Assembly (NCBI GenBank): GCA_963810635.1
Contig: CAWEOB010000002.1
Location: 2,320 to 66,319 of the forward strand
DNA: 64,000 bases
Reading direction: 5' to 3'
Source of the DNA: an uncultured Actinomycetes bacterium
GTDB lineage: Bacteria > Actinomycetota > UBA4738 > HRBIN12
In this document: positions 1 to 64,000 of the stretch, in pieces
Numbering within the stretch: the first letter of the stretch is position 1
How the letters are laid out: every line of letters begins with the position of its first letter
The notes under the pieces: model-generated
The model's input: the letters and a program-made list of their open reading frames with translations, nothing else
Told to the model about the DNA's origin: nothing
Database searches by the model: none
Made by a program: the position numbers and the translations under genes

Positions 1-395
1 TCGATCGCGACGGTGATGCCGGCGGCGCCCTCGACGCCGGCGAGCTCGTCGTCGAGCCACCGACGGTACGTGCGCTGCCACCGGTAGGGAGGGTGCATCA
101 CCACGAGAGGAATCCCGGCCGTCTCCGCCACCTGGACGGCCGTGCGGATCTTCCCGATGGGATCCGTCCCCCAGACGCGTCGCGTCAGCAGCAATGCCGG
201 CGCGTGCAGCGCACCGATCGTGAGCCCGTGCTCGGCGGCCAGCCGGCGCATGACCGCGGGGTCCTGGCTGGCGGGATCCTTCGTCACCATGATCTCGACG
301 CCCGTGTAGCCGCACTCCGCCACGAGCCGGAAGGTGTCGGCGAGGGGGCGCGCGAAGAAAGCGGCGGACGAGAAGAGGAGGGAAGGGCCGGCCAC
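1..395 (-). CDS. sugar phosphate isomerase/epimerase (xylose-isomerase-like TIM barrel), N-terminal part; gene runs off the window
   Basis: My own minus-strand translation from GTG at 395..393 reads VAGPSLLFSSAAFFARPLADTFRLVAECGYTGVEIMVTKDPASQDP...GIPLVVMHPPYRWQRTYRRWLDDEL and stays open to position 1. It is absent from the supplied track because no stop lies in the window. Confidence 0.5.
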   Translation of the reverse strand, partial: MAGPSLLFSSAAFFARPLADTFRLVAECGYTGVEIMVTKDPASQDPAVMRRLAAEHGLTIGALHAPALLLTRRVWGTDPIGKIRTAVQVAETAGIPLVVMHPPYRWQRTYRRWLDDELAGVEGAAGITVAI

Positions 396-451
396 GACCC
401 AAGGCTAACCTCGGGACGCGGCGTCGGGCGCCGCGACCCCCCGTATCCTGG

Positions 452-1166
452 GTGCCCATGTGGGTGTTCCCCCTCGTCGCGGCCATCGTCGCGTTCGCCT
501 TCGCGGGCGCGTTGAGCCGGCAGTACCTGGGGCGGCGACGTCCCTCGCAACTCGTGTGGGCGCTCGCCCTCGTCATGTACGGCGCGGCGTCCTTGGCCGT
601 GATGATCGGTGCCTTGAGCGGCTGGACGCCGTTCCTCTTCGAGCTCTACTGGACGTTCGGCGCCGTGCTCACGGTCCCGTTCCTGGCGGGCGGGGAGATA
701 CCTCCTGCTCGTCCGAGGGCGGGCCGTGGTCTGGGTGGTGGGGCTCGCTTTGATCTTCGTCGTCGCGTACACCCTGGCGGTGCTCGCGGGCGCTTCGTAC
801 GATCTCGTGGCGCTCGCCGAGCGCCTGCCGTCGGGGAAAGAGGTCTTCGGCGACGGCGCCCCGGCGCACCGGCTCCCGCAGCTGATCTCGATCCCCTCCT
901 ACCTGATCCTCGTCGGTGGCGCGCTGTGGTCCGCTTGGAAGATGCGCGGGCACCCCGAGCTCCGCGATCGCTTCCTCGGCACGCTCCTCGTCGTGCTCGG
1001 TGCCTCGATCACGGCGGTCGGTGGGTCCGCGTTCGCCGCGCTCGGCAAGCTGCCGCAGTTCTCGGTGACGTTGCTCGCCGGCATCGCCGTCATGTATTGG
1101 GGCTTCCTCCGCGCGTCACGACGCGTCGAACCGGCAGCGTCCGTCGCTGCCGAACCCGTGTCCTGA
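452..1166 (+). CDS. multi-pass membrane protein of unknown function, with an apparent frameshift near 695-701
   Basis: ORF 452.. begins with hydrophobic helices (MPMWVFPLVAAIVAFAFAGAL...TVPFLAGGE). It loses sense after about 698. ORF 726..1166 in the next frame continues with helices, and that frame is open back to 699 (YLLLVRGRAVVWVVGLALIF). Start is GTG 452 or ATG 458. Confidence 0.5.
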
Positions 1167-1340
1167 CACCGATCCGACGCCGACCGACCCGGTCCCCGGG
1201 TGATCCGATCCCCGCAACGGCGCGAAGCAGGGACGTGCCGCCACCTCGAGGAAGGGGGAGCGAGGCGTCACGGCGGAGGGACCGCCGGCGCCGGTGCGCG
1301 GCCGTTCGATGCCACCCATCTCCCGACGGAAGGAGCAGCT

Positions 1341-2740
1341 TTGTCTCGTCTCCGAACCGCGCTCGCGGCAGCCGCCTCGGCGCTGGCGCTCGGGGCCGGT
1401 CTGTTCGCAGGACTGGCGCCGAACCCATCGATCGCGTCGAGCCACCGCGAAGCGCCGCTGGTCGCAGCCGACCCCCAGGTCGACAACACGGATCTCTACG
1501 CGTTCCGCTCGCCGTCCCGGCCGGGGTACGTGTCGTTCGTCAGTTCCTGGATCCCCTTCGAGGAACCGGCGGGTGGCCCGAACTTCTACCTGTGGGCCGA
1601 GCACACGAACTACGACATCAACATCGACAACGACGGGGACGCACGCGCGGACCTGATCTACCGGTACACGTTCGACACGAGGTACCGGAACCCGGACACG
1701 TTCCTCTACAACACCGGGCAGGTCACGTCCTTGAACGACCCTGATCTGAACATCAACCAGACCTACGACCTGGTCCGGATCGACGTCGATCGGCACACGA
1801 GCCGCAAGCTCTTCGACAACGAGAAGGTCGTGCCGAGCGATGTCGGCGCCGCGTCGATGCCCAGCTACCACGGGCTCTTCAACGGCGGCATCGACAAGAA
1901 CCTGGGTTCGTACTCGTGGGTCGGACAGTCCGATGACGCGTTCTTCCTCGACCTCCGCGTGTTCGATCTGCTCTACGGGACCGATCTGACGGAGGCCGGC
2001 GACGACACCCTCCACGGGTTCAACGTCAACACGATCGCACTCGAGGTGCCTCGCGACGTCGTCCGCGGTCCGAACGACTCGGTGATCGGCGTGTGGAACA
2101 CGGCGTCGCGTCCAAGCATGCGGGTCCAGCACGCCGACGGTACCCAGACCTTCAGCGGGAGGGACGTCCAGGTCTCGCGACTGGGCATGCCGCTCGTGAA
2201 CGAGGTCGTCGTGCCCGTCGGCGCGAAGGACTACTTCAACGGCTCGCGTCCGAAGGACGACGAGCAGTTCCTGGCGAAGGTGCAGGACCCCGAGCTGCCG
2301 CGGCTGATCGGCGCCGTGTACCCGACGTTCTTCCCGAACGTTCCGGACAGCGACCCTGGTACCGCGGGATCCAGCGGGCCGACCTGATCCAGGTGTTCCT
2401 GACCGGGGTCCCAGGGCTCAACATGCCGGATGGCGTGGAGCCCGCGGAGATGCTCCGCCTGAACCTCGACACGCCGCTCTGCGGTCGCCATGGCGCTCCC
2501 GCGTGCAGCAGGCTCGGGGTGCTTGGCGGCGACCTCCAGGGATTCCCGAACGGGCGGCGGCTCAGCGACGACACGATCGACATCTCGCTGCGCGCGGTGA
2601 TGGGCGTGCTGCTCGCGAACCACGATCCGGCGGCGGAGACGCTCGGCGATGGTGTCGACGCCAACGAGTCCCCGTTCCTCGGTCACTTCCCGTACGTGGC
2701 CTACCCGCACAGCGGCTCGGACCCAGGCCCGCACGCGTGA
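1341..2740 (+). CDS. secreted DUF4331-family protein, with an apparent frameshift around 2350-2385
   Basis: TTG 1341 is preceded by GGAAGGAG. A signal-like N-terminus (LSRLRTALAAAASALALGAGLFAG) is followed by SSHREAPLVAADPQVDNTDLYAF and PNFYLW...NIDNDGDARADL, typical of DUF4331. The C-terminal part (RADLIQVFLTGVPGLN...FPYVAYPHSG) lies in the frame of ORF 2093..2740. Confidence 0.75.
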
Positions 2741-2759
2741 GGTCGGAAGGATGAGGCCG

Positions 2760-2791
2760 GTGGGGGCCGCGCCGGGAGGCGCGGCCCCCAC
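2760..2791 (+). terminator. GC-rich hairpin (14-bp perfect stem, GGGA loop) between the DUF4331 and TPR genes
   Basis: gtgggggccgcgcc-ggga-ggcgcggcccccac, read directly. It starts 20 nt after the stop at 2740 and is followed by GGAGGAG and ATG 2816. There is no T-tract, which is common in high-GC genomes. Confidence 0.45.
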
Positions 2792-2815
2792 CACCCATCG
2801 GAGGAGTCCGAACCC

Positions 2816-4153
2816 ATGAAGAAGGCCTCCCGTCTCGCCGTGGCGGTCACCCTGGGCGTCGCGGTGTTCGCCCTGGGCGCGCTGGGGGTGGTGCGGCTTC
2901 GGCCGGCGCCGGAGGCGCCGGCGGCAGCCGCACCACCGATCGCCGACGCCGGCGTGCTCCAGCGAGCCACCGCAGGTGGCTCGCTGGATGCGACCATCGC
3001 GTCCTTGCAGGATCGCCTCCGGCGGGTGCCGGGTGACTGGCAGGCCGCCGCCACGCTCGGCCTCGCCTACGTGCAGCAAGGGAGGGTGACAGCCGACCCC
3101 TCGTACTACCCGAAGGCCGACCGGATCCTGGCGGTGTCTCTCGGAGCCCGGCCGCACGACAACGCACCGGCGTTCGTCGGGCTCGCGGCGCTCGCCTCAG
3201 CGCGACATGACTTCGCCGATGCACTGGTGTTCGGGCGTCGGGCCGTCCGAGCGAACCCCGCCGATGGCAACGTTTACGGCGTCGTCGGCGACGCGCTGCT
3301 CGAGCTCGGCCGGTACCCGGCCGCCTTCGCGGCCTTCCAGAGGATGGTGGATCTCGAGCCCGGGCTCGCGTCGTACGCACGGGTCTCCTACGCACGCGAG
3401 CTCACCGGTGATCTCGAGGGTGCGGTTGCCGCGATGCAGGCGGCTCGCGACGTCGCCGGCACCCCTGAGGACATCGCGTTCGCGAGCTACCAGCTCGGAC
3501 AGCTCGCCTGGAACACCGGGAACGTCGATGAGGCCGCCCGCCGCTACCGTGAGGCCGCCGCGTTCGACCCCGACTGGGTCGAGCCGCTCGCCGGTCTGGC
3601 GAAGGTCGCGTGGGCTCGCGGCGATCTCGCTGCAGCGATCGACGGCTACCGGACGGTGGTGAACCGATCGCCGCTCCCGGAGCACGTCGTGATGCTCGGT
3701 GATCTGCTCTGCTCGGCGGGCGACCGGGAAGGGGCGTCGCTCCAGTTCGACCTCGCCAGAGCCGAAGTTGACCTCATGAGCGCCTCCGGCGTTTCGGTGG
3801 GGCTTGAGCTCGCCCTCTTCGAGGCCGATCACGGCGATCCCGCAGCGGCCGTGGATGCCGCGCGGGAGGAGTGGCACCGACGGCGGAGCGTCCAGGTGGC
3901 CGACGCCTACGCGTGGGCCCTGCACGCGGCGGGACGCGATCGTGCCGCGGCGAGGCTCTCCCGGCGAGCCTTGGGCCTCGGAACCATCGACGCCAGGGCC
4001 CTGTACCACGCCGGGATGATCCACCTTTCGCTCGGCGACGAGACCGCAGCGGCCACATACCTCCGCCGGGCGCTCGATGCGAACCCGTGGTTCTCCGTGG
4101 TCGGCGTCAGCCAGGCACGCCGAGCGCTCGCGACCGCAGGAGATGCGGCGTGA
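2816..4153 (+). CDS. membrane-anchored tetratricopeptide-repeat protein
   Basis: 445-aa ORF with an N-terminal TM/signal (MKKASRLAVAVTLGVAVFALGALGVV) and repeated Ala/Leu/Tyr TPR-like helices. SD GGAGGAG lies upstream. Confidence 0.7.
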   Translation: MKKASRLAVAVTLGVAVFALGALGVVRLRPAPEAPAAAAPPIADAGVLQRATAGGSLDATIASLQDRLRRVPGDWQAAATLGLAYVQQGRVTADPSYYPKADRILAVSLGARPHDNAPAFVGLAALASARHDFADALVFGRRAVRANPADGNVYGVVGDALLELGRYPAAFAAFQRMVDLEPGLASYARVSYARELTGDLEGAVAAMQAARDVAGTPEDIAFASYQLGQLAWNTGNVDEAARRYREAAAFDPDWVEPLAGLAKVAWARGDLAAAIDGYRTVVNRSPLPEHVVMLGDLLCSAGDREGASLQFDLARAEVDLMSASGVSVGLELALFEADHGDPAAAVDAAREEWHRRRSVQVADAYAWALHAAGRDRAAARLSRRALGLGTIDARALYHAGMIHLSLGDETAAATYLRRALDANPWFSVVGVSQARRALATAGDAA

Positions 4154-5610
4154 GACGCATCGTCATGCTGGCCGCGCTCACGCTCGGCGTCCTGCTCCTC
4201 GCTCCGCCGTCAGCCCTCGCGCATCCGCTGGGCAACTTCACGGTCAATCGGTACAGCGGGCTGCGGATCCTGCCGGGTGAGATCCGGGTCGAGTACGTGA
4301 TCGACATGGCGGAGATCCCGGCGTTCCAAGAGCTTCCTGCGATCGACCGCGACGGCGATGGTGCGGCGTCGGCCGACGAGCTGGCGGCGTGGGCGGAAGC
4401 CCAGGCCGAGCAGCTCGCCCCTTCCTTGATCCTGGAGGTGGACGGCGAGCGGCTGAACCTCGCACCCGAGGGCGCGAAAGCCCAGCTGCTCGCCGGCCAA
4501 GGCGGCCTCGACACGCTCCGATTCGAAGCCACCTTCGCCGCCGCGGCGCCCGAGGCGGGCCGCCTCTCGTACGAGGACAGGACCGGCGATGACCGGATCG
4601 GTTGGCGCGAGGTGACCGCTGTGGGGGTCGATGGCCTTGCCCTCTCGGGCTCGTCGGTGCCGGCGCAGAGCATCAGCGACGAGCTCCGGGCCTACCCGGA
4701 GGACGCGCTGTCGAGTCCCCCCGACGTTCGAACGATGTCCGCTACGTTCGAACCCGGCGACGGCGTGCCGGTCACGGAGCGGGACACCCGCGACGGGGGC
4801 ACCGCCCGCCCGGGCACCGAAGCCGTGCCCTTCGCGGGCGCCCTCACCGCGGAGGGGGTCCCGTTGGTGGCGCTCGCGCTCTTGATCGCGGTCGGGCTCG
4901 GCGCCTGGCACGCCCTGTTGCCCGGACACGGGAAGACCATCATGGCGGCCGCCATGGTCGGTTCCGGCGCCCGCGGACGCCAAGCGGTCTCGGTCGCGGC
5001 GGCCGTCGCCCTCATGCATTCGGCATCGGTGCTCGCGCTCGGACTCGCCGTGCTCGCCCTCGAGCGGACCTTCCGACCGGAGACGATCTACCCGTGGCTC
5101 GGCGCCCTGGCCGGACTCGCGGCCGTGGCGGTCGGCGCGTACCTCCTGCGCGCCCGGTGGGGAGCGTGGCGTCACCATCGCGCTCACGGGGCCGCCGAGC
5201 ACGATCATGGCCACGATGGTGGTGGTGCTGCCCGGCACGATCACGGAACGCTCGCGCATGGACACCCGCCCACCCATGCCGTCACGCTCGATCCGACCGG
5301 GAGGCTGGGAGCGAAAGGGCTCGTCGCCTTGGCCCTGGCCGGGGGGATCCTTCCGGCGCCGAGCGCCCTCCTCGTGATGTTGGCCGCGATCCACGCGCAC
5401 CGGGTCGTCTACGGGATCGCGCTCGTCGCGGCGTTCAGCGCCGGTCTGGCGGCTGCCCTGCTCGGCGTCGGCATCGGCGCCCTGCGAGCCCGCGACGTCG
5501 CCGCCCGGCGGCTGTCGGCCACGGCATCGCTCGCGATCCCGCTCGTGTCCGCCGCCGCCATCCTGGTGGTGGGGGCGGCCCTCACCGTGCGAGCCGTCGC
5601 GAGCGTCTGA
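4150..5610 (+). CDS. nickel/cobalt-type (RcnA/HoxN-like) metal transporter with an N-terminal extracytoplasmic domain and a His-rich loop
   Basis: GTG 4150 overlaps the TPR stop (GTGA). A signal peptide ends ALAHPLGNF. There is a DRDGDGAASADE Asp-rich motif, an HALLPGHGKT motif, a loop HHRAHGAAEHDHGHDGGGAARHDHGTLAHGHPPTH, and C-terminal helices. Confidence 0.65.
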   Translation: MRRIVMLAALTLGVLLLAPPSALAHPLGNFTVNRYSGLRILPGEIRVEYVIDMAEIPAFQELPAIDRDGDGAASADELAAWAEAQAEQLAPSLILEVDGERLNLAPEGAKAQLLAGQGGLDTLRFEATFAAAAPEAGRLSYEDRTGDDRIGWREVTAVGVDGLALSGSSVPAQSISDELRAYPEDALSSPPDVRTMSATFEPGDGVPVTERDTRDGGTARPGTEAVPFAGALTAEGVPLVALALLIAVGLGAWHALLPGHGKTIMAAAMVGSGARGRQAVSVAAAVALMHSASVLALGLAVLALERTFRPETIYPWLGALAGLAAVAVGAYLLRARWGAWRHHRAHGAAEHDHGHDGGGAARHDHGTLAHGHPPTHAVTLDPTGRLGAKGLVALALAGGILPAPSALLVMLAAIHAHRVVYGIALVAAFSAGLAAALLGVGIGALRARDVAARRLSATASLAIPLVSAAAILVVGAALTVRAVASV

Positions 5611-5623
5611 GACCCGTGGCCGC

Positions 5624-6346
5624 TCAGGCGGCGGAGGACCACGCGGGCGAGCCGGGCTCCGACGGCTTCGAGTCGACCGGCTCGACCGTCACGATCACCT
5701 CGTGGATCGGCACGGGGCCGACGACGACCTTGAGGGCGACCAGGCCGGTGGACGACGGCACGAACTCCCCGAGGTAGGCGGCTCCATCCGCGGTGATGGC
5801 CCAGAGCCGATAGATGGCGCCGAGCGGAGGCTGTGGCACATCCTCCCCGATCACGTAGAACTCCTCGACGCCCGGCGCCGACACCTCGGTGATCGGTCCC
5901 ATCTTCGTGGTCTCCGCCTGGGGGTCGTTCGCGAACTCCTGTGCTTGCTGGAGATCCGCCTGCTGGAGCGTGACGCCCCCCATCGGGGCGGTTCCGCCGC
6001 GCGTGAGGGCCAGTCCTCCGAGCCCGACCACGAGCATGACGCTGGCGGCCACGGCCACGATCCTGCCGCCGTTCCACCAGCTCTCGGCGGACCTCGCTCG
6101 GCCCCGCCTCGGATCGAGTTCGCGATGGATACGAGGCAGGAGAGTGTCGGGCGGCTCGATGACCGGAGCATCGAGCCCCAGGTCGGCCGCGACGGCGCCG
6201 AACGCCAGGAGGGTGTCGCGGCAGGTCACGCAGTCCGGGACGTGCTCCGTGAGGAGGCGGTCCGCCTCGGCCGCGTCCTCGCCGGAGAGGCTCCGCAGCG
6301 CATAGCCGGCGAGCAGCTCGTCGATGGTCTCGTGGCCGTCGGTCAC
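5624..6346 (-). CDS. anti-sigma factor (zf-HC2 N-terminus, single TM, RskA-like C-terminal domain)
   Basis: 240 aa with an HVPDCVTCRD zinc-finger-like motif and a central TM (IVAVAASVMLVVGLGGLAL). Its start overlaps the sigma gene stop by 4 nt (ATGA). Confidence 0.75.
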   Translation of the reverse strand: MTDGHETIDELLAGYALRSLSGEDAAEADRLLTEHVPDCVTCRDTLLAFGAVAADLGLDAPVIEPPDTLLPRIHRELDPRRGRARSAESWWNGGRIVAVAASVMLVVGLGGLALTRGGTAPMGGVTLQQADLQQAQEFANDPQAETTKMGPITEVSAPGVEEFYVIGEDVPQPPLGAIYRLWAITADGAAYLGEFVPSSTGLVALKVVVGPVPIHEVIVTVEPVDSKPSEPGSPAWSSAA

Positions 6347-6894
6347 TCGGTCTCCTCCAACGCCGTCCGCAGCTTGCGCATCGCGGCGAACGTCCGGGTC
6401 TTCACGGTGCCGAGCGGGATGCCCAGCTCCTCGGCGATCTGCACCTGCGTCTGACCGCCGAAATAGGCCATCTCCACCACCTGTCGCTGATCCGCGGAGA
6501 GCTCCGTCAGCGCTGCACGGACCTCCTTGCGCCGCACGCCGAGGTACGCGTCCTCGGCGACGGCTTCCGCAACGTCTTCGTCGACGACCGGCTCGAGGTT
6601 CGCCGCCTTCTGGGTCCGGGCCCGCAAACGTTCCTCGCGCCGGACCGTGTCGACGGCTCGGTGGTGGACCAGGGCGAGGAAGAAGGTGCGGAACGGACCT
6701 CGCGCCGGATCGTAGGCCTCGGGAGCCCTCCAGATAGCCAGGAAGGCGTCATGGACGACGTCCTGGGCCAGCAGCTGCTGGCCCAGGACCCGGTAGGCGA
6801 GGCCGTACGCTGTACCGCTGTACCGGCGGTACAGCTCATCGAACGCTCCGCGGTCGCCCTCCATGAGGAGCCGGTGGAGCTCGAGGTCTTCCAT
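6343..6894 (-). CDS. ECF (sigma-70 family) RNA polymerase sigma factor
   Basis: The internal start MEDLELHRLL at 6894 is preceded by GAGAAGGGGAG. Region 2 reads DVVHDAFLAIW and region 4 reads ELSADQRQVVEMAYFGGQTQVQIAEELGIPLGTVKTR. The longer 442-aa ORF is an upstream read-through. Confidence 0.85.
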   Translation of the reverse strand: MEDLELHRLLMEGDRGAFDELYRRYSGTAYGLAYRVLGQQLLAQDVVHDAFLAIWRAPEAYDPARGPFRTFFLALVHHRAVDTVRREERLRARTQKAANLEPVVDEDVAEAVAEDAYLGVRRKEVRAALTELSADQRQVVEMAYFGGQTQVQIAEELGIPLGTVKTRTFAAMRKLRTALEETE

Positions 6895-6930
6895 CTCCCC
6901 TTCTCGCACGGACCGTATCCTCGCAGAGCG

Positions 6931-7179
6931 ATGGGGGCCCACGCGCACGCCGTGATCCTGTACTCGCGTCGGGGCTGTCATCTCTGCGACGAGGCCCGCG
7001 AGGTGATCGTGGCCGTTCGCCGGCGACATCCCTTCGCGTTCGAGGAGGTCGATATCGAGCGCGAGGACGCGCTGATCCGCGAGTACGGGTTCCGCGTCCC
7101 CGTGGTCGTGGTCGATGGCCGCGAGGCGTTCGAGATCGACGTGTCCCCGGACGAGCTGGGTGCCTTGGTGGGCGGGTGA
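6931..7179 (+). CDS. glutaredoxin-like small redox protein (CxxC)
   Basis: 82 aa, MGAHAHAVILYSRRGCHLCDEAR...VVVVDGRE. It lies immediately upstream of rex, a gene order I recall from actinobacterial genomes. Confidence 0.7.
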   Translation: MGAHAHAVILYSRRGCHLCDEAREVIVAVRRRHPFAFEEVDIEREDALIREYGFRVPVVVVDGREAFEIDVSPDELGALVGG

Positions 7180-7236
7180 GCCAACGGAACACGTCGGTAT
7201 GCTCCTGTCCATGCCGCTCGGGGAGGCACCGCTTCC

Positions 7237-7923
7237 ATGGTGAGGGAACATCCCATCCCCGAAGCGACCGTGGGGCGTCTCCCGCTCTACCTGCGAGCTC
7301 TCATCGACCTCGCCGCCGCCGGTGACGCGACGGTTTCGTCGGACGACCTCGCGGAAGCTGCCGGCGTCACCTCGGCGAAGGTGCGCAAGGATCTCTCGTA
7401 CCTGGGCTCCTACGGCACGCGCGGGATCGGCTACGACGTGGCCTATCTGATCCAGGAGATCCGCCGAGAGCTGGGTCTGACGCAGCACTGGGCGGTCGCG
7501 ATCGCCGGGGTCGGCAACCTGGGCCAGGCCCTCGCGAACTACAAAGGGTTCGCCGACCGCGGGTTCCGTCTCGCGGCGCTGGTCGACGCGGATCCGGGGA
7601 AGGTGGGGGAGGAGATCGATGGTCTGCGGGTCCATCATGTGGACGATCTCCCCGCGCTGGTCAAGCGGCACGGCATCGCGATCGGGATCGTGGCCACACC
7701 CGCCCAGGCGGCCCAGGGTGTGGTCGACCGGATGGTCGCAGCCGGGATCAGGAGCATCCTGAACTTCGCCCCTGCGGTCGTCACGGTGCCTGCCAGCGTG
7801 TCGTTGCGGAAGGTGGATCTGGCGATCGAGCTCCAGATCCTCGCGTACTACGAGCAGCAGCGGGGCATGGTTCCCCAGGTCAAGCGCCGCCCCGGGTCAC
7901 GTTCGCTCACTTCGCGATCGTGA
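7237..7923 (+). CDS. rex: redox-sensing transcriptional repressor Rex
   Basis: 228 aa. Winged-helix N-terminus (IPEATVGRLPLYLRAL...LSYLGSYGTRGIGYDV) and Rossmann motif (VAIAGVGNLGQALANY), characteristic of Rex. Confidence 0.92.
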   Translation: MVREHPIPEATVGRLPLYLRALIDLAAAGDATVSSDDLAEAAGVTSAKVRKDLSYLGSYGTRGIGYDVAYLIQEIRRELGLTQHWAVAIAGVGNLGQALANYKGFADRGFRLAALVDADPGKVGEEIDGLRVHHVDDLPALVKRHGIAIGIVATPAQAAQGVVDRMVAAGIRSILNFAPAVVTVPASVSLRKVDLAIELQILAYYEQQRGMVPQVKRRPGSRSLTSRS

Positions 7924-8017
7924 CCCACACGATCGCCGCGACCACGATGATCATCAGGGTGAACAGGATGAACTGAACGCTGCCCTGATCCAGGAGGGGG
8001 ACTTCGGCTCCGAGCAT
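7907..8017 (-). CDS. candidate 36-aa single-TM micro-protein at the 3' end of the Rieske/cyt b operon
   Basis: Found by hand because it is below the track length cutoff. ATG 8017 is preceded by GGAGAGGAGGGAAG. The product is MLGAEVPLLDQGSVQFILFTLMIIVVAAIVWVTIAK. It has the same orientation as the operon, lies 34 nt after the upstream gene, and overlaps the rex 3' end by 17 nt. Confidence 0.35.
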   Translation of the reverse strand: MLGAEVPLLDQGSVQFILFTLMIIVVAAIVWVTIAK

Positions 8018-8051
8018 CTCTTCTTCCCTCCTCTCCCCGCAGGGCGTTCGG

Positions 8052-8757
8052 TCAGTTCGGCCCGTACCATGCCGGCGCCGCGCCGCCGGTCAGGAACTGC
8101 TTGCGCTTGCGTTCGGCACGGTCGAGCAGGGGCACATGCACGATGAAGAGCAGGGTGGAACCGATCAGGAACATCCACGAGTACCGCGCGACGCTCCCAC
8201 CGTCGTAGTACATCGACACGGTGGTCTGCGGGCCGCCACCGGTGAAGAACGCGGTCACCACGGCCAGCTGCGACCCGTCGTCCCCCGTCGCGAACGACGT
8301 GGACCGGACCGCGAACTGCGTCGAGGTGATGGCCGTCAGGTCCTCGTGGTCGATCCCGAGCTCCTCGTTCGCCTGATCGGCGAGGAACGCCGTGGCGGCG
8401 CTCTGGACGGACTGGATGTCGGCCGATTCGTCGGGGTCGGTGAGATCGGCCACCTTCCACGGCTCTGCCGGATAGGCATCGAACGTCGCGTTCGTTTCGT
8501 TCGCGGCCGAGAGCCCTGCCGAGGCCACCACCCAGGCAGCCTCCGAGCCTCGCGGCCCGAGGTTGGTCGGTGTGTCGGGACCTTGGGCCCAGAAGCCGAA
8601 CACCCAGAGCGAGGATTGGATGATCGATCCAGCCGAAGAACGCGACGGCGAGGACGAGGTAGCCGAGGTACCTCCCGAACACGGCCGCCAGCAGCACGTA
8701 GACGCTGCCGACGAACAGGATGAGGGCCGCGATGAGGACGCCGGCGCCCTTCGCCAT
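8052..8757 (-). CDS. membrane protein of unknown function (last large gene of the Rieske/cyt b operon), with an apparent frameshift at 8622-8629
   Basis: The N-terminus MAKGAGVLIAALILFVGSVYVLLAAVFGRYLGYLVLAVAFFGWI lies in the frame of ORF 7954..9294. It continues as IQSSLWVFGFWAQGPD... in ORF 8052..8603. The break falls on GATCGATC. Confidence 0.55.
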
Positions 8758-8801
8758 GGTGCCGCACTCGACCCCGAACCCGAGGCAGGATGCGCCGATC
8801 A

Positions 8802-9515
8802 TCAGGGCCGCTCCAGCACGGTGCCGTCGGTCTGCGCCTTCTCGATCGCGCGAGCCTCCGCATCCGGATTCAGACAGATGTTGTCTTCGAACGGGACCAC
8901 GCTCGAGCTGTAGTCGATCAGGTAGGTCACGATGTCGTTGATCTGCTGATCCGTGAGGGCGCCGGCGTAGCGGATGCTCCACGACGGCATCTGGTTCCGG
9001 CCCTCCCGGATGACCTGATAGATGTCCTCCTCGCGCGCGATCGCAGGGTGAGCGCCGTTCAGGTTGCCTTCGCAGATCGTGGACAGGTTCGGGGGGTACG
9101 CGTACGAGTCGCCCGCCACGATGATGCCGCCCTTCAGCTCGGGTCCGTGGCAACGCGTGCAGCCGACCCCGAGCTGGTTCTCCTCCGTGTAGGGATGCAC
9201 AGCCCGCGAGCCACGATCGAGAGCGAGCGCACGGAGCTCCTCTTCCTGGGCGAGGTTGCGGTCGGGTTCCACCAGCCACTGCAGGGGGAACCACACGACG
9301 AAGAACGCCAGGAGCAGGACGCCCCAGCCCTGGTACCGCTGCAACAGCGGTGTCTCGAGCGCGGCGTCGGACGGACCTGGACGCATGCCGTGCGGGATCT
9401 CGGGCGCCTTGCCGCGAGCCCTGCTCCGGGTGATCAGCGCCCCGATGGACACGAGGATCAGCACCCCACCCAGGACGAGCAGGATGACCCCGGCGATGTT
9501 GCTCTCCGCCAGCAT
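8802..9515 (-). CDS. membrane-anchored monoheme c-type cytochrome
   Basis: The internal start MLAESNIAGVILLVLGG at 9515 is preceded by GGAAGGG. There are two N-terminal TM segments, a single CXXCH (GCTRCHG) and a downstream NQMP candidate Met ligand. Confidence 0.8.
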   Translation of the reverse strand: MLAESNIAGVILLVLGGVLILVSIGALITRSRARGKAPEIPHGMRPGPSDAALETPLLQRYQGWGVLLLAFFVVWFPLQWLVEPDRNLAQEEELRALALDRGSRAVHPYTEENQLGVGCTRCHGPELKGGIIVAGDSYAYPPNLSTICEGNLNGAHPAIAREEDIYQVIREGRNQMPSWSIRYAGALTDQQINDIVTYLIDYSSSVVPFEDNICLNPDAEARAIEKAQTDGTVLERP

Positions 9516-9529
9516 CCCTTCCGGCACCT

Positions 9530-10237
9530 CTATCCCGCCGCCACGCAGAACGGACCCTGCGGAGGCTGATCGATGGTGTTCGTCCCTCTCGGCGGACCCA
9601 GGACGACCTCGGACGTGTCGACCGTGACCAGGTCGCCCTCGATCGTGATCTTGAACCGGTCGAGGCCGCGTGGCGCCGGGCCGAGCTGATACTCGCCCGC
9701 GCCGTTGTACTTCGAGCCGTGGCACGGGCACTCGAACCACTTGGACGAGTTGCAGAACGGGACGCGACAACCGAGGTGGACGCACCGCTGGTAGAGCGGC
9801 ATCAGACCGTCGGTCGCGACCTGTTCCTCCGGGTAGTTCGCCAGCCCTTCGCCCGGCTGACCGTTCCAAGGGACCAGGTAGAAGCGGCCCGCTCCGTTGT
9901 AGACGAACCCCTCGGCGTCGGCCTGTGCCTGGAGCTCGGACAGGTTCCCGGCCGTGATCACCGAGCCGAACCCGCCGCGGAGGTTCGGCCACAGGAACGC
10001 GATGGTGCCGGCACCGAACTCGGCCCCGAACACGAGGACCGACGTGATGAGCGACCGACGGAAGAAGTCGCGACGCGACATGGCGGCGACCGGCTTCGAA
10101 GGTGCGGCGCCCGGCTCGGCCGCCGCCGCCGCCTCCCGTGCTCGCCTGCTCGCCTTCATGGACTGCAGCATGAAGATCGTGACGAACAGGATCACGCCGA
10201 GGAGGGCCAGGATCACCGCGATGGTCGCGTTGCTCAT
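9530..10237 (-). CDS. qcrA: Rieske [2Fe-2S] subunit of the cytochrome bc-type complex
   Basis: [10 protein letters not shown]... at 10237. Tat-like SRRDFFRR motif. Rieske boxes CVHLGCRV and CPCHGSKY. Its start overlaps the stop of the upstream gene by 4 nt. Confidence 0.9.
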
Positions 10238-11064
10238 AGCTCGAAGAACACCCCTTGCGCCCAGGGCCAGATCCAGTTGTAGCCCGGGCCGCGCATGAAC
10301 GAACCGATGATCGTGAGCACCGCGCCGAACGTGAACAGGATGGTGAACATGGTGATCGCGACCTTGCGATCGCCGGGTCGCACGCTCGGGTTGCGGTCGA
10401 CGAAGGGGACGGCGGCCAGCCCGACGAGGATGAACGTGGGGATCGAGATCCCCGCCACCATGGGGTGGAAGTAGCGGAGCAGCTCCTGGAGTCCCAAGAA
10501 GTACCAGGGCGCCTTCGACGGGTTCGGGGTGAGGTTCGGGTTGGCCACCTCGCGGAGCGGGGCGTTGATGAACGTGGAGAACACCAACAGGCCCGCGAAC
10601 AGGATGAGCATGGCCACGAACTCCTCGATCAGGAGGTGCGGCCACACGTTCACGCGGTCGCCCTGCTCGCGCTCGACCCGCTGGATGCCCTCGGGGGGGA
10701 CGAGGGCGAGGAGCCGGTGCTTGTCGGGCGCGCCCTTCTTCGGCGTGGGGAGGTTCCCCGTAGGCAGAGGAGCCTCGCGCTGCGCGGTGGTGACGGTGGG
10801 TGCGGCCGTGGCGACGGCTGTCGCGGCGGGAGCCGCGGCAGCCGCGGGTGCGGCGGACGCGGGAGCTGCAGCTGCTGCCGCGGCGGGCGCCGCGGCAGCA
10901 GCGGGCCGCTCCTCGACCTCGTCGGGGTGCGCGGCACGGTAGCTCCGGATCGCCTTGGACCGCGCGCGGCCCTCGGCGATCCGACGATCCACGCCGGTGG
11001 CCATCTGCGCGTCGAGCTCCTGCTGGTAGATCTCGAGGTCTTTCGGAGAGTCTTCCCAGGTCAT
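10234..11064 (-). CDS. cytochrome b C-terminal-domain protein (subunit IV / PetD-like) with a long Ala/Pro-rich N-terminal extension
   Basis: 276 aa with a [20 protein letters not shown] motif and three TM helices. The N-terminal roughly 110 aa are low complexity ([35 protein letters not shown]). Confidence 0.85.
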
Positions 11065-11072
11065 GTGCGCTC

Positions 11073-11845
11073 CTAGAGAGGGCCCGATACCCGCCGTCCT
11101 TGCGGATCCGCCAGAAGTGGACCGCCAGGAAGATGACCAGCACGAAGGGGAGCGCGAGCACGTGCAAGACGTACCAGCGCAGCAGCGTCTGCGGGCTCAC
11201 GATGGCGCCGCCCAGCAGGAGGAAGTTGGCTTGCTTGGCGATGAACGGCGAGTACCCGGCGAGCGAGGTCCCCACCGTGACCGCCCAGATCGCCAGCTGG
11301 TCCCAAGGGAGCAGGTAGCCGGTGAACGACAGGCCGAGCGTCAGGAACAACAGGACGACCCCGACCACCCAGTTGAACTCGCGCGGCGGCTTGTAGGCGC
11401 CCGTGTAGAAGACACGAGCCATGTGCAACGTGACCGACAGCACCATGAGGTGGGCTCCCCACCGGTGGAGGTTCCGCATCAGATCCCCGAAGAACACACC
11501 GGTGCGGATCGTCTGCATGTCCTGGTACGCGATGGCGCCGCCCAAGTCGGCCATGGGCCGGTAGAAGAACATCAGGAAGATGCCGGTGAGCGTCAGCAGC
11601 ACGAAGAGGAAGAACGAGAGACCACCGAGGCAGAACGTGTAGGTGAGCTTCAAGCCGTGCCGCTTCACCTTCGTGGGGTGCAGGTGGTACAGCACGTTGT
11701 TCATGGTGGCCAGCGCCCGATCGCGCTGCGTGTCCTTGTAGCCCTTCCGGTAGATGGAGCCGGGACGGAAGATGGACTTCCAGACCTCGGTCTCGCGGAG
11801 GCGGTCGCCGACCTGGCTCGGCGACGGCAACTTGATCTTCGCCAC
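11073..11845 (-). CDS. qcrB: cytochrome b6-like subunit (four-helix N-terminal half of cytochrome b), with an apparent 1-nt frameshift near its 3' end (about 11085-11092)
   Basis: GTG 11845 is preceded by GGGGAAGGGGGG. Heme-ligand His pairs occur in [23 protein letters not shown] and [27 protein letters not shown] shift at the GGG run gives ...GG(V)SGPL-stop (TAG at 11075..11073), followed by AGGAG and the ATG of the next gene. Without the shift, the ORF reads through three genes (793-aa artefact). Confidence 0.85.
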
Positions 11846-11943
11846 GTCCCCCCTTCCCCTGGCTACCGGCTGTCCGGCCGCGTCACGTCCGGCTGTATCA
11901 CGTCGGTCCAAGCCCCTCGGTCATCGCGGTTCGTTCCCCTGGA

Positions 11944-12339
11944 TCACTCCGGCGCAGCCTGTGAGGTCGGCACGTCGGCCATGGTGCGCGCTCCACCCGA
12001 CGCCTCGGGCAGTCGCGCATAGTACAGCGTGTCGGTGGGGCAGCGATCGACACAGACGGAGCACCGGGTGCAGGCGTTGTCGTCGACCACGAAGATCGCG
12101 TTGGAAGCTCCGACCTCGGCGCCGACGGCTTCCTCGGCGGCTCCTTCGACGATGTCCGGGGACATCATCCAGATGCAGTTCCACGGGCAGACGTCCTCGC
12201 AGGCCCGGCACAAGATGCAGTTGTCGGGGTCGAGCATGAGATGTTTCGGGGACTTCACGCCCTGGCTGAGCCACGTGACGTCGACGGCCTCGACGACGTA
12301 GTCGTCGTGGATGTCCACCTCGGTCTTGTTGAAGGGCAT
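11944..12339 (-). CDS. 2x[4Fe-4S] ferredoxin-type protein encoded inside the Rieske/cyt b operon
   Basis: 131 aa with two CxxCxxCxxxCP motifs (CILCRACEDVCP, CTRCSVCVDRCP). ATG 12339 is preceded by TAGGAGCGCCG, which includes the stop of the upstream gene. Confidence 0.85.
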   Translation of the reverse strand: MPFNKTEVDIHDDYVVEAVDVTWLSQGVKSPKHLMLDPDNCILCRACEDVCPWNCIWMMSPDIVEGAAEEAVGAEVGASNAIFVVDDNACTRCSVCVDRCPTDTLYYARLPEASGGARTMADVPTSQAAPE

Positions 12340-12347
12340 CGGCGCTC

Positions 12348-12798
12348 CTAGCGGTATCCGCCCGTCGGCCTCGTGTCGCCCGAGCCGCCCCGCAGCTTCT
12401 TCCGCCAGTTCTGCATGGCGGCCGCGACCACGAGCACGGTGATGATCGGTCCTGTCGTCAGGCCCATGGCGATGGCATCGCGGAGTTGCAGCAGCGTCTC
12501 ATCGCTCGGGACCGGGAAGCTGTTGAAGAACCAGACGCTCTCCCAGACGAAGGGCTGCTTCAGGAAGGCCTCGAAGATCCGTGGGACCGCCCCAGCCGAG
12601 GGTCTGCTCGGAGAAGTACATCCAGAACGACGGCATGACCGCCGACGTCATCAACAGGAAGAAGATGAGTGCGAAGGAGAACAGGACGGCGTTCGTCCAG
12701 GACCACTCGAAGTCGCGGACGGATGTCTCCATCCGGGAACGCATGCCATGGGTCCGCTGCTTGAGCGGAGACTTCGTGACGACGTCGACCTGGCTCAT
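12348..12798 (-). CDS. small membrane protein, first gene of the Rieske/cyt b operon, with an apparent frameshift around 12576-12594
   Basis: ORF 12499..12798 (MSQVDVV...WTNAVLFSFALIFFLLMTSAVMPSFWMYFSEQTLGW) loses sense. The adjacent frame, by my translation, reads RIFEAFLKQPFVWESVWFFNSFPVPSDETLLQLRDAIAMGLTTGPIITVLVVAAAMQNWRKK... and ends at TAG 12350..12348. Confidence 0.5.
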
Positions 12799-12918
12799 GC
12801 CCCCGTCCGTTCCGTAGCGGGCCGCATCATAACAACCGCTCTTCTCGCCGGAGCCCTGCCCTGCATGCTCGTTCCCTCGTCGTCGGGACCGCCATGTCGT
12901 CCGTCCGTCCCCGCCGAC

Positions 12919-12948
12919 GAGCGCTCGTGAATCCTTTCACGAGCGCTC
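12919..12948. promoter_or_regulatory. 30-nt perfect inverted repeat with a Rex-operator-like core (TCGTGAA-N4-TTCACGA) in the divergent region between the Rieske/cyt b operon and ccdA
   Basis: gagcgctcgtgaa-tcct-ttcacgagcgctc, read directly. The core at 12925..12942 differs from TTGTGAA-N4-TTCACAA at two symmetric positions. Confidence 0.55.
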
Positions 12949-13077
12949 CCGCCCACTATGGCGGCAGGCTGGACCTCAGACAACCCAGCGGGTGCGGGGG
13001 CGACCGCTCCTACACTTGGCATCCGGCGCGGGGCCGGGAGGCGAGGCCCGGCTCAGCCAATGGGACGGTGCGATCGG

Positions 13078-13830
13078 ATGAGGATGGTGCTCGCGGACAC
13101 GGCGAACGTGGCGCAGTGGTGGGCGCCCGCGCTCGCTTTCCTGGCCGGCGCGGTGTCGTTCGCGAGCCCGTGCGTGTTCCCGCTCGTGCCGGGCTACCTG
13201 GCGTTCGTGACCGGCGAGAGCGTCGTGGACGACCCGGTTCCGGCCGAGGGTGCGAAGCGGGTGCGCCTCGTCCCCATCCTCCTGTTCATCGGTGGATTCA
13301 CCCTGGTGTTCACCCTGTACGGCGCCTTCTCCACCACGTTCGTCAAGATCTTCAAGGGGACGGCGGGACAGGCGATCGCCGGGGCGTTCGTGGTGTTCCT
13401 CGGACTCCTCATGGTGGGCTACGGGCTGCGGACGGGACCGCTCGCCCTCTACGCGGAGCGGCGCCCCCTGCTCGAGAGGATCCGGCCCGGATCTGCCGGC
13501 GCGTTCCCCCTCGGGATGGCGTTCGCCGCCGGATGGACGCCGTGCATCGGGCCGGTCCTCGCCGCGATCCTGCTCGTGGCGTCCCAGCAGAGCGCGGGGC
13601 GTGGCGCCTTCCTGCTGATCTGCTACTCCCTCGGGTTGGGCCTCCCGTTCCTCTTGATCGGGGTGGGGATCCAATGGCTGACGGGTGTGCTCACGTGGGT
13701 GAAACGCCACTACGCCACGATCGCGATCGTGTCGGGGGCCCTCCTCGTCGGTGTGGGCGTGCTCCTGATGACGGGCCTCTTCACGCGCTACCTCGTGACG
13801 CCGTTACAACGGTTCGCTCCCCAGCTGTGA
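13078..13830 (+). CDS. ccdA: cytochrome c biogenesis thiol-reductant transporter CcdA
   Basis: Frame of ORF 12958..13830. Contains FLAGAVSFASPCVFPLVPGYLAF and AAGWTPCIGPVLAAIL, the two conserved Cys motifs of the DsbD/CcdA family. Start could be ATG 13078, ATG 13084 or GTG 13087. Confidence 0.88.
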   Translation: MRMVLADTANVAQWWAPALAFLAGAVSFASPCVFPLVPGYLAFVTGESVVDDPVPAEGAKRVRLVPILLFIGGFTLVFTLYGAFSTTFVKIFKGTAGQAIAGAFVVFLGLLMVGYGLRTGPLALYAERRPLLERIRPGSAGAFPLGMAFAAGWTPCIGPVLAAILLVASQQSAGRGAFLLICYSLGLGLPFLLIGVGIQWLTGVLTWVKRHYATIAIVSGALLVGVGVLLMTGLFTRYLVTPLQRFAPQL

Positions 13831-13908
13831 GCATGACCGTGGCAGTGGGACCGCGCGTGGTGTCCCGTGCCGCTCACGCGGACGCTCGCAGTAGCATCCG
13901 AAGACCGC

Positions 13909-15533
13909 ATGGCTCCCTCGGCCCCAACCTCAGCGGCTCGGCCCACGGTCCGGCGCTCCCTCGCCGTGGCGTGGCGGTCCTTGCGCTCGATGCGCACCGC
14001 ACTGATCCTGCTGCTGCTGCTCGCGCTGGCGTCGGTAGCCGGATCCTCCTCCCGCAGATCCCCAACAGCCCCGATCGGGTCGCTCGCTACCTCACGGATC
14101 ACCCCGTCGTCGGTGAGCTGTTCTGGCGTCTCGGCCTGTTCGACGTGTTCGGTTCCTGGTGGTTCGCCCTCATCACGATCCTGCTCTTCGTGTCCCTGAT
14201 CGCGTGCCTCCTCCCGAGGTCGCGCGCGATGGTCCGCACGCTGCGCCAGCGCCCGGTCCAGGCGCGGGAGCTCGACGGGTTCCGTCATGTGGCCGTGCTC
14301 ACCGTCCCCGGCGAGCCCGACGCGGCGGTCGTGACCGCACGCCGCGTGCTGGCCAGACGCTTCTACCGTGTCGAGGCCGCCGCCGACGGGCAGGCGCTCG
14401 CCGCCGACAAGGGAGCCCTCCGTGAGATCGGCAGCCTGGTCTTCCACTGGGCGTTCGTGCTGTTGCTGCTCGGCGTGGTGGTCGGGAAGGGATTCGGGTA
14501 CAGCGGCCGGGCAACGATCGCGGAAGGTCAGACCTGGACCGACGCGGCGGCGAACTACGACCCCCTCTCGCTGCGAGCCGGTCGGTTCTTCGCGGGAGAG
14601 CACACGGGGGTCGGGGTCCGGCTCGTGTCCTTCCGGAACGACTTCCGCGCCAGCGGCGTCCCGATGGACTTCGTCTCCGCGATCCAGGTGCTCGACCCGG
14701 ACGGGAACGTGGTGCGCGACGAAGACGTCCGTGTGAACCACCCGGCCGAGTACGGAGGAATCCGCATCTTCCAGTTCGGGTTCGGATGGGCGCCCGTGGT
14801 CACCGTCGACGACGATGGGGAGGCGATAGCCGACGGGCCGATCGTGATGGGGCAGGCGACCGCTCCGCAGGGTGTGTCGCAGCTCGCGATGCCGTGGCGG
14901 GGCTTCGTGAAGCTCCCCGGGCTCCGGCCGCAGGTCGCCGTCCAGCTGGAGCTGTGGCCCGACAGCGAGGCGTACGTCCGGAGCATCGAGACGGGGATGC
15001 CGCAGCCGATGGTGGGAGAGAACGCTCCGTTCATGCGCTACACGGTCTGGTCCGGCCGGCTCCTGGATCCGTCGCTCGCCGAGCTGGACACGCGGTTCAT
15101 GGAGGAGGTCGGCAGCGGCGTGATCGGTGCCGGGCAGACCGTCGACCTCGGGCACCGGTGTGTGGTCGACGCCCCCGGTGAGGAGCCCGGCGCCTCGTCG
15201 TGCCCTGCGGGCACGACGACCCGCCTCACCATGTCCTTCCCCGATCTGGTCCACTACTCCGTGCTGCAGGTGACGAAGGACGTGGGTGTCCCCATCGTGC
15301 TCGCCGCGGCTATCCTCCTGCTGATGGGGCTCCTGCCCGCCCTCTACACGTCTCGCCGCAAGCTCTGGGTCCGCGCGGAACCTGCCGAGCACGGCACCAC
15401 GTTGCTGATCGGCGGGTTCGCGCTCCAGCGCAAGCCACAGTTCGAGGAGGAGTTCGCATCCGTGGTCGCAGCGATCGCGGAAGCGGCCGGTGGGACGTCG
15501 GCATCGACGCGGGAGATGGTGGGGGCGAGATGA
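13909..15533 (+). CDS. resB: cytochrome c biogenesis protein ResB/CcsB, with an apparent frameshift at 14041-14053
   Basis: The N-terminus (MAPSAPTSAARPTVRRSLAVAWRSLRSMRTALILLLLLALASVAGS) is in ORF 13867... The rest (LLPQIPNSPDRVARYL...WWFALITILLFVSLIAC...HYSVLQVTKD) is in the frame of ORF 12894..15533. The break falls on GGATCCTCC. Confidence 0.85.
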
Positions 15534-16498
15534 CCGAGCTCGAGCTGGCGAGGTGGTCGAAGGACCTCTTCAACGTGGCGCTGTTCGCCTACATCGCGGC
15601 CATGGTGGCCTCGTTCGGGTTCCTCGCCTTCCGGGCGAAGGCGTTGGCGTGGATCTCCACCGGGCTCGGCGTGGCGGGGCTCCTGGCCAACGTGACGTCC
15701 ATCGTGACCCGGGGGATGGCGGCCGGCCGGACCCCGTGGGGCAACATGTACGAGTACTCGGCCGTCCTCGCGGCGTTGATCGTGGTGGCGTACCTGGTCG
15801 GCGTCGAGTGGCGCTCGCACATCCGGGCGTTGGGCGGGTTCGTCTACGCGTTCGTCGTGTTCACGATGGCGATGGCCGTGCAGTTCTTCTACGTGGGGCC
15901 CACGGATCTGCTCCCCGCCCTCAACTCCTACTGGCGCCAGATCCACGTCACCTCGATGATCACGGCGTCCTCGCTCCTGGGGATCGGGTGCGTGTTCACG
16001 ATCCTGTACCTGGTGAAGGACCGATCCGAGACCCGGCAGCTCCGGGCCATCCGCTCACAGGAGCCGCCGCCGATCCTCGGCGGCGCCATCGACGCCGACG
16101 CGGCTGCCGACCTTCCGGCCGACCTGCTGCCGGAGGCAGGCGAACCGGACGCGCCTGCGGCGCATCCGGTTCGCCGCGGCGTCTTGCCGGCGGCCGCCAC
16201 GCTCGACCGGCTGGCGTACCGCTTCATCGCGTTCGGGTTCCCCATCTGGACCTTCGGCACCATCTGCGGCGCGATCTGGGCGCAAGAGGCGTGGGGGCGG
16301 TACTGGGGGTGGGACCCCAAGGAAACGTGGGCGTTCATCACCTGGGTGATCTTCGCCGGCTACCTCCATGCTCGGGCCACCGTGGGTTGGAAGGGACGGC
16401 GGGCCGCGGTGATCGCCCTGGTGGGCTTCGTCAGCTTGTTCGTGACGTACTACGCGGTGAACCTGTGGATCAGCGGTCTGCATTCCTACGCGACGTGA
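15530..16498 (+). CDS. ccsA: cytochrome c-type biogenesis protein CcsA/ResC (heme handling)
   Basis: ATG 15530 overlaps the resB stop (ATGA). Contains the WGRYWGWDPKETWAFITW tryptophan-rich heme-binding motif and multiple TM helices. Confidence 0.9.
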   Translation: MTELELARWSKDLFNVALFAYIAAMVASFGFLAFRAKALAWISTGLGVAGLLANVTSIVTRGMAAGRTPWGNMYEYSAVLAALIVVAYLVGVEWRSHIRALGGFVYAFVVFTMAMAVQFFYVGPTDLLPALNSYWRQIHVTSMITASSLLGIGCVFTILYLVKDRSETRQLRAIRSQEPPPILGGAIDADAAADLPADLLPEAGEPDAPAAHPVRRGVLPAAATLDRLAYRFIAFGFPIWTFGTICGAIWAQEAWGRYWGWDPKETWAFITWVIFAGYLHARATVGWKGRRAAVIALVGFVSLFVTYYAVNLWISGLHSYAT

Positions 16499-16596
16499 GC
16501 AGGCGGCCCTGGCGCGGCGGGGGCCGATGATAGAGTCCTCGCGCCCGCGCCCCGAGCGGGGTACGCCACCACCTGATCGTGGGGAGAGGTAGGGAC

Positions 16597-17707
16597 GTGC
16601 GCAAGCGTTGGTTGTGGGTCTTCGCCCCGTTGGCCCTGACCTTGCTCCTGGCGGCGTGCTCCCAGGCACCCCACCCACAAGACACGATGGACCCGGCGTC
16701 GGACACGGCGCAGAAGCAGAAGGATCCTCCTGATCCCAGTGCTGTGGGTGGCGGGCGTCGTGTTCGTGGTGGTGGAGGGCGGCATCATCCTCATCTCGCT
16801 CCGCTTCCGCCACAAGAAGGATCAAGAGCGGTTGCCGAAGCAGATCCACGGCAACACGCGTCTGGAGGTGGGGTGGACGATCCTCCCGGCCCTCGTCCTG
16901 GCGGGCGTGATGGTGCCCACCATCTCGTTGATCTGGGAGCTGGCCGAGCAGCCGTCGGATGCGCTCCACGTCTCGGCGAAGGGCTACCAATGGTGGTGGG
17001 GGTTCGAGTACACGGACCCCGACATGACGGTCTCGTGGGCCGAGAACGACCCCATCACCACGGCCGACGTCATGGTGGTGCCGCTCGGACGGACGGTGGA
17101 TATCTCGGTCCAGTCGGCGGGCGGCCTCGTGAGCGGCCCCGGTCCCGATGGGGAACCCAATCCCGACCACCAGGTCATCCATTCGTTCTGGGCGCCACGC
17201 TTGTTCGGCAAGCAGGATGCGGTTCCGAACCGGACGAACCACATCGTGTTCACAGCGGAAGAGACCGGCACGTTCCTTGGTCAATGCGCGGAGTTCTGCG
17301 GTCTCCAGCACGGTCGGATGAAGTTCCGGATCGTGGTCCTCGAGCCGGGCGACTGGGACGACTGGGTGGCTGCGAGGAAGCTCCCGGCGGCCGAGCCCAC
17401 CGACGAGCTCGAGCGACGGGGGATGGACCTGTTCCTCAACGGGAAGTTCGCGGCCGGGCAGTGCATCGCGTGCCACACCATCGGTGGCACCGACGCCGCA
17501 GGCATCGGCGGCCCGAACCTGACGCACTTCGCGGCTCCCACCCATGAGTGTTTCGCCGGCTGCGATTGGGAGACGGATGACGTGGAGGCGCTGAAGGCGT
17601 GGCTCCGTGACCCGAACGCAGTGAAGCTCGGTGCGAAGATGCCGGACTATCAGCTCGAAGAAGATGAGATTGATGCCCTGACCGCCTACCTCTTGAGCTT
17701 GACGTGA
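16597..17707 (+). CDS. ctaC: cytochrome c oxidase subunit II with a fused C-terminal cytochrome c domain (caa3-type), with an apparent frameshift at about 16720-16726
   Basis: The lipoprotein-like N-terminus (VRKRWLWVFAPLALTLLLAACS) is in ORF 16579... The body is in ORF 16739..17707, with the CuA site CAEFCGLQHGRM and the heme c site CIACH. The break falls on GGATCC. Confidence 0.9.
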
Positions 17708-17747
17708 TGCCGTTCGACGATCGAGCCGTGCCCGAAGGGGTGGATCC

Positions 17748-19619
17748 ATGGCCAGCGTGAGCATGCCTGCTCGGCGCGGAGCCTTCCACCGCCCCACCGC
17801 CACCACCGGGGCGTGGAGCTGGTTGACCACGGTCGACCACAAGAAGATCGGGATCATGTACGGCGTGGCGGGCTTCACCTTCTTCCTGATCGGAGGGGTC
17901 GAGGCCCTGCTGATCCGCGCGCAGCTGGCGCAGCCCGACGGCACGCTGCTGAACGCGGCGGAGTACAACCAGATCTTCACGATGCACGGCGTCACCATGA
18001 TCTTCCTCTTCGTGATGCCCATGGGCGCCGCGTTCTTCAACTACCTGATCCCCCTCATGATCGGGGCTCGTGACGTGGCGTTCCCACGTTTGAACGCCTT
18101 CTCGTTCTGGGCGTTCTCGGCAGGCGCGCTCTTCCTGTACTCGAGCTGGTTCCTCGGTGGGGCGCCGAACGGCGGCTGGTTCGGCTACGCGCCGAACTCG
18201 ACCACCGACCCCACGATCGGCATGTCGTTCTACGCGCTCGGGCTGCTGATCACGGGCGTGGCGTCCACGGTGGGCGCCGTGAACCTCGCCGTGACCGTGA
18301 TCAACATGCGCGCCCCGGGCATGTCGTTGTTCCGGACACCGGTGTTCGTGTGGATGGGCCTCGTGGTGCAGTTCCTGTTGATCTTCTCGCTGCCCATCAT
18401 CACCGTGGCGCTGTTCGAGATGCTCTTCGACCGCCGGTGGGACACCACGTTCTTCGATCCGACCCGGGGTGGCGACCCCGTCCTGTGGCAGCACATGTTC
18501 TGGCTGTTCGGGCACCCCGAGGTCTACATCCTGATCCTGCCGGCGTTCGGGATCTTCTCCGAGGTCCTCCCCGTGTTCAGCCGCAAGCCGCTGTTCGGCT
18601 ACCAGTTCGTGGTCTTCAGCGGGATCGCGATCGGCTTCATCGGGTTCGGCGTGTGGGCGCACCACATGTTCGCGGTGGGGCTCGGCCCGGTTGCCAACAC
18701 GGCGTTCGGGATCTCCACAGCGATCATCGCCGTGCCCACCGGCATCAAGATCTTCAACTGGATGGGGACGATGTACGGCGGGGATATCCGGTTCAGGTCC
18801 GCCATGCTCTTCTCCGTCGGCGGCGTGCTCATGTTCGTGATCGGCGGGCTGTCGGGGGTGACCCATGCCGTCGTGCCGTCGGACTACCAGCAGACCGACA
18901 CCTACTACATCGTGGCGCACTTCCACTACGTGATCTTCGGGGGCGGCGTGTTCGCGTTCTTCTCCGGGATGTTCTATTGGTGGCCGAAGATCTTCGCGCG
19001 GATGCTCAACGAGCGCCTCGGCATCCTCCAGTTCTGGCTGATGGCGATCGGGTTCAACCTCACGTTCGGCCCCATGCACATCCTCGGACTCCAGGGCATG
19101 ATCCGGCGCGAGTACACGTATCCGGAGGGCCTCGGACTGACCTTCTGGAACCAGGTGGCCTCCGTGGGCTCCTTCCTGATCGCCCTCTCGGTCCTGGTGT
19201 TCGTCGTGAACCTGGTCGTCACGCGCCGGAAGCCGAAGGGCCTCGAGAACGAGGACCCGTGGGATGCGCGGACGCTCGAGTGGACCACCTCGTGTCCGCC
19301 CCCCGCCTACAACTTCGAGGAGATCCCCGTCGTCAGCTCGCTCGACGAGTTCTGGCACCGGAAGTACGCCACGGACAAGGAAGGCCGCACGATCCGCGTG
19401 CCCGCGGGTGCCGCTCCTGCCCATGACGACGCCGAGGCGCACGGCGGCGGCCACGGGATCCACCTTCCCAGTCCGTCGTTCTGGCCGCTCATCGTGGCGC
19501 TCGGGCTCCCGATCCTCGCGTACGGTGCCCTGTGGTCGTGGTGGCTGGTGGGGGCCGGCGCGCTGGTCACGGTGATCGGTGCCTACGGATGGGCCCTCGA
19601 GCCCTCGGTGGCGGAGTGA
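17748..19619 (+). CDS. ctaD: cytochrome c oxidase subunit I with a roughly 60-aa two-helix C-terminal extension
   Basis: 623 aa with WLTTVDHKKIGIMYG, GHPEVYILILP and VAHFHYVIFGG motifs. The tail is HGIHLPSPSFWPLIVALGLPILAYGALWSWWLVGAGALVTVIGAYGWALEP. Confidence 0.95.
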   Translation: MASVSMPARRGAFHRPTATTGAWSWLTTVDHKKIGIMYGVAGFTFFLIGGVEALLIRAQLAQPDGTLLNAAEYNQIFTMHGVTMIFLFVMPMGAAFFNYLIPLMIGARDVAFPRLNAFSFWAFSAGALFLYSSWFLGGAPNGGWFGYAPNSTTDPTIGMSFYALGLLITGVASTVGAVNLAVTVINMRAPGMSLFRTPVFVWMGLVVQFLLIFSLPIITVALFEMLFDRRWDTTFFDPTRGGDPVLWQHMFWLFGHPEVYILILPAFGIFSEVLPVFSRKPLFGYQFVVFSGIAIGFIGFGVWAHHMFAVGLGPVANTAFGISTAIIAVPTGIKIFNWMGTMYGGDIRFRSAMLFSVGGVLMFVIGGLSGVTHAVVPSDYQQTDTYYIVAHFHYVIFGGGVFAFFSGMFYWWPKIFARMLNERLGILQFWLMAIGFNLTFGPMHILGLQGMIRREYTYPEGLGLTFWNQVASVGSFLIALSVLVFVVNLVVTRRKPKGLENEDPWDARTLEWTTSCPPPAYNFEEIPVVSSLDEFWHRKYATDKEGRTIRVPAGAAPAHDDAEAHGGGHGIHLPSPSFWPLIVALGLPILAYGALWSWWLVGAGALVTVIGAYGWALEPSVAE

Positions 19620-19624
19620 GCCGG

Positions 19625-20233
19625 ATGGCCGACACCACGATCCTGAGCCCGGACGAGCACACCACCACCGGGCTCCCCAGCACCAAGATCGCCATGTGGT
19701 TGTTCCTCGCGTCGGAGTGCTTGCTGTTCGGCGCGCTGATCACCGCGTACGTGCTGTACCGGGGCGCCAGCGAGACGGGTCCCTACCCCGCCGACATCTT
19801 CGACATCGGCTACACCTCCGTGTCGTCGTTCGTCTTGCTGGCGAGCTCGCTCACGATGGTGCTGTCCCTGGTAGCGGCCGAGAAGCGCGACTTCGCCCGG
19901 ATGCGCGTCTGGCTCCTCGCCACCGCGTTCCTCGGCCTGTCGTTCGTGGGCGGCCAGGTCTACGAGTTCACGACCTTCTACGGCGAGGGGCTGGCGATCA
20001 CCACGAACCTGTTCGGGACCACGTTCTACGTCCTGACCGGCTTCCACGGGGTCCACGTGACGGTGGGCATCCTCATGCTCTTGTCGCTCGTGGGCATGTC
20101 GTGGTCCGGGCGGATGCCGGACGACGTGGCGTTCCCGGTGGAGATGGTGGGCCTCTACTGGCACTTCGTGGACGTGGTGTGGATCGTGATCTTCGTGGTC
20201 GTCTACCTGATCCCGACACCCAACCCGGCCTGA
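19625..20233 (+). CDS. ctaE: cytochrome c oxidase subunit III
   Basis: MADTTIL... at 19625. FYVLTGFHGVHVTVGILML and YWHFVDVVWIVIF motifs. Confidence 0.9.
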   Translation: MADTTILSPDEHTTTGLPSTKIAMWLFLASECLLFGALITAYVLYRGASETGPYPADIFDIGYTSVSSFVLLASSLTMVLSLVAAEKRDFARMRVWLLATAFLGLSFVGGQVYEFTTFYGEGLAITTNLFGTTFYVLTGFHGVHVTVGILMLLSLVGMSWSGRMPDDVAFPVEMVGLYWHFVDVVWIVIFVVVYLIPTPNPA

Positions 20234-20255
20234 TGGGAACGGACGGAGCCTGACG

Positions 20256-20615
20256 ATGGGGCAGAAGCTGGACGAGTTCCACGAGGAAGCGGGGGAACGA
20301 GGCATCGCGGATCCCCGTGAGGCGCACGCCCCGCACAAGCAGCATCCGAGCGCCAAGGAGTACATCCGGATCGGCATCATCCTGGCGTTCCTGACGGGCT
20401 TCGAGGTCTGGTTGAGCTACTCGGACGTCCGCGGCGGGCTCCTCGTGGGCCTGCTCGTGGCCACCATGATCACCAAGTTCTCGCTCGTGGCGATGTGGTT
20501 CATGCACCTGCGGTTCGACGATCGACGCTACTCGCGGTTCTTCCTGATCGGACTCGCGCTGGCCGCCACGCTTTACTTGATCGTCCTCCTCCTCTTCCAG
20601 GTGTGGCAGACCTGA
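20256..20615 (+). CDS. ctaF: cytochrome c oxidase subunit IV (prokaryotic COX4 / Bacillus CtaF type)
   Basis: 119 aa with three TM helices and a KFSLVAMWFMHLRFD motif. Its position after ctaE supports the call. Confidence 0.7.
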   Translation: MGQKLDEFHEEAGERGIADPREAHAPHKQHPSAKEYIRIGIILAFLTGFEVWLSYSDVRGGLLVGLLVATMITKFSLVAMWFMHLRFDDRRYSRFFLIGLALAATLYLIVLLLFQVWQT

Positions 20616-20617
20616 TC

Positions 20618-21448
20618 ATGGGCGCCCTTCCCTGGCACGCGCACGCCGACGTCTGGTTCGTCTTCATCTCGCTCAGCGCCGCGTATCTGGTGGCGTGCCG
20701 CCGGCACCTCGCTCGGACCGGCGAGGTCACACCGCGGAAGCGGAAGGTCTTGTTCCTGGGCGGCGTCGGCCTCCTGTGGCTGGCGTCCGACTGGCCGATC
20801 CATGACCTCGCCGAGCAGCGCCTGTACTCCGTGCACATGGTGCAGCACATGCTCTACACGCTCGTCGCCGCTCCGCTCCTGATCACGGGAACACCGGCGT
20901 GGCTCTGGCGGAACATCGTGTCGCCTCGCCCGCTCCGTGTCGTCTTCCGCTTCCTGACGCGGCCCCTCGTGGCGTTGCTGTTCTTCAACAGTGTCCTGCT
21001 CTTCACGCACTGGCCGGCGGTCGTGGCGGCTTCCGTGGGATCCGAGCTCACCCACTTCCTGCTCCACGTGCTCGTGGTCGGGTCGGCCGTGTGCATGTGG
21101 TGGCCCGTGGTCTCCCCGCTCGCGGAGATGCCGGCGCTCTCACCGCCGGGGCAGATGATCTACCTGTTCCTGCAGTCGCTCGCGCCCACGATCCCGGCGT
21201 CGTTCCTGACCTTCGGCCGGTCGCCGCTCTACCCCGTCTACGAGGCCTTCCCCCGGATCTGGGGTATCACGGCGCTGAACGACCAGCTGATGGCCGGGCT
21301 GATCATGAAGCTGATCGGCGGCTTCATCCTCTGGGGCGTGATCGCGTTCGTGTTCTTCAGGTGGGCGGCGCGGGAGCAGCGTGGGGGATGGGACGAATCG
21401 GCGTGGCGCAACGTCGACCGCGAGGTCCACGCGGAGCTGCGCCGGTGA
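20618..21448 (+). CDS. ctaG: cytochrome c oxidase assembly factor CtaG (Bacillus caa3_CtaG type membrane protein)
   Basis: ATG 20618. Multi-TM protein with HMVQHMLYTLVAAPLLITG and WWPVVSP motifs. It follows ctaF directly. Confidence 0.7.
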   Translation: MGALPWHAHADVWFVFISLSAAYLVACRRHLARTGEVTPRKRKVLFLGGVGLLWLASDWPIHDLAEQRLYSVHMVQHMLYTLVAAPLLITGTPAWLWRNIVSPRPLRVVFRFLTRPLVALLFFNSVLLFTHWPAVVAASVGSELTHFLLHVLVVGSAVCMWWPVVSPLAEMPALSPPGQMIYLFLQSLAPTIPASFLTFGRSPLYPVYEAFPRIWGITALNDQLMAGLIMKLIGGFILWGVIAFVFFRWAAREQRGGWDESAWRNVDREVHAELRR

Positions 21449-22434
21449 CCGATCGCTCCCCGTCCCCGCGCGTTGCCCTGCTCCCGGCGATCGTGATCCC
21501 GCTCGTCTGCCTCGTGTTCATCGGGATCGTCCTGTGGACGTTCTCGCGCGTGCTCCTCCAGCTCAGCCACATCGCCGCCACCGCCACCGCACTGGCGGTA
21601 GCCGTCGGCATCCTGGCGGTCGCCGCGTTCGTGGCCAGTCGCAAACAGGTCGGGAGCGGCGCGGTGTTCTCCATGATCGGTGGGGTCTTCGGTGTCACCA
21701 TGCTCGCGGGCGGCATCGCTCTGCTCGTGGGGCAGCCGAGCGAAGGGGGCGGGGAGGCCGTGGTCGTGGCGATCGCCGCACCTGAGGGTGCCGCCACGAA
21801 CGGCTACAGCACCACCACGCTCAACGCGCCGGCCAACGTGGCCTTCACGATCGCGTTCGACAACGAGGATCCGGGGATCCAGCACAACGTGTCGATCGCG
21901 GAGGAGGAGGGCGCGCCGCCCATCTTCGAAGGGACACTCGTGGCCGGCCCGATACAGACCGAGTACCCCATCGAGCCGCTCCCACCCGCGGACTACTTCT
22001 TCTTCTGCACGGCCCACCCCACCGTGATGACGGGAACCCTGACGGTGGCCGAGGGCACCGAGCCCGGCGGTGGAGGTGGGGGCGGGGGTCCGCCCACCAT
22101 CGTGGCGAAGAGCCTGGCGTTCGACACGGACACCCTCTCGTTGCCCGCGGATGCCGAGTCCCCGCTGGTGTTCGACAACGAGGACCCGGGGACGCAGCAC
22201 AACCTCTCGATCTACACGGACGACACCGTCACCGACCAGCTCTTCGAAGGGGAGCTCGTCACCGGGGTCGCGGAGCAGACGTACACCATCCCGCCGCTCG
22301 CCGCTGGCGAGTACTACTTCCGGTGCGACGTCCACACGAACATGAACGGCACCGTGGTCGTGGAGGCACCTGCGGGTGGAGGGGGCGGCGCCGGTGGCGG
22401 CGGTCCGCCGTCCGGGTCACCACCGGGGGGATGA
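21445..22434 (+). CDS. membrane-anchored protein with two tandem cupredoxin (type-1 copper) domains
   Basis: GTG 21445 overlaps the ctaG stop (GTGA). There are three N-terminal TM helices. Two repeats each carry DNEDPG-x-QHN ... C-x2-H-x2/3-M (FFCTAHPTVMTG; FRCDVHTNMNG). A poly-Gly linker and tail are present. Confidence 0.8.
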   Translation: MTDRSPSPRVALLPAIVIPLVCLVFIGIVLWTFSRVLLQLSHIAATATALAVAVGILAVAAFVASRKQVGSGAVFSMIGGVFGVTMLAGGIALLVGQPSEGGGEAVVVAIAAPEGAATNGYSTTTLNAPANVAFTIAFDNEDPGIQHNVSIAEEEGAPPIFEGTLVAGPIQTEYPIEPLPPADYFFFCTAHPTVMTGTLTVAEGTEPGGGGGGGGPPTIVAKSLAFDTDTLSLPADAESPLVFDNEDPGTQHNLSIYTDDTVTDQLFEGELVTGVAEQTYTIPPLAAGEYYFRCDVHTNMNGTVVVEAPAGGGGGAGGGGPPSGSPPGG

Positions 22435-22435
22435 G

Positions 22436-22981
22436 GTGGCGCGTCCGCGGCGATCGCCTGCGGGTCTGGTGGCAGCCCCCGTCCTGATCGCCTTGCTGGC
22501 GGCGTGCACCGGGGGATCCACCGAGACCGGCACCACCTCGGTCCAGCGCGTCTCGGAGCCGCTGCCACTGCTCGAAGGGAAGGCCGTCGACGGCGACGCC
22601 ACCTTGTCCACGGCCGACCATGCGGGCGAGGTGTTGGTCCTGAACGTCTGGGCCTCGTGGTGCGCTCCGTGCGAAGAGGAGATGCCCGAGCTCGTCCGCG
22701 TCGCCGAACGCTACGAGAACCGCGGCGTGACGTTCCTGGGCATCAACCACACGGATCAGCTCGCGAGCGCGCGGACCTTCGCGCGGCGCTACCGCGTGCC
22801 GTACGACAGCTTCCACGACGACGCCGGCCGGTTCGCAGCCAAGCTGGGCTACCTCGGGCTCCCGGATACCTACGTGGTCGATGCCGGTGGGACGATCCGT
22901 TTCGCGATCAACGGACCCACGACCGAAGCGGAGCTGTCCGGCCTGCTCGATGAGGTCCTCGCGGAGGGCGGCGGGACCTGA
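22436..22981 (+). CDS. TlpA/ResA-family thiol-disulfide oxidoreductase lipoprotein (cytochrome maturation)
   Basis: Lipobox LIALLAACTGG. Thioredoxin motif NVWASWCAPCEEEMP. Confidence 0.85.
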   Translation: MARPRRSPAGLVAAPVLIALLAACTGGSTETGTTSVQRVSEPLPLLEGKAVDGDATLSTADHAGEVLVLNVWASWCAPCEEEMPELVRVAERYENRGVTFLGINHTDQLASARTFARRYRVPYDSFHDDAGRFAAKLGYLGLPDTYVVDAGGTIRFAINGPTTEAELSGLLDEVLAEGGGT

Positions 22982-23009
22982 GCGTCGGGAACCGCCTGAG
23001 ATCGCCGGC

Positions 23010-24848
23010 TCAGACGACGGCGTCCACGGCGATCGCGCCGAACAGGGCGGCGAGGTAGATCACCGAGTACTTGAAGAGGCCCCACGCCCGATCGTCGCTC
23101 GGCGATCGCCACAGGATGAGCGCCCGGTAGACGAACGCGCCGCCGAGGACGAGCGCGGTCGCGAGGTACACGGGACCCATGGAGGCCACGGGTACGAGCA
23201 ACAGCGTGACCCCGAACAGCACGAGCGAGTACAGGAAGATCTGGCGCCGGGTCTCGTCGTCGCCCCGCACGACCGGCATCATGGGGATCCCGGCGGTGGC
23301 GTAGTCGTCCTGGACCCGCATGGCCAGCGCCCAGAAGTGCGGCGGCGTCCAGACGAAGACCACGGCGAACAGGACCAGGGCAGGCCATGCGAGGGTCCCC
23401 GTTACCGCCGCCCACCCGACCAGCACGGGGACCGCGCCAGCCGCGCCGCCGATCACGATGTTCTGGTCGGTGGAGCGCTTCAGCCACATCGTGTAGACGA
23501 AGACGTAGAAGGCGATGGCCGCGAGCGCCAGGATCGCCGCGAGCACGTTCACCGTGAGGGCGAGGAAGGCGAACGAGACGGCGCCGAGCACGAACCCGAA
23601 CCGCAAGGCGTGCTCCGGGGTCACCTGGTGGCTGGGGAGGGGGCGCTGCCGGGTGCGCCGCATGACCTCGTCGATGTCGCGGTCCAGGTACATGTTGATC
23701 GCGTTGGCCGAGCCGGCGGCGAGGGTGCCGCCGATGAGGGTGGCGAGGATCAGCCAGATGGACGGGACGCCGGCCGCCGCCAGCATCATCGCGGGCACGG
23801 TGGTGATCAGGAGCAGGACGATGATCCGGGGCTTCGTGAGCGCGAGGTAGGCGCGCGCCGCGTCGCGGAGCGACGCGGCGGGCGCCGGGGCGGTGGCCCG
23901 CTGACCGGCCGCGTCGCCGGCCTCGGCCGGCGACGCGGCCTCCCCCGTCCGGGGTTCGTGCCGAGCCGCCACCGCGAGGGCAACCACCGTGCTCCAGATC
24001 AACGCCGACATGGCCACGTGACCCGCCTGGGGGACCGTGGCGAGCTCGGTCACCACGTTGAGGCCACCCAGGATGACCTGACCCACGACGAACACGGCCG
24101 CGAGCGTGGAGAGGTTCACGAGGATCCGCGAGCGGGGCCGCATGGCGCGGGCCCGGATCGCGAGCCAGAGCACCAGGGCGGTCACGACGAGCGCGAGCCC
24201 TCGGTGCACGAACATCTCCATCGCTCCCGTGACCACGAGGGACGGCACCAGCCGGCCGCCCATCAGGGGCCAGTCGCGGAACGCGAGCCCGGCCCCCTCG
24301 GCGCGCACGTAGGTGCCCACCAGCAGGAGGGCGTACGTAGCCGCCACCGTCCAGGCGGCGAGCCGGGCGAAGCCCGGGTCGGCGGCGGGACGGTCGCCGA
24401 GGTAGGCGAGCGCCGTGATCACCACGGTCGCGGCGAGCGCGATGAACGCCACGGCGAAATGGACGGTGACCACGCGGGGGTCGAGGTCCGAGAGCACGAC
24501 CCAGCCTCCGAGCGCTCCCTGCACGGCGAAGAGGGGGGCGAGGCCGACGGCCAGCCAGGCCGCCGCGGCGGGCACGGGGAGCGCGGTCCCACTCCACCGA
24601 TGGCGGAGCAGCATGACGATCGCGACGATCGCGAGCCCGATCGAGAGACCCCCGCTCAGGACCGCCAGCGCGCGATGCAGGTACTCGATGAGGGTGTGGT
24701 ACTCGACGCGCGGCACCCACGAGCCGAAGCAGCGTGGCCAGTCCGGGCACCCGTCCCCGGACCCGGTTGCGCGGACGATGCCGCCCCACGCGATCAGGAG
24801 CAGCGTCGAGGCGGTGGTGGCGACGGCGAGCCGGCGGAATGCCTTCAT
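23010..24848 (-). CDS. fused heme A synthase (CtaA/COX15) - heme O synthase (CtaB, protoheme IX farnesyltransferase)
   Basis: Start MKAFRRLAVATT at 24848. The N-terminal half carries GDGCPDWPRCFG and His-containing helices (CtaA). After an Ala-rich linker, the C-terminal half carries LTKPRIIVLLLITT, NMYLDRDIDEVMRRTRQRPL and WTPPHFWALA (CtaB). Confidence 0.88.
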   Translation of the reverse strand: MKAFRRLAVATTASTLLLIAWGGIVRATGSGDGCPDWPRCFGSWVPRVEYHTLIEYLHRALAVLSGGLSIGLAIVAIVMLLRHRWSGTALPVPAAAAWLAVGLAPLFAVQGALGGWVVLSDLDPRVVTVHFAVAFIALAATVVITALAYLGDRPAADPGFARLAAWTVAATYALLLVGTYVRAEGAGLAFRDWPLMGGRLVPSLVVTGAMEMFVHRGLALVVTALVLWLAIRARAMRPRSRILVNLSTLAAVFVVGQVILGGLNVVTELATVPQAGHVAMSALIWSTVVALAVAARHEPRTGEAASPAEAGDAAGQRATAPAPAASLRDAARAYLALTKPRIIVLLLITTVPAMMLAAAGVPSIWLILATLIGGTLAAGSANAINMYLDRDIDEVMRRTRQRPLPSHQVTPEHALRFGFVLGAVSFAFLALTVNVLAAILALAAIAFYVFVYTMWLKRSTDQNIVIGGAAGAVPVLVGWAAVTGTLAWPALVLFAVVFVWTPPHFWALAMRVQDDYATAGIPMMPVVRGDDETRRQIFLYSLVLFGVTLLLVPVASMGPVYLATALVLGGAFVYRALILWRSPSDDRAWGLFKYSVIYLAALFGAIAVDAVV

Positions 24849-24945
24849 GGGGTGGGTGCGGCGGTCGGGCCATGATACCGGCGGCCGATCGTCGACACGC
24901 CCGGGGCACCTCGCCCGCCACGGGCCTTGCGATACTGGCCCCACG

Positions 24946-25822
24946 ATGACGGCTGGGATCTCGGACGCCTCGGGGCTGCTGCTCCTGCGGGACCGGGTGG
25001 ACGACGTCCTCCGCGAGTTCCTGGAGGCGCGCCGTCTCGAGCTCGGCTGGATCGACCCCCACGCCGTCGAGCCGCTCGACGAGCTGATCGGCCTCATCGA
25101 GGCCGGCGGCAAGCGCCTGCGTCCGGCCTTCTGCTACTGGGGGTTCCGCGCCGGGGGAGGCGAGGACGGCGAACCGATCCTGCTCGCGGCGGCATCCTTC
25201 GAGCTCTTGCACACCATGGCGCTGATCCACGACGACGTCATGGACGGGACGGCGATGCGACGGAACCGGCCTGCGACCCACGTGCGCCAGGCGGAAGCCG
25301 CGGCGGGCCGTGGCGTCCCCGAATCCGGAGCGGGTCGGCGCCGCCGTCGCCATCCTGGCCGGGGATCTCGCTGCCGTCCTCGCCGACCAGCTCCTCTTGG
25401 AGGCGGGCTTCCCGCCCGAGCGGCTCGCCGCCGCGCTCGCTCGCTATCATCGGATGCGTCTCGAGATGGCGGCGGGCCAGTTCCTGGACCTGACCGATGC
25501 CGACGCCGACGCGCGTCGCCTGGCCTTCCTCAAGGGAGGGTCGTACACGGTGCTCGGGCCGCTGCTGGTGGGCGCAGGGCTGGCCGGCGCGCCCGAGGAC
25601 GTGGAGACATGTCTGCGCCGCTTCGGCGAACCGCTCGGGCAAGCGTTCCAACTCCTCGACGATCTGCGGGATGAGGACGGCGTCGGCGGGGTCACACTCG
25701 ACGACGTGCGCGCCTTGGTGGGCGACGCGACGTCGGCGCTCGACCCGGCCGTGCTCGGGGCGGCCGCTGCGCAAGCGCTCGCGACCCTGACCGAGCTCGC
25801 GATGGGAGCCGAGGCTCGGTGA
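24946..25822 (+). CDS. short-chain polyprenyl diphosphate synthase (FPP/GGPP synthase-like), with an apparent frameshift around 25295-25330
   Basis: The first Asp-rich motif (LIHDDVMD) is in the frame of ORF 24415... The AILAGDL and second motif (FQLLDDLRDE) are in ORF 25310..25822. Confidence 0.8.
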
Positions 25823-26253
25823 CCGAGGACACCGGCTGGCTGCGAACGGCGTTCCGCGACACCCTCCAATGCCGCATCGGGACCGTCCGGCCCGACGGTG
25901 GCCCGCACGTCGACGTCCGGTGGTTCGTGTGGCTCGAGGACGCCCTCTGGGTCGCGACCGGGATGGGGGACCGGACCTGGGAACACGCCAACCGCGATCC
26001 GCGGGTCTCGATCCTGATCGACCGTGGCCGGGACTGGGTGGAGCTCGCCGGCGTCCGCGTGGAAGGCGTCGCCGAGCCCATGCCCGCCGAGCACCCCGAT
26101 CTCCGCGAACCGATGTCGGCTTGGCACGACAAGTACCGTTCGTTGCTGACGGGCGAAGGCTTCGAACGGCTGACCACGAGCGTCCGGTCGCTGGGCTTCC
26201 TCCGGGTGGCCCCGGCTCGGATCGCCACGTGGGACCATCGGCTCGGGGGGTGA
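25819..26253 (+). CDS. pyridoxamine 5'-phosphate oxidase-family (split-barrel flavin/F420-binding) protein
   Basis: 144 aa. GTG 25819 overlaps the upstream stop (GTGA). The family call comes from general sequence character only (RIGTVRPDGGPHV...RDPRVSILID). Confidence 0.45.
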   Translation: MTEDTGWLRTAFRDTLQCRIGTVRPDGGPHVDVRWFVWLEDALWVATGMGDRTWEHANRDPRVSILIDRGRDWVELAGVRVEGVAEPMPAEHPDLREPMSAWHDKYRSLLTGEGFERLTTSVRSLGFLRVAPARIATWDHRLGG

Positions 26254-26334
26254 ACCTCCGCACCCGTGGCCCCCGGCGCGAGGGGAGCCCGACCTGGACG
26301 GAGGCGAGGGCCACGGCGTACGATAACCGGCAGC

Positions 26335-26352
26335 TTGTGAAACATTTCACAA
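26335..26352. promoter_or_regulatory. Rex operator (perfect TTGTGAA-N4-TTCACAA)
   Basis: ttgtgaaacatttcacaa, read directly. It lies 32 nt upstream of GTG 26384, which heads the reductase-nuoA-N gene string. Confidence 0.8.
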
Positions 26353-26383
26353 GGTCGCCCGACCTGAGGGGGAGCGGGAGCGC

Positions 26384-27637
26384 GTGAGCGCCGAGCGGAC
26401 GATCGAGACCGACGTCCTGGTGGTGGGCGCCGGGCCCGGCGGCTCCACCGCCGCCTACTACCTCGCGCGCCACGGCCTCGACGTCACCGTCGTCGAGAAG
26501 GCGACCTTCCCGCGCGAGAAGGTGTGCGGCGACGGCATCACGCCGCGCGCGGTGAAGTCGTTGCTGGCGATGGGCATCGATTGCGATGATCCTGCGTTCG
26601 AACGGGTGATCGGCCTGCGCGTCTACTCGCGGGCCACCACGATCGACCTCCCCTGGCCCGAGCTCGAGACCTACCCCGACTTCGGCCTCGTGATGCCTCG
26701 GGACGGGTTCGATCAGCTGCTCGCGCAGCGGGCCGTGAAGGCGGGGGCTCGCCTCCTCGAGGCCACGGAGGCGGTCGCACCGATCATGGACGACGGGTGG
26801 GTCACGGGAGCACGCACGCGCCCGGCGGGCGAGCCCGCCGCCGACGGCACCGTCATCCGCGCTCGTTGCACGATCGCGTCCGACGGTGCCGCCAGCCGCT
26901 TCGCCAAACCCGCGGGCGTGCGTCGCGACGACACACGCCCGCTCGGCATCGCCGCACGGCGCTACTACCGTGTTCCCTACCACCCCGGCCCATGGCTCGA
27001 GTCGTGGCTCGATCTGTGGGACGGCGAGATGCTCCTGCCGGGCTACGGCTGGTTGTTCCCCATGGCGGGAGGCCGCATCAACCTGGGCGCGGGGCTCCTC
27101 AACACCTTCCGCAACTTCAAGGACGTGTCGGCGCAGCAGCTGTTCTCGGTGTTCGCCGGGATGCTCCCGGACGAGTGGGGGATCTCCGAGGAGACGGCCG
27201 AGGGACGCACCCTCTCGGGTCCGCTGCCCATGAGCGTCAACAGGATCCCACCGGCGGTGCCGGGGCTCCTGCTGATCGGCGACGCCGCCGGCGCCGTGAA
27301 CCCGTTCAACGGTGAGGGCATCGCCTACGCGATGGAGACGGGCGAGATCGCCGCGGACCTCGTCCATGAGGCCATCGTCCACGACCGTCCCGCGCTCACG
27401 ATGATGTATCCCCACGTCCTGCGGGACCGCTACGGGCGCTACTTCTTCATCGGCCGGCAGTTCGCCAAGATCGTCGGGAACCCGGCGGCGATGGGGTTCT
27501 TCACGAACCACCTGCTCCCGAACCCGACGGTGATGCGCTTCGCCCTGCGCGTCATGGGGAACCTCTCGGACGGACCCGACGGCGACTTCCAAGACCGCCT
27601 CTTCCACGTGGCGCAGCGGATCGCGCGGGCATCGTGA
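26384..27637 (+). CDS. geranylgeranyl reductase-family FAD-dependent oxidoreductase (MenJ-like)
   Basis: 417 aa with VLVVGAGPGGSTAAYYLA, KVCGDGITPRA and LIGDAAGAVNPFNGEGI motifs. Confidence 0.85.
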   Translation: MSAERTIETDVLVVGAGPGGSTAAYYLARHGLDVTVVEKATFPREKVCGDGITPRAVKSLLAMGIDCDDPAFERVIGLRVYSRATTIDLPWPELETYPDFGLVMPRDGFDQLLAQRAVKAGARLLEATEAVAPIMDDGWVTGARTRPAGEPAADGTVIRARCTIASDGAASRFAKPAGVRRDDTRPLGIAARRYYRVPYHPGPWLESWLDLWDGEMLLPGYGWLFPMAGGRINLGAGLLNTFRNFKDVSAQQLFSVFAGMLPDEWGISEETAEGRTLSGPLPMSVNRIPPAVPGLLLIGDAAGAVNPFNGEGIAYAMETGEIAADLVHEAIVHDRPALTMMYPHVLRDRYGRYFFIGRQFAKIVGNPAAMGFFTNHLLPNPTVMRFALRVMGNLSDGPDGDFQDRLFHVAQRIARAS

Positions 27638-27656
27638 TCCGTAGGACGGCGGCCGC

Positions 27657-28109
27657 ATGCTGAGCAGCTACCTGCCGATCGTCGTGCTCGCTGCGCTCGC
27701 CACCGTGTTCGCAGTGGCGTCCCTGGGGGCGTCGTCGCTCCTACGTCCGCACAAGCCGAACCCGGTGAAACTGTCCGCGTACGAATGCGGCAACGACCCG
27801 GTCCGGCTCCCCCGGGGCGAGCGCTTCAGCGTGAAGTTCTACCTGGTGGCGATGCTCTTCATCATCTTCGACATCGAGACGATCTTCCTCTTCCCCTGGG
27901 CTGTCACGTTCCGGCAGCTGGGGTTGTTCGGGCTCGTGGAGATGGCGGTGTTCATCGGTCTCGTTCTCGTTGCGTACGTCTACGTCTGGCGCAAGGGCGG
28001 CTTCGAGTGGGCCGGCGGCGAACGACCCGACACTGCGGAGCGTGAGTCGGACGAGGCGCTCGAGACCGCGCCCGAGCGGGAGCTGGAGGGAGCCCGCGGT
28101 GCCGGTTGA
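27657..28109 (+). CDS. nuoA: NADH-quinone oxidoreductase subunit A
   Basis: YECGNDP and [15 protein letters not shown] motifs. It has an acidic C-terminal tail. Confidence 0.92.
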
Positions 28110-28617
28110 GCGGATCGAAGGTGTGCACCTCGGGACGACCCCCGAGGAGGTCGAGGAGGAGGTCGAGCGCGGGGTCCTGTTGACCTCGCTCGACCGGGCG
28201 GTGGGCTGGGCTCGCAAGCAGTCGATGTGGCCCGCCACGTTCGGCCTCGCCTGCTGCGCGATCGAGATGATGTCCACCGGCGCGGGTCAGTACGACCTCT
28301 CGCGGTGGGGCATGGAGCTGTTCCGCGCGTCGCCTCGCCAAGCCGATCTGATGATCGTGGCCGGCCGCGTCTCGCAGAAGATGGCGCCGGTGCTGCGCCG
28401 GATCTACGACCAGATGGCCGACCCGAAATGGGTCATCTCCATGGGGGTGTGCGCCTCCGCCGGGGGCATGTTCACGAACTACGCCATCGTGCAGGGCGTC
28501 GACACCATCGTGCCCGTCGATGTCTACGTGCCCGGCTGCCCCCCGAAGCCCGAGATGCTCATGCACGGGATCTTGACCCTCCAGCAGAAGGTCCGGACGT
28601 CGGAGCCGTTCCGGTGA
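28099..28617 (+). CDS. nuoB: NADH-quinone oxidoreductase subunit B
   Basis: GTG 28099. Cluster N2 ligands [18 protein letters not shown] and VPGCPPKPE. Confidence 0.92.
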
Positions 28618-29114
28618 GACCGGAGCAGTTGGCGGACTCGGTCCGGGAGCGGTTGCCGGATGTGCTCGTGGTCCGCGACGAGGTCGTCGCCGTCGTCGAT
28701 CGCGACGACCTGCTGGCGACGTTGCGGTGGCTGCGCGACCGTCGAGAGGTGGAGCTCGGATTCCTCTCCGATGTCACCGCCACGGACTGGCCGGAGACCG
28801 AGCCGCGCTTCTGGCTCGCCTACGACCTCCGGTCGATGGACGAGAAGCATCGCCTCCGGTTGAAGGTCGGCCTGCCCGGGCACGACGCTCGGGCGCCGAG
28901 CGTGACCCCGATGTTCCCGACCGCCAACTGGCAGGAGCGGGAGGTCTTCGACTTCTACGGGATCGTGTTCGACGGGCACCCGGACCTGACCCGGATCATG
29001 ATGCCCGACGACTGGGAGGGCCATCCCCTCCGCAAGACCGAGGAGCTCGGCGGGGTCCCCACGTGGTTCGTGGGCGCCACGATGCCCCCGATCGACCAGC
29101 GGGGCATGGCGTGA
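28614..29114 (+). CDS. nuoC: NADH-quinone oxidoreductase subunit C
   Basis: GTGA overlap with nuo[26 protein letters not shown]...GHPLRK motif. Confidence 0.9.
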
Positions 29115-30427
29115 GCGCGAGGGAGCTCCCGGGCGCGGACGATGGGATGGAGGTCGCTCGCGACGGGCTCGAGGTCGAGCTCCGCGATGCCGTCACAGGT
29201 GAGCTCCGCCAGGAGACCATGATCATCAACATGGGTCCCCAGCACCCGTCGACCCACGGGGTGCTGCGCCTCCTGCTCGAGCTCGACGGCGAGACGGTGG
29301 TGACCTGCAAGCCGGTGATCGGCTACCTCCACACGGGCATCGAGAAGAACACCGAGTACCGCACCTGGATGCAGGGTGTGACCTACGTGACGCGGGCGGA
29401 CTACCTCTCGCCCTTCTTCAACGAGCTCGGCTACTGCATGGCGGTGGAGCGTCTGCTCGGGATCGAGGCGCCGCCGCGCGCCCAGGTGCTCCGGGTGCTG
29501 GTCTGCGAGCTGAACCGGATCTCGTCCCATCTGGTCTGGCTGGCGACCGGTGGTCTCGAGCTCGGGGCGGTCTCGGTCATGCTGTATGGCTTCCGCGAGC
29601 GCGAGATGATCCTCGACATCTTCGAGGCCATCACGGGTCTCCGGATGAACCACGCGTACATCCGGATCGGCGGGGTCGTCATGGACCTTCCCGAGGACGG
29701 TCCGCGGCGGATCCGCGAGCTGCTGGGCGTGCTCCCGGGGCGGTTCGACGAGTACGAGACCCTGCTGAACGACAACCCGATCTGGCGGGAGCGCAACGAA
29801 GGGGTCGGCATCCTCACGGCCGAGCAGGCGCTGGCGCTCGGGGTGACGGGGCCGGTCCTCCGTGCAGCTGGTGTCGACGCCGACCTCCGCAAGGACATGC
29901 CCTACGGCGGCTACGACACCTACGACTTCGAGGTGCCGGTGCGAGAGGAAGGCGACTCGTACGCGCGGTACGCGATCCGGATCGAAGAGATGCGTGAGTC
30001 CCTGAAGATCGTGGAGCAGGCCCTCGACCGCTGGGAGGAGACCCCCGGCGACGTGATGGTGGACGACCCCAAGGTCCGCTGGCCGGCGAAGCTCTCGGTG
30101 GGCCCCGACGGCATCGGCAACGATCCCGCGTACCTCAGCCACATCATGGAAGGATCCATGGAGGCCCTGATCCACCACTTCAAGATGGTGACGCAGGGCG
30201 TGGAGGTCCCCCCGGGGGAGGTCTACCAAGCCATCGAGTCCCCGCGCGGTGAGCTCGGCTTCTACGTCGTGTCGAACGGCGAGCACCGGCCGTATCGCGT
30301 GCACATCCGCGACCCCTCCTTCGTGAACCTGCAAGCGCTCCCGGTCATGCTCGAGGGCGGCTTGATCGCCGACGCGGTGGCCGCCAACGCGTCACTCGAT
30401 CCCGTGATGGGTGGTGTGGACCGCTGA
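29111..30427 (+). CDS. nuoD: NADH-quinone oxidoreductase subunit D
   Basis: GTGA overlap with nuo[26 protein letters not shown] and DPVMGGVDR motifs. Confidence 0.93.
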
Positions 30428-31002
30428 TGCCGGTCTTCGCCGGGGTCGCGCACGACGAAGCGCGCGCCATCATCGGCCGGTATCCGTCCGGACACGAGCG
30501 CTCCGCCGTGATGCCTCTGCTCTACCTGGCCCAGTCGATCGACGGCATGGTCTCGCGCGACGCGCTGCGTGAGATCGGTGGGCTCCTCGGGATCACCACC
30601 GCCGAGGTCGAGGCGGTCGCCTCCTTCTACACGATGTACCGCCTCCGTCCCACCGGCGAGCATGTGGTGAACATCTGCACGAACCTCGCGTGCAAGCTGC
30701 GCGGCGCCGGCGACGTGTACGAGGCGGCGCATCAGGCGGCCGAGATGCCGCACGGCCAGGAGATCTCCGACGACGGTCTCCTGACCCTCCACGAGGAGGA
30801 GTGTCTCGGGGTCTGCGACTTCGCGCCGGCCGTGCAGATCGACTTCGCGAACCACGACGGGGTCTCGCCGGAGCGGATGCGCGACCTGGTTGCGCGACTC
30901 CGCGCCGGCGAGACCCCGGAACCGTCGCGCGGGCCTGCGTTCGCGAGCTTCCGCGCCGCGTCGCGGGCGCTCGCGGGCCTCCAGGAGGTCCCGGCTCCGT
31001 GA
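30427..31002 (+). CDS. nuoE: NADH-quinone oxidoreductase subunit E
   Basis: TGATG overlap with nuoD. [2Fe-2S] ligands in ICTNLACKLRG and ECLGVCDFAP. Confidence 0.9.
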   Translation: MPVFAGVAHDEARAIIGRYPSGHERSAVMPLLYLAQSIDGMVSRDALREIGGLLGITTAEVEAVASFYTMYRLRPTGEHVVNICTNLACKLRGAGDVYEAAHQAAEMPHGQEISDDGLLTLHEEECLGVCDFAPAVQIDFANHDGVSPERMRDLVARLRAGETPEPSRGPAFASFRAASRALAGLQEVPAP

Positions 31003-32301
31003 CGATCGACTTCGAGCCTCGCCTGACGCGTCATTGGGGGGATCCGAGCGTCGATCCCCCTGGACGGCTACGTGGCCGCGGGCGGCTACGCGGGGCTCCG
31101 CCAGGCGCTCGGGATGTCATCGGGCGACATCGTCGAGGTCGTCAAGGCGAGCGGTCTCCGGGGTCGTGGCGGCGCCGGGTTCCCCGCGGGGATGAAGTGG
31201 GGGTTCGTGCCGCGCGACACCGGCAAGCCCACGTACGTCGTCGTGAACTTCGACGAGTCGGAGCCGGGCACGTGCAACAACCGAGAGCTCGTGGAGCGGG
31301 AACCGCACCGGCTCCTCGAAGGGGCGGCGATCGCCGCACTCGCCATCGGCTGCGAGACGGCATTCATCTACGTCCGAGGCGAGTACCTCTGGCAGAGCCT
31401 CGTGCTCGAGCGGGCCATCGCGGAGGCCTACGCGGGTGGGTACCTGGGTGACGACGTCCTGGGCTCCGGCCTGCGGATCGACGTGGTCCTGCATCGCGGC
31501 GCCGGCGCCTACATCTGCGGCGAGGAGACCGCGCTGCTGAACTCCTTGGAGGGCCTGCGGGGCCAGCCGCGCCTCCGCCCGCCGTTCCCCGCCGTCGAGG
31601 GCCTGTACGCGAGCCCCACCGTGATCAACAACCCCGAGACCCTCATGAACGTGCCGGACATCGTGGTCCGAGGCGCGGAGTGGTTCCGCGAGCTCGGGAC
31701 CGAGAAGTCCCCGGGGACGAAGATGCTCACGCTCTCGGGCAAGGTGGAGCGGCCCGGCAACTACGAGGTCCCCCTGGGCACCCCGTTCCGAACGATCCTG
31801 GACGACCTCGGCGGCGGCATGCTCGGGGGACGGGCGCTCAAGGCGTGGACGCCGGGCGGATCATCCACCCCGATGCTCACCGCTGCACACGTCGACACCC
31901 CGCTCGACTACGAGTCGCTCGCCGAGGCCGGCTCCCTGCTGGGCACCGCGGCGATCATGGTCATGGATGAGACCGATTGCGTCGTGGAGTGCGCCACGCG
32001 GATGGTCCGCTTCTACGCCCACGAGTCCTGCGGGAAGTGCACCCCCTGTCGTGAGGGCAGCTGGTGGGCCACCCGCGTGCTCGGCCGGATCGAGGAGGGG
32101 CACGGCCGTGCCGAGGACCTCCCGCTCATGGCGGACATCGGCCGGAACCTGTTGTTCCGAGCCTTCTGCGCCCTGGCCGACGGCACGGCGTCGGTGATCA
32201 ACTCGAGCCTGAAGCACTTCGCCGACGAGTTCGAGGAGCACGTCCGGCTCGGAGCCTGCCCGCTCAAGATCGACCACGTGCCGCTGGAGGTCGCCTCGTG
32301 A
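30999..32301 (+). CDS. nuoF: NADH-quinone oxidoreductase subunit F, with an apparent 1-nt frameshift at 31053-31061
   Basis: GTG 30999 overlaps the nuoE stop. The first 19 codons (VTIDFEPRLTRHWGDPSVD) are in one frame. The remainder is ORF 31072.. (GLRGRGGAGFPAGMKWGF, ESCGKCTPCREG). The break falls on GATCCCCC. Confidence 0.9.
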
Positions 32302-34740
32302 GCGCGGACCTCATCGCCCTCACGATCGACGGCAAGGAGGTCGTGGTCCCGAAGGGAACGCTGATCATCCGGGCAGCCGAACAGCTCGGCATCGAGATCC
32401 CGCGGTTCTGCGATCACCCCTACCTGGAGCCGGCCGGCGCGTGCCGGCAGTGCTACGTGCAGATCGAGGGCCAGCCGAAGCTCGCCACCTCATGCACCGT
32501 GACGGTCGCCCCCGGCATGGTGGTGCAGACCCAAGCAACGAGCGACGATGTCCGCGAAGCCCAGGTCGCGAACCTCGAGTTCCTGCTGCTCAACCACCCG
32601 CTCGATTGCCCGGTCTGCGATCGCGGCGGCGAGTGCCCGCTCCAGGATCAGGCCCTGGCGTACGGCCCCGGCGAGAGCCGGTTCCGCGAGGCCAAGCGCG
32701 TCTTCGAGAAGCCGATCCCGCTGTCGCCGCTCGTCAACCTCGACCGTGAGCGCTGCATCCTCTGCGCCCGGTGCACCCGCTTCTGCGACCAGGTCAGCGG
32801 TGACCGGTTCATCGAGCTCTACGCACGCGGCGCCGGCGAGCGGGTCTCGATCGCGGCGGGGGAGGACTTCCGCTCGCCGTTCAGCGGGAACACGGTCCAG
32901 ATCTGCCCCGTCGGCGCGCTGACCGCCACGCCGTACCGGTTCGTGGCTCGACCGTTCGATCTCTCCTCGGGGGACTCGATCTGCCAGCACTGCTCCAGCG
33001 GATGTGCGGTGCGCGCCGACGTCCGGCGCGGTGAGGTCGTGCGCATGCTCGCGCGCGACAACCCTGAGGTGAACGACGCCTGGATCTGCGACAAAGGCAG
33101 GTTCGCGTTCCGATCCGCCGACGCGCCCGATCGGATCACCACCCCGCTGCTCCGCGACCGGGGCCTCGAGCCGGCGTCGTTCGGCGAGGTCTTGGCATGG
33201 GTCGCGGAGCGGGCGACGGGGGCCCGCGTGGCGTTCCTGACGGGTGGACGCCTGATGGACGAGGACTATTACGCGCTCTCGAAGCTGGCGCGGACCGTCT
33301 TCCGGACGAACGACCTCGACCACCGGCGTCACGACGGGGGGGCCGCCGAGCTCGTGGCTGCCGGCGTCCCTCTGAGCATCACGTCGCGGGATCTGGAGCG
33401 TGCGAAGGTGATCCTGGTCGCGGGCCTCGACGCCGAGCAGGAGGTCCCGATCCTCCACCTGCGTCTGCGGAAGGCGGCAGCCCGCGGAGCTCGGATCGTC
33501 GTGGTGCACCCGCGCCGGACGCGCCTGCACGACGTCGCCACGCACGTGCTGGCATCGCCGGCGGAGCAGGCCCGGCTCCTCGCCGCGGGGGCCCGCGGCG
33601 AGGCGACCGGGAGCGAGGCGCTCGACGACGTGCTCGCCGGCCTGCACGACGTCGGCGATGCCGGCGCCGTGCTGGCCGGCGAGCGGCTGGAGCGAGCGGC
33701 GGGCGACGCGCTCGCGATCGCCCGCTCCGCGGGCGCTCGCTTCGGCTACGTGCAACGACGGGCCAACGACCGCGGCGCCCTCCGTGCCGGCGTCCACCCC
33801 CGGCTCCTCCCGGGCGGGCGTCCGTTCACGGACGCAGCAGCCCGCGCGGAGGTCGAGGCGGTGTGGGGTCCGATCATGGCTGCCGATGAGGGTCGCAGCC
33901 GCCATGAGATCCTGGCGGCCGCCGCTGCGCGCGATCTCGACGTCCTGTTCCTGATCGGGGTCGACCCCCTCCGTGACGAGCCCGATGCCGGGCTCGCTCG
34001 ACAGGCGCTCGACAACGTGCCGTTGAAGGTCGTGCAGTCGCTCGAGCTCGGCTCCCTCGAGCCGTTCGCGGACGCCTTCCTGCCGGCAGCCGCGATCCTG
34101 GAGAAGGACGGTCACCTCACGGATTGGGAAGGCCGCTCGCAACGGCTCCAGGCGATGCGGACGTCGGCAAGGATCGAGCCGCCCCGACTGGGAGATCTTC
34201 TGCGGGCTCGCAGCCGCCATGGGGGATGATCTCGGGTTCGACACGCTCGATGAGCTCCACGAGGAGATGGGTGGTCTGCTCGCTCCCCGGGCGGCGGACG
34301 GAGATCCCGCCGAGGTCGGCGCCGCCCGGGCCGCCCGCCCCGCGGACGGCGCCGTCGAGCTGTTCACCTACCCGCTGCTCGTCGATGAGGGGCGGCTGAG
34401 CGATCGAGCCGATCAGCTCAAGGCGGCACTCGGTGAGGGCCCGTTCCTCGAGGTCCATCCGGACACCGCCTCGCGCCTCGGGCTGACGGACGGCGGGCGG
34501 GCACGGGTGGCGACGGTTGCCGGGGACGCCGAGCTCCCCGTGCGGATCGCGGACACGATCGCGATCGACACAGCGTTCGTGCCCTTCAACCAGCCCGGGT
34601 TCGCGGCGAACATGCTCCTGTCGGGTTCGTTCCTCACGCATGCGACGTTGACGGCCGTCGCACCGGACCACGCGGACGACGGTGAGCAGGAAGAGGGTCC
34701 CGCCGCCGGCGCGCCGGCCCCCGAGGAGGTGCCCGCCTGA
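32298..34740 (+). CDS. nuoG: NADH-quinone oxidoreductase subunit G, with an apparent 1-nt frameshift at about 34172-34186
   Basis: GTGA overlap with nuoF. RFCDHPYLEPAGACRQCYV, HPLDCPVCDRGGECPLQ and CILCARCTRFC motifs. The C-terminal 173 aa are in ORF 34219..34740. The junction reads ...ARIEPP / DWEIFCGLAAAMG at a CCCC run. Confidence 0.9.
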
Positions 34741-35882
34741 TGGACTGGGTGGACTGGACGATCCTCATCGGGAAGGTCGTCGTGGTCTTCTTCGCGTTGC
34801 TGCTCTCGGTGCTGCTCTACATCTGGATGGAGCGCAAGGTCATCGCGGACATGCAGACGCGCACCGGCCCCCTGCGCGCGGGACCACGTGGGATCCTCAT
34901 CACCCTCGCCGACGGCATCAAGCTGTTCTTCAAGGAAGGGATCCTCCCCACGAACGCCGACCGGCCTATCTACCTCCTGGCGCCTGTGCTCGCGATGATC
35001 CCCGCGTTCCTGGCCTTCGCCGTGATCCCGTTCGGGACGAGCGTGACCATCGCGGGTCGTGAGGTCACCCTCCAGCTGGCGGACCTCGACATCGGGATCC
35101 TCTGGGTGCTCGCGATGACCTCGATCGGCGTCTATGCCGTCGTGCTCGCCGGGTGGTCGAGCGGCTCGAACTACCCGCTCTTGGGCGGCGTCCGATCGAG
35201 CGCGCAGATGATCAGCTACGAGGTGGCCATGGGCCTCGCGTTGATCGCGGTGCTGATGTTCAGCGGGAACCTCCGGCTCTCCGAGGTCGTCGCGGCGCAG
35301 GAGCGCGTCTGGTACGTGTTCCCCCAGCTGCCCGCATTCGTCGTCTTCCTGGTCTGCGCCCTCGCCGAGGTGAACCGGCCGCCGTTCGACCTGGCGGAAG
35401 CCGAGTCCGAGCTCGTGGCGGGGTTCCATACCGAGTACTCGGGCATCACGTTCGCGCTCTTCTACCTCGGTGAGTACGTGAACACCGTCACGGTCTCGGC
35501 CGTCGCGGTGACCCTGTTCCTCGGTGGCTGGAACGGACCGTTCGCGCTGCGCTTCTGGTGGATGTCCGTGTTCTGGTTCCTCTTCAAGCTGACCGCGGTC
35601 ATCTACGTGTTCATCCTGATCCGCGGGACGCTGCCGCGCATGCGCTACGACCGGTTGATGAACTTCGGCTGGAAGATCCTGATCCCGTTCGGTCTGTTCT
35701 GGGTGCTCGCCACGGGCGCCATCATCATCCTGCCCGAGCGCTTCGCCGACGTCGTGTTCTCGCTCGGACCGATCGACGTCTCTCGCGGCCTCTTCATCGC
35801 GATCGGTCTCATCCTGGCGGTCGGGCTCCTCGCCTCGATCGCGAAGCCGTTGCTCGACGACCGCTCGGAGGCGACGCGATGA
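34740..35882 (+). CDS. nuoH: NADH-quinone oxidoreductase subunit H
   Basis: 380 aa with [16 protein letters not shown] and [27 protein letters not shown] motifs. Confidence 0.93.
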
Positions 35883-36370
35883 GCGACCCGCCGGAGCGCC
35901 GCGCCCCCGGCTGGTGGGCCATCGCGAAGGGGATGGGCACGGTCTTCAAGCAGACCTTCCGCCGGGACAACACGGAGCAGTATCCGAAGGAGATCGTGCA
36001 GCCCCCCGAGCGGTCGCATATCGGGCGGCATCTCCTGAACCGACACGAGAACGGCCTGGAGAAGTGCATCGGGTGCGAGCTCTGCGCCTACGCGTGCCCG
36101 GCGGACGCGATCTGGGTCGAGGGCGCCGACAACGACCCGGAGGCTCCGGTGAGTCCGGGGGAGCGTCACGCGAAGGACTACCAGATCAACTACCTGCGCT
36201 GCATCATGTGCGGCCTGTGCGTCGAGGCGTGCCCGACGCGCGCGCTCACGCTCACGAGCTACTACGAGATGGCGTTCACGTCGCGGGAGGACGCGATCTG
36301 GACGAAGGAACGGCTGCTCGAGCCGCCGCCGCCGCTCGGCAGCGACCCGATCGACCGCGAGGGTCGCTGA
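35879..36370 (+). CDS. nuoI: NADH-quinone oxidoreductase subunit I
   Basis: ATGA overlap with nuo[13 protein letters not shown] and [12 protein letters not shown] motifs. Confidence 0.92.
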
Positions 36371-36969
36371 TGCCGCTCGACAACGTGGTGTTCTGGGTCT
36401 TTGCGCCGATCTCGGTCGCCAGCGCGGTGGGGATGCTCCTCATGCGCAACGCGATCCACGCCGCGCTGTTCCTGGTGGTGAACCTCTTCTGCGTCGCCGT
36501 GATGTACCTCTTGCTCGACGCATCGTTCCTGTTCGCGGTGCAGATCATCGTCTACGCGGGCGCGATCATGGTGCTCTTCCTGTTCGTCATCATGCTGCTG
36601 GGTGTCGACACGGGCATGTCGGTGCAGGAGCGGCTCGTGGCGCAGCGGCCGCTCGCGATCCTCCTCGCCGTCGGCTTCGTGCTCGAGCTGTTCGTCGCAC
36701 TGCGAGCAGGGATCGGGTTCGCCACCCACGCCCCGCCGGGGTTCGACGTCGTGAACGAGCCCGGGAACACCCAGGCGCTCGCCGAGGTCTTGTTCCGCGA
36801 GTACTTCTTCCCGTTCGAGGTGACGTCGGTCCTGCTGATCGTCGCCGCGATCGCGGCGATGGTGCTCGCGAAGCGCCAGGCCCCCGCCGTCACCCAGGCC
36901 GAGCTCGAGGCCCATCGGGCAGAGGTGGACGAGGAACTCGAGCATGCCGCGACGGAGGCCCCTGGGTGA
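36370..36969 (+). CDS. nuoJ: NADH-quinone oxidoreductase subunit J
   Basis: TGATG overlap with nuo[22 protein letters not shown] and [15 protein letters not shown] motifs. Confidence 0.9.
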
Positions 36970-37271
36970 GGACACCGATCGCCTACTTCGTGATGCTCTC
37001 CGGGATCCTGTTCGCCCTCGGAACGGTCGGCGTCCTGACGCGTCGCAACGCCCTGGTGATCTTCATGTCGATCGAGCTGCAGCTGAACGCGGTGAATCTC
37101 GCGCTCGTCGCCTTCTCGCGGATGCACAACCAGCTCACGGGCCAGGTGCTCGCCTTCTTCTCGATGGTCGTGGCCGCCGCCGAGGTCGTCGTCGGCCTCG
37201 CCATCATCGTCGCGCTCTACCGCCGTCGGCGGACGGTGGACGTCGACGACGCCCGGGAGCTGCGGTGGTAG
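36966..37271 (+). CDS. nuoK: NADH-quinone oxidoreductase subunit K
   Basis: 101 aa with [27 protein letters not shown] and [13 protein letters not shown] motifs. Confidence 0.92.
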
Positions 37272-39181
37272 GGAGCGAGCTCGTCCCGCAGGAAGCGTCC
37301 GGTGCGATCGGACTCCTGTGGTTGCTCCCGGCGCTCCCGCTGCTCGGTGCGGCGGTCAACCTCTTCGCGGGACGGCGCCTCGGGAGATGGGCCGGGTGGA
37401 TCGCCACCGCCCTGGTGGCGGCGTCGTTCGTGATCGCGCTGGCCGCGGTGGGCGATCTGCTCTCCCACCCCGAGGACGAGAGGCTGTTCGTCCAGCACCT
37501 GCTCGAGTGGATCGACGTCGGGAGGTTCCAGGTCGGCGTGGATCTTCGCCTCGACGGCTTGAGCGCCACGATGATCCTCGTCGTGACCGGGATCGGGTCC
37601 CTGATCCACCTGTACTCGATCGCCTACATGCGGGGCGACCCGCGCTATGGCCGGTTCTTCGCCTACCTCAACCTGTTCGTGTTCTTCATGTTGATGCTGG
37701 TCTTGGGCGCGAACTACCTGCTCCTGTACCTGGGCTGGGAGGGGGTCGGCGTGTGCTCGTACCTCCTGATCGGCTTCTGGTTCGAGAAGGTCGCCAACGT
37801 CGAGGCGGCGAAGAAGGCCTTCATCACGACGCGCATCGGCGACAGCCTCATGCTCGTCGGCCTCGCGATGATCGTGTTCCAGTTCGGCACGCTCGACTTC
37901 CAGGAGGTGTTCGGGGCCGCCCCCGCGGTCCTCACCCAGGGGTGGGCGACGGCGATCGCGCTCCTGCTGCTCGCCGGTGCCATCGGCAAGTCCGCGCAGA
38001 TTCCTCTGCACGTGTGGCTCCCCGACGCGATGGCCGGCCCGACGCCCGTGTCCGCGTTGATCCACGCCGCCACGATGGTGACCGCCGGCGTCTACCTGGT
38101 GGTCCGGTCGGCGCCGATCTTCGAGCTCTCGCCCGTCGCCCTCGACATCGTCGCCTGGGTAGGTCTCCTCACGCTGCTCTTCGCGGGCGTCTGTGCGCTC
38201 GCACAGTGGGACATCAAACGCGCCCTCGCGTACTCCACGATCAGCCAGCTCGGCTTCATGTTCCTGGCGGTCGGCCTGCACGCGTACGCCGCGGCGATGT
38301 TCTTCCTGGTGGCTCACGCGTTCTACAAGGCGCTGCTGTTCCTGGGTTCGGGCTCCGTGATCCACGGCATGCACGACGAGCAGGACATGCGACAGATGGG
38401 GGGGCTCTGGCGCCGCATGCCGGGAACGGCGTTCACGATGGGCATCGGGACGTTGGCGCTCGCCGGCTTCCCGTTCATGACCGGGTTCTTCGCGAAGGAC
38501 GTCGTCCTCGAGATCGCGAACACGAACGAACGCTGGGGGTTCTATGTGCTGGGTTCGGTCGGCGCCTTGCTCTCGGCCCTCTACATCGGCCGACTGTGGT
38601 GCCTCACGTTCGCCGGCACCGCACGGAGCGAGGCGGCGGAGCACGCACACGAGTCCGAGCCGCTCATGGTGGCCCCGCTCGTGGTCCTGGCGGTCGGGGC
38701 GGCCATCGGTGGGCTGTTGAGCATCGGAGCTGAAGGACGCCTCCCGCACTTCCTCGAACCGCTGGTGGGTCTGGTCCCCGAGGGGACGCACGGGCTCCCG
38801 GCTCCCGTCTTCTACACGATCGCGGTGGCGATCACGCTGGTCGGGCTCGCCGTCGCCTGGTGGGTGTACGGATGGGGCCGGGTGGACTGGCTGCGTCTGC
38901 GGGAGCGCTTGGAGCCGCTGCCACAGGCGGCGCTCAACGGCTGGTACGTGGATCGCGCCTACGACGCCCTCATCGTGCAACCGGCGAAGTCCCTCTCCTG
39001 GATCGCGGCCTTCGTGGTCGATGCGCGCGGCATCGACGGACTGGTCAACGCGATCGGGGGAAGCGCGAAACGGATCGCCAACGGTGGCCGGCTCCTGCAG
39101 ACGGGGTTCGTCCGCAGCTACGCCCTCGCGGTGTTCGTCGGCGCCGTCGCCGTGCTCCTCTTCGTGGGGTCGAGGCTATGA
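37265..39181 (+). CDS. nuoL: NADH-quinone oxidoreductase subunit L
   Basis: GTG 37265 overlaps the nuoK 3' end. [18 protein letters not shown] and [34 protein letters not shown] motifs. Confidence 0.92.
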
Positions 39182-39269
39182 ACGATCACGTCCTCACGCT
39201 CACCGTCTTCTTCGTCCCCGTGAGGGCATCGCGATGAACGATCACGTCCTCACGCTCACCGTCTTCTTC
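39178..39269 (+). repeat. perfect 36-nt direct repeat of the nuoM start (copies at 39178-39213 and 39234-39269), creating a 19-codon upstream mini-ORF
   Basis: atgaacgatcacgtcctcacgctcaccgtcttcttc occurs twice, 56 nt apart. Copy 1 begins at the nuoL stop (ATGA) and encodes [19 protein letters not shown]-stop. Its TGA at 39235-39237 overlaps the ATG of copy 2. Confidence 0.9.
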
Positions 39270-40781
39270 CCCCTCGCGGGTGTGGCGATCATCCTGGTGG
39301 GCGGGCGGAGGCTGTCCGACACCGCGGTGAAGGTCGTCGCGCTGGTGACCGCGCTCCTGACGTTCGGTGTCTCCCTCACGATCCTCGGCGCCTTCGACCG
39401 ATCGGCCGGCTCGTACCAGCTCGTCGAGGAGGCGGTCTGGTCGGAGTCGGCGGGGCTGTCCTACATCCTGGGCGTCGACGGCATCAGCCTCTGGCTGGTG
39501 CTGCTGACCACCTTCCTGTTCCCCGTGTCCGTCCTCGCGTCGTGGAAGGTGGAGCGCGACGTGCCTCGGTACATGGCGGCGATGCTCGCCCTGGAGACGG
39601 CCGTGCTCGGCTCCTTCATGGCGCTCGACCTCCTCCTGTTCTTCGTGTTCTTCGAAGCGATGCTCGTCCCGATGTACCTGCTGATCGGCGGCTGGGGTGG
39701 CGAGCGCCGCGTGTACGCCGCCATCAAGTTCTTCCTGTTCACCATGGCGGGATCGGCGTTCCTGCTGGTGGCGGCCATCGTGCTCTACGGGCAGGCTGCC
39801 GACCGGCTCGGCCAGGGCACGTTCGATCTGCGGGCGCTGGCCGCGGTGGCCGACGCGCTCCCCGTGGGCACCGCCCGGGCGCTGTTCCTGGCCTTCTTCG
39901 TCGCCTTCGCCGTGAAGGTGCCGCTCGTGCCTCTCCACACCTGGCTCCCCGACGCCCACACCGAGGCCCCGACCGCCGGTTCCGTCCTCCTGGCGGCCGT
40001 CCTGCTGAAGGTCGGCACCTACGGTCTGATCCGTTTCAACCTGACCCTGTTCCCCGAGGCCTCCCGGTACTTCGCAACCTTCGTGGCGATCCTGGCGGTG
40101 ATCGGGATCGTCTACGGGGCGGTGTGCGCGCTGATCCAGTCCGACGTGAAGCGTCTGGTCGCGTATTCGTCGGTGTCGCACCTCGGCTTCGTGGTGCTGG
40201 GCACGTTCGCGTTCACGGAGCAGGCGGTCACCGGTGGCGTCCTGCAGATGGTGAACCACGGGCTCGCGACCGGCGCTCTGTTCCTGCTCGTGGGCATGGT
40301 CTACGAGCGGACCCATACGCGGCAGCTCTCCGAGATGGGCGGGCTGGCCACGCCGATGCCGTGGCTCCTGGGCGCTTTCCTGTTCACCGTCTTCGCTTCC
40401 GTCGGCGTCCCGGGATTGAACGGATTCGTCGGGGAGTTCCTCGTGATCGCGGGTACGTTCGCCGTCGATCACGTCCTGGGCTCGGTCGCGGTCATCGCCG
40501 TGGTCCTGGCCGCGGTCTATCTCCTCTGGTCGTACCAACGGATGGCGTACGGACCGGTCCGCGACGAGTACAAGCACCTCCCCGACGTCTCGAGGCGCGA
40601 GGTCGCCGTGCTGGCGCCGGTGCTCGCCCTCCTGCTGGTGCTGGGCGTCTACCCGTCGCTCATCACCCGCGACGTCGACCCCGCCACCGAACGCGTGATC
40701 GCGCGTGTCGATCCGCAGCAGGAGACCATCGACATCGGCGACGCCCGCGTCGTCGTGATGGTCGGGAGTGAACAGCCGTGA
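39234..40781 (+). CDS. nuoM: NADH-quinone oxidoreductase subunit M
   Basis: [20 protein letters not shown]..., with [18 protein letters not shown] and [23 protein letters not shown] motifs. Confidence 0.92.
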
Positions 40782-42223
40782 CCCCCGAGATCGTCCTCCG
40801 CCCGGTCCTCCCCGAGCTGCTCCTGGTCGCGGTCGGCATCGTGGGTCTCCTGTACGAGGCGTTCGCGCCTCGGTCCGAGCCGCGGGTGCATCTCCTCATC
40901 GCCGTTGTCGGGATCGTGGCGGCGGGCGTCGCTGCCATCACGCTGTGGGGGTGGGACGGGGCGCCGTTCGTCCTCGGCGACTCGGTGGCGGTCGATCGGT
41001 TCTCGGTGCTCGCGACCGTGATCCTCCTGCCGGTCGCGCTGATCGCATGCATGTACGCCGCCGCGGAGGCGGAGCGGGACAGCTCCGTCTACCGTGGCGA
41101 GTTCTTCCCCCTGGTGTTGTTCGCGACGTCGGGGATGGTCCTGATCGCCGCCGCGAACGACCTGATCCTGGTCTTCCTGGCGCTCGAGATCTTGTCGCTC
41201 TCCCTGTACGTCCTCACCGGCATCACGGGACGCCGGCGGGCAGGCGAGGCAGCCATGAAGTACTTCCTCCTGGGCGCGTTCTCCTCGGCGTTCTTCCTCT
41301 ACGGCGTGGCGATGGCCTACGGAGCCACCGCGAGCACCAAGATCACCGCCATGGCCGTCGCGCTCAGCGGCACCGGGCAGGACCTTGCCCTGGCTCTGCT
41401 GGCGTTGGCCTTCCTGGCGATCGGGTTCGGCTTCAAGGTCTCCGCGGTCCCGTTCCACATGTGGACGCCCGACGTCTACCAAGGGGCGCCCACGCCCGTG
41501 ACCGCCTACATGTCGGCGGCGACCAAGGTGGCGGCGTTCTTCGCGCTGATGCGGGTCTTCGACGTCGCGTTCCAGCCGCTGTCCTGGGATTGGACGCCGA
41601 TCGTCGCCGCGCTGGCCGTGCTCTCGGTGGTGGTCGGATCCTTCCTCGCCATCGCACAGTCCGACGTGAAGCGGATGCTGGCGTACTCGAGCGTGGCGCA
41701 CGCGGGGTTCGTCCTCATGGGCCTGACCGCGGCCGACTCGACCGGGATCGGCGCCGCCATGTTCTACCTGATCGCCTACGCGATCATGACGCTCGGCGCG
41801 TTCGGCATCGTGATGTTCGTGGAGGCCGGCCGTGACGGCCGGACCTCCCTGGCGGACTTCTCGGGGCTCGCCGCTCGGCGGCCGTGGCTGGCGGCGCTCA
41901 TGACCGTCTTCCTCCTGTCCCTGGCCGGGATCCCGCCCACCGTCGGCTTCATCGCGAAGGTGACCGTGTTCTCGGCGGCGATCGGGGCCGGCCGCTGGTG
42001 GCTGGCGTTGGTCGGGGTGTTGACCAGCGTGGTCGCCGCGTTCTTCTATCTTCGCGTCATCGTGTACATGTACATGCGGCAGCCAGAAGGTGAGGTGGGC
42101 GGGTCGACGTCGGCCCTCCCGTCCGTCGCCGTCGGGTTGCTGGCCGTCCTCACGCTCGTCCTGGGCGTGTTCCCGAGCCTCCTCGCGGACGTCCTCGAGC
42201 AGGCGTCGATCCTGAGGTGGTGA
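40778..42223 (+). CDS. nuoN: NADH-quinone oxidoreductase subunit N
   Basis: GTGA overlap with nuo[14 protein letters not shown] and [26 protein letters not shown] motifs. Confidence 0.92.
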
Positions 42224-43245
42224 CCGTCATGCGTCGAGTGATCCCCGGACTCGAACCCCCCGACGCCGTCTTGGAGGCGGCCGTCCGTTCGCGTCTCGAT
42301 CGTGTCGAGGAAGCCCTCGAGAAGGCGGTCGTGGCCGACTCTGATCTGCTGGCCGTCACCGCGTCGCACCTGCTCCAGGCCGGGGGGAAGCGGTTCCGTC
42401 CCATGCTCGTGCTGCTGTCGGGCTACTTCGGCGATCCCACCGATCCTCGCCTGATCCCGGGCTCGGTGTCGATCGAGCTCGTCCACCTGGCCACGCTGTA
42501 TCACGACGATGTCATCGATGAGGCCGTCGACCGTCGGGGCGTTCCCAGTGCCAACGCCCGGTGGGACAACACGGTGGCCATCCTGACCGGTGATTACCTC
42601 TTCGCCCGTGCCTCCGAGATGTCCGCCGACCTCGGCCCCGACGTCTGCCGGCTCCTCGCTCGAACGATCGCGGTGCTCTGTGACGGGCAGATCAGGGAGG
42701 TGGATGTCTCCGGGAAGGTCGAACAGACCGAGGACAGCTACCTCGAGATCATCCGACGCAAGACGGGGGTCCTGATCGCCACCTCGTGCCGGCTCGGCGG
42801 CATGCTCTCCGATGCGAACGAGGCCTACGTGGAGACGCTGGATCCGTTCGGCGAGTCGCTCGGTCTCGCCTTCCAGCTCTCGGACGACATCATGGACGTC
42901 ATCTCCACGCAGATCGAGCTCGGCAAGGAGCCGGGAACCGACCTGAAGGAAGGGGTCTACACCCTCCCCGTGCTGCATGCGCTGCATGAAGGGAGGCACC
43001 GAGAGGAGCTGCAGGACCTGTTGCGCCACGGCGCTCCGGACGGCGAGCTGCTGGATCGAGCGCTCGAGATCATCCGGACCGGGGGGTCGATCGAGCATGC
43101 CCGGGCGGCGGTTGCCGCCGAGGTGGCCCGGGCTGTGGACCTCGCGCATCAGCTCCCCGACGGGGCGGCCCGCCACGCGTTGGTGCAGCTCGCCCGGTTC
43201 CTCGCCGTGCGATGCGGAGCGGATCCGGGGGCGGACCCATCTTGA
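42217..43245 (+). CDS. long-chain polyprenyl diphosphate synthase (HepT/GrcC1-like; menaquinone side chain)
   Basis: Both Asp-rich motifs are present ([18 protein letters not shown]), with a GKRFRP motif. Start is GTG 42217 (overlapping the nuoN stop) or ATG 42229. Confidence 0.85.
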
Positions 43246-43297
43246 TCGGCTGCGCAGCAGACGCGAACACCTGCACTGCTAGGATACGGACCGCCGT

Positions 43298-43315
43298 TCG
43301 AGAAATGATTCACGA
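43298..43315. promoter_or_regulatory. degenerate Rex-operator-like site (TCGAGAA-N4-TTCACGA) just upstream of the second nuo cluster
   Basis: tcgagaaatgattcacga, read directly. It matches TTGTGAA/TTCACAA at 11 of 14 half-site positions and shares the TCG...CGA flanks of the 12925 site. It lies 12 nt before GTG 43327. Confidence 0.35.
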
Positions 43316-43326
43316 GCTCACGAAGG

Positions 43327-43716
43327 GTGCCTGAGGGGCTGTCGTTGGGGGAGGACTACTACTCGTCCTACGGTGTCGTGCTGGCCGTGATCGTTGCCGG
43401 CGCGCTGCTCGTCATCGTGGCATTCACGGCTGCCCGACTCATCGCGCCTCGGCGTCCGCATGTCGGTGGCAAGCTCACGACGTACGAATGCGGGATCGAC
43501 CCCGTCGGCGAAGGTTGGTCCCAGACGCAGGTGCGGTACTACGTCTACGGCTTCCTCTTCGTCATCTTCGACGTCGAGAGCGTGTTCCTGTTCCCGTGGG
43601 CGCGGGTGTTCCAGTCGCTCGGCTACCGTGCGGTCTGGTCCATGGGCATCTTCATCGGGATCCTCGGGGTCGGGCTGCTGTACGCGTGGCGCAAAGGGGT
43701 CCTGCGGTGGGCGTGA
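43327..43716 (+). CDS. nuoA: NADH-quinone oxidoreductase subunit A, second copy
   Basis: 129 aa with YECGIDP and [15 protein letters not shown] motifs. Confidence 0.9.
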
Positions 43717-44213
43717 TCACGGAGCGGACCCCGATCCCCAGGATCAAGCCGGTCAAGTTCCTCCTTAACTGGGGCCGCCGGTACAGCCTGTGGGTGTTCA
43801 ACTTCGGCCTCGCCTGCTGCTCGATCGAGTTCATCGCGGCTTCCACCGCGAAGAACGACTTCATCCGGCTGGGCGTCATCCCCTTCGCGCACGGTCCACG
43901 TCAGGCCGACCTCCTGCTCGTGGCGGGGACGTTGACCGACAAGATGGCGCCAGTCATCAAGCGCTTGTACGACCAGATGCCCGACCCGAAGTACGTGATC
44001 TCGTTCGGGTCGTGTGCCAATTGTGGCGGCCCCTACTGGGACAGTTACTCTGTCACGAAAGGCGTCGATCAGATCATCCCCGTCGATGTCTACGTCCCGG
44101 GGTGTCCGCCTCGCCCGGAAGGTCTCCTGCACGGGATCGTGAAGTTGCAGGAGAAGATCAAGGACGAAGACATCCAGGAGAAGTTCCGGCGTGGGACGAC
44201 CGCTGTCGGCTGA
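43707..44213 (+). CDS. nuoB: NADH-quinone oxidoreductase subunit B, second copy
   Basis: [21 protein letters not shown] and VPGCPPRPE motifs. Start is GTG 43707 or GTG 43713. Confidence 0.9.
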
Positions 44214-44706
44214 CGAGGTCGCCCCGCGCCTACGGGCCCGGTTCGGCGACGACGTCGAGGTCGTGGACGCCTTCGGTCACGCGGTTGCCACCGTGCCGAA
44301 CCCGCGCTACCACGATGTGATCCGCTTCCTGCGTGACGAGCCGGAGTTCGCCTGCGACTTCTGCGACTTCACCACCGCGGTCGACTTCGGCCCCGAGGGT
44401 GGGTTCGAGGTCGTGACGCATCTGTTCTCCACCGAGCACCATCACAACATCCGGGTCAAGGTGAAGCTCGCGTACGACGAACCCGCGATCGCGACCATCA
44501 GCGACCTCTTCCCGACCTGCGACTGGCACGAGCGCGAGATGATGGAGATGTTCGGGCTCGAGGTGACCGGGCACCCTCGCCCGGTGAAGCTCCTGCTCTC
44601 GGAGCTGTTCGAGGGCAACCCTCTCCGCAAGGACTTCCCGCTCATGAGCCGTGAGGTCAAGCCGTGGCCCGGCGCCGTGGAAGGGGAGGAGGACGAGGAG
44701 GAGTGA
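44191..44706 (+). CDS. nuoC: NADH-quinone oxidoreductase subunit C, second copy (171 aa, not fused to a NuoD domain)
   Basis: [27 protein letters not shown]...GNPLRKDFP motif and an acidic tail. Confidence 0.85.
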
Positions 44707-45716
44707 TCGCGGTTCTCGCCCAGTCCTTCGTCGACGATCTGACGTCGAACCTCTGGCTCGCGCTCCTCGCGAAGACGGTGCTCGTGCTCGGCTTCTTCCT
44801 GGTGGTGCCGCTGGGCGTCGGCTACATGGAGCACAAGGTTCTGGCCCACATGCAGGCGCGTCTCGGGCCGATGGAGGCGGGCGGGTTCCACGGATGGGCA
44901 CAGCTGGTGGCCGACGGCGTGAAGTTCATCCAGAAGGAGGACGTCGTGCCGGCCGCGGCCGACCGATCCGTGTTCTCCCTGGCACCCGCGGTCGCCATGA
45001 TCCCCTACATCGCGGTGCTCGTCGTCCTGCCCTTCGGGGCGTCGATCTGGGCGCTCGACCTGGACGTCGGCATCTTCTTCGTGCTCGCCATGTCCAGCAT
45101 CGGCGTGATCGGCGTCCTGATGGCCGGCTGGGCTTCCGCCAACAAGTTCTCGCTGATCGGAGCGCTCCGCGCAGCGGCACAGCTGATCGCCTACGAGCTC
45201 CCGCTCGTGCTCGCCGCCGCCGCGCTCGTGATGCAGGCAGGCACCATGTCGCTCGTCGGGATCGCCGAGTCCCAGTCGCACTACTGGTACATCGTCTACC
45301 CCTGGCAGGCGGTCGGGTTCGTCATCTTCATGATCGCGATCGTCGCCGAGCTGACCCGTCCGCCCTTCGACATGCCCGTGGCGGACTCCGAGATCATCTT
45401 CGGGGCGTACACGGAGTACACGGGGCTGAAGTTCGCTTTCTTCCTGCTGGCGGAATACGGCGGGATCGTAGCGATGTCGGGCATCGCGTCCACGTTGTAC
45501 CTGGGGGGGTACCAGCCGCTCCCCGGTCTCGCCTTCATCCCCGAGCCGCTCTGGGCGATCGGCAAGATCTTCGCGCTCGCGTTCGTGATCGTGTGGCTCC
45601 GAGCCACCTTCCCGCGTCTGCGCGAGGACCAGCTCCAACGGTTCGCGTGGGTGGGGCTCACGCCGCTCGCCCTCGTGCTGATCATGGTCGTCGCGGTCTA
45701 CGAGGTGGGGGTCTGA
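44703..45716 (+). CDS. nuoH: NADH-quinone oxidoreductase subunit H, second copy
   Basis: GTGA overlap with the second nuo[17 protein letters not shown] and [27 protein letters not shown] motifs. Confidence 0.9.
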
Positions 45717-46210
45717 TGGTGGAGCCGCAGCTCGATCGAGGGATCGGCCAGGGCCTGCTGAAGGGTCTATCCGTGACGTTGCGGACCATGCTGCGGCCCT
45801 CTATCACCGTCCAGTACCCCCACGTGAAGCCGAGCCTCCCGGCGCGGAGCCGCGGCGTGATCGCTCTCAAGGAAGCCAACTGCACCGTGTGCTACAAGTG
45901 CTCGCGCGAATGTCCCGACTGGTGCATCTACATCGATGCCCACAAGGAGTCCCACGAGCCGGCCGGCGGCGGCCGGGCCCGGAGCGCCAAGATCCTCGAC
46001 CGTTTCGCCATCGACTACGCCCTCTGCATGTACTGCGGGATCTGCGTCGAGGTGTGCCCGTTCGACGCGCTCTTCTGGAGCCCGGAGTTCGAGTACGCCG
46101 AGTACGACATCCACGAGATGGTCCACGAGCGGGAACGCTTGGAGGAATGGACCTACACGGTCCTGCCGCCGCCGCCGCTCGAGGAAGGTGCCGAGGAGGT
46201 CGCGTCGTGA
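45716..46210 (+). CDS. nuoI: NADH-quinone oxidoreductase subunit I, second copy
   Basis: TGATG overlap with nuo[13 protein letters not shown] and [12 protein letters not shown] motifs. Confidence 0.9.
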
Positions 46211-46710
46211 CGTCCCAGGAGTACGCGTTCCTGGTGGTCGCCACCGTCGGTTCGCTCTCGGCCATCGCGGTCGTGACCGCTCGCAACGTGGTGCATGCAG
46301 CCCTGTACCTCGTGGTGACCCTCGCGTCGGTCGGGGTGACGTTCCTGCTCCTCGGGGCGGAGTTCGTGGGCTGGGTCCAGATCCTGATCTACGTCGGCGC
46401 CATCGTGATCCTGTTCCTGTTCGGACTGATGCTGACGAAGGCGCCGATCGGACGTGACACGCTCGACCATCAGAGCCGGGGACTCGGCTTGCTGGTCGCG
46501 GTGCTGATGTTCGTTGGCTTGGTGGGTCTGATCACGGCCGCGTTCCCGATCGCGGACGCCCAGGTGCCGCCGCCGGCGCCGGGAGCCTCCGCGATCCTCG
46601 GCGAGGCGCTGTTCCGTGACTACATCCTTCCCTTCGAAGCCGTCTCGTTCGTGCTGCTCGCTGCCCTCATCGGCGCGATCGTGCTGGCGAGGAAGGACGA
46701 GGGCACCTGA
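46207..46710 (+). CDS. nuoJ: NADH-quinone oxidoreductase subunit J, second copy
   Basis: GTGA overlap with nuo[21 protein letters not shown] and [15 protein letters not shown] motifs. Confidence 0.88.
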
Positions 46711-46711
46711 C

Positions 46712-47013
46712 GTGGTCCGCCTGCCGCTGCTCCTGATCTTCTCGGCGCTGCTCTTCAGCGCGGGATCTACGGCGTGCTCGCCCGGCGCAACGCGGTCATG
46801 GTGCTCATGGCCATCGAGCTCATGCTGAACGCCGTCAACGTGAACCTCGTTGCCTTCTCGGCCGAGCTGCAGGACGTCGGGCCGCAGGTGTTCGCCCTGT
46901 TCGTGATCGCGATCGCAGCGGCCGAGGTCGGCATCGGCCTTGCCATCGTGATCCTGCTGTTCCGCAACCGGGCGTCGATCAACGTGGACGAGGTGAACCT
47001 CCTCAAGTGGTAG
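46712..47013 (+). CDS. nuoK: NADH-quinone oxidoreductase subunit K, second copy, with an apparent 1-nt deletion at 46762-46767
   Basis: GTG 46712 gives [21 protein letters not shown] 46774.. holds the rest ([27 protein letters not shown]). Reading GGG as GGGG restores ...[14 protein letters not shown]. The break falls on GGGATC. Confidence 0.85.
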
Positions 47014-49008
47014 ACCTCGGGATCCTCGCCGCCGAAGGGAGCGAGGCTGTCGCACACGGCGTGCCGAACTGGTTCGTCCAGCACGCGTACCTGATCACGC
47101 TCCTCCCGTTCGCCGCCGCGGCGCTCACCTTGTTCTTCGGCAAGCGAACCCCCGGCAAGGGACCGGTGTACGGCATCGTGTCCCTGGCGGTCGGGCTGGT
47201 CCTGTCGCTCGGCGTGCTGTGGAGCTTCGCGCAAGGCGGCGGCACCTTCGAGCACAACATCGAGTGGTTCACGATCGGGCCGCTGCACATGGAGCTCGGC
47301 TTCTTCGTCGACGGCCTGACCGCGGTGATGCTCGTGGTGGTCACCTCCATCTCGTTGGCGGTCCACGTCTACGCGCTCGGGTACATGCACGGCGACTCGC
47401 GCTACACGTGGTTCTACGTGGTGCTGTCGCTCTTCACGGGGGCCATGCTCGTGGTGGTCCTGGCCAGCAACCTGTTCCAGTTGCTCGTGGGGTGGGAGAT
47501 CGATGGGCGTCTGCTCCTACCTGCTGATCGGTCACTGGTTCGAGGATCACGCGAATTCGAGCGCCGCGATCAAGGCGTTCATCACGACGCGGATCGGCGA
47601 CGTCCCCTTCATGTTCGGCATCTTCGCCTTGGTTCTGGCCACCGGCCTGACCACGTCGAACATCCAGGTGATCGGCGACGAGGTGGCCGGGGGGCACGTC
47701 TCCACGTTGCTGATCACCGTCTCGGCGCTGCTCCTGTTCGGCGGCACGATCGGCAAGAGCGCCCAGTTCCCGCTCTACGTGTGGTTGCCGGATGCGATGG
47801 CGGGCCCCACGCCCGTCTCCGCGTTGATCCACGCCGCCACCATGGTGGCCGCGGGCATCTATCTGGTGGCGCGGATGTTCGAGGTCTTCGTCCAGGCCGA
47901 CCCGATCGCACTGACGGTCGTGGCCGTGGTCGGCGCCATCACCCTGTTGCTCGCCGCGTTCCTGGCCCTCGTGCAGAACGACATCAAGAAGGTGCTGGCG
48001 TACTCCACCATCTCGCAGCTCGCCTACATGGTGGCGGCGCTCGGCATGGGCGAGGCCGGGTATCCGGCCGCCATGTTCCACCTGTTCACGCACGCCTTCT
48101 TCAAGGCCCTGCTCTTCCTCGGAGCCGGCTCGGTGATCCACGCCGTCCACTCCAACGACATGAAGGACATGGGCGGGCTCCGCAAGCCGATGCCCATCAC
48201 GTATTGGACCTTCCTGATCGGTTCGCTGGCCCTCGCGGGCGTCCCACCGCTCGCCGGCTTCTTCTCGAAAGACGAGATCGTGCTGGTCGCGAAGGACGAA
48301 GGGGTGTGGTGGCTCGCGGTCGTCCTCCTCGTCGGCGCGGCGATGACCGCCTTCTACACCACGCGCTTGGTGCTCAAGACCTTCTTCGGCGAGTACCGGG
48401 GAGAAGCTCACCCGCACGAGTCCCCGCGCGTGATGACGACCCCGCTGATCGTGCTCGCCGTCACCACCTGCTTCGTCGGGCTGCTCGGGTTCGCGCCGGT
48501 CGGCGCCCCGTTCCTGGACTGGGTCTACTTCGGCAACGAGCCCCACGAGGCCATCTTCAGTCCGCTGGTCGCCGCGATCTCGGTCGCCGTGGTCCTGATC
48601 GGCGTCGCGATCGGGTGGACCTTGTACAAGCGGTATCGGACGCCCGACCCGGTCGAACGGCTCGGCCCGCTCTACCGGCTGCTCGACCACAAGTACTACC
48701 TGGACGACCTGTACTGGCGCGGCATCGTGAAGCCGATCCGCGACCCGCTCGCTGCCGGCGTCTACTGGTTCAACCAGAACGTGCTGGACGGTGTCGTGAA
48801 CGGCGCGGCGTCGGTGTCGCGTGGCCTCGGGTCGCTGGTGATGTGGTTCGACCGAACCGTGATCGACGGCGCCGTGAACGGCGCCGGGGGTGTGATGGAG
48901 CTCTTCGGCAGAGGACTGCGGACCATCCAGACGGGCAGGGTGCAGTGGTACGCGGTGGCGTTGTTCGCCGGCGTGATCATCTTGACCGTCGTCTTCGTGA
49001 GGGTGTGA
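47007..49008 (+). CDS. nuoL: NADH-quinone oxidoreductase subunit L, second copy, with an apparent 1-nt insertion at 47498-47503
   Basis: The N-terminal 164 aa are in ORF 47007.. (ending ...[11 protein letters not shown]). ORF 47503..49008 continues with [13 protein letters not shown] and [34 protein letters not shown]. The break falls on GAGATCGATG. Confidence 0.88.
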
Positions 49009-49041
49009 GAAGGAGCCGATCGTGGAACCGAAGGGGAACCG

Positions 49042-50583
49042 ATGACCTGGGAGAACTCAGCGATCACGATCACGACGCTGCTGCCCATCGTGGGGGCGCT
49101 GGCGATCCTGCTCGTTCCGAAGGACCGGGACCGGATGGTTCGGGGGCTCGGCATCGCCGTGACCGGGCTCGCCTTCGTGTTGTCCGTCCTCATCGCCATC
49201 ACCTACGACTACGGCGCGGGCGGGCTCCAGTTCGTCCTCGACGTCCGGTGGATCCCCGCCATCGGCGCGCGGTACCACGTGGGGATCGACGGGATCTCCC
49301 TGCCGCTCTACGTGCTGACGTTCCTGCTCGGGCTGCTGTGCTCGATCTACACGTGGCGGTTCGTCCCCGAGCCGGGCCGGACGAAGGCCTTCGTCGCGTT
49401 GACGCTGCTCCTCATCACCGGCATGGCGGGCACCTTCATCGCCTTCGACCTGATCCTCTTCTTCGTGTTCTGGGAGCTGGTCCTGGTCCCGATGTACTTC
49501 CTCATCGGCGTCTGGGGTTCCGCCAACCGCCAGTACGCGTCCATCAAGTTCTTCCTGTACACGCTCTTCGGGTCGATCTTCATGCTGCTGGGATTCCTCG
49601 CCCTGTACTTCGAGGGTCCGTCGATCGCCGGGAAGCACACGTTCGACCTCGTCGTCCTGACCGGCTTCGGAGCCGGCGGCGGCTACGCGCACACGTTCCA
49701 GCTGATCGTGTTCGGGGCGATCGCCCTGGGCTTCGCCGTCAAGGTCCCGATGTGGCCGTTCCACACGTGGCTCCCCGACGCCCACACCGAGGCGCCCACG
49801 ATCGGGTCGGTGTTGCTGGCCGGGATCATGCTGAAGATGGGCACGTACGGGTTCGTGCGCATCGCGCTCCCCGTGTTGCCCGAGGGGGCGGTGGCCTATG
49901 CCCCATGGATCGGCGGGCTCGCCGCCATCGCCATCGTCTACGCGGCGCTCGCGTGTCTCGCGCAGAAGGACCTGAAGCGGCTGATCGCGTTCTCGTCGGT
50001 CGGTCACATGGGGTTCGTGATGCTCGGGATCGCCACGTTGACCACCATCGGCATCCAGGCCGCCATCTTCGGCATGGTGGCCCACGGCGTGATCACGGGC
50101 ATGCTGTTCTTCTGTGTGGGGTCCATCTACGACCGCTACCACACCCGCGAGATCGCGCAGATCGGCGGGGGCATGGCGCAGTCGATGCCGAAGATGGCCG
50201 GCATCTTCGCCTTCGTGGCGATCGCGTCCCTCGGTCTCCCGGGGCTGGCCGGGTTCTGGGGCGAGGTGATGGCGCTCCTCGGGTCCTTCAGCCCCAACGA
50301 GGTGGCCGGGCTGGACGTGGGCCTGTTCCGCTTCTTCATGGTCCTCGGCGGGATCGGCACCATCCTCACCGCGGGGTACTTCCTGTGGATGCTGCAACGC
50401 GTGAACATGGGCACGCTCCCGGAACGATGGGGCGCGTCCGCGTTCCGTGACATCCTCACGATCGAGTGGATCTCCTGGGTGCCGCTACTGGCGCTCATCC
50501 TGGTCCTGGGTCTGTTCCCCAGCCTGGTCCTCAACGTGACCGAATCCGGTGTGAACACCCTGACCAGCATCTTCGGGGCCTGA
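49042..50583 (+). CDS. nuoM: NADH-quinone oxidoreductase subunit M, second copy
   Basis: 513 aa with FWELVLVPMYFLIGVWGS and [27 protein letters not shown] motifs. Confidence 0.92.
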   Translation: MTWENSAITITTLLPIVGALAILLVPKDRDRMVRGLGIAVTGLAFVLSVLIAITYDYGAGGLQFVLDVRWIPAIGARYHVGIDGISLPLYVLTFLLGLLCSIYTWRFVPEPGRTKAFVALTLLLITGMAGTFIAFDLILFFVFWELVLVPMYFLIGVWGSANRQYASIKFFLYTLFGSIFMLLGFLALYFEGPSIAGKHTFDLVVLTGFGAGGGYAHTFQLIVFGAIALGFAVKVPMWPFHTWLPDAHTEAPTIGSVLLAGIMLKMGTYGFVRIALPVLPEGAVAYAPWIGGLAAIAIVYAALACLAQKDLKRLIAFSSVGHMGFVMLGIATLTTIGIQAAIFGMVAHGVITGMLFFCVGSIYDRYHTREIAQIGGGMAQSMPKMAGIFAFVAIASLGLPGLAGFWGEVMALLGSFSPNEVAGLDVGLFRFFMVLGGIGTILTAGYFLWMLQRVNMGTLPERWGASAFRDILTIEWISWVPLLALILVLGLFPSLVLNVTESGVNTLTSIFGA

Positions 50584-50590
50584 GGCTTCC

Positions 50591-52060
50591 GTGGACATCG
50601 ACTATCACGCGATCGCGCCCGCGCTGATCCTCGGCGCAACGGTCCTCGTCGTGTTGATCGTCGATGCCTTCCTCCCGGCCAGGGCCAAGTGGCTGGCCAT
50701 GCCACTTTCGCTCGTGGGCGTGGTGGCGTCGCTCATCGCGGCGCTGAGCTTGATCGGCGAGGACGTCTCCACGTTCGGCGGGCACTACGTGGTCGACAAC
50801 TTCACGATCCTGTTCCAAGTGTTCTTCCTCTCCGCGGCGATCGTCGTGCTCGCGCTCTCGCTGCGGTACATGCGCGAAGGAGGCTTCTACCAAGGCGAGT
50901 ACTACTTCCTGCTGCTCACCGCGTTCCTCGGCTGCGTGCTCATGCCCGCTTCGCGTGACCTGTTGATGCTGTTCATCGCGCTCGAGCTCGTGTCGGCGCC
51001 AGGTTTCTTGATGGCGGCGTTCCGGAAGTCGGACGTCAAAGGCAACGAGGGAGGATTGAAGTTCTTCATCATCGGTGTGCTCTCCACCGCGGTGATGCTC
51101 TACGGGATGAGCCTCATCATCGGGCTCACGAACGGCGCCACCCGGCTCGACGACGTCGCGGTGGGTCTCGCGGGGCTCGAGGGCGCGAAGCAGACGCTGG
51201 CCGACGTGGCGATCCTCTTCGTGGTGGTGGGGTTCGCCTTCAAGGTCTCGGCGGTCCCGTTCCAGTTCTGGGCCCCGGACGCCTACGAGGGCGCTCCGGT
51301 GCCGGTGGCCGCCTTCTTGGCGGTTGCCAGCAGCGCCGCGGGGTTTGCCGGCCTCCTCCAGTTGATGTTCGTGGCGTTCGCTCCCGAATGGGAGTTCTGG
51401 GTGCCGTTGTTCGCCACGCTGTCCGTGCTCACCATGACGGTGGGGAACCTCGTCGCCTTGCAGCAGCGACAGCTGGTGCGCCTGCTCGCGTACTCCGGTA
51501 TCGCCCAGTCCGGGTACATCCTGCTGCCGTTCGCGCTCGTCTCCGGCGATCAGGCCGTCAACGACACGGCGTTCGCCGCGGCGGTGAGCTACATCCTGAT
51601 CTACGGGATCATGAACATCGGGGCCTTCGCGGTCGCGACCGCCGTGAGCCGTCGCCATCCGCAGCTGATGATCTCGGACTTCAAGGGGCTCGTACGGATC
51701 GCGCCCGTGCTCGCGATCGGCATGACCGTGTTCATGGTGTCCCTCGCCGGCATCCCGCCCACCGGAGGCTTCTGGGCCAAGCTGTTCATCTTCCGTGCGG
51801 CGATCGATAGGGGCGGCCTCGGGATCCCGCTCGCCGTGATCATGCTCGTGAACTCGGTCGTGAGCATCTACTACTACTTCTCGGTCCCGCGGGCCATGAT
51901 CTTCCAGGAACCCGAGCCGGGCGAGACGCTCCGGCCCTCCTGGCTCGTCACCGCGGTCGTGGCCCTGGCCATGGTCGTCCTCCTCGCGATCTTCGTCCTC
52001 CCGAACCCGATCGCCCGGCTCGGCGACCTCTCCACGCTCGCCGGTTTCGCCGGAGGTTGA
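50591..52060 (+). CDS. nuoN: NADH-quinone oxidoreductase subunit N, second copy
   Basis: 489 aa with FIALELVSAPGFLM and [26 protein letters not shown] motifs. Confidence 0.92.
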   Translation: MDIDYHAIAPALILGATVLVVLIVDAFLPARAKWLAMPLSLVGVVASLIAALSLIGEDVSTFGGHYVVDNFTILFQVFFLSAAIVVLALSLRYMREGGFYQGEYYFLLLTAFLGCVLMPASRDLLMLFIALELVSAPGFLMAAFRKSDVKGNEGGLKFFIIGVLSTAVMLYGMSLIIGLTNGATRLDDVAVGLAGLEGAKQTLADVAILFVVVGFAFKVSAVPFQFWAPDAYEGAPVPVAAFLAVASSAAGFAGLLQLMFVAFAPEWEFWVPLFATLSVLTMTVGNLVALQQRQLVRLLAYSGIAQSGYILLPFALVSGDQAVNDTAFAAAVSYILIYGIMNIGAFAVATAVSRRHPQLMISDFKGLVRIAPVLAIGMTVFMVSLAGIPPTGGFWAKLFIFRAAIDRGGLGIPLAVIMLVNSVVSIYYYFSVPRAMIFQEPEPGETLRPSWLVTAVVALAMVVLLAIFVLPNPIARLGDLSTLAGFAGG

Positions 52061-52099
52061 CGGACCGGTCGGCGCTCGCTTCGCTCGGGAGCGGCAGCG

Positions 52100-53455
52100 T
52101 CAGATCATGGTGCCGAGGATCGCCCGCACGTGCTCGATCCGCGTCTGGGGGTTCACGAAGCACAGACGCGCGACCTTCTCTCCGTTCCACGAGGTCGGTT
52201 GGACGAACGCGATCTGCGCATCGAGCAGCCGCCTCCACCAGGTCTCGTAGTCATCCGAGCGCCACCCGAGCCGGCGGAACAAGATCACGGACAGATCCGG
52301 TTCCATCACGAGCTCCAGCTGCGGATGGCGGCGGATCTCCTCGGTGGTCATCCGCACGAGGGCCAGCACCGCCTCAACGGCGTCGCGGTACGCGTCGGTG
52401 CCGTGCGTCGCCAGCGAGAACCACAGCGGGAGCCCACGAGCGCGCCGCGAGAGGTGGTACGCATAGTCGGCAGGGTTCCAATCCGGTGTGGACTGTGACG
52501 AATCGAGGTACGAGGCGATCTGACGATGCGCGTCGAGCGCCGTCCCGGGATCCCGGTACAGCAACGCGCAGGCGTCGTACGGGGCGAAGAGCCACTTGTG
52601 CGGATCGACGATGAACGAGTCCGACCGCTCGACCCCTTCGAAGAGCGACCGGATGCTGGGAGCGAGCAAGCCTGCACCACCGTACGCGCCGTCCACGTGG
52701 AACCAGAGCCCGCGCTCCTCGCAGACGTCGGCCACGCCGCGCAGGTCGTCGATGGTTCCCGCGTTCGTCGCGCCGGCCGAGGCGACGACGGCGAACAGGT
52801 CGTCGCCACCACCCTCTCCGTCGAGCGTCGTGCGGAGGGCGTCTCCGGTGAGCCGTCCTCTCTCGTCGCCCGGGATCGTGAGGATGTCCACGTCCATGAC
52901 GCGCGCTGCGGCCGCGACGCTCGAATGCACCGTCTCGCAGGCGGCGAACCGCCACCGGACGGGCGGTTCTCCGGCCCGGTTCCGCGCCACGTGGCGCGCC
53001 GTCACCAGGGCCGAGAGGTTGCCCGCCGAGCCGCCGGACACGAACACGCCTCCGGTCCCTTCCGCGTAGCCGACCAAGGAAGCGATCCACGCCAGCGCTT
53101 GGTTCTCGGCCCAGATCGCGCCGGCCCCGTCGATCCATCCGGCGGCGATCGTGGACGAGGCGCCGACGATGAGGTCGAACAGCACGCTCGCCTTCGTGGG
53201 CGCGGCGGGAACGAAGGCCAGGGACGAGGGGTGGTCCGTCGAGATGGTCGAGGGCGCGAGGACGTCCGCCCAGAGCCGGAGGGCCTCCCGCCAACCGATC
53301 CCGTCGGCAGTCACCGTCCGTCCGGCGAGAGCCGTCAGCTCCTGCTCCGGCAGCACCCGGTCGAGAGGTTGGGGGTTCGCGATCCGCTCGCGCGCGTAGG
53401 CCTCGATCGCGCGAGCGAGCTCGTCCGTCTCCTCGGTGTAGCCGTGCAGTTCCAT
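52100..53455 (-). CDS. pyridoxal-dependent (group II) amino-acid decarboxylase family protein
   Basis: 451 aa with VSGGSAGNLSAL, FHVDGAYGG and SFIVDPHKWLFAPYD (PLP lysine) motifs. Confidence 0.8.
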   Translation of the reverse strand: MELHGYTEETDELARAIEAYARERIANPQPLDRVLPEQELTALAGRTVTADGIGWREALRLWADVLAPSTISTDHPSSLAFVPAAPTKASVLFDLIVGASSTIAAGWIDGAGAIWAENQALAWIASLVGYAEGTGGVFVSGGSAGNLSALVTARHVARNRAGEPPVRWRFAACETVHSSVAAAARVMDVDILTIPGDERGRLTGDALRTTLDGEGGGDDLFAVVASAGATNAGTIDDLRGVADVCEERGLWFHVDGAYGGAGLLAPSIRSLFEGVERSDSFIVDPHKWLFAPYDACALLYRDPGTALDAHRQIASYLDSSQSTPDWNPADYAYHLSRRARGLPLWFSLATHGTDAYRDAVEAVLALVRMTTEEIRRHPQLELVMEPDLSVILFRRLGWRSDDYETWWRRLLDAQIAFVQPTSWNGEKVARLCFVNPQTRIEHVRAILGTMI

Positions 53456-53475
53456 GGTGGGCTCACCCCCGGCGT

Positions 53476-53512
53476 GCGAGCGGGGCCGGCCCGAAGGGCC
53501 GGCCCCGCTCGC
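53476..53512 (-). terminator. perfect 17-bp GC-rich hairpin (GAA loop) between the aminotransferase and decarboxylase genes
   Basis: gcgagcggggccggccc-gaa-gggccggccccgctcgc, read directly. It lies 25 nt downstream of the aminotransferase stop on the minus strand. Confidence 0.5.
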
Positions 53513-53536
53513 TCCACCTGACCGGTCAGGCGCTCG

Positions 53537-54985
53537 TCAGGAGACGAGCGCCTGACAGAACTCCCCGAACGCGTCCACGTAGACCTGGACGTCCTCCTCG
53601 GTGTGTTGCACCGAGATCGTCCATTGCTCCTCGTCCCCGGGTGTCATGAAGATGCCGCGGTTCACCATCCACGGGTACGACGCCCAGTAGAGGTCGGGCA
53701 CCGTCTCGAGGAAGTCCCGGTAGTTCGTGAGCTTCTCGGACCGGTACGAGACGCAACCCTTCGCGCCGAGGTCCACGGTGTGTGCGGGGATGCCGGCTTC
53801 GGCGATGGCCCGGTCGCATCCTTCCGCGAGCATGGAGCCGAGCTTGCCGAGGTGGTCGTACGCATCAGGGGTGAGGACCTGTGTCAAGGCCGCGAGGCCG
53901 GCGGCCGACGAGAGCGGGTTCCCGTTGAAGGTCCCCTGCTGCGCGGCCCCCTTCGTCACGAACTCCATCAGGCGAGCCTCGCCGCCGAACGCGCCCGTGG
54001 TGGCGCCGCCGCCGATCGCCTTCGCGAAAGCCGCGAGGTGCGGCTTCACGCCGTAGCGCTCCGCCGTCCCACCGTACGCGATGGTGCCACCGCACTTCAC
54101 CTCGTCGTAGATCAGGACGGCGCCGTGCTTCTCGCAGGCGTCACGGAGGGCTTGGAGGTAGCCGGGCAGCGGCTCCACGATCCCGATGTTCATCATCACC
54201 GGTTCGAGGATCACCGCCGCGACCTGTCCCTGGTTGTCCGACAGCGCCTGCTCGACCGCGGCAGCATCGTTGAACGGAACGACGATCACCGTGTCCCACA
54301 GGGCCCGCGGGATGCCCTTCGAGGTGGGTTGCGTGACGTACCAGGACTGTCCGTCGGCGCCGGTGGTGAAGCGGAGGTCCAGCACGTCGGACTCCGGGAC
54401 CACCGAGAACAGCAGCGAATCGTGGTGCCCGTGGTACGAGCCCTCCATCTTGATGACCATGTCGCGTCCGGTGGCCGCGCGCGCCACACGCAAGGCGTCC
54501 ATGGTCGCCTCGGTACCCGAGTTGACGAACCGCATCTGCTCCAGCTGGAAGCGCTCACAGATGGCCTCGGCCAGCGCCACGGTGTCGGGCGTGGTGACCG
54601 CGAAGTGGATCGCGTTCTCGGCAGCCTTGTGGAGCGCCTCGACGATCTTCGGGTGCGCGTGGCCGACCACGTTCACGCCGAAGCCGCCGTGGAAGTCCTT
54701 GTACTCGGTGCCGTCCACGTCCCACACGCTGGAGCCCTTGCCCCGCTCCAGGTAGACGGGGTAGGGGTCGCCCACCTGGAAGTTGGACGACACGCCGCCG
54801 GGGAGGCTCTTCAGGGCGCGCAGGTAGAGCTTCTCGGAGCCCGTCGTTCGGGTCAGCAGTCGCTTGCCCTCGACGTCGGCGATCTCCTTGGCACGTGCCT
54901 TCAGTCGTTCGAGATCCACGGGTATCACCTCCGGAGTGGCGGCAAGCCTACCCGGGGGCTCGTGGACCAGGCAATCCGGGGTCAT
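53537..54985 (-). CDS. class-III (GSA-aminomutase-like) PLP-dependent aminotransferase
   Basis: 482 aa with FVNSGTEATMDALRVARAATGR, ILEPVMMNIG and LIYDEVKCG motifs. GGAGGG lies upstream of ATG 54985. Confidence 0.8.
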   Translation of the reverse strand: MTPDCLVHEPPGRLAATPEVIPVDLERLKARAKEIADVEGKRLLTRTTGSEKLYLRALKSLPGGVSSNFQVGDPYPVYLERGKGSSVWDVDGTEYKDFHGGFGVNVVGHAHPKIVEALHKAAENAIHFAVTTPDTVALAEAICERFQLEQMRFVNSGTEATMDALRVARAATGRDMVIKMEGSYHGHHDSLLFSVVPESDVLDLRFTTGADGQSWYVTQPTSKGIPRALWDTVIVVPFNDAAAVEQALSDNQGQVAAVILEPVMMNIGIVEPLPGYLQALRDACEKHGAVLIYDEVKCGGTIAYGGTAERYGVKPHLAAFAKAIGGGATTGAFGGEARLMEFVTKGAAQQGTFNGNPLSSAAGLAALTQVLTPDAYDHLGKLGSMLAEGCDRAIAEAGIPAHTVDLGAKGCVSYRSEKLTNYRDFLETVPDLYWASYPWMVNRGIFMTPGDEEQWTISVQHTEEDVQVYVDAFGEFCQALVS

Positions 54986-55026
54986 GGCCTCGTGCCCTCC
55001 GACCGGATCGCGCCTAGGCTTCCTCC

Positions 55027-57137
55027 GTGATCGCGTGCCGAACCTGCGGTGAGGAGAACGCCGACCGGGCCCGCTTCTGCCAAGCCTGCGGGACGTCCCT
55101 CGAGGCGGACGTGTCGGCGCGGGAGGAGCGGCGGGTCGTGTCGGTGCTCTTCGTGGACCTGGTCGGGTTCACCTCGCGATCCGAACGGCTCGATCCCGAA
55201 GACGTCCGCGCCATGCTGACCCGCTACTACGAGCGAGCGAGGGCCGAGATCGAGCGTTTCGGGGGAACCGTGGAGAAGTTCATCGGCGACGCGGTCATGG
55301 CCGTGTTCGGCGCTCCGGTCGCCTACGGGGACGACCCGGAGCGTGCCGTCAGGGCGGCGCTCGCGGTGCGCGACTCGATCGCCGACATGGACGAGGCCGA
55401 TCCGATGCTCGAGCTGCAGGTCCGTGCCGCCGTCAACACGGGCGAGGCGATCGTCGAGCTCGGCGCCGATCCGGGAACCGGTGTCGCGATGGTGGCCGGC
55501 GACGTCGTGAACACGGCGGCGCGACTGCAGTCGAGTGCCCCCGTCAACCAGGTGCTCGTGGGGGAAGAGACCTACGCGTCCACGAGAACGGTGATCGAGT
55601 ACCGAGAAGCCGATCCGGTGATCGCGAAGGGGAAGGCGGAGCCCGTTCCCGCATGGGTGGCGCTCGCTCCGCTCGTCGCCGCCGGGGAGCGGGTCTTCTC
55701 CGAGGTCCCGCTCGTCGGGCGGGGCGAAGAGCTGGCGACCCTGCGCGGCATGTGGGACGCGGCCGCGGTCGAGCGGCGCTGTTCCCTGTTGACGGTCTTC
55801 GGCCCTGCGGGGATCGGGAAGTCACGCCTCGCGCACGAGCTCGCCCACCGCGTGGAGGCCTCCGGCGGCCTCGCGCTCCGCGGTCGTTCGGCCGGCTACG
55901 GCGACACCGCTCCGTACAGCGCGTTCGCGCAGCACGTGGCCCAGATCGCCGGGATCTACGACAGCGACGACGCGGCCCACGCGATCGAGAAGCTCCGCGC
56001 GAAAGCTGCCGATCTCGCAGCGGCGGACGATCCCGTCGAGGTGGCGGATGCCGTCGCGATCCTCGCGGGTCTGCCGGCGGAGCCGACCGCGGCCGACCGA
56101 GACACGCTCTATTTCGCTGCGCGGCTGTTCGTGGAGGCCGTGGCGAGGGAACGCCCCACGCTCCTGGTCTTCGAGGACATCCATTTCGCCGATCCCAGCC
56201 TGCTGGACCTCGTCGAGTTCCTGGCCTCCAGGGTGCAGGACGTCCCGCTGCTGATGATCGCGACGGCCCGCCCGGAGCTGTTGACCTCGCGGCCCACGTG
56301 GGGGGGCGGGCTGCTGGCGTCGAGGGCCATCTCGCTGGCCCCGCTGAGCGAACAGGATGCCGAAGAGCTGACCGGTCGGTTGTTCGACCAGCGGGGTCTC
56401 GACGTCCTGGCGGACCGCGCCCGGTCCTTGGCCGCGTCGAGCGACGGGAATCCACTGTTCATCGAGGAGCTGACCGCGTCGCTGGCCGAGCGATCGACGA
56501 GGGACCCGCGGCAGCTGCCGGGGACCATCCGTGGCATCGTCGCGGCGCGGTTGGATGCGCTCCCGGGAGCCGAGCGCGACGCCGTCCTCGATGCCTCCGT
56601 CGTGGGCAAGGTGTTCTGGCGGGGGTTGCTCGAGCGGTTGCGTCCCGACCGGGAAGACCTCTCCGGCCTGCTCGGATCCTCGAGCGGCGGGATCTGATCC
56701 GTCGCGAGGCCTCGTCACGCATCAAGGGAGACCAACAGTTCTCGTTCAAGCACGGTTTGATCCGACAGGTCGCCTATCTCACGCTCCCTCGCGAGGAACG
56801 TCGCCGGTGTCATCAGACGACCGCCGAGTACCTGGAGGAGATGACCCTCGGAGCCGGGGACGCGGACGCCATGTTGGCCTACCACTGGCGGGAGGCTGGC
56901 CACCCGGACCGGGCGATCCAGCACCTCATGGCAGCGGCGGAGATCGCGGGACGCGGATGGGCGAAAGCGCGGGCGGCGAACCTCTACGCTCAAGCCCTCG
57001 AGCTCGTGCCCGAGGACGACGTGGACCTCAAGCGGGACCTCGTCCGGAAACGGGCGGTCGCGGCAGCAGCGGCGATGCACATCGCAGATGCGGAGGCTCT
57101 GCGTGGGCGCCAGCGCGACGCAGGCGCCGCCGGCTAG
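55027..57137 (+). CDS. zinc-ribbon / class III adenylate-guanylate cyclase / P-loop ATPase / helical-repeat signalling protein, with an apparent frameshift around 56665-56685
   Basis: CRTCGEENADRARFCQACG, then the cyclase core VLFVDLVGFTS...KFIGDAVMAVFG...GDVVNTAARL, then Walker A GPAGIGKS. The C-terminal roughly 150 aa (LERRDLIRREASS...FSFKHGLIRQVAY...) are in the frame of ORF 55653..57137. The break is near GGATCC. Confidence 0.8.
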
Positions 57138-57430
57138 CTGCACTCGGGCAGCGGCGGGAAGTCCTCCGGCGTGACGTCACCGGCCACCTCGTAAACGCCG
57201 TCGACGACGTGGAAGCCGAGCATGTCGGCATGCTGCTCGATCGCCTCGAGATCGGGCGCGTCGTACAGGCAGAACGTGCGGACGTGCCCGTCCTCCTCCA
57301 CCGCCACGTGGCTGTGGATCCAGACGACGTTCGGGAATTCCTCCTCGATGAGCTTCCTCGAACGGCGCCCGATCTCGGGCATCTGCTCGGAGCCAACGTC
57401 GAATCGGCGTTGGATCACGTACCTCGGCAT
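57134..57430 (-). CDS. DUF4242-family small protein
   Basis: 98 aa, MPRYVIQRRF...VVWIHSHVAVEEDGHVRTFCLYDAPD, typical of DUF4242. Confidence 0.65.
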   Translation of the reverse strand: MPRYVIQRRFDVGSEQMPEIGRRSRKLIEEEFPNVVWIHSHVAVEEDGHVRTFCLYDAPDLEAIEQHADMLGFHVVDGVYEVAGDVTPEDFPPLPECS

Positions 57431-57496
57431 GGTGGGGAACCCTTTCGCCTGGTTGGATCGAGTGTAGGTCGCATGTCCCGAATGAACAACGGACGA

Positions 57497-57988
57497 TCAG
57501 CGGCGGTTCGTGAACTGCAGCGCGATCCCGAAGTCGTGCTCCTTCACGGCCTGGATCGCCGCCTGCAGGTCGTCCTTGCTCTTGCTCGTCACCCGGACCT
57601 GCGAGCCCTGGATCTGGGTCTGCACCTTCGGGACGCTCTGGCGGACGAACTTCGAGATCTCCTTGGCCTTCTCATCGGAGATCCCGGTCACGAGGGTGAT
57701 GGTCTGGCGGACCGTCCCCTTGGCGGCCGGCTGGATCTCGCCCGGCTGGAGCGCCTTCAGCGGCACCTCGCGGCGCACGGCCTTCTCCTGGAGCACCTGG
57801 TACGCGGCCTTGAGCCGGTCCTCGGTGGCGGAGTGCATCTCGATCGCCTCATCGCCCAGCGTGATCGACGTGTCCGTGTTCTTGAAGTCGAACCGCTGGT
57901 GGATCTCGCGCGACGCCTGGTCGACGGCGTTGCGCACCTCCTGGACGTCCACCTCGGAGACGATGTCGAAACTGAACTGCTGCGCCAT
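57497..57988 (-). CDS. yajQ: YajQ-family (UPF0234) nucleotide / cyclic-di-GMP-binding protein
   Basis: Internal start MAQQFSFDIVSEVDVQEVRNAVDQASREI... (163 aa). The 205-aa track ORF extends over the tRNA gene, so it cannot be the real start. Confidence 0.85.
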   Translation of the reverse strand: MAQQFSFDIVSEVDVQEVRNAVDQASREIHQRFDFKNTDTSITLGDEAIEMHSATEDRLKAAYQVLQEKAVRREVPLKALQPGEIQPAAKGTVRQTITLVTGISDEKAKEISKFVRQSVPKVQTQIQGSQVRVTSKSKDDLQAAIQAVKEHDFGIALQFTNRR

Positions 57989-58027
57989 GGTCCGGCAGGA
58001 TAGCGGTTCGCTATCATCGGGAACCCC

Positions 58028-58109
58028 GGGAGGATGCCCGAGTGGCCAAAGGGAGCGGCCTGTAAAGTCGCCGGCGTAGCCTACGGAGGTTCGAATCCTC
58101 CTCCTCCCA
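58028..58109 (+). tRNA. tRNA-Tyr (anticodon GTA), class II with a long variable arm; no encoded CCA
   Basis: Folded by hand. Acceptor stem GGGAGGA/TCCTCCC, anticodon loop CTGTAAA (GTA at 58062-58064), T-arm GGAGG-TTCGAAT-CCTCC, discriminator A at 58109. Confidence 0.85.
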
Positions 58110-58156
58110 CTCACTCAACCGACCGACCGACCAAGGGGTGTTCGGTCGACCAACCA

Positions 58157-58714
58157 TCAACGAGTCACATCTTGGCCTCCTGCCTCGTCCGTCGCGGCCT
58201 GCCGCTGTCGACCTACCTTGGCCGCATGGAGCAGTGCATTGATCCCAACGCCCAGGATGATCAGATCGAGGATCATCTGCGAGGTAACCACCAGCCGCGC
58301 GGTCTCACTGACAGGTGAGATATCGCCGAACCCCACGGTCGAGAAGATCGTGACCGTGAGATAGAGCGTGTCCGTTCGCGTCAGGTTCTCTTGGCTGAAG
58401 CTCCCCGCGCTATAGACCGACATCAGGTAGTAGGTGCCGGCGTACAACAGCAGGAAGATCGGGACGGTGACGGCTAGCGCCTCGATTGCCCGGACGCCCG
58501 GATGCTTCGCGTTCAGGATCTTCCCCACCTGCCAGACGAGTAGCGCGCCGAACAGGGCCAGTGTGAGGAGCAGCCGGAATCCGGACGCCAGCCGCCACGC
58601 CTCGTGAACGGGCACGATGTAGTACAGCGTCACCAGTGCCGCGATGGTGAGGACCGTCCGCGCAACCGCAGCCGCGAGGACCTTCTTTCGTGTCGCCTGA
58701 TCGATGTCACTCAT
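58157..58714 (-). CDS. small potassium-channel family protein (pore loop TVGFGD)
   Basis: 185 aa with four predicted helices and a selectivity-filter signature FSTVGFGDISP. No RCK domain. Confidence 0.8.
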   Translation of the reverse strand: MSDIDQATRKKVLAAAVARTVLTIAALVTLYYIVPVHEAWRLASGFRLLLTLALFGALLVWQVGKILNAKHPGVRAIEALAVTVPIFLLLYAGTYYLMSVYSAGSFSQENLTRTDTLYLTVTIFSTVGFGDISPVSETARLVVTSQMILDLIILGVGINALLHAAKVGRQRQAATDEAGGQDVTR

Positions 58715-58726
58715 CGGCGCGTGACG

Positions 58727-59122
58727 TCACTCCATCGTGATGTCGCGACCGTGTGCGGTGAGGGCCCAGATGACGGCGATGTCGATCGCGATGATGACGA
58801 TCGACCATATCGGGTAGATGGGGATCCAAGCGAAGCTGACCAGGGCGCTCACCGCCGCCACGATTACGCCGACGGTGCGGGCCCAGACCGCGCCGCTGAA
58901 CAGTCCGAAGCCCGCGAGCAGGATGATGACGCCGCCGATCAGGTGGATCCATCCCCATGAGGTGGTGTCGAACTTGAACACGTAATTGGGGCTCACCGCG
59001 TAGAACTCGTCTTTGACGATGCCCGCCAGACCTGCGAGCGCGTGGAACGCCCCGATCAGGATCAACATGACTCCGGCGAACATCGTCCAACCCACCGCCC
59101 CGCCGCTTCGCTGCTGCGACAT
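58727..59122 (-). CDS. four-helix integral membrane protein of unknown function
   Basis: 131 aa, GWTMFAGVMLILIGAFHAL...WGWIHLIGGVIILLAGFGLF...; hydrophobic periodicity only. Confidence 0.55.
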   Translation of the reverse strand: MSQQRSGGAVGWTMFAGVMLILIGAFHALAGLAGIVKDEFYAVSPNYVFKFDTTSWGWIHLIGGVIILLAGFGLFSGAVWARTVGVIVAAVSALVSFAWIPIYPIWSIVIIAIDIAVIWALTAHGRDITME

Positions 59123-59184
59123 CCTTTCCCTCCTTCTGCGTGACGCCGATCATGCGATCGGCGTGCGACCAACGTGGTCGCGAC

Positions 59185-61686
59185 CTACAGGTGCGATTGC
59201 TCCTTCATCCATCGCATCGCGAACCCCCCCCAGAGCGGAGGCAGGTAGAAGGTCACGAGGCGGTACGCGATCGCGGTCGACGCCGCCGCTCCGTCGGGGA
59301 TGCCGATCGCGATCAGTCCCGCGGTCAGCGCCGCCTCCGCGACACCGACGCCGCCCGGCACCGGCATGAAGCCCGCGAAGAGGCTGACGAACGTGTTGAC
59401 CAGGATCAGCGCCGCCAGGGACGCAGACTGCCCGAACGCACGCAGGCACAGCCCGAGGATGATCGCGAGCATCACCTGCGCGACCAGGTTGCCGCCGAGG
59501 AGCAGTACGACCTTCTTCGGATGGCGGAGCACGCGGAGCGCTTCCTTCGCATCCGCCCACTTCTCGCGGAGGGTCTCGCGGAACTTGTGCAGCTTCGCGC
59601 GGGTCTTCGGGAAGAGGTAGCGCGATGCCGAGCGCGGCCACCACGAGGAGGATCGCGGTCAGCAAGCGCCGCCCAGTTGAACCCCGAGCTGTCGCCGGAG
59701 GAGCTCGCGGCGTCCGTGGCCAGGTTCACGGTCACCGCGTCCGTGGCGAGGATGAGCACGATCGTGAGGATCTGGATCACGAAGGTGCTGAAGCTGTCGA
59801 GCAGCGCCGATCGAGAGGGCGCCCGCGCCCGGCACGCCGACCCGCTCCCAGAACCGGACCTCCAGCGCCAGGCGCGCCGCGGAGCTGGGGACCGCGAGCG
59901 AGATGAACTGCACCCCGTACTGCAGCATCAGCACGGGCCAGAATCGGATCTCGTGCAGGGTGGCCCCCATCGTCGAGAAGGCCTGGGGGATCTGCGACAG
60001 CGGCGACAGGATCAACGCCGACCAGCAGCCACCCCCAGTCGGCATCCTGGAACTCCGAGACGATCGTGTCGATGCCGATGTTGGCGAACGCGGAGATGAG
60101 CGTGTACGCGAGGAAGCCGATCACGGCGAGCTTCAGCGAGCGACTTCCACGTGACCCGCTGGAGCGGCTCGAGCGGCGGGATCTCGGTGCCGGTCCGCGT
60201 GGCGATCAGCTCGCGCAGGCCCTTGAGGTCCAGGTGCTGGTCGTGCATCGCCTTGCGCGTGTCGTATTCGAACGCGGCAGGCTGCAGGAACGGGAGCACC
60301 GCGGCGAGGCCGTCGTTGCCCGAGCACGTCCGCGGCGGCCGTGACCGCCCGGTCGGTGTCGGCGACGAGCGCGGTGGTCACGAGGAGTTGCGCCTGGTCG
60401 GTGCGGAGCGCCCTCTCGGGTGCGGCGACGCGAGCGTCGCCCAGATCCGTGAGCGCGGCCGAACCGTCCGACCGCACGATCAGGGTGTCGGCGTTCACGC
60501 GTCCGTGCGAGATGCCGAGCGTCGTGGAGACCGCCGAGGGCCTGCCACGAGCCGCGGAGCGAGATCGATGTCGACCTCGTCCGGCATCGAGCGAGCTCAG
60601 CGTGTCGACCGCTCGCATCGAGCACCAGGAGCGCGTCACCCTGGTCGACCTCACCCGCGGCGACGACCGACATCACGGGCACGCCGCCCCGCTCGGCGGC
60701 CAACGTGAGGAAGGCCTCGTGCTCCACCTGCTCGCAGCCGGCCGGCCCCGACGCGCTTCGCGCCCTTGTGCCAGATCGCGTACCACGTGGCGGACGACGA
60801 GCTGACCGTCCCAGGCGTCGCGCCCGAAGATCTTGACGAGCAGCGGCCGACCCTCGGGCGTCGACGCGAGGGTGAGCGCGACGCCCCGCGGCTGCAGGGG
60901 GGCGTCTCGCGTGGCGGTCGCATCGACGCCGAGCTCCCTGAGCACGTCCGTGACCTGGTCGAGGGTGAGCCGTCCGCCGGGTGAGCCCACGAGGAGGTGC
61001 ACCAGCGCGGCCGACGCCGAACCCGATCAGGAAGCCGGCGGCGACCCCGATCGGGAGGGCGGCACCGAGCGCGACGGCGGCCACCGCCCCGATCCCGATC
61101 AGCCACCTGCCGATGAGGCGGATCGGTCGAGCGAGGTCCGGTGATGCCGTCACGATGACGGCGGTGGCGATGGCGATCCGCGTCGCCAGGTAGATCGGGG
61201 GCGACGCGGAGTTGATCAAGCCTCGCAGGCTCGTCGACGGATCGGTGCCGCTCGACGCTCGCGACGAGGATCGCGAACCCCAACGCGAGCGCCACCGCGA
61301 GCACCTCGTAGAGGAAGAGTCGTTTCCTCCCGTGGGCGAACAGCGCCAGCACCATCAGGACCAACGACCAGATGATGAGGAGGACGTACGCGGCCTCCCA
61401 GAACCACCCGACGAGACCGGGGAGCTGTGCGCACGAGGTTCGTGGCAGCGGTGTCGATCGCGGTCGGCCCCGGCGCGGGGAACGACAGGACGCGATCGCA
61501 CCGAGGACCGCGAGCGCGAGCATGATCGGCGTCGGTGGGCCGACGCGATCGGGGAGCGTCGGACGCCGAAGAGAAGATCCTGATCCCTCGACGCGCCGGC
61601 GTCCGACGCCCGGTGGGACGCTCGGTCGTCTCGGCGCCCGTCGCGGGCTCGACCGGCTCGGCGGCCTCGTTCTCTTCCTGTGCCAT
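59185..61686 (-). pseudogene. large (about 830 aa) multi-pass membrane protein with a C-terminal lysyl-PG-synthase-TM / flippase-like (UPF0104) domain, broken by many frameshifts
   Basis: Sensible peptide segments hop between all three minus frames. Examples: MAQEENEAAEP...; PIMLALAVLGAIA; QLPGLVGWFWEAAYVLLIIWSLVLMVLALF; SPPIYLATRIAIATAVIV...; HLLVGSPGGRLTLDQVTDVLRELGV...LLVKIFGRDAWDGQLV; QVEHEAFLTLAAERGGVPV; LPFLQPAAFEYDTRKAMHDQ; IGFLAYTLISAFANIGIDTIVSEF; final intact piece 59185..59532 (...FMPVPGGVGVAEAALTAGL...). I count at least 10 frame changes. Confidence 0.6.
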
Positions 61687-61687
61687 C

Positions 61688-62660
61688 TCAGACCCTCCTC
61701 ATCGTCATGACGTCCTCGCCGGGTCGGAACGCGTCGCGGAAGCTGAGATCGCGCGTCGGCGGCGGGAGCTCCGGTGGCGCGCCGGCGTTCAGGGTTCCGG
61801 GCTCGCCCCCGCGGATGAACCGGCCGAGGCGACCGGTGTCCTCCGCGAAGACGGGCCCGGCGCAGGCACCGACCAGGACGCAGATCGCCGCGCCCGAGAA
61901 CCACGTCACCAGCGCCAGGGCGACGCCGAAGAAGCCGAACTGCGCTTCGTTCTTCGTCACCAACTCCGGCATCCAGACGGACGCGGACAGCGCGAAGGCA
62001 CGCCATCGCGATAGCCCGTGATCACGCCGGTCGGCACCAGCACCCGCAGCACGGACGTCGCCGAGCAGGAGCCACCACGCCGTGAACCACCAGAGCCCGG
62101 CGTTGACCGCCAGCGCCACCGACCGCCCACACGCGACGACGCCGGCCCCATCGCCGGCAGCGCCACGCAGCCGGCCGAGCAGCGCCAGGGACACCAGCAT
62201 CGCGAGCGAGCCAGGTCAGCCCGCGCCAGTAGGTGTCGACGCCGGAGTGCGGCGGTCGACGCCACGCGCGGAGGTAGACGCGCTGCATCGCCGTCGTGAA
62301 CGACGTCGCGAAGAGGAACGTGAGCACGAGGCCGAGCACGCCCGGTGGCCTTCCGGATCGTCGTCCGCTGATGCGAACGACGCTTGGAACGAGCGCGAAG
62401 GCGTCTCCCTCGGAGGCCGAGCCGTGACGGCGACGGCGGCGACGATGGAGGCCCGGGTGCGCGCGCGGCACGAACGCGGCCACGACGATCACGAGCGGGA
62501 AGAACGACACGAACGCCTTCGCCGCCAGCGCGATGCTGCGGTCGACGAACTCGATCTCGAGCATGCGCTCCCAGACGCGCCAGAGGAAGAGCCGCTCCAA
62601 CCATGTCCGGAGGTCGCGACGACGCGTGCGCGACCCCCGCTGCGCTGGTGCGCTCCGTCA
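61688..62660 (-). pseudogene. YihY/BrkB-family membrane protein, frameshifted
   Basis: N-terminal piece LERLFLWRVWERMLEIEFVDRSIALAAKAFVSFFPLVIVVAAF and LGLVLTFLFATSFTTAMQRVYLRAW (ORF 62022..62600). C-terminal piece in ORF 61688..62200 (...FGFFGVALALVTWFSGAAICVLVGA...). The start is uncertain. Confidence 0.55.
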
Positions 62661-62719
62661 TCGGCCATCGGCACTCCGTCCATCGCCCGGTCTCCGCCGT
62701 CAGGATCGAGCCGTCCATG

Positions 62720-63841
62720 TCAGGTGAGCATCTTCTTACGGTCGGCTCCGCTCGGTCGGCGACGACGCCGAAGAAGCCTCTCGATCGGAGGCGGCCGATC
62801 GCGTTGCCGGCGATCACGGTGAACGGTACCGCCAGGATGAGGCCGACGATGCCGGCGAGGAAGCCGCCCAACGCCGTGACGATGAGCACGACCAGCGGGT
62901 GGATGTCGAGGGTGCGGCCCATCACCTTGGGCTCCACGAAGTTCTCCAGGAGCAGGTTCGAGGCGAGCACGACGACGAGCATGATCGCGGCCGCGCCGAG
63001 GCCGCCGTCAGCCGAGCGCGACGATCACGGCCAGCCCGCCACCGAGGAACGCGCCGATGTACGGGATGTAGCCGCCGATGAAGTTCACCACGATGATCGT
63101 GAACACGAGCGGGAGGCCGAGCAGGAGGCGCGGCGATGCCGACGACGACCGCGACGATCGGCGGACATGGCGGTGCGGCCTCGCCCGTAGTCGCGGAGGA
63201 TCGGGCACGCGTCCGCGATGAAGTCGTCGACCGTCGTCGCGGATCGACGGCGTCGATCTTCGCGACGACGTGCGACGCAGCGCGGTGCCGTCCTTGAGCA
63301 GGTAGTACATGATCAGCGCGCCGAGGATCAAGGCCGCTGACGAAGGCCGAGCAGCGAGTCGAGACCGGACACGAACGCCGGGAGGACGCCTTCGGCTGAT
63401 CGTCGGGGCTGGCCTCCTCGAGTCGCGGCCTCGGCGTCGTTCAAGGATGTCCGGATCGACGCCGAGCTCGTCGGACCGCCTTGTCGATCGCCGCGTCGAC
63501 GGAGGCACCGATCTCGTCCGTCTGGTCGACGCACCCCGCGCACGGTCGCGACCAAGACGACGGTCATCAGGAGCGAGCAGTCCGAGGACGAGCAGGCCGG
63601 CGGCGAGGGAAGGCTTGAACCCGCCGCGTTCGAGGCTCCCCGACCACGGGTTTGAAGATCACGGCGAGGACGGCCGCGAACAGCAGCGGGAGCAGGATCT
63701 CGCTCACCGCCGACGAATGCCGGTGACGACGATGATCGTCGCCACCACGAACCCCGACGAAGCTCCACGCCCAGATCCCGATCTTGGGAGCGCCGGTCCC
63801 AGCCACACGTCCCCCTTGCCGTTGCCGGATACGTCGGTCAT
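62720..63841 (-). pseudogene. AI-2E (PerM/UPF0118) family transporter, broken by several frameshifts
   Basis: Pieces recovered: MTDVSGNGKGDVW..., IGIWAWSFVGFVVATIIVV, SEILLPLLFAAVLAVIFKPVV, ALILGALIMYYLLKDG, LLLGLPLVFTIIVVNFIGGYIPYIGAFLGGGLAVIVALG, LLENFVEPKVMGRTLDIHPLVVLIVTALGGFLAGIVGLILAVPF. They lie in different minus frames. The 3' end is uncertain. Confidence 0.55.
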
Positions 63842-63867
63842 CGAACCCCAACGATGACGCCGAGCCA

Positions 63868-63944
63868 TCACGCAAAGGGCATGAAAGCCCGCGCTCTTCG
63901 GATGGTGCGTTCGCCGTTGCCTGAGATTCACGCAATGTGCATGA
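63868..63944 (+). repeat. two copies of a 17-nt motif (TCACGCAA-N3-GCATGA-like) exactly 60 nt apart, in the less GC-rich region upstream of the AI-2E gene
   Basis: tcacgcaaagggcatga (63868-63884) and tcacgcaatgtgcatga (63928-63944) are identical at 15 of 17 positions, read directly. Confidence 0.4.
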
Positions 63945-64000
63945 CGCGAAGGTGTCCTTCGGCCGATATGGTCGGACGTCAGGGCGACCGGTCGATTTCC

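Follow-up and report, generated by a model that had tools for sequence, protein, structure and literature searches.

The DNA stretch analysed here (the window, 64 kb) belongs to a presumably long-read MAG of 3 Mb, labelled G000, with 11 contigs (C1, C2, C3 and C5 among them) and a completeness of 81.7%. Between 1 and 58 kb it carries conserved membrane protein, cytochrome, nuo and other genes in which the reading frame is interrupted. A codon-model Viterbi pass over the window placed same-strand frame switches within such genes at 697, 2354, 8624, 11073, 12578, 14030, 16723, 25324, 31041, 34181, 46762, 47516 and 56673. All 13 frame breaks claimed in a preliminary description of this DNA were present, each Viterbi switch lying at most 16 nt from the coordinates it gave. 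The remaining switches in this part, at 6345, 8810, 9532, 10239, 12350, 19617, 30427, 36364, 45714, 50581 and elsewhere, are gene boundaries, and 13 is therefore the break count there.

Junctions were checked against intact orthologues from up to 7 related genomes. At each of the 13 sites, one coding segment of the relatives aligned across two frames of the window, and a Pfam search of the fragments showed model coordinates continuing across the breaks. When stop-to-stop ORFs from the relatives served as tblastn queries, false junctions were frequent in this genome of 69% GC; junctions were retained only if they fell inside the relatives' own coding segments. The relatives were in frame at all 13 sites, and neither the coding signal nor amino-acid conservation was diminished downstream of any break. 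Alignment to 1–7 relatives localised the indels at base level as 8 insertions and 5 deletions.

The first break (position 700, plus strand) affects a conserved membrane protein without a Pfam match and is an extra A within GATC (GAGAT[A]CCTC in the window, GAGAT-CGTC in relatives). In the DUF4331 protein gene (2366–2368, plus strand), at a site covered by one relative only, G001, the G run abutting ATC on its 5' side is short by one G (GCGGG(G)ATCCAG); the two frames together read A-G / I-Q-R and match the Pfam DUF4331 model from 1 to 312. A further conserved membrane protein (8626, minus strand) has one base added, GGATCGATCATCC against GGAT-GATCATCC in relatives. The fourth break falls within the final codons of the gene for cytochrome b (b6-like; 11086–11090, minus strand), where GAGATCC became GATAC-C with a net loss of one base. 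In the multi-genome alignment GAGATCC is conserved in 3 relatives, while G010 has GAGATGC; the reverse complement GGGATCTC is also found in G031. This break removes the stop codon of cytochrome b and thus creates a spurious 793-aa ORF (9530–11911). Downstream of the cytochrome b pair, the gene of a small conserved protein (12574, minus strand) contains an extra base, GGATCT[T]CGAG compared to GA-C(A/C/G)T in relatives.

All later breaks are on the plus strand. ResB, a cytochrome c biogenesis protein (14046–14047), lost a base after GGATCC (GGATC-CTC, compared to GGATCCCTG in G011), and its match to the Pfam ResB model begins at 20. The ctaC gene for cytochrome c oxidase subunit II (16727) reads AAGGATC[C]TCCTG with an extra base, where relatives have AAGAA-CCTC or AAGGA-TGTC. 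The polyprenyl synthetase gene (25323) has an extra A within GATC, CCCGA[A]TCCGGAG versus GCAGATCCGGAG in G010, and matches the polyprenyl_synt Pfam model at 11–81 and then, in the next frame, at 77–190. An extra base was found in nuoF (31052; GCGT[C]GATCCCCC, with GCGT-GATCG in G012), and nuoG (34176) has an extra G abutting GATC on its 3' side (AGGATC[G]AGCCG versus ATC-AGCCG in 7 relatives). In the second-operon nuoK (46762–46764), the G/C run abutting GATCTAC on its 5' side is short by one base, and the Pfam Oxidored_q2 match begins at model position 14. The second-operon nuoL (47502) carries an extra G abutting the 3' side of GATC (GAGATC[G]ATGGGC), with Proton_antipo_N followed by Proton_antipo_M in the Pfam search; it is the sole site of the 13 that is not of the GGATC/GATCC type. 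The last break, in an adenylate/guanylate cyclase with an AAA_16 ATPase domain (56679–56680), is a base lost after GGATCC (GGATC-CTCGAG versus GGGTCGCTCGAG in G004).

A separate dense error zone (59165–63800, minus strand) covers three genes for membrane proteins, of the LPG_synthase_TM type, YihY/BrkB and AI-2E transporter families, which together show about 20 frame switches, every fragment being a partial Pfam model match. GATC was found at 19% of breaks in dense zones and at 22% of controls. This zone represents another error class than the GATC breaks.

The GATC and GGATCC positions listed in the preliminary description were correct, whereas its guess of one GATC per 50–60 nt was too high: the 64 kb contain 772, one per 83 nt, with an observed/expected ratio of 1.00. 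It had called for a formal test of break-to-GATC enrichment, and enrichment was found with P between 1e-7 and 1.6e-12. For ten of the 13 indels, the assembly has an exact GATC no more than 3 nt away, compared to 11.8% of positions (P = 1e-7). When GATCs restored by removing the inserted base are counted as well, the association extends to 13/13, against 12.4% of positions (P = 1.6e-12), and is tighter than the ten of 13 first claimed; of the three breaks earlier scored as lacking GATC, two have a base inserted into the motif (GAT[A]C and GA[A]TC), and the third has GATAC-C in place of GAGATCC. At 12574, 16727 and 31052, a GATC-free reconstruction codes equally well; if it is the true one, the motif would be a product of the error. 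The extended forms GGATC/GATCC occur at 12 of the 13 sites, compared to 46% of the GATC sites in the genome (P = 7e-4).

Insertions repeatedly gave GATC[G]A (equivalent to T[C]GATC on the opposite strand), GAT[A]C, GA[A]TC and GATC[C/T]TC, and deletions repeatedly shortened GGGGATC to GGGATC and GATCCC to GATCC. The suggested role of homopolymers held, as a secondary one, where a short run of G or C abuts the motif, and the window deletions do lie in runs of 3–4 nt that touch GATC; homopolymers elsewhere were immaterial. A second, CcrM-like motif GANTC was rejected: the GAATC, GATTC and GAGTC found close to breaks result from the insertion of a single base into GATC.

The same pattern was observed throughout G000. 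The search yielded 571 frameshift candidates under strict and 1,183 under loose criteria, or 1.9–4 per 10 kb, the strict set comprising 405 of +1 and 166 of −1. Of the strict candidates, 47.8% had a GATC at a distance of up to 15 nt, versus 27.1% of controls (P = 5e-25). GGATC was 3-fold enriched and its occurrence peaked sharply at the break itself; the excess per break was 0.337 GGATC-class sites versus 0.102 other GATC sites, and per site, GGATC/GATCC was about 3.8 times as error-prone as the other GATC sites. After windows with GGATC/GATCC were dropped, the k-mers that remained enriched were garbled GATCs (AGAATC 58-fold, AGAGTC 25-fold, AGTATC 24-fold). Outside dense error zones, GATC was found at 45% of breaks compared to 22% of controls, despite a positional error of about 15 nt. 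Homopolymer runs of 5 or more showed no excess around +1 breaks (4.4%, versus 4.7% for controls), and only about 1% of GATC sites were affected. Additional localised cases on contigs C1, C3 and C5 showed the same error types. Comparison with contig C7 of G001, which is syntenic with C2 and part of C3 only, added 16 junction rows outside C2, of which at least one is a gene boundary.

Applied to 110 kb from three relatives sequenced with short reads, the same pipeline returned no candidates. For GATC sites conserved in 3 or more relatives, a leave-one-out count detected a single G000 indel, but this count is insensitive because, at a nucleotide identity of about 75%, the majority of the affected GATCs are specific to the lineage; a census of private indels was used in its place. 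In the 5-genome alignment, 8 of 11 private isolated 1-nt indels of G000 were at GATC, compared to 2/6 in G001, 2/11 in G004, 3/12 in G010 and 0/0 in G015. The difference between G000 and G001, G004 and G010 pooled (7/29) was significant (Fisher's test, P = 0.009), the platform of each genome being assigned from record names. Over 50 kb of synteny, 18–33% of private indels in other long-read MAGs of the genus were at GATC, not far from the chance level of 12–17%, versus 64–73% in G000. G010 carries 2–3 errors of the G000 type, e.g., T[C]GATC and GA[G]TC. For substitutions at conserved GATC, the odds ratio relative to other 4-mers was 0.77 in G000 and 0.53–0.60 in relatives; CATC makes up most of the spectrum, as expected of ordinary synonymous variation, so that the somewhat greater deviation of G000 need not reflect errors.

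There is little doubt that the breaks are an assembly artefact. The preliminary description had interpreted them as indel errors rather than gene inactivation, and this reading is borne out by relatives in frame, continuing conservation and the tie to GATC; the genes at the 13 breaks should be treated as intact. More specifically, it is highly likely that the 13 breaks are systematic, motif-specific one-base consensus errors of a long-read MAG, with a strain-specific base modification at the motif as the probable cause. The few-contig members of the genus are Microflora Danica MAGs, which were assembled from Nanopore reads only with Flye and one Medaka round (PMC12313526), and the G000 assembly is most likely Nanopore-only and neural-consensus-polished. 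The basecaller or polisher would mis-segment the signal at GATC, with GGATC/GATCC being most prone, above all GAGATCC (GGATCTC on the other strand), and a strain-specific modification at a GATC-type motif would provoke this mis-segmentation. Taken by itself, base modification at the motif is a reasonably likely cause of the artefact.

Methylation systems are known to cause lineage-specific, motif-centred Nanopore errors (PMC10687267). As in the described cases (Dam GATC, Dcm CCWGG and lineage-specific motifs; PMC10687267, PMC6591954), the G000 errors recur at one short motif, survive polishing and may be specific to one lineage among relatives presumably sequenced in a similar way, in a strain with its own restriction-modification system. 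They differ in that they are 1-nt indels, mostly insertions, associated with a presumed modification, whereas the known modification-mediated errors are chiefly mismatches rather than indels (PMC10687267); moreover, the G000 motif looks asymmetric (GGATC), while the Dam target is palindromic. The G000 errors also resemble the homopolymer-type errors of Nanopore-only MAGs in that genes are broken, completeness is lowered and one base restores the frame, but long homopolymers are not their main site.

The Dam-like or GATC-specific methylase predicted by the preliminary description was not found by profile search of G000. Dam-type PF02086 (MethyltransfD12) had no match in G000, which is about 82% complete, or in 12 other genomes of the genus, while the controls matched. 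PF00145 and PF02384 were likewise absent from G000, and the assembly contains no C5 or Type I/IIG methylases. The sole DNA methylase found in G000 is a Type III Mod, which is unique to this genome within the genus and absent from G010, G001 and G004. Adjacent res and mod genes lie on contig C1 (6.7–11.7 kb), homologous to an intact pair in G025 with 33–58% identity. The G025 Mod (homologue at C1:6723–9104) and Res (C1:8989–11741) proteins match the same strand of G000, each in several frames; families were assigned on the G025 pair (MTase_III, E = 3e-114, and REase_III). Both G000 genes appear frameshifted, and the island is badly assembled, C1 having a dense error zone at 5–15 kb.

An adjacent mod/res pair is shared with Type III systems, which consist of a PF01555-class Mod and a ResIII helicase-nuclease (e.g., EcoP15I). 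Type III Mods methylate one adenine of an asymmetric 5–6-bp motif. The res-mod pair is the only candidate enzyme, and its type would suit the asymmetric GGATC. The target-recognition region of the G000 Mod does not align to its homologues, so the Mods of G019 and G025 cannot be assumed to share its specificity, and these genomes were dropped as a test of the link between Mod and GGATC. It is possible, if doubtful, that in this uncultured soil actinobacterium the Type III system was acquired horizontally and is active, that its Mod methylates the GGATC adenine and that the frameshifts are a read-out of the methylome.

Among the other explanations, the one that survives best attributes the errors to sequence context alone: GGATC-type k-mers would be mishandled in a high-GC background, modified or not, and G000 would show more of them owing to its chemistry, model version or coverage. 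Context may explain part of the errors, since Mod-less MAGs of the genus show a few identical types, such as the insertions seen in G010 (T[C]GATC, GA[G]TC). The small fraction of GATC sites hit (~1%), the strong local context with recurrent GAGATCC and the failure of the G000 searches to find a GATC-specific methylase point the same way. However, a generic error should strike all long-read MAGs alike, and the GATC share of 64–73% in G000 against 18–33% elsewhere makes context as the whole explanation unlikely.

Random errors from low coverage or mixed strains, with a coincidental GATC link, would fit the dense zones, where up to 20 breaks per 5 kb occur without GATC enrichment; outside them, the association at 13/13 sites in the window and at 45% versus 22% genome-wide, together with the same few products arising repeatedly, renders this very improbable. 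Equally improbable is another GATC-linked cause, either phosphorothioation at G-ps-ATC or polishing with GATC-cut Hi-C reads. Partial motif-site occupancy is seen in phosphorothioate systems, and only part of the motif sites is affected in G000; the search for DndE found no match but was uninformative, as the control genomes had none either. One product, GATCGATC, equals a DpnII-type Hi-C ligation junction, but single bases within GATC (GAATC, GATAC) are not junction products, and neither cause is supported. Real mutations, through pseudogenisation or frameshifts decoded by programmed recoding, have a negligible probability: although the breaks truly stand in the deposited sequence, this reading implies that the essential respiratory genes for cytochrome b, ctaC, resB, nuoF, nuoG, nuoK and nuoL were all inactivated at once, along with about 570–1,180 broken genes in a 3-Mb genome, coding signal and conservation continue past the breaks with relatives in frame at every site, and the sites share a 4–5-nt motif (GATC) instead of X XXY YYZ slippery heptamers with downstream structures.

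With consensus errors at a probably modified motif as the preferred reading, spurious indels split about 570–1,180 genes of the 3-Mb MAG. Automatic annotation will consequently list respiratory genes as truncated or duplicated, call pseudogenes that are not real and predict long ORFs that are spurious, and the completeness of G000 is underestimated too. Because a small set of motif-specific rules governs the errors, correction or flagging is feasible, whether by reference-guided polishing, methylation-aware models or masking of GGATC-adjacent indels. If the methylome interpretation were true, motif-clustered breaks in Nanopore-only MAGs could be mined for methylation motifs and methylase assignment without raw signal. 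As for the organism itself, its biology at this locus is ordinary and its genes are intact; the sole lead is an indirect one, pointing to a modification that may target GGATC and to a Type III system as a candidate.

A codon model trained on 777 long open reading frames of G000, the genome whose contig C2 holds the window at 2320–66319, was applied in a Viterbi pass with seven states, six for the reading frames and one for non-coding DNA. Same-strand frame switches with no nearby stop codon were found in the window at 697, 2354, 8624, 11073, 12578, 14030, 16723, 25324, 31041, 34181, 46762, 47516 and 56673; each of the 13 frame breaks claimed in the preliminary description was matched by one of them to within 16 nt. 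The remaining same-strand switches in window 1–58 kb represented ordinary gene boundaries. When coding segments from syntenic DNA of six relatives were used as tblastn queries against the window, single segments each matched two abutting frames at the breaks, with support from 1 to 7 relatives per break, nuoK included. Pfam searches confirmed the names DUF4331, cytochrome b, ResB, COX2, polyprenyl synthetase, NuoF, NuoG, NuoK, NuoL and a cyclase with an AAA_16 domain, and model coordinates ran on from one side of the breaks to the other. The cytochrome b break lies within the last few codons; because it removes the stop codon (indel at 11089), a spurious 793-aa ORF (9530–11911, minus strand) stays open through cytochrome b, the petD-like gene paired with it and the gene that follows. 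The window holds two tandem complex I (nuo) clusters, at 28–43 kb (nuoF and nuoG breaks) and 43–52 kb (nuoK and nuoL breaks), whose synteny is kept throughout the genus.

The indels were placed by nucleotide alignment to relatives (square brackets, inserted base; round brackets, lost base; hyphen, alignment gap). Insertions were located at 700 (GAGAT[A]CCTC), 8626 (GGATCGATC versus GGAT-GATC), 12574 (GGATCT[T]CGAG), 16727 (GGATC[C]TCC), 25323 (CCGA[A]TCCGG), 31052 (GT[C]GATCC), 34176 (GGATC[G]AGCC) and 47502 (GAGATC[G]ATGG). Deletions at 2368 and 46764 each removed one G/C from the run immediately 5' of GATC, those at 14047 and 56680 both read GGATCC(C)TC, and at 11089 a conserved GAGATCC was garbled to GATAC-C.

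The window contains 772 GATC sites, one per 83 nt (observed/expected 1.00) and not one per 50–60 nt as first estimated by eye. A formal test upheld the proximity of breaks to the motif: 10/13 breaks lay within 3 nt of GATC, compared with 11.8% of window positions (P = 1e-7), rising to 13/13 versus 12.4% when positions whose deletion makes GATC were included (P = 1.6e-12). GGATC was present on one strand at 12/13 break sites; among GATC sites across the genome its share is 46% (P = 7e-4). The breaks at 698, ~11090 and ~25320, initially listed as having no GATC, proved on alignment to relatives to be GATC sites destroyed by the error itself. At 12574, 16727 and 31052, another single-base repair without a true GATC gives an identical or similar protein. 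At 34176, (nearly) all relatives carry Ile-ATC; at 47502, G004 carries Ile-ATC and the other relatives Val; at 700, the alternative repair would require an ATA codon. These three unambiguous sites favour errors at true GATC, sites of the T[C]GATCC type being ambiguous, and true GATC sites probably underlie all 13 breaks, and at least 10.

Comparison with four relatives revealed three more 1-nt indels private to G000: at 13898, in a conserved GTAGCATCG element upstream of resB; at 16539, upstream of ctaC; and at 42227, at a gene start. These are intergenic or start-proximal, and 0/3 lie at GATC or disrupt a conserved frame. At 5160–5269 (plus strand), the codon model exits and then rejoins the same frame over ~110 nt, representing either a compensating indel pair or a variable segment; the sole aligned relative, G001, has no coverage there.

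Robust same-strand switches numbered 1,703 when the same Viterbi pass covered all G000 contigs, and 571 of them were strict frameshift candidates (405 +1 and 166 −1), lying >40 nt from both the upstream frame's next stop and the downstream frame's previous stop; looser limits gave 1,183. GATC lay within 15 nt of 47.8% of the strict candidates versus 27.1% of 20,000 coding controls (P = 5e-25), and GGATC/GATCC was enriched ~3-fold, with a positional profile maximal at the break. In sparsely affected regions, each break carried an excess of 0.337 sites with GGATC on one strand and of 0.102 other GATC sites; per site, the two classes differed 3.8-fold. Further junctions on contigs C1, C3 and C5, placed against G001, gave identical products (GA[A]TC, G[T]ATC, T[C]GATC, GATC[C]). 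With GGATC/GATCC windows removed, the top k-mers were AGAATC (58-fold), AGAGTC (25-fold) and AGTATC (24-fold); GANTC was rejected as a motif, since these k-mers are GAGATC plus one inserted base and the apparent signal is an error by-product.

Breaks in G000 were clustered, with up to 20 in some 5-kb bins. GATC was found at 45% of isolated breaks versus 22% of controls, and genome-wide the dense zones showed no enrichment (19% versus 22%). Window 59165–63800 (minus strand) is such a zone, with ~20 frame switches across three membrane-protein genes whose fragments match LPG_synthase_TM (202–302 of 302), AI-2E_transport (263–324 of 327) and BrkB (6–114 of 259). Given this lack of enrichment, it constitutes a separate error class, probably caused by low coverage or strain mixture close to the contig end.

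When the same pipeline was run on relatives, three few-contig genomes yielded 3–6 candidates each, and three short-read genomes, over 110 kb, yielded none. A 53-kb syntenic block was aligned across five genomes; isolated 1-nt indels private to one genome numbered 11 in G000 (7 at GATC under the automatic rule, and 11089, the garbled site, as an eighth), 6 in G001 (2 at GATC), 11 in G004 (2), 12 in G010 (3) and 0 in G015 (0); the GATC share in G000 exceeded that of G001, G004 and G010 pooled (Fisher's test, P = 0.009). Long-read relatives thus carry indel errors too, mostly away from GATC, which favours a property of G000 DNA over a generic k-mer weakness. Pure sequence context may contribute in part, as G010 contains two errors of a type identical to those of G000. 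Frame-breaking 1-nt indels also occur in syntenic respiratory genes of the few-contig MAGs G010 (L019–L021), G001 (L011–L014) and G004 (L015–L018), at ~1 per 10 kb, mainly as insertions in G/C-rich non-GATC contexts.

Restriction-modification methylases have been documented to cause motif-centred, lineage-specific Nanopore errors, chiefly mismatches (PMC10687267). Microflora Danica MAGs are Nanopore-only, assembled with Flye and polished once with Medaka (PMC12313526); Nanopore is also the likely sequencing platform of G000, a 2.96-Mb genome of an uncultured actinobacterial genus from soil (69% G+C, 11 contigs, completeness score just 81.7%). The Dam-like enzyme predicted earlier was absent: searches of G000 for PF02086 (Dam), PF00145 (C5) and PF02384 (Type I/IIG) gave no match while positive controls matched, and no genus genome searched had a Dam homologue. 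In the DndE search, the control genomes themselves gave no match. The sole DNA methylase found in G000 is a PF01555 gene adjoining a ResIII-type gene, both homologous to the intact Type III res–mod pair of G025 and G019 (MTase_III, E = 3e-114; REase_III). The G000 pair, which within the genus occurs only in this genome, lies outside the window at C1:6723–11741 (minus strand, locus L135), in an island of atypical composition with many frameshifts, and res and mod are each broken into 4–5 frame pieces. Because the target-recognition region of Mod does not align to the homologues, sequence does not reveal the Mod motif; the GGATC bias would be matched by a Type III Mod that methylates a single adenine of an asymmetric 5-mer.

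The breaks had been read as assembly errors, and this is borne out: the 13 breaks are an assembly artefact of an already known type. Methylation is a plausible, though unproven, cause, and the 13 broken genes should be treated as intact.

Follow-up and report, generated by a model that had tools for sequence, protein, structure and literature searches.

A Putative b6c-Type Menaquinol:Cytochrome c Reductase Operon with a Conserved Embedded Ferredoxin Gene in an Uncultured Actinomycetes Bacterium

Introduction

The locus described in this work raises the question of what a ferredoxin gene is doing within an operon coding for a Rieske/cytochrome b complex, and whether its product belongs to that complex. 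The operon lies on the minus strand of a 64,000-nt stretch of DNA (hereafter, the window) from an uncultured Actinomycetes bacterium (GCA_963810635.1 CAWEOB010000002.1:2320-66319) and embeds, from 12798 to 7907, the genes for the membrane protein mpN, a 2x[4Fe-4S] ferredoxin, cytochrome b6, subunit IV, a Rieske protein, a monoheme cytochrome c, the membrane protein mpC, and a 36-aa peptide. This is the eight-gene order given by the original prediction, whose domain identities were also recovered as Pfam matches (Fer4, Cytochrome_B, Cytochrom_B_C, Rieske, and Cytochrom_C/CBB3).

Organization and Setting of the Operon

The genes are closely packed, with junctions of 8 nt bearing a repeated TAGGAGCGC, ATGA overlaps, and one 1-nt overlap. 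A Rex-operator-like palindrome, TCGTGAATCCTTTCACGA, lies at 12925..12942 (no strand assigned), in the intergenic stretch separating the first gene of the operon (12798) from the divergent ccdA (13078). The motif TTGTGAA-N4-TTCACAA occurs four times in the window versus 0.2 expected, and 60 of 76 related loci have an equivalent site (with at most two mismatches) 5' of mpN, versus none of the control regions. The close packing of the genes and the conservation of a Rex operator 5' of the first gene both support the proposed co-expression of the ferredoxin with the operon, and transcription as one unit from a putative Rex-controlled promoter is the best explanation of this arrangement. A rex gene (7237-7923) is convergent with the 3' end of the operon. 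The neighborhood is respiratory, with a caa3 oxidase and genes for the biogenesis of cytochrome c; of the latter, ccdA-resB-ccsA divergently adjoins the operon in nearly all related loci, and the window also harbors Caa3_CtaG and a CtaA-CtaB fusion beside cta.

The Rieske, Cytochrome c, and Membrane Proteins

The Rieske [2Fe-2S] protein (235 aa; 9530..10237, minus strand; Pfam Rieske, E 4e-8), whose start overlaps the subunit IV stop (ATGA), carries the motifs CVHLGC and CPCHGSKY and a twin-arginine motif (SRRDFFRRS), and has the NCBIfam b6f iron-sulfur subunit as its best match (E 6e-18). According to the signature rule by which "S-Y" goes with a high potential (PMC4122944), its "S-Y" signature predicts a high-potential cluster. 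The membrane-anchored cytochrome c (237 aa; 8802..9515, minus strand; Pfam Cytochrome_CBB3 and Cytochrom_C, E 7e-8) contains exactly one CXXCH (CTRCH), as had been claimed; its Acidimicrobiales homologues are diheme proteins of 384 aa.

Directly 5' of the ferredoxin gene, mpN (~149 aa; 12348..12798, minus strand) has two transmembrane helices and a conserved C-terminus (...RKKLRG..RPTGGYR), and is homologous to a 152-aa protein of Acidimicrobiales (hhalign 95.8%, E 6.7e-9). The mpC protein (~250 aa; 8052..8802, minus strand), whose ATG overlaps the cytochrome c stop, has two N-terminal transmembrane helices, an extracytoplasmic domain, and a C-terminal transmembrane helix; its ends are homologous to a 342-aa Acidimicrobiales protein. 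The single-transmembrane 36-aa peptide MLGAEVPLLDQGSVQFILFTLMIIVVAAIVWVTIAK (7907..8017, minus strand), whose 3' end overlaps the convergent rex by 17 nt, has counterparts of 47-72% identity in 39 related loci; it is called as a gene in L001 and L002. The mpN and mpC proteins belong to no known family and have no match in Pfam, NCBIfam, or PDB; the 36-aa peptide has none in Pfam or NCBIfam.

Cytochrome b6 and Subunit IV

The cytochrome b6-type subunit (~257 aa, GTG start; 11073..11845, minus strand; Pfam Cytochrome_B, E 5e-42) possesses four heme-ligand histidines, the heme-ci cysteine motif FCLGG, and a b6-like C-terminus, GG(V/I)SGPL. Among solved structures in the PDB, it is closest to the b6 chains of b6f (E 3e-43), and the alignment includes Cys35 and the C-terminus. 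It also reaches the NCBIfam cytb_ExtP cut-off (291.2 bits against 290); however, the profile of ExtP, which lacks an associated ferredoxin, starts only at residue 48 of the protein examined here. The protein has a basic N-terminal extension of ~45 aa that is invariant in all the ferredoxin-linked subfamilies.

The subunit IV-like protein (276 aa; 10234..11064, minus strand; Pfam Cytochrom_B_C, E 7e-9) carries the Qo motif APWY and a cytoplasmic N-terminal extension of ~140 aa with an Ala/Pro-rich linker. This motif places it in the uncharacterized APWY clade carrying CxGG (PMC4122944). The two genes are joined by a stop-SD-start junction, TAGGAGCGCACATG, at 11075->11062. Regarding the split cytochrome b of the original prediction, it is unambiguous in intact relatives such as L002 (a 249-aa b6, a 14-nt gap, and a 276-aa subunit IV), whereas in the window it emerges only after frameshift correction. 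Split cytochrome b in deep-branching Actinobacteria had already been reported by Kao & Hunte 2014 (PMC4122944). That report, the heme-ci cysteine, the APWY Qo motif, the N-terminal extension of cytochrome b, and the three frameshifts described below were absent from the original prediction.

The Ferredoxin and Its Conservation

The ferredoxin (131 aa; 11944..12339, minus strand; Pfam Fer4, E 5e-13) contains two CxxCxxCxxxCP motifs, CILCRACEDVCP and CTRCSVCVDRCP, a conserved N-terminal segment (DDYxxExVDxxWL), and a net charge of -14, with no signal or Tat motif. The tight coupling of its start to the preceding stop was confirmed at the junction TAGGAGCGCCGATG (12350->12337). The protein scores under the NCBIfam cut-offs of all named ferredoxin families, and far under those of NuoI, RnfB, and FdxA. 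Its matches amount to 2866 or more clusters (90% identity), and databases name it generically. No genuine fusion of the ferredoxin to a membrane subunit was found, the apparent cases having been rejected as frameshift artefacts. Two AlphaFold2 models of the ferredoxin gave pLDDT values (42 and 48.5) too low for use.

The synteny of the ferredoxin and flanking membrane genes with the Rieske/cytochrome b genes, on which the original prediction depended, holds across relatives. Cytochrome b lies directly 3' of the ferredoxin in every species-level genome locus (76/76) and every metagenome locus (67/67), so that in all 143 informative loci the ferredoxin is immediately 5' of cytochrome b and in none does it occupy another context. 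This adjacency spans at least four ferredoxin subfamilies sharing 39-56% mutual identity. In 152 related loci, an ORF in the mpN position stops within -4 to +36 nt of the ferredoxin start, and mpC is kept in all the loci long enough to contain it (51/51 and 33/33). More generally, all related loci of sufficient length retain the module mpN-ferredoxin-b6-subunit IV-Rieske-cytochrome c-mpC. Acidimicrobiales also have the full seven-gene module, with a ferredoxin of ~40% identity. Judging from this gene order, the module invariably includes the ferredoxin. Its median identity across 77 loci (81%) is the second highest of the operon after that of cytochrome b (88%), the values for comparison being 77% for COX1 and 53-61% for cytochrome c, ResB, and Rieske; on the evidence of its sequence, it is demonstrably under strong purifying selection.

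Proposed Function and Alternative Roles of the Ferredoxin

The original prediction of an atypical Rieske/cytochrome b operon different from QcrCAB, in which cytochrome b is b6-type and split and cytochrome c carries one heme, is supported. We consider it fairly probable that the operon encodes a menaquinol:cytochrome c reductase of the b6c type and that this enzyme has its own Fe-S subunit on the cytoplasmic side, which would bind the complex and exchange electrons at its heme bH/ci side. The core would consist of a four-helix cytochrome b6 (hemes bL and bH and a covalent heme ci), subunit IV with the APWY Qo site, the Rieske protein, and the membrane-anchored monoheme c, and would perform a Q cycle passing electrons on to the neighboring caa3-type oxidase. 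The module would add to this core the 2x[4Fe-4S] ferredoxin, which is acidic and cytoplasmic, as well as mpN, mpC, and the 36-aa peptide as two or three membrane proteins specific to the lineage. We infer that the ferredoxin may dock on the cytoplasmic (n) face, which carries the conserved basic extension of cytochrome b, the long one of subunit IV, and the basic GGYR tail of mpN. The complementary charges (-14 for the ferredoxin, +10 for the cytochrome b extension, and +5 for the mpN tail) hint weakly at such docking, since a basic character is usual for the cytoplasmic loops of membrane proteins. Electron exchange between the ferredoxin clusters and heme bH/ci might then provide the Qi side with a hard-wired third electron port, working either from low-potential donors to quinone or as an overflow/bifurcation exit. 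Typical 2x[4Fe-4S] clusters have potentials far below those of hemes bH/ci, a gap that bears on both the direction and the feasibility of this transfer. Precedents exist for n-side Fe-S partners of b6-type complexes: the anammox complexes (PMC12954380), Dibrova et al. 2017 (PMC5600118), and cytochrome b fused to 4Fe-4S domains (PMC4122944). If the idea of a dedicated Fe-S subunit is correct, the locus would reveal a hitherto unstudied electron port, located at the cytoplasmic side of a respiratory complex III of the chloroplast-like (b6) type.

The strict synteny would fit equally well a different scenario, rather unlikely in our opinion, in which the ferredoxin, and possibly mpN and mpC, act as dedicated biogenesis or regulatory factors that need not stay bound to the complex, supplying electrons or redox sensing for heme ci attachment, heme/Fe-S insertion, or oxygen/redox gating. 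Outside oxygenic phototrophs (CCB pathway), no heme ci attachment factor is known, and respiratory operons often encode assembly factors, as with Caa3_CtaG and the CtaA-CtaB fusion by cta; the adjoining ccdA-resB-ccsA genes point the same way. However, neither mpN nor mpC resembles CCB1 or any other known maturation family at E <= 0.1, and a conservation like that of catalytic subunits (81% versus the 53-61% of cytochrome c, ResB, and Rieske) would be unusual for an assembly factor. Moreover, Firmicute and cyanobacterial heme-ci complexes are not known to require such a ferredoxin in their operons.

The small size, the acidity, the soluble-type 2x[4Fe-4S] character, and the generic database names might also suggest an ordinary soluble carrier, merely co-transcribed and serving, e.g., 2-oxoacid oxidoreductases or P450s. 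This appears improbable in view of the invariable position 5' of cytochrome b (143/143), the family-specific N-terminal segment and insert kept across lineages, the scores under every named family cut-off, FdxA included, and the partner membrane protein mpN, which is always translationally adjacent.

Frameshifts in the Window

A remaining question concerns the integrity of this copy. In comparison with intact homologues, three one-base frameshifts affect the operon. In mpN, an extra base near 12575 breaks the gene into ORFs of 99 and 39 aa (homologues, 145-149 aa). In cytochrome b, the loss of one base near 11090, at the last five codons, removes the stop codon, so that the ORF as written runs for 793 codons to 9530, through subunit IV and Rieske, the true end being ...RKDGG(V/I)SGPL followed by TAG at 11075-11073. 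In mpC, an extra base near 8626 leaves an ORF of 183 aa (homologues, 250 aa, starting at ATG 8802, not 8757). The 150-aa and 235-aa membrane proteins originally described are hence not intact ORFs, their frames having been joined tacitly.

As three of the eight genes are frameshifted, the operon may not be functional in this genome. Three indels in 4.9 kb, versus none in ~10 kb of comparable flanking cta/ccs/rex genes, and an mpC indel outside any homopolymer might indeed suggest genuine mutations in a decaying pseudogene cluster. However, about ten further candidates are scattered in the window (~699, 25295, 46775, 47503, and six within 60316-62616), including NuoK2, NuoL2, and the run at 60.3-62.6 kb; by our own estimate, ~0.9 frameshifts are expected in 4.9 kb, and P(>=3) is ~0.06. 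Apart from the indels, the genes show 65-96% identity to homologues, no stops or decay, and a GC3 near 0.9. The closest relative, L001, has different broken genes (ResB split and Rex split), and its alignment with the window contains about 100 gaps in 15 kb, which is typical of long-read consensus errors. Given the intact homologues and the candidates elsewhere, an indel-prone long-read assembly seems to fit better than a specific decay of the operon, which would also leave the adjoining caa3 oxidase and cytochrome c biogenesis system without an electron donor and which we regard as very improbable.

Comparison with Known Systems

The b6f complex (PetB/PetD/PetC) shares with the system described here the split into a four-helix b6 and a three-helix subunit IV, the heme-ci cysteine in CxGG, an end of the type ...RK.GISGPL, and the Rieske signature CPCHGS.Y, in line with the PDB and NCBIfam matches reported above; the feeding of heme ci by ferredoxin/FNR has long been proposed for it (PMC5600118). 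Unlike b6f, a class-I monoheme c here replaces cytochrome f, the Qo motif is APWY and not PEWY, cytochrome b and subunit IV bear ~45 and ~140 extra N-terminal residues, the operon itself contains genes for the ferredoxin and mpN/mpC, and the context is respiratory (caa3 oxidase) rather than photosynthetic. In addition, cytochrome b scores 202 bits against an NCBIfam b6 cut-off of 325, and no PetG/L/M/N homologues were detected here.

In Bacillus, subunit IV is fused to cytochrome c, whereas the genes are separate here, and no ferredoxin gene is known in Firmicute/heliobacterial b6c operons (QcrABC / PetCBDA). These complexes resemble ours in being respiratory or MK-dependent and b6-type, with heme ci and a c-type cytochrome replacing cytochrome f (in part PMC4122944). 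Their Qo motif is PDWY/PEWY.

The similarity to Geobacter ExtOPQ (Rieske/cytochrome b/subunit IV of extHIJKLMNOPQS) and to the APWY clade of Kao & Hunte 2014 rests on the cytb_ExtP equivalog score and on the clade-defining APWY and CxGG. In contrast, the ExtQ score is 51 bits here (cut-off 150), the first 47 residues of our cytochrome b have no counterpart in the ExtP profile, and in the ext cluster the complex is accompanied by a porin, a rhodanese, and cytochromes of 4 to 12 hemes but by no ferredoxin (PMC5877670).

The anammox complexes Kuste4569-4574 and Kustd1480-1485 are b6-type with heme cN and an n-side cytoplasmic Fe-S subunit, proposed to take the low-potential electron in quinol bifurcation, and pair a high-potential Rieske with menaquinone (PMC12954380); the Rieske examined here has the same S-Y signature. 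Nevertheless, the Fe-S subunit there is a large NAD(P)/FAD protein containing four clusters, versus a 131-aa two-cluster protein devoid of flavin/nucleotide domains in our operon, and they use hexa-/octaheme cytochromes instead of a monoheme c beside a caa3 oxidase.

Actinobacterial QcrCAB (bc1 of the CIII2CIV2 supercomplex) belongs to the same phylum and likewise connects menaquinol to cytochrome c oxidase; however, QcrB is unsplit (~540 aa), QcrC is diheme, the heme-ci cysteine motif and the ferredoxin are absent there, and the NCBIfam scores obtained here lie far below the cut-offs (QcrB 109/500, QcrA 33/275, and QcrC 17/200). Lastly, an Fe-S module beside a bc-type cytochrome b occurs in the fusions of the PDWF-FeS clade (PMC4122944), and a cytoplasmic Fe-S subunit beside a four-helix diheme b anchor in membrane dehydrogenases (PMC5600118). 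In those systems, the Fe-S module is fused and the Qo motif is different, or Rieske and subunit IV are missing, whereas here a separate small Fe-S protein is added to a complete Rieske/b6/subunit IV/c set.

Gene organization and frameshifts

The Rieske/cytochrome b operon occupies the minus strand of the window (G+C content about 68%) from 12798 to 7907, and the eight genes, in the order given by the original prediction, were borne out by listing the ORFs, translating three frames and scanning against Pfam and NCBIfam. They code for mpN, a two-TM membrane protein of no known family (12798-12348); a 131-aa 2x[4Fe-4S] ferredoxin (Fd; 12339-11944) with the motifs CILCRACEDVCP and CTRCSVCVDRCP; a b6-type cytochrome b (cyt b; about 11845-11073); subunit IV (SUIV; 11064-10234); the Rieske protein (10237-9530); a cytochrome c with a single CTRCH (9515-8802); mpC, a second membrane protein of no known family (8802-8052); and a 36-aa single-TM peptide (8017-7907). 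All eight genes are intact in L002, a reference locus on a 1.1-Mb contig of a relative, where they encode 145, 131, 249, 276, 244, 237, 250 and 36 aa. The mpN/Fd junction quoted previously, TAGGAGCGCCGATG, was located at 12350-12337. The 9-mer TAGGAGCGC, in which the stop codon overlaps a GGAG Shine-Dalgarno sequence and the ATG follows 5 nt further on, occurs at two minus-strand junctions, mpN/Fd (12350-12342) and cyt b/SUIV (11075-11067), and looks like a repeated translational-coupling cassette. SUIV and Rieske overlap by ATGA, cytochrome c and mpC by one base. The 36-aa peptide gene and rex are convergent and share 17 nt at their 3' ends (7907-7923), as is also the case in L002 (12376-12392).

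On one side the operon is flanked by ccdA-resB-ccsA and the genes of a caa3-type oxidase (CtaC with a cytochrome c domain, CtaD/E/F, CtaG and a fused CtaA-CtaB), on the other by rex, a glutaredoxin-like gene and an ECF sigma/anti-sigma pair. The 700-aa fusion of heme A synthase and heme O synthase (COX15-CtaA plus UbiA) is encoded at 23010-25112 (minus strand), and genes for a 329-aa cupredoxin-domain protein and a thioredoxin/AhpC-like protein lie 3' of ctaG (21445-22434, plus strand).

Relative to intact homologues, single-base indels interrupt three of the eight genes, that is mpN (one base too many near 12575), cyt b (one base missing near 11090, the frame as written running for 793 codons through SUIV and Rieske) and mpC (one base too many near 8626). 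Because of the first and the last of these, the "150-aa" and "235-aa" membrane proteins of the original prediction are not uninterrupted ORFs. No such interruption affects the cta, ccs, rex and sigma genes on either side of the operon. If the frameshifts were real, the operon would be a true pseudogene; we consider this very unlikely, since frameshift candidates are spread throughout the window. Indeed, a codon-position HMM together with ORF inspection pointed to further candidates at about 699, 25295, 46775 (NuoK2) and 47503 (NuoL2), and to six at 60316-62616. Moreover, in L001, the locus of the closest relative, different genes are broken and about 100 gaps were opened in 15 kb upon alignment to the window, and the contig names of the relatives resemble those of long-read MAG contigs. 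On these grounds we read the operon indels as assembly errors and the assembly of the whole window as indel-prone. The candidate at about 699 is a DUF-like 247-aa homologue, the one at about 25295 a truncated polyprenyl synthetase, and the six frame switches at 60316-62616 fall within one minus-strand stretch. Apparent Rosetta-stone fusions of mpN with Fd and of Fd with cyt b (Fd at residues 120-220) were rejected as out-of-frame read-throughs of frameshifted assemblies.

The ferredoxin and the two membrane proteins in related genomes

The Fd possesses two complete CxxCxxCxxxCP motifs (C41-C51 and C90-C100, invariant in 99 sequences) and matches Pfam Fer4, Fer4_7 and others, its scores lying below the curated NCBIfam cut-offs for NuoI (38.7 against 113), RnfB (39 against 68.7) and FdxA_Actino (32.9 against 125); the window's own NuoI genes are located elsewhere (35879-36370 and 45773-46210). 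At 90% identity, 1023 clusters match the window protein and at least 2866 match the family profile. The AlphaFold2 models of Fd obtained from 64- and 99-sequence inputs were unusable (mean pLDDT 42.2 and 48.5).

Synteny was analyzed in 80 species-level genomes, all of them MAGs, counting for each gene the loci long enough to contain it. Together with Fd we found cyt b in 76/76 loci, SUIV in 60/60, Rieske in 57/57, cytochrome c in 53/53 and mpC in 51/51, with mpN upstream of Fd in 78/79. A sensitive search retrieved related Fd subfamilies at 35-56% identity, among which that of the Acidimicrobiales comprises more than 2100 clusters, and when metagenomes were scanned with the most divergent of these sequences as seeds, cyt b lay directly 3' of Fd in 67/67 informative loci. 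The Acidimicrobiales operon (loci L083 and L084) embeds the genes for a 152-aa membrane protein, Fd, b6, SUIV (with APWY), Rieske, a diheme cytochrome c (384 aa, CQACH and CGRCH) and a larger mpC homologue (303-342 aa), and is directly followed by nuoABCD, which makes the genes of complex III and complex I contiguous. The mpN of the window lineage is homologous to its Acidimicrobiales counterpart (hhalign 95.8%, E 6.7e-9). Thus, the synteny with Rieske/cyt b genes on which the original prediction had staked the ferredoxin and the flanking membrane genes is maintained, and Fd, mpN and mpC are fixed components of the module.

Measured as median identity to L002 across the 80 genomes, conservation is highest for cyt b (88%) and Fd (81%), followed by SUIV and COX1 (77% each), Rieske (61%), mpC (55%), cytochrome c (53%) and mpN (46%). 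The end of mpN lies between -4 and +36 nt from the Fd start in 152 loci, and its C-terminal GGY[RK] is invariant in the window lineage and the nearer subfamilies, the Acidimicrobiales tail being different. Neither mpN nor mpC has a family in Pfam and NCBIfam, and neither mpN (as a profile) nor mpC matched any solved structure (best E 0.45).

The named relatives are all labelled "Actinomycetota/Actinomycetes bacterium" or "Acidimicrobiales bacterium". A 2010-bp contig (L066, CAYFXO010000169.1) carrying ccdA-mpN-Fd-cyt b of the actinobacterial type belongs to a MAG labelled "uncultured Methanomassiliicoccales archaeon", which is probably a binning error. In the source annotations, members of the Fd family appear as "NADH-quinone oxidoreductase subunit I", "formate hydrogenlyase subunit 6" and "dihydropyrimidine dehydrogenase PreA subunit"; these names are misleading, as they clash with the invariant genomic context.

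The core complex

The Pfam domains Cytochrome_B and Cytochrom_B_C are found on separate ORFs, that is, cyt b is split into a four-helix b6 and SUIV. In L002 a 249-aa b6 and a 276-aa SUIV are separated by a gap of 14 nt; in the window, b6 has its stop only once the 1-nt deletion is corrected, and the corrected C-terminus (...RKDGGVSGPL) is b6-like. The closest solved relatives of cyt b are the b6 proteins of b6f complexes (E 3e-43), and alignment with PDB sequences revealed the four His ligands of hemes bL/bH (NLHRW, TLHMA, VLHVL and AVHFW). The CxGG cysteine of a predicted covalent heme ci (motif as defined in PMC4122944) is likewise present, FCLGG aligning with YCLGG (Cys35) in the b6 proteins from spinach and Chlamydomonas. 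Just before helix A, cyt b residues ~52-66 (about 11690-11650, minus strand) contain VLYHLHPxKVKRH, with three histidines, which is invariant in all related loci and is also common to the ExtP profile.

The Rieske protein, with the cluster boxes (CxH...CxxH) CVHLGC and CPCHGS and their disulfide cysteines, matches the Rieske family of Pfam as well as the b6f Fe-S subunit of NCBIfam. Its signature CPCHGSKY is of the "S-Y" kind, which, according to a rule quoted in PMC4122944, predicts a high potential. The Qo (quinol oxidation site) motif of SUIV is APWY (SKAPWYFLG), PEWY being absent, which assigns the complex to the "APWY clade" of Kao & Hunte, whose members have CxGG motifs and include no characterised representative (PMC4122944). 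A split cyt b was already known from Ilumatobacter, Rubrobacter, Conexibacter and Patulibacter (PMC4122944). Concerning the small subunits PetG/L/M/N, mpN, mpC and the 36-aa peptide gave no Pfam or NCBIfam match. The c subunit is a class-I cytochrome c with a single CXXCH, in place of cytochrome f. The b6-type cyt b, the APWY-bearing SUIV, the Rieske protein and the neighbouring ccdA-resB-ccsA and caa3 genes make the core a respiratory b6c (a b6-type complex with a c-type cytochrome) menaquinol:cytochrome c reductase, with menaquinone assumed as the quinone in keeping with the phylum.

Predicted Rex regulation and the respiratory island

A Rex-operator-like palindrome, TCGTGAATCCTTTCACGA, with 2 mismatches to TTGTGAA-N4-TTCACAA, lies at 12925-12942, 127 nt 5' of mpN, in the divergent region common to mpN and ccdA. 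Four Rex-like sites were found in the window versus 0.2 expected, and an equivalent site 5' of mpN occurs in 60/76 relatives and in 0 control regions. A Rex homologue is encoded at 7237-7923, convergent to the 36-aa gene. The operon is predicted to belong to the Rex regulon, and the conserved site and the adjacent rex support a single redox-controlled promoter that would transcribe the whole operon, Fd included; the proposed co-expression of Fd with the complex genes gains support from the same conservation. A promoter scan gave no matches, and the terminator-like matches were all within genes.

A perfect Rex operator, TTGTGAAACATTTCACAA, is located at 26335-26352, ahead of an FAD geranylgeranyl-reductase-like gene (26384-27637), and 3' of this gene we observed a complete nuoA-N operon with NuoE/F/G (about 27650-42223, plus strand; NuoI at 35879-36370). 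The b6c, ccs, cta and nuo genes together form a Rex-linked respiratory island. A second, partial complex-I-type cluster (43327-52060, plus strand) harbors, on the basis of Pfam, NuoA, B, C (30 kDa, 171 aa), H, I (145 aa), J, K, L, M and N, and is preceded by a polyprenyl synthetase gene (42331-43245) and, at 43298-43315, by a Rex-like site with 3 mismatches. Its gene calls include neither NuoD nor NuoE, F or G, and since this cluster has no NADH module, it may use another donor, e.g., ferredoxin.

A proposed electron route through the ferredoxin

Since Fd carries no export signal, its predicted location must be cytoplasmic, a side on which, judging from the homologous b6f, b6 and SUIV have their N-termini as well. 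The N-terminal extension of cyt b (about 45 residues, net charge +10) is invariant across subfamilies (....N.VLYHLHPxKVKRH), that of SUIV measures about 140 residues, and in the ExtP profile, which is Fd-less, the first 47 cyt b residues are absent. The net charge is -14 for Fd and +5 for the mpN tail. We infer that Fd probably docks on the cytoplasmic face of the complex and exchanges electrons with heme bH/ci, with a flow either from ferredoxin to quinone or, driven by quinol, toward the clusters. Some related arrangements have been reported: in anammox b6-type complexes with a cytoplasmic Fe-S/FAD subunit, quinol bifurcation to NAD(P)H was proposed, and AlphaFold3 models positioned an extra heme b between the monomers, on a histidine near the N-terminus of cyt b (His43 in Kuste4571, His62 in Kustd1481; PMC12954380); cytoplasmic Fe-S oxidoreductases accompany short cyt b proteins (PMC5600118), and 4Fe-4S domains are fused to some cyt b proteins (PMC4122944).

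A further-reaching reading would be that of an electron-bifurcating complex III delivering the second quinol electron to a bound 2x[4Fe-4S] protein, or its mirror image; we regard it as a rather unlikely, speculative scenario. According to it, a high-potential "S-Y" Rieske protein oxidizing a low-potential menaquinone would be pulled by the adjacent caa3 oxidase, while the second electron would pass via very low-potential hemes bL/bH/ci, and possibly via an extra inter-monomer heme on the conserved histidines of YHLHP..KVKRH like the one predicted for anammox complexes, ending on Fd. Aerobic respiration would in this way directly yield reduced ferredoxin, without returning that electron to the quinone pool. 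The mirror image would be a ferredoxin:quinone reductase hard-wired to heme ci; for b6f, such an activity in cyclic electron flow has long been under debate, and a supply of electrons from ferredoxin to its heme ci is not settled.

Significance and comparison with known systems

Rieske/cytochrome b complexes are among the best-studied energy converters. Here, Fd and a partner membrane protein are genetically tied to a heme-ci-type b6 complex across at least 2866 clusters at 90% identity, a family widespread yet unstudied, whose carriers include Acidimicrobiales and soil lineages known from metagenome-assembled genomes alone. If Fd were a subunit, it would represent a natural minimal Fe-S port on the n side (the cytoplasmic face) of complex III. 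It would then connect three ideas, namely NAD(P) reduction as proposed for the anammox complexes, the scenario of an "ancestral cyt b plus cytoplasmic oxidoreductase" put forward by Dibrova et al., and the debated ferredoxin:quinone reductase activity of b6f, and would alter electron-transport models for common soil and aquatic Actinomycetota. Full-text literature searches revealed no description of an Fd in an actinobacterial Rieske/cyt b operon; a mention in the operon figures of Dibrova et al. 2013 (PMC3839093) is possible.

Among known systems, the complex shares with b6f/b6c the split b, the His ligands, CxGG and the Rieske boxes, and differs from them in having no cytochrome f, no Pet small subunits found and APWY for PEWY; it works like the b6f/b6c type. 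What it shares with the anammox type is limited to the notion of an Fe-S partner on the n side, which there is a large cytoplasmic FAD/NAD(P) multi-Fe-S subunit accompanied by a multiheme c, whereas here the Fer4 protein has only 131 aa and the cytochrome c is monoheme; membership in that type is thus weakened, and what stands is a functional analogy. The idea that ExtM is a ferredoxin was rejected, as it is a 12-heme cytochrome (PMC5877670). As for the Geobacter Ext system, the NCBIfam cut-off was reached at the borderline by ExtP (291.2 versus 290 bits) but not by ExtQ (51 versus 150), and the context, with multiheme ExtKLMNS, the porin ExtI and the rhodanese ExtH there (PMC5877670), consists here of ccdA/resBC/cta/rex without any ext partner; the complex is not an Ext system. 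Nor is it the actinobacterial QcrCAB, which has an unsplit long QcrB and a diheme QcrC in contrast to the split b and monoheme c found here, and whose NCBIfam actinobacterial models scored far below their cut-offs (QcrB 109/500, QcrC 17/200 and QcrA 33/275 bits).

Follow-up and report, generated by a model that had tools for sequence, protein, structure and literature searches.

A predicted membrane-anchored tandem cupredoxin in the caa3 oxidase gene cluster of an uncultured soil actinobacterium, a probable tethered electron carrier

Introduction

Actinobacteria are the textbook example of respiration without a mobile electron carrier, with a dihaem cytochrome bridging the bcc-aa3 supercomplex. 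The donors of caa3-type oxidases are diverse: cytochrome c552 in Thermus, a HiPIP in Rhodothermus, and in Bacillus either the bc complex or the membrane-bound cytochromes c550/c551, tethered carriers that link the menaquinol:cytochrome c reductase to aa3 and caa3 oxidases in single-membrane bacteria. Membrane-bound blue-copper proteins replace cytochrome c at the terminal oxidase in archaeal hosts that are poor in c-type cytochromes, namely halocyanin in haloarchaea and sulfocyanin (SoxE) in the SoxM supercomplex of Sulfolobus. Auracyanins A and B of Chloroflexus aurantiacus and the auracyanin of Roseiflexus are likewise membrane-tethered type-1 blue-copper proteins, for which a role in electron transfer between a quinol oxidoreductase and a terminal acceptor has been proposed. 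Two further systems come close in genetic context or function. AcoP is a membrane-anchored cupredoxin whose gene belongs to a cytochrome c oxidase operon and which is considered a partner of the oxidase (PMC4059628, PMC10804444, 10.1101/2020.03.01.968255), and the dihaem QcrC of actinobacterial bcc-aa3 provides a two-centre bridge from reductase to oxidase (PMC5040959).

Here we describe Cup, a protein encoded in a 64,000-nucleotide stretch of DNA (the window) from an uncultured soil actinobacterium, which is a variant among the known systems represented by auracyanin, halocyanin, sulfocyanin and AcoP. The auracyanins share with Cup the membrane tether, the type-1 site and the proposed direction of electron flow, and they are the best structural match to its second repeat; however, they have one domain with about 20-24% identity to Cup, are held by a lipid or a single helix instead of a conserved three-helix module, are encoded outside cta operons, and work with alternative complex III, whereas the partner proposed for Cup is a b6c complex. 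Their ligand loop, C-x4-H-x4-M, is longer than the C-x2-H-x2/3-M loop of Cup. AcoP resembles Cup in being an anchored cupredoxin of an oxidase operon, but it is a single domain without tandem repeats, has a green copper site and shares 17% identity with no sequence-level relationship to Cup; it comes from a Gram-negative bacterium, where its gene precedes coxB in an operon for acidophilic iron oxidation. Halocyanin and SoxE differ from Cup in being archaeal, single-domain and otherwise anchored, and the SoxE Pfam model matches a few Cup-family members and not Cup itself. The closest sequence match among solved structures is Paracoccus amicyanin, which has the same C-x2-H-x2-M loop with all four ligands aligned; unlike Cup, it is a soluble, periplasmic, single-domain protein dedicated to methylamine dehydrogenase. 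Cytochromes c550/c551 and QcrC are functional analogues of the role proposed for Cup, with haem in place of copper and no homology. Our literature searches found no study of the Cup family, the nearest being notes on 'Cup'/AcoP in Acidithiobacillus COX operons and reviews of oxidase assembly.

Organization of the locus

The genes around cup are listed here with their strands and the evidence for each assignment.

8805-12339, minus strand: operon of a b6c-type complex III, with ferredoxin, split cytochrome b, Rieske protein and monoheme cytochrome c (Pfam Fer4, Cytochrome_B, Cytochrom_B_C, Rieske, Cytochrom_C)
8805-9515, minus strand: membrane-anchored monoheme cytochrome c of the b6c complex, proposed electron donor of Cup (Pfam, sequence read)
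12958-16498, plus strand: ccdA, resB and resC (System II cytochrome c maturation), first genes of the string that includes cup (Pfam DsbD_TM, ResB, Cytochrom_C_asm)
16739-20615, plus strand: structural genes of the caa3 oxidase (Pfam)
16739-17707, plus strand: ctaC, COX2 plus cytochrome c domain (Pfam)
17748-19619, plus strand: ctaD (Pfam)
19532-20233, plus strand: ctaE (Pfam)
20256-20615, plus strand: ctaF (Pfam)
20612-21448, plus strand: ctaG, Caa3_CtaG-type oxidase assembly factor (Pfam PF09678, E 1e-48; longest open reading frame from 20495)
21433-21448, plus strand: coupling junction with the Shine-Dalgarno sequence GGAG (21433-21436), the cup start codon GTG (21445-21447) and the ctaG stop codon TGA (21446-21448) (sequence read)
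21445-22434, plus strand: cup (P0001), 329-aa membrane-anchored tandem type-1 cupredoxin (open frame, Pfam, homologues)
22376-22981, plus strand: tlpA/resA-like thiol:disulfide oxidoreductase lipoprotein (Pfam AhpC-TSA, Redoxin, Thioredoxin)
23010-25112, minus strand: fused ctaA-ctaB (heme A and heme O synthase), convergent with the cta string (Pfam COX15-CtaA and UbiA)

The cup frame (21445-22434, plus strand) translates without internal stops into 329 residues. A first-pass annotation, made from the letters of the window, had placed its start across the ctaG stop, and direct reading of the sequence confirms that the GTG at 21445 shares the tetranucleotide GTGA with that stop, with GGAG 8 nt upstream. 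The arrangement is not due to chance, because the identical 4-nt overlap recurs in 46 of 67 related loci. Co-transcription of cup with the caa3 cluster is supported, and translational coupling is probable. The same annotation had recognized a TlpA/ResA thioredoxin after cup and a cytochrome c domain within CtaC, and both assignments agree with the domain matches; the former protein also has a WCAPC motif and a lipobox (LAAC), and its true start, judged from the sequence, is likely to be the GTG at 22436, 1 nt past the cup stop.

Predicted copper sites and membrane anchor of Cup

Within cup, the following parts can be distinguished.

21478-21732, plus strand: three-helix membrane anchor, residues 12-96 (AlphaFold2 helices, conserved residues)
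21754-22053, plus strand: cupredoxin repeat 1, residues 104-203 (Pfam, alignment, AlphaFold2, ligand positions)
21883-21885, 22006-22008, 22015-22017 and 22027-22029, plus strand: repeat 1 copper ligands H147, C188, H191 and M195
22054-22092, plus strand: Gly-rich inter-domain tether GTEPGGGGGGGGPP (sequence read; pLDDT <50 at residues 205-213)
22093-22368, plus strand: cupredoxin repeat 2, residues 217-308 (AlphaFold2 single-domain model, Foldseek, amicyanin alignment)
22198-22200, 22324-22326, 22333-22335 and 22342-22344, plus strand: repeat 2 copper ligands H252, C294, H297 and M300
22369-22434, plus strand: Gly/Pro-rich C-terminal tail and stop codon (homologue alignment)

Two Pfam models recognize Cup above their cut-offs, Cupredoxin_1 (PF13473; E 2.5e-18, 66.4 bits against 27) over two stretches and Copper-bind (PF00127; 29.3 bits against 21.2). 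Each repeat carries the complete type-1 ligand set that had been read from the sequence at first pass: H147 in DNEDPGIQHN with C188-x2-H191-x3-M195, and H252 in DNEDPGTQHN with C294-x2-H297-x2-M300. All eight ligands are invariant across 17 diverse homologues (alignment A1), and the ligand sets are invariant in alignment A2 as well. The four ligands of Paracoccus versutus amicyanin (H54, C93, H96 and M99) each align with their counterpart in repeat 2. In the full AlphaFold2 model both domains are beta-sandwiches with pLDDT >92, joined by low-confidence linkers, and a single-domain model of repeat 2 (pLDDT 97.1) has eight strands in a Greek-key beta-sandwich. Foldseek places this model nearest to dedicated electron carriers (auracyanin, amicyanin, AcoP, rusticyanin and plastocyanin), with TM-scores of 0.80 for auracyanin (6kol, 1qhq), 0.77 for AcoP and 0.71 for amicyanin. 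Sequence and models together support Cup as a real membrane-anchored tandem type-1 cupredoxin that would bind copper at both sites.

Searched with the whole model, Foldseek ranks two-domain laccases and NirK at the top (E ~1e-11), which raises the idea that Cup is a two-domain multicopper oxidase or a nitrite-reductase-like enzyme. These matches arise only because both partners have two cupredoxin domains, and they superpose poorly (rmsd 11-16 A, TM 0.2-0.3); the Cup domains are about 100 aa each, with a disordered tether between them. The ligand count refutes such an identity: outside the anchor Cup has exactly four His and two Cys, all six of them ligands, so that HxH motifs are absent and type-2 or type-3 sites are impossible. 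An enzyme of this kind is exceedingly improbable.

Several other names for Cup were considered and rejected. Amicyanin fails on TIGR02657 (25.3 bits against a cut-off of 110.2) and on the absence of mau genes from the conserved block; plastocyanin, the JGI name for homologues, fails on TIGR02656 (19.5 bits against 87.85); the likeness to auracyanin is structural only, Cup having two domains and another loop; PCuAC (PF04314) gives no match at E up to 1 and its site motif is absent; and Sco1/SenC (PF02630) has no Pfam match, the fold of Cup being that of a cupredoxin and not of a thioredoxin.

The N-terminal part agrees with the three transmembrane helices originally proposed, as the AlphaFold2 model has helices at residues 12-37, 42-64 and 71-96, followed by the two domains and the Gly linker that had also been noted. 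Positive charges at residues 4, 9, 66 and 67 suggest an N-in/C-out topology. The anchor has a conserved FSRVLL motif (S34, R35) and R66, and in the alignment of 17 homologues R9, P19, S34, R35, L37, L38 and R66 are invariant.

A family linked to the structural oxidase genes

Cup has homologues in at least 633 protein clusters, and relatives of its gene occur in 520 species genomes; an orthologue is present in each of the 17 genomes sampled from the family of the present organism, its own genome included. Among the best 120 homologues, 111 have three complete Cys-His-Met loops, eight have two, and the only one with a single loop looks frameshifted. The first-pass annotation made no mention of this three-repeat majority. 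Two separate protein records on other contigs (P0004 and P0013) have the same 329-aa two-repeat form with the same ending, so that truncation of Cup by a frame break in the assembly is rejected, and a genome of the same genus (G014) retains three repeats (L088). In alignment A1, the tail of Cup aligns with the linker between repeats 2 and 3 of three-repeat relatives and is a remnant of it; the two-repeat Cup is a reduced form from a sublineage that lost the third repeat. In a tree of individual repeats, repeat-1 copies of different proteins mostly cluster together.

Of 80 loci, each taken from a different species, about 70 keep the gene order ccdA-resBC-ctaCDEFG-cup-tlpA. In other Actinomycetota families, the cultured Egibacter and Egicoccus included, the same anchor carries a single repeat. 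Two of these single-repeat versions (L083, L084) follow ctaG with tlpA elsewhere, and two others, in the Egicoccus family (L092, L096), directly follow ctaF in loci without ctaG. Since the gene stays at ctaG or ctaF when tlpA is elsewhere or ctaG is absent, cup is linked to the structural cta genes and not to tlpA or ctaG. The Egibacter rhizosphaerae protein WP_131153291.1 (ER308_01045) combines the same anchor (44% identity, residues 31-69, E 4e-6) with one cupredoxin; among named organisms, a related anchored cupredoxin was found only in E. rhizosphaerae and an Egicoccus sp., whose kinship to the present organism is confined to phylum level in the genome sample. We delimit the family, which is undescribed, by a conserved three-helix anchor with FSR(V/I)LL, by type-1 domains numbering between one and three, and by a gene position immediately downstream of ctaG or ctaF in a caa3-type operon. 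Cup has all of these features and is thus a member of this oxidase-operon anchored cupredoxin family of Actinomycetota.

The synteny also bears on a possible role in copper tolerance. CopI is an exported cupredoxin with type-1-like ligands, as is Cup, and the many cupredoxins of the organism indicate that it handles much copper; Cup could then be a CopI-like copper-tolerance or buffering protein of the cell surface that lies in the cta operon incidentally. It is very unlikely that this is so, given strict synteny with oxidase genes across hundreds of species, no cop or cus genes nearby, and no His/Met-rich region in Cup.

Possible electron transfer partners

A cupredoxin of this type is found not only beside the oxidase genes but also within the oxidase. 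In one relative (L086:4316-5362, minus strand), CtaC ends in a Cupredoxin_1 domain in place of the caa3 cytochrome c domain, an architecture common to at least 250 protein clusters. In the repeat tree, the fused CtaC cupredoxins form a 100/100 clade within the radiation of Cup repeats, which is split at 99/94 from the other small cupredoxins of the genome. A cupredoxin of the Cup subfamily is therefore fused to subunit II of relatives at the position where caa3 has its cytochrome c, a point that is new.

Class-I cytochrome c domains occur in only three proteins of the genome (82% complete): the b6c monoheme subunit, CtaC, and a QcrC-like dihaem protein that belongs to a separate canonical actinobacterial bcc-aa3 cluster. 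The search for such domains found no free small cytochrome c in this 82% complete assembly, and no free carrier cytochrome is thus left for the step from b6c to caa3. The bcc-aa3 set, located elsewhere in the genome, had escaped the first-pass annotation.

Alternatively, Cup could be built permanently into caa3 as an electron-entry subunit and be fed by donors other than b6c; copper enzymes, dehydrogenases and the remaining exported cupredoxins of this copper-rich organism are candidates. Besides Cup, about nine proteins of the genome match Cupredoxin_1, among them a multicopper oxidase and a 631-aa lipoprotein, the cupredoxin of which is the closest paralogue of the Cup repeats in the tree, and the conserved polar residues of the anchor would fit stable docking. 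Against such donors, Cup-type matches and the b6c cytochrome c subunit occur together in 83 of 86 genomes (from a 301-genome sample of the phylum, a raw count that ignores kinship), the b6c operon adjoins the cta string here and in three other loci (L043, L048, L058), and no gene for a candidate donor enzyme lies in the conserved block. We consider entry from other donors unlikely.

A search with the anchor (residues 1-100) against 1.84 billion representative proteins gave 95 matches. Cupredoxin is the sole recurrent recognizable cargo, present in 50 of the 88 proteins scanned, other Pfam matches being isolated with one or two members each. No haem (cytochrome c) cargo was found among the 95 matches (88 scanned with Pfam), and the anchor search therefore lends no support to a carrier role: a lineage with a cytochrome c in place of the cupredoxin cargo would be the cleanest sign of a carrier, and none was observed.

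Possible copper delivery to CuA

The position of cup raises the question of whether its product serves oxidase biogenesis. The gene lies between two assembly genes, ctaG and tlpA, and its start is coupled to the ctaG stop and not to ctaC, an observation that speaks against a carrier. Cup could act with CtaG (CuB) and TlpA (reduction of the CuA cysteines) in copper delivery to, or redox adjustment at, the CuA site of CtaC. Neither Sco nor PCuAC is detectable in this genome, and across 26 genomes of the family Sco is found in four and PCuAC in one; hence some other protein must metallate CuA in most of them, which counts against the carrier reading and keeps an assembly role alive. CupA and CopI are cupredoxin-fold copper handlers. 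PCuAC is a further example of such a handler, with a copper site of the form H(M)x10Mx21HxM (PMC9145763).

Cup itself has neither this motif nor a His/Met-rich tail nor spare His or Cys outside the anchor, and its soluble part contains no Met-rich motif. Its sites are canonical buried type-1 sites, whereas known chaperones use exposed Met/His or Cys/Met sites. Two or three intact redox sites in tandem are hard to explain in a chaperone. The presence of the same kind of domain as a permanent part of subunit II in at least 250 clusters also speaks against this role, and so does the retention of cup with ctaCDEF when tlpA or ctaG has moved or is absent. A role of Cup as a biogenesis factor is consequently judged improbable. 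It is quite unlikely that in lineages without Sco and PCuAC the CtaG-coupled, TlpA-followed Cup chain loads or redox-conditions CuA copper, possibly besides electron transfer; no canonical blue-copper site is known to have such a biogenesis role.

A probable tethered copper chain between b6c and caa3

Overall, Cup probably serves caa3 as a membrane-tethered, copper-based carrier or entry module for electrons coming from the b6c complex, most likely standing in for the job done elsewhere by small cytochromes c. The ligand sets, the fold, the synteny, the link to the cta genes, the fusion to CtaC, the lack of a free cytochrome c and the co-occurrence with b6c all speak for this role. It is important to point out that b6c and caa3 could also exchange electrons directly in a supercomplex, because both have a cytochrome c domain. 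Of the two functions originally put forward for Cup, the evidence favours the shuttle between the b6c monoheme cytochrome c and the oxidase, and copper delivery has been weakened. The additional carrier had been called unexpected, an assessment that does not hold because the fused cytochrome c domain of caa3 is an entry domain and no substitute for an external donor.

Mechanistically, the three-helix anchor would keep two type-1 domains, tethered by flexible Gly-rich segments, at the external membrane surface; since the host has a single membrane, a free carrier would be lost. Electrons would reach the domains from the membrane-anchored monoheme cytochrome c that belongs to the b6c-type menaquinol oxidoreductase, whose genes lie 9 kb upstream, and would pass on to the cytochrome c/CuA entry of CtaC. 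The domains would form a short chain or else serve as several carriers whose local concentration is high. The conserved polar residues suggest that the anchor docks on the oxidase, or on a b6c-caa3 supercomplex, and does not float freely. In this model, the bound copper, the redox potential, the partners on the donor and acceptor sides and the docking are all predicted.

Implications

A very large group of Actinomycetota, represented here solely by metagenome-assembled genomes that in many cases come from soil, appears to run a second respiratory branch composed of a b6c-type complex, caa3 and a dedicated tethered chain in which the blue-copper centres number between one and three. With Sco and PCuAC scarce in the family, CuA would have to be assembled there by another route. 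If the carrier role is true, Cup would exemplify, in a Gram-positive phylum, the replacement of cytochrome c, a haem protein, by a copper protein, and it would be a natural example of tandem tethered redox domains, the number of which varies between one, two and three in close relatives, and the respiration of abundant soil bacteria would be tied to the supply of copper.

A membrane-anchored chain with two copper sites

The reading frame at 21445-22434 (+) is open throughout and translates to 329 residues, a protein referred to here as Cup. The first-pass annotation had described three transmembrane helices and two glycine-separated cupredoxin repeats, an architecture matched by an AlphaFold2 model with 17 homologues as input: three long helices (residues 12-37, 42-64 and 71-96) are followed by two beta-sandwich domains (block pLDDT 92-98) with low-confidence Gly-rich segments between them. 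Pfam bears out the cupredoxin assignment: Cupredoxin_1 matches in two stretches (66.4 bits, cut-off 27, E 2.5e-18), and Copper-bind also exceeds its threshold (29.3 bits against 21.2). The ligand sets are H147/C188/H191/M195 in repeat 1 and H252/C294/H297/M300 in repeat 2; the suggested ligand alignment holds at every position across 17 homologues with 46-85% identity, and the same ligands are invariant among 35 individual repeats. Amicyanin is the top sequence match among solved structures; the match is weak (E 0.13), yet all four repeat-2 ligands align. Cup falls below the curated models of both amicyanin and plastocyanin. Cup is an exported, membrane-anchored chain with two intact type-1 sites. 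A multicopper oxidase, proposed by a fold search with the whole model, was ruled out by the ligand count, and a role in copper tolerance finds no contextual support in the surroundings of cup.

A respiratory supercluster

As originally read, the GTG start of cup overlaps the TGA of ctaG, and the gene 3' of cup encodes a protein of the TlpA/ResA type. A GGAG lies 8 nt upstream of the cup start. The TlpA/ResA-type protein is a lipoprotein with a WCAPC motif, and the likely GTG start of its gene lies 1 nt past the cup stop. The cup gene shares its locus with the caa3 genes and is coupled to them, and Pfam scans place it in a respiratory supercluster.

Gene blocks of the supercluster (Pfam)
Minus strand: b6c-type complex III operon, with a 2x[4Fe-4S] ferredoxin, split cytochrome b, Rieske protein and membrane-anchored monoheme cytochrome c
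Plus strand: ccdA-resB-resC, ctaC-D-E-F, ctaG, cup, tlpA
Minus strand: fused ctaA-ctaB
Plus strand: prenyl synthase, geranylgeranyl-reductase-like flavoprotein, nuo genes

The ctaAB fusion is a single 700-aa ORF (23010-25112, minus strand) joining heme A synthase (CtaA) and heme O synthase (CtaB), and its position is kept in nearly all related loci. In the Cup homologue P0003 (397 aa, 88% identical), a C-terminal stretch of CtaG shares the reading frame of Cup; either the fusion is genuine, or the assembly is off by one base at the GTGA junction.

The serious rival to an electron carrier is a role of Cup in CuA assembly, for which its placement between ctaG and tlpA speaks. The protein itself argues against it: the type-1 sites are canonical and buried, the repeats are in tandem, and no metal-binding motif beyond these sites can be read in the sequence.

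Conservation of cup and its neighbours

A scan with one genome per species located Cup relatives in 520 stretches, all from metagenome-assembled Actinomycetota genomes. The order ccdA-resB-resC-ctaC-D-E-F-G-cup-tlpA, followed by ctaAB on the opposite strand, the reductase and nuoA, is retained at about 70 of the 80 best-matching loci; the ten exceptions match the cupredoxin part only, are located elsewhere and represent paralogues. The stop and start codons of ctaG and cup share a 4-nt overlap in 46 of 67 loci, the others being gapped by at most 52 nt. Within a 301-genome phylum sample, the family is represented by 17 genomes, the source genome among them, and each carries an orthologue. Cup is a real, conserved feature.

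Other families have simpler versions. At three loci (L083-L085) the same kind of anchor and one cupredoxin come after ctaG, with tlpA upstream on the opposite strand. Families without a match to Cup still have a gene for a 217-233-aa anchored cupredoxin after ctaG, and in the Egicoccus family, whose locus lacks ctaG, the anchored single-cupredoxin gene comes after ctaF. These 217-233-aa proteins combine an anchor of the FSR(I/V)LL type with one cupredoxin, the ligand loop being azurin-like (C-x4-H-x4-M) in several of them. Two belong to bacteria in culture, Egibacter rhizosphaerae (WP_131153291.1) and Egicoccus sp. AB-alg6-2 (WP_373667354.1). Pairwise comparison of Cup residues 31-69 with the Egibacter anchor gives 44% identity (E 4e-6). 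Since the gene follows ctaG or ctaF even where tlpA lies elsewhere or ctaG is absent, the constant neighbour of the anchored cupredoxin is the ctaCDEF(G) block and not tlpA, which again argues against an assembly role. In two families of the phylum sample (f21 and f60) the slot after ctaG is taken instead by a small lipoprotein unrelated to Cup; at their loci L095 and L098 this protein has 112-152 aa and ends ...P(Q/L)PHLR(E/D)HL...V(D/E)..., and the lipoprotein-like L098 copy has no Pfam match.

Repeat number and family history

At least 633 protein clusters match Cup at E up to 1e-3, and homologues, where named, are called 'plastocyanin' (JGI), 'cupredoxin domain-containing protein' (NCBI) or, once, 'hypothetical protein'; no paper describing the family was found. 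Three complete Cys-His-Met loops are present in 111 of the 120 best matches, two in eight, and a single loop in one that appears frameshifted. The C-terminus of Cup aligns within the linker between repeats 2 and 3 of three-repeat homologues. Because two protein records from separate contigs (P0004 and P0013) end alike and the third repeat is still present in a congeneric genome (G014), an assembly artefact is ruled out, and the two-repeat form is a real and recent loss of repeat 3. In a tree of individual repeats, the repeat-1 copies mostly cluster together, repeats 2 and 3 are mixed within one clade (support 93/89), and a split with support 99/94 separates the Cup-repeat set from the remaining small cupredoxins that the source genome encodes.

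Cytochromes c and copper proteins in the genome

Pfam finds both a COX2 and a cytochrome c domain in CtaC, as previously noted. Contrary to the earlier view, Cup is not an unexpected extra carrier beside this domain, since the fused domain does not do away with a use for an external donor; in Thermus, Bacillus and Rhodothermus alike, caa3 oxidases are supplied by one. The source genome (82% complete, 2.96 Mb) encodes just three proteins with class-I cytochrome c domains, namely the b6c monoheme subunit, CtaC and a QcrC-like dihaem protein, and a free or lipoprotein-type small cytochrome c that could link b6c to caa3 is missing from this 82% complete inventory. Genomes with Cup-type matches in the phylum sample have the b6c cytochrome c subunit in 83 of 86 cases and a CtaC match in 82 of 86, counts that are uncorrected for kinship and have paralogues among the Cup-type matches.

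Outside the window, contig C5 (~130.6-137.4 kb) carries ctaG (minus strand), the second of the genome, together with ctaE, the QcrC-like dihaem cytochrome c with its C-terminal helix, a ctaC that lacks the cytochrome c domain, and ctaD. This is a canonical actinobacterial bcc-aa3 set, which gives the organism a second complex III/IV branch.

Cupredoxin_1 proteins, by contrast, are plentiful, with about nine besides Cup, some of them encoded outside the window. The closest paralogue of the Cup repeats is the C-terminal cupredoxin of a predicted 631-aa lipoprotein with a large N-terminal domain and a poly-Gly tail (contig C6, 143154-145046, plus strand). A multicopper-oxidase-like protein with an extra N-terminal cupredoxin domain (contig C1, 268062-270503, minus strand) likewise points to an extracytoplasmic redox set rich in copper.

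Both Sco and PCuAC are missing from the source genome; among 26 genomes of its family Sco occurs in four and PCuAC in one, a scarcity that favours the assembly role. Every genome examined in the family nevertheless has at least one CuA oxidase.

Cupredoxins fused to subunit II

A genome of the same order (G130) has, at locus L086, a second oxidase cluster whose 348-aa subunit II (4316-5362, minus strand) consists of COX2 and, in the position of the caa3 cytochrome c domain, a C-terminal Cupredoxin_1 complete in its ligands. The architecture recurs in at least 250 protein clusters, all annotated as cytochrome c oxidase subunit II, and neighbouring CtaC and Cup matches indicate that other families have the fusion too (G088, G235, G176). 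The fused cupredoxins form a 100/100 clade nested inside the Cup-repeat radiation; no literature description of such an oxidase was found. As the attachment to the CuA subunit is covalent and permanent, a fused cupredoxin is very unlikely to be a chaperone and has the form to be expected if it lets electrons in, so that the fusions weigh against an assembly role for Cup. Directly upstream of the fusion-type ctaC lies a gene for a predicted 278-aa lipoprotein (5367-6203, minus strand) with no Pfam match, the C-terminal part of which looks cupredoxin-like (…PGHYFFACWQ…).

A proposed tethered route into caa3

Positive charges at residues 4, 9, 66 and 67 suggest that the N-terminus of Cup is inside and the C-terminus outside; repeat 1 would then sit near the membrane on a short tether and repeat 2 on a 14-residue Gly-rich one. 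Electrons would pass from the b6c monoheme cytochrome c to Cup and on to the cytochrome c/CuA entry of CtaC, either from one domain to the next or with the domains working as separate carriers whose local concentration is high. The anchor may dock to a partner complex, as the conserved polar residues R9, S34, R35 and R66 suggest. Less probably, Cup may be a fixed entry subunit of caa3 fed by donors other than b6c.

The functionally nearest proteins to a tethered carrier of this kind are auracyanin, halocyanin, sulfocyanin and AcoP, with auracyanin and AcoP having the fold alone in common with Cup; amicyanin is nearest in ligand loop, and haem-based analogues are Bacillus c550/c551 and actinobacterial QcrC. 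New features are the subunit II fusion family and where it falls among the repeats in the tree, the members from Egibacter and Egicoccus, which are in culture, the scarcity of Sco and PCuAC in the family, a bcc-aa3 set beside caa3 in one genome, and the recent loss of repeat 3.

Follow-up and report, generated by a model that had tools for sequence, protein, structure and literature searches.

A second complex I gene cluster (nuo2) without nuoD from an uncultured soil actinobacterium

Streptomyces carries a second complex I gene cluster, nuo2 (SCO4599-SCO4608 in S. coelicolor), with the gene order nuoA2-B2-C2-H2-I2-J2-K2-L2-M2-N2. Genes nuoD, nuoE, nuoF and nuoG are missing from it, and the stop of nuoC2 overlaps the start of nuoH2. 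Two papers describe nuoA2, nuoB2 and nuoH2 to nuoN2 as one operon, with nuoD2 encoded apart at a separate locus. The window analysed here, a 64-kb stretch of DNA from an uncultured soil actinobacterium, has a cluster with the same gene order, the same missing genes and the same overlap.

Judged by its sequence, cluster 2 of the window is the orthologue of Streptomyces nuo2, and it also is without the NADH module. Identity to the Streptomyces proteins is 80% for NuoB2, 70% for NuoI2 and about 60% for NuoH2. NuoI2 is the subunit that marks nuo2 most specifically (70% identical to Streptomyces NuoI2 versus 30% to NuoI1), and a NuoI2 profile search of reference genomes gave at least 596 stretches, including many from Streptomyces, Nonomuraea, Actinomadura, Microbispora and uncultured Actinomycetota. 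At each locus the cluster-2 proteins of the window matched better than their cluster-1 paralogues, and a rooted tree agrees with nuo2 orthology. By profile and rooted tree they belong with nuo2 of Streptomyces and Streptosporangiales and not with the canonical nuo operon. The first-pass annotation was right to point to partial second clusters in Streptomyces. Its opinion that the absence of NuoD is striking is not supported, and the absence is not new either. Among 72 related loci with sequence across the C2-H2 junction, 68 have neither a D gene nor a D remnant.

There are also differences. The Streptomyces nuo1 and nuo2 are described as disparate loci, while in the window nuo2 comes right after nuo1 and one prenyl synthase gene. 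Streptomyces C2 and B2 have long low-complexity tails, which C2 and B2 of the window do not have.

Genes and junctions of the nuo2 cluster

The ten genes lie on one strand at 43327-52060 in canonical order, and Pfam models assigned all ten with the names already given in the first-pass annotation. Every open reading frame in this interval was accounted for, and no nuoD, nuoE, nuoF or nuoG was found in it. The canonical cluster 1 (27657-42223) has D, E, F and G, and NuoE/F/G of the window are confined to it. The features are as follows.

29111-30427, plus strand: nuoD1, the sole NuoD gene of the window, long type
42217-43245, plus strand: polyprenyl synthase gene between nuoN1 and nuoA2, overlapping nuoN1 by 7 nt
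43327-43716, plus strand: nuoA2, 129 aa from GTG 43327; Pfam Oxidored_q4, E=4e-34
43713-44213, plus strand: nuoB2, 166 aa; Pfam Oxidored_q6
44191-44706, plus strand: nuoC2, 171 aa, full length; Pfam Complex1_30kDa, profile positions 2-123 of 124
44703-44706, plus strand: C2/H2 junction GTGA, NuoC2 stop overlapping NuoH2 start, read from the sequence
44703-45716, plus strand: nuoH2, 337 aa; Pfam NADHdh, E=2e-99
45716-46210, plus strand: nuoI2, 164 aa; two Fer4 (4Fe-4S) motifs, both kept
46207-46710, plus strand: nuoJ2, 167 aa; Pfam Oxidored_q3
46712-47013, plus strand: nuoK2, reading frame broken at about 46764; Pfam profile positions 17-95 only
47007-49008, plus strand: nuoL2, reading frame broken at 47502; Proton_antipo_N and Proton_antipo_M (from position 15) in successive open reading frames
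49042-50583, plus strand: nuoM2, 513 aa; Pfam Proton_antipo_M; 80% identical to M2 of related locus L002
50591-52060, plus strand: nuoN2, 489 aa; Pfam Proton_antipo_M

The genes are tightly coupled, as had been noticed before. Read from the sequence, the junctions are GTGA for A2/B2 and I2/J2, TGATG for H2/I2, an overlap of 23 nt for B2/C2, a spacer of 1 nt for J2/K2 and an overlap of 7 nt for K2/L2. For nuoA2 the more likely start is TTG 43345 (123 aa), with GAGGGG 6 nt upstream; NuoA2 is 85% identical to A2 of L001 and L002 from residue 2 on. The polyprenyl synthase gene keeps its position between nuoN1 and nuoA2 in relatives.

NuoB2 has all four cysteines of cluster N2, including the tandem CC, in the motifs GLACC, GSCAN and PGCPP by alignment with PDB chains, and the alignments also agree with the earlier claim for both 4Fe-4S motifs of NuoI2. 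At least 68% identity to NuoC2 was found in over 100 protein clusters of 169-179 aa, and the 171-aa NuoC2 and its junction with nuoH2 recur in independent assemblies (the junction for example in L002 and L093). So NuoC2 is not a truncated NuoCD fusion, since 171 aa is the family norm and no NuoD similarity is present in any frame. NuoH2 is of complex-I type, and its best solved relatives are NuoH/Nqo8/NdhA chains (E=6e-65). The dN/dS values in the window lineage were 0.05-0.31 across A2, B2, C2, H2 and I2 (0.05-0.08 for nuoB2, 0.19-0.28 for nuoC2). These low values and the retention of all cofactor motifs indicate that the nuo2 cluster is in use.

Ancestral site and present place of nuoD2

With 382-397 aa, NuoD2 is short and a type of its own among NuoD proteins. 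It shares only 42-47% identity with NuoD1 and has no counterpart of a segment of about 41 aa in NuoD1, and the quinone-binding Tyr of canonical NuoD is replaced by Trp in all known D2. NuoD1 of the window has both the Tyr and the segment. The search by tblastn with NuoD1 found nuoD1 alone in the 64-kb window, and five NuoD2 proteins gave no further match there in any frame, which bears out that no NuoD-like frame adjoins nuoC2. Likewise no D2 was found within 10 kb of nuo2 in about 26 loci of the window lineage.

Four of the 72 junction loci (L034, L038, L058 and L059) have a short D2 between C2 and H2, at the position of the GTGA junction 44703-44706 in the window. These four loci lead us to reconstruct the ancestral nuo2 as a cluster of eleven genes, with nuoD2 between C2 and H2. 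As reconstructed from the trees, D2 left the cluster at least twice, once in this lineage and separately in Streptomyces and Streptosporangiales; the trees were made by neighbour-joining only, with 83% support for the key node. Relocation can be seen in the genome of Nonomuraea gerenzanensis, where nuo2 without nuoD lies at about 1.21 Mb and nuoD2 stands alone at 0.47 Mb, about 740 kb apart; this lone D2 is 51% identical to D2 of L038. Because the departures are independent, Streptomyces and Nonomuraea may serve the window lineage as an analogy, not as a case of inheritance.

A third lineage of lone D2 (D2w) was found in soil MAGs, where it adjoins a gene of an NDUFAF7-type methyltransferase. 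Its context is conserved in eight contigs (selA, D2w and a convergent Methyltransf_28 gene), and no other nuo genes were found within 10 kb of D2w in these contigs. The lone D2 of Nonomuraea instead has fol genes as neighbours, as does the lone nuoD2 of S. coelicolor. D2w joins D2 of L034 and of Actinomycetia in the D2 tree with 94.5% bootstrap, and the cluster-2 tree gives the window lineage the matching place (83%). The tetranucleotide correlation of D2w loci was 0.52 to window-lineage loci, close to the 0.57 within the window lineage, versus 0.37 to Streptomyces and -0.23 to D-containing lineages, and for two D2w loci the best match was the window itself; this likeness is a weak tie. The MAGs of both lineages came from one source project with interleaved accession numbers. 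D2w is thus likely the matching lineage by its place in the tree, its base composition and its source project, not by co-occurrence in one genome, and a complete relative (OY969099.1, 3.13 Mb) is not among the 120 D2w matches listed.

Three options had been left side by side in the first-pass annotation. Of these, a D paralogue elsewhere has the most support, because D2 occurs in the clusters of four lineages, as a lone gene in Nonomuraea and in the D2w MAGs; a shared NuoD1 and a D-less assembly are less supported. So nuoD2 of this organism is probably encoded elsewhere in the genome, and it is only probable since D2w and a D-less nuo2 were not seen together in one genome. With nuoD2 likely elsewhere, the D gap is most likely ordinary and does not indicate a new kind of enzyme.

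It is unlikely that nuoD2 was lost altogether and that B2, C2, I2 and H2 assemble around NuoD1, one subunit then serving two complexes. The arrangement of the genes would suit such sharing: nuo2 follows nuo1 downstream on one strand, with only the prenyl synthase gene between them and no terminator-like site above shuffled background. So would the absence of D2 from the window and from the neighbourhood of nuo2 in its lineage, and the fact that D2w was not linked to any window-lineage genome. A hybrid nuo/nuo2 machinery was also suggested for Streptomyces in one paper. However, D1 and D2 differ by the identity and the segment given above, B2, C2 and I2 are just 30-52% identical to B1, C1 and I1, and the D-containing relatives show that these three evolved alongside the D2 type. 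Spero et al. found that complex I subunits from different clades seldom recombine. Nonomuraea, the testable case, has a lone D2 in addition to its D-less nuo2, and a fitting lone-D2 lineage exists in D2w.

Frameshifts in nuoK2 and nuoL2

The first-pass annotation was silent on two breaks in the reading frames. In nuoK2 one base appears to be deleted at about 46764 (GCGGG-ATC), which leaves the first 18 codons in one frame and the remainder in another, and nuoL2 shows an apparent 1-base insertion at 47502 (GAGATCgATGGG). With the intact K2 of L001 and L002 and with intact L2 of 654-673 aa as tblastn references, each gene was found as two pieces in two frames, together with DNA alignment. K2 and L2 are uninterrupted in relatives. 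If the frameshifts are true, nuo2 would be inactive in this strain.

It is very unlikely that nuo2 is being lost here, with nuoD2 gone and nuoK2 and nuoL2 true pseudogenes. The two frameshifts in neighbouring genes would fit such decay, as would the missing htpX-like M48 peptidase gene, which directly follows nuoN2 in 67 related loci and whose absence also sets the window apart from Streptomyces; no M48 peptidase homologue was found anywhere in the 64-kb window. This gene is an accessory feature outside the enzyme proper. Against decay, the K2 and L2 frames are intact apart from the single bases and 62-94% identical to their orthologues, and dN/dS is far below 1 along the lineage. Some 26 genomes of the window lineage, their genes intact, have this D-less architecture in common, and it is thus old and maintained. 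Frameshifts are also present in nuoG1 of the canonical complex I (about 34160-34172) and in a prenyl synthase gene (about 25300), which makes us suspect assembly errors, and other long-read MAGs from the same project have frameshifts in different nuo genes. The indels of K2, L2 and G1 each adjoin GATC. Indels beside GATC fit a systematic base-calling error of long reads at methylated sites. So the frameshifts of K2 and L2 are most likely assembly errors rather than gene decay.

Proposed complex and comparison with known systems

Of the eleven subunits of actinobacterial Nuo2, a NUO11-type relative of complex I without NuoE/F/G, the cluster likely encodes ten. Homology to solved complex I would place A2, H2, J2, K2, L2, M2 and N2 in the proton-pumping membrane arm, while B2 (cluster N2), C2 and I2 (two 4Fe-4S clusters) would make up the greater part of the quinone module. 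NuoD2, as the eleventh subunit, would come from a lone gene elsewhere, for which the lone D2w gene beside the methyltransferase gene in related MAGs may be a model, and would join B2, C2 and H2 and close the quinone pocket. Electrons from a donor other than NADH would then pass from I2 to B2 (N2) and to menaquinone.

Solved structures of complex I show NuoC packed against NuoD, and E. coli makes both as one fused protein. The conserved full-length NuoC2 thus implies a NuoD partner, and NuoC is not known to have any other role. It is most unlikely that the ten proteins form a membrane-arm-centred machine without NuoD and quinone pocket, such as a B2/C2/I2-capped ion translocator: D missing from the cluster is its sole support, with the Trp of known D2 as a hint at a possibly unusual site, while a wire with its N2 ligands and both NuoI2 clusters kept is implausible without an acceptor site, NuoC2 and the complex-I type NuoH2 speak against it, and other lineages with the same cluster type have D2 in place or elsewhere.

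Among other known systems, the canonical 14-subunit complex I (Nuo14) was rejected for cluster 2, which is without D, E, F and G. A group 4 membrane-bound [NiFe] hydrogenase, Mbx or Ech was also rejected: there is no NiFe large-subunit gene, B2 has the tandem-Cys N2 motif, B2 and C2 scored 185 versus 114 bits and 72 versus 35 bits against complex I and Mbh/FHL chains, respectively, and NuoH2 was likewise far better against complex I chains. Archaeal Fpo (F420H2:methanophenazine oxidoreductase), with an 11-subunit core and a separate input subunit, is a precedent for an alternative electron donor. Neither the window nor the flanks showed an FpoF/FpoO homologue, and an F420 link for nuo2 is pure speculation. 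The cyanobacterial and chloroplast NDH-1 also has an eleven-subunit core without N-module, spread over several loci. NDH-1 is a ferredoxin:plastoquinone oxidoreductase that takes its electrons from ferredoxin. No ferredoxin-docking subunits of NdhS/O/V type were seen near nuo2, and mitochondrial or Paracoccus subunits give NuoC2, NuoI2 and NuoB2 higher scores than Ndh subunits do.

The NUO11 complex I of Bacillus cereus, Chlorobi and others, with 11 subunits, is also without NuoE/F/G; its D gene stays in the operon, whereas D is split off from the window cluster. The closest NuoD to the D2 type outside Actinomycetota is from Bacillus (47.6% identity), and a short NuoD of this kind was classed in the literature as early NUO11. 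The 11-gene actinobacterial nuo2 loci (L034 from Nitriliruptorales, L058, and L038 and L059 from a 58% G+C lineage) share the ten genes of the window cluster and their order and often also lie directly behind nuo1; they differ in that nuoD2 (382-393 aa) is retained between C2 and H2. So nuo2 was known beforehand, and the cluster described here is a new member of it from an uncultured soil actinobacterium.

Gene content of the second nuo cluster and its surroundings

The first-pass annotation had described a second complex I-like cluster (nuo2, 43327-52060) with tightly coupled genes and without nuoD and nuoE/F/G, and our analysis confirmed it. The genes A2, B2, C2, H2, I2, J2, K2, L2, M2 and N2 were all matched by Pfam, and neighbouring genes are joined by GTGA, TGATG or other short overlaps. 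NuoC2 has 171 aa as claimed and covers the 30-kDa domain entirely; its stop codon and the start of NuoH2 overlap at 44703-44706. The cluster N2 ligands of NuoB2 (CC...C...C) and both 4Fe-4S motifs of NuoI2 (CxxCxxCxxxCP) are retained, also as had been reported. With either type of NuoD as query, the only NuoD gene within 64 kb was nuoD1 of the canonical operon (nuo1). A truncated NuoCD fusion or a missed nuoD was rejected, because D similarity was found in no frame and the length of C2 is normal. By type, NuoH2, B2, C2 and I2 belong to complex I and not to the hydrogenases; a hydrogenase, Mbx or Mrp reading was rejected on PDB and Pfam scores.

The DNA of the window has a G+C content of 66-73% and forms a respiratory gene island, with the following features.

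Features of the window around nuo2
7180-7920, Rex-type redox regulator gene, upstream of the respiratory genes
In the window, cytochrome b gene and cytochrome c biogenesis genes
16640-20612, cytochrome c oxidase genes
23010-25133, minus strand, ctaA-ctaB fusion, one 707-aa ORF
26327-27634, geranylgeranyl-reductase-like flavoprotein gene
27657-42223, complete nuoA-N operon (nuo1)
42217-43245, polyprenyl synthase gene, overlapping nuoN1

The 707-aa ORF joins a heme A synthase domain (COX15/CtaA) to a heme O synthase domain (UbiA/CtaB); on one side of it are the cytochrome oxidase genes and on the other is nuo1. Two polyprenyl synthase genes and the geranylgeranyl-reductase-like gene flank nuo1 (region including 25060-27634), which points to co-located menaquinone side-chain genes. 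On the 3' side of nuoN2 a PLP-decarboxylase gene follows on the opposite strand after 39 bp (52060-52100). In 67 loci related to this one, from the window lineage, Streptomyces and Streptosporangiales, an htpX-like M48 peptidase gene stands directly after nuoN2; it is absent at this place in the window. Scanning of 42000-53000 for promoters and terminators gave no signal exceeding the shuffled background.

The two clusters of the window share only 30-52% identity between paralogues, and judged by sequence they are old paralogues without recent duplication. So we rejected an origin by recent tandem duplication of nuoA-N with subsequent loss of D-E-F-G as one block; in addition, relatives with NuoD2 in place also lack E/F/G.

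NuoD2 inside and outside the cluster

Proteins of the NuoC2 type (169-179 aa) form a large family, with at least 120 clusters of at least 68% identity among the matches listed. Three independent contigs (L001, L002 and L093) have the layout of the window (nuo1, prenyl synthase, A2-B2-C2-H2-...-N2) and the same overlap of C2 stop and H2 start. Since NuoI2 is only 30% identical to NuoI1, its profile is a good marker of nuo2, and a search of the reference genomes with this profile gave at least 596 matching stretches. The top 80 of these loci, annotated with the window's proteins, belonged to uncultured Actinomycetota, Solirubrobacterales, Nitriliruptorales, many Streptomyces, Nonomuraea, Actinomadura, Spirillospora and Microbispora. 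The D gene was absent in 68 of the 72 loci spanning the C2-H2 junction among these 80, and no D remnants were found in the 68. Four loci kept a NuoD gene between C2 and H2.

NuoD2 genes within nuo2
L034:5770-6951 (Nitriliruptorales)
L038:7767-8915
L058:2505-3686
L059:7792-8940

The presence of NuoD2 at these four loci argues that the ancestral nuo2 was an 11-gene cluster of the NUO11 type. Their products have 382-393 aa, are only 42-45% identical to NuoD1, do not have a segment of about 41 aa which is present in NuoD1, and end with GDIDR. L038 and L059, which carry complete 11-gene nuo2, have a G+C content of about 58%, against 66-72% in all D-less lineages sampled. In rooted neighbour-joining trees of A2+B2+H2+I2+J2+K2, the window lineage was monophyletic (99% bootstrap), while the D-containing L034 grouped with the D-less Actinomycetia (83%) and all D-less clusters formed a single clade in only 1% of replicates. 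Therefore NuoD2 probably left the cluster at least two times.

In Nonomuraea gerenzanensis, which has nuo1 at 1.14 Mb and a D-less nuo2 at about 1.21 Mb, a D2-seed search located a lone D2 at 0.47 Mb; no second NuoD was found in the 174 kb around nuo1 and nuo2. The 11.85-Mb record, filed as a plasmid in PLSDB, is the chromosome. The lone D2 adjoins folK/folP/folE-like ORFs (named by eye from translations), a placement which presumably fits SCO3392 of S. coelicolor. Unrelated genes break up the nuo2 of this strain (NZ_LT559118.1, L004:9287-11026 and 13450-16990): A2 and B2 are separated by an HExxH peptidase-like ORF, and the H2-I2 gap has methyltransferase-, AraC-type-regulator- and Ser/Thr-kinase-like ORFs (also named by eye).

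A homologue search seeded with the NuoD2 of L038 gave hits of at least 79% identity, all within the L038 lineage; window-lineage contigs were not among them. A composite of fragments of a third D2 lineage from the representative-protein search (D2w) retrieved at least 120 clusters of 394-431 aa, nearly all of 394-400 aa; their sources were metagenomes of soil and MAGs of Actinomycetota. Eight contigs carry D2w on its own, with no nuo gene within 10 kb. Its surroundings are conserved: D2w is preceded by whiB, ridA, selB and selA, in some cases with an opp transporter in between, and is followed by a Methyltransf_28 gene in convergent orientation, NUDIX, MBL and crp. The D2 tree placed D2w with L034 and the Actinomycetia D2 (94.5%) and outside the L038 group; the window lineage has the corresponding place in the cluster tree. 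The tetranucleotide correlation of D2w was 0.52 with window-lineage loci (0.57 within that lineage), 0.37 with Streptomyces and -0.23 with D-containing lineages, and the window was the best match of two D2w loci. Contigs of both kinds come from one MAG project with interleaved accession numbers. Based on tree position, tetranucleotide profile and the common project, we tie D2w to the window lineage and infer that this lineage probably has a detached NuoD2. Comparison of D2w samples (ERZ25039488, 510, 533, 588, 602, JBBQFX01, JBBDWR01) with nuo2 samples (ERZ25039483, 490, 565, 600) by sample accession or WGS prefix gave no match placing both in one MAG.

Tyr87 of Thermus Nqo4 is a ligand of the quinone head group. 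Aligned to Nqo4, D2w has Trp at Tyr87, keeps His38 and has Glu at Asp139. This Trp is common to all NuoD2 examined (L034, L038, L058, L059, L088:7941-9095 and the D2w protein P0468), where NuoD1 has Tyr, and the same set shares the Glu and the missing segment of about 41 aa. The low-G+C relative P0242 has the Trp too. A published analysis linked the change of Tyr87 to Trp with inhibitor resistance and low decyl-ubiquinone activity. NuoD2 also keeps an Arg in GYMHR(G/A), where NuoD1 has Thr (GYLHTG). We take this Arg to be at the position of the mitochondrial NDUFS2 arginine dimethylated by NDUFAF7, and Methyltransf_28 (PF02636) to be the family of NDUFAF7/MidA. Lone nuoD2 genes adjoin a gene of this family, usually convergent, and a homologue is located 4.3 kb from the Nonomuraea D2.

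Lone nuoD2 genes with Methyltransf_28 genes
L089:10001-13773
L091:10001-12263
L095:10001-12313
L096:608-2921
L097:10001-13405
L088:2688-3602 and 7941-9095 (with a Methyltransf_28 homologue)

It could be supposed that the lineage has no NuoD2, and that B2, C2, I2 and H2 dock on NuoD1, so that one quinone-site subunit would serve two complex I-type enzymes. We consider this improbable, given the structural differences between NuoD1 and NuoD2, the low identity of the B, C and I paralogues, and the precedent of the lone D2 in Nonomuraea. In a milder variant of this idea, the detached, methyltransferase-paired nuoD2 with Trp for Tyr might be a checkpoint for building the alternative complex.

Frameshifts and selection

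Compared with intact orthologues, nuoK2 has a 1-base deletion (GCGGG-ATC) at about 46764 (46755-46775) and nuoL2 has a 1-base insertion, GAGATCgATGGG, at 47502 (47492-47510), neither mentioned in the first-pass annotation. Frameshifts are also present in nuoG1 of the canonical operon (about 34160-34172; two frames, 32064-34229 and then 34171-34740) and in the polyprenyl synthase gene upstream of nuo1, which is split at about 25300 (25290-25330), making four in about 27 kb, a density that points to indel errors in a long-read assembly. The other codons of K2 and L2 show 62-94% identity to orthologues. Contigs of long-read MAGs, which are the closest relatives, show comparable frameshifts dispersed over other nuo genes (H2 in L001, many genes in L003, L1/M1/N1 in L009, K2 in L019, L1 in L093). 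Errors of long-read base calling are typical at methylated motifs. The K2, L2 and G1 indels (three of the four) all abut GATC; because GATC occurs once per 83 bp here, this adjacency is only suggestive of error. The damage to nuoG1 and the prenyl synthase gene, the similar relatives, the GATC adjacency and the conserved codons together suggest that the K2 and L2 frameshifts are assembly errors.

The dN/dS values in the window lineage were 0.05-0.08 for B2, 0.10-0.18 for I2, 0.19-0.31 for C2 and 0.18-0.31 for H2, with 0.29-0.36 for NuoN1 of the canonical operon. That nuo2 is truly decaying is thus very unlikely: purifying selection acts on it, and the frameshifts also hit essential neighbouring genes. 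A machine that truly works without NuoD is hardly credible, since the electron wire is intact.

Probable enzyme and comparison with known nuo2

Most likely, Nuo2 is an 11-subunit enzyme including NuoC2 and the distinct, short NuoD2. The conservation of NuoC2 argues for a NuoD partner. By homology, a non-NADH donor would reduce the NuoI2 clusters, and electrons would pass from I2 to N2 in NuoB2 and then to menaquinone, in a pocket formed by B2, D2 and H2. Electron transfer would be coupled to proton pumping via the L2/M2/N2 arm.

Soil Actinomycetota widely possess a second complex I-like enzyme that has no NADH module, and related proteins abound in soil metagenomes. Small advances obtained as by-products are the 11-gene form as the ancestral one, the detachment of nuoD2 more than once, the quinone-site Trp variant and the D2-methyltransferase gene pair; as leads, we regard the Trp in all NuoD2 and the NDUFAF7-type arginine methyltransferase gene beside lone D2 with its target Arg kept.

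Outside Actinomycetota, NuoD2 is closest to the NuoD of Bacillus (47.6%). Within the phylum, sequence comparison makes the window cluster an orthologue of Streptomyces nuo2. The 0.5-1.3-kb stretches between C2 and H2 in Streptomyces loci showed no D2 remnants; what they code for is a C-terminal extension of C2 of low complexity. In Streptomyces sp. CA-249302 (L047:6101-9018) NuoC2 has 577 aa, a NuoC domain with an Ala/Gly/Ser/Pro/Glu-rich tail of about 410 aa; Streptomyces NuoB2 has a long tail too, and in Nonomuraea a tail rich in Pro and Ala is present on NuoI2. The window proteins are without these tails. A literature search for functional studies of nuo2 gave passing mentions only. Two papers on streptomycetes place nuoA2, B2 and H2-N2 in a single operon and nuoD2 elsewhere in the genome. 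A third listed C and L as missing, regarded the function of nuo2 as unclear and suggested a hybrid with the canonical complex. In these three papers NuoC2 is unlisted or counted as missing. The arrangement in the window is the known actinobacterial nuo2, seen here in an uncultured lineage new for it; as such it is to be expected in this phylum and is no new system.
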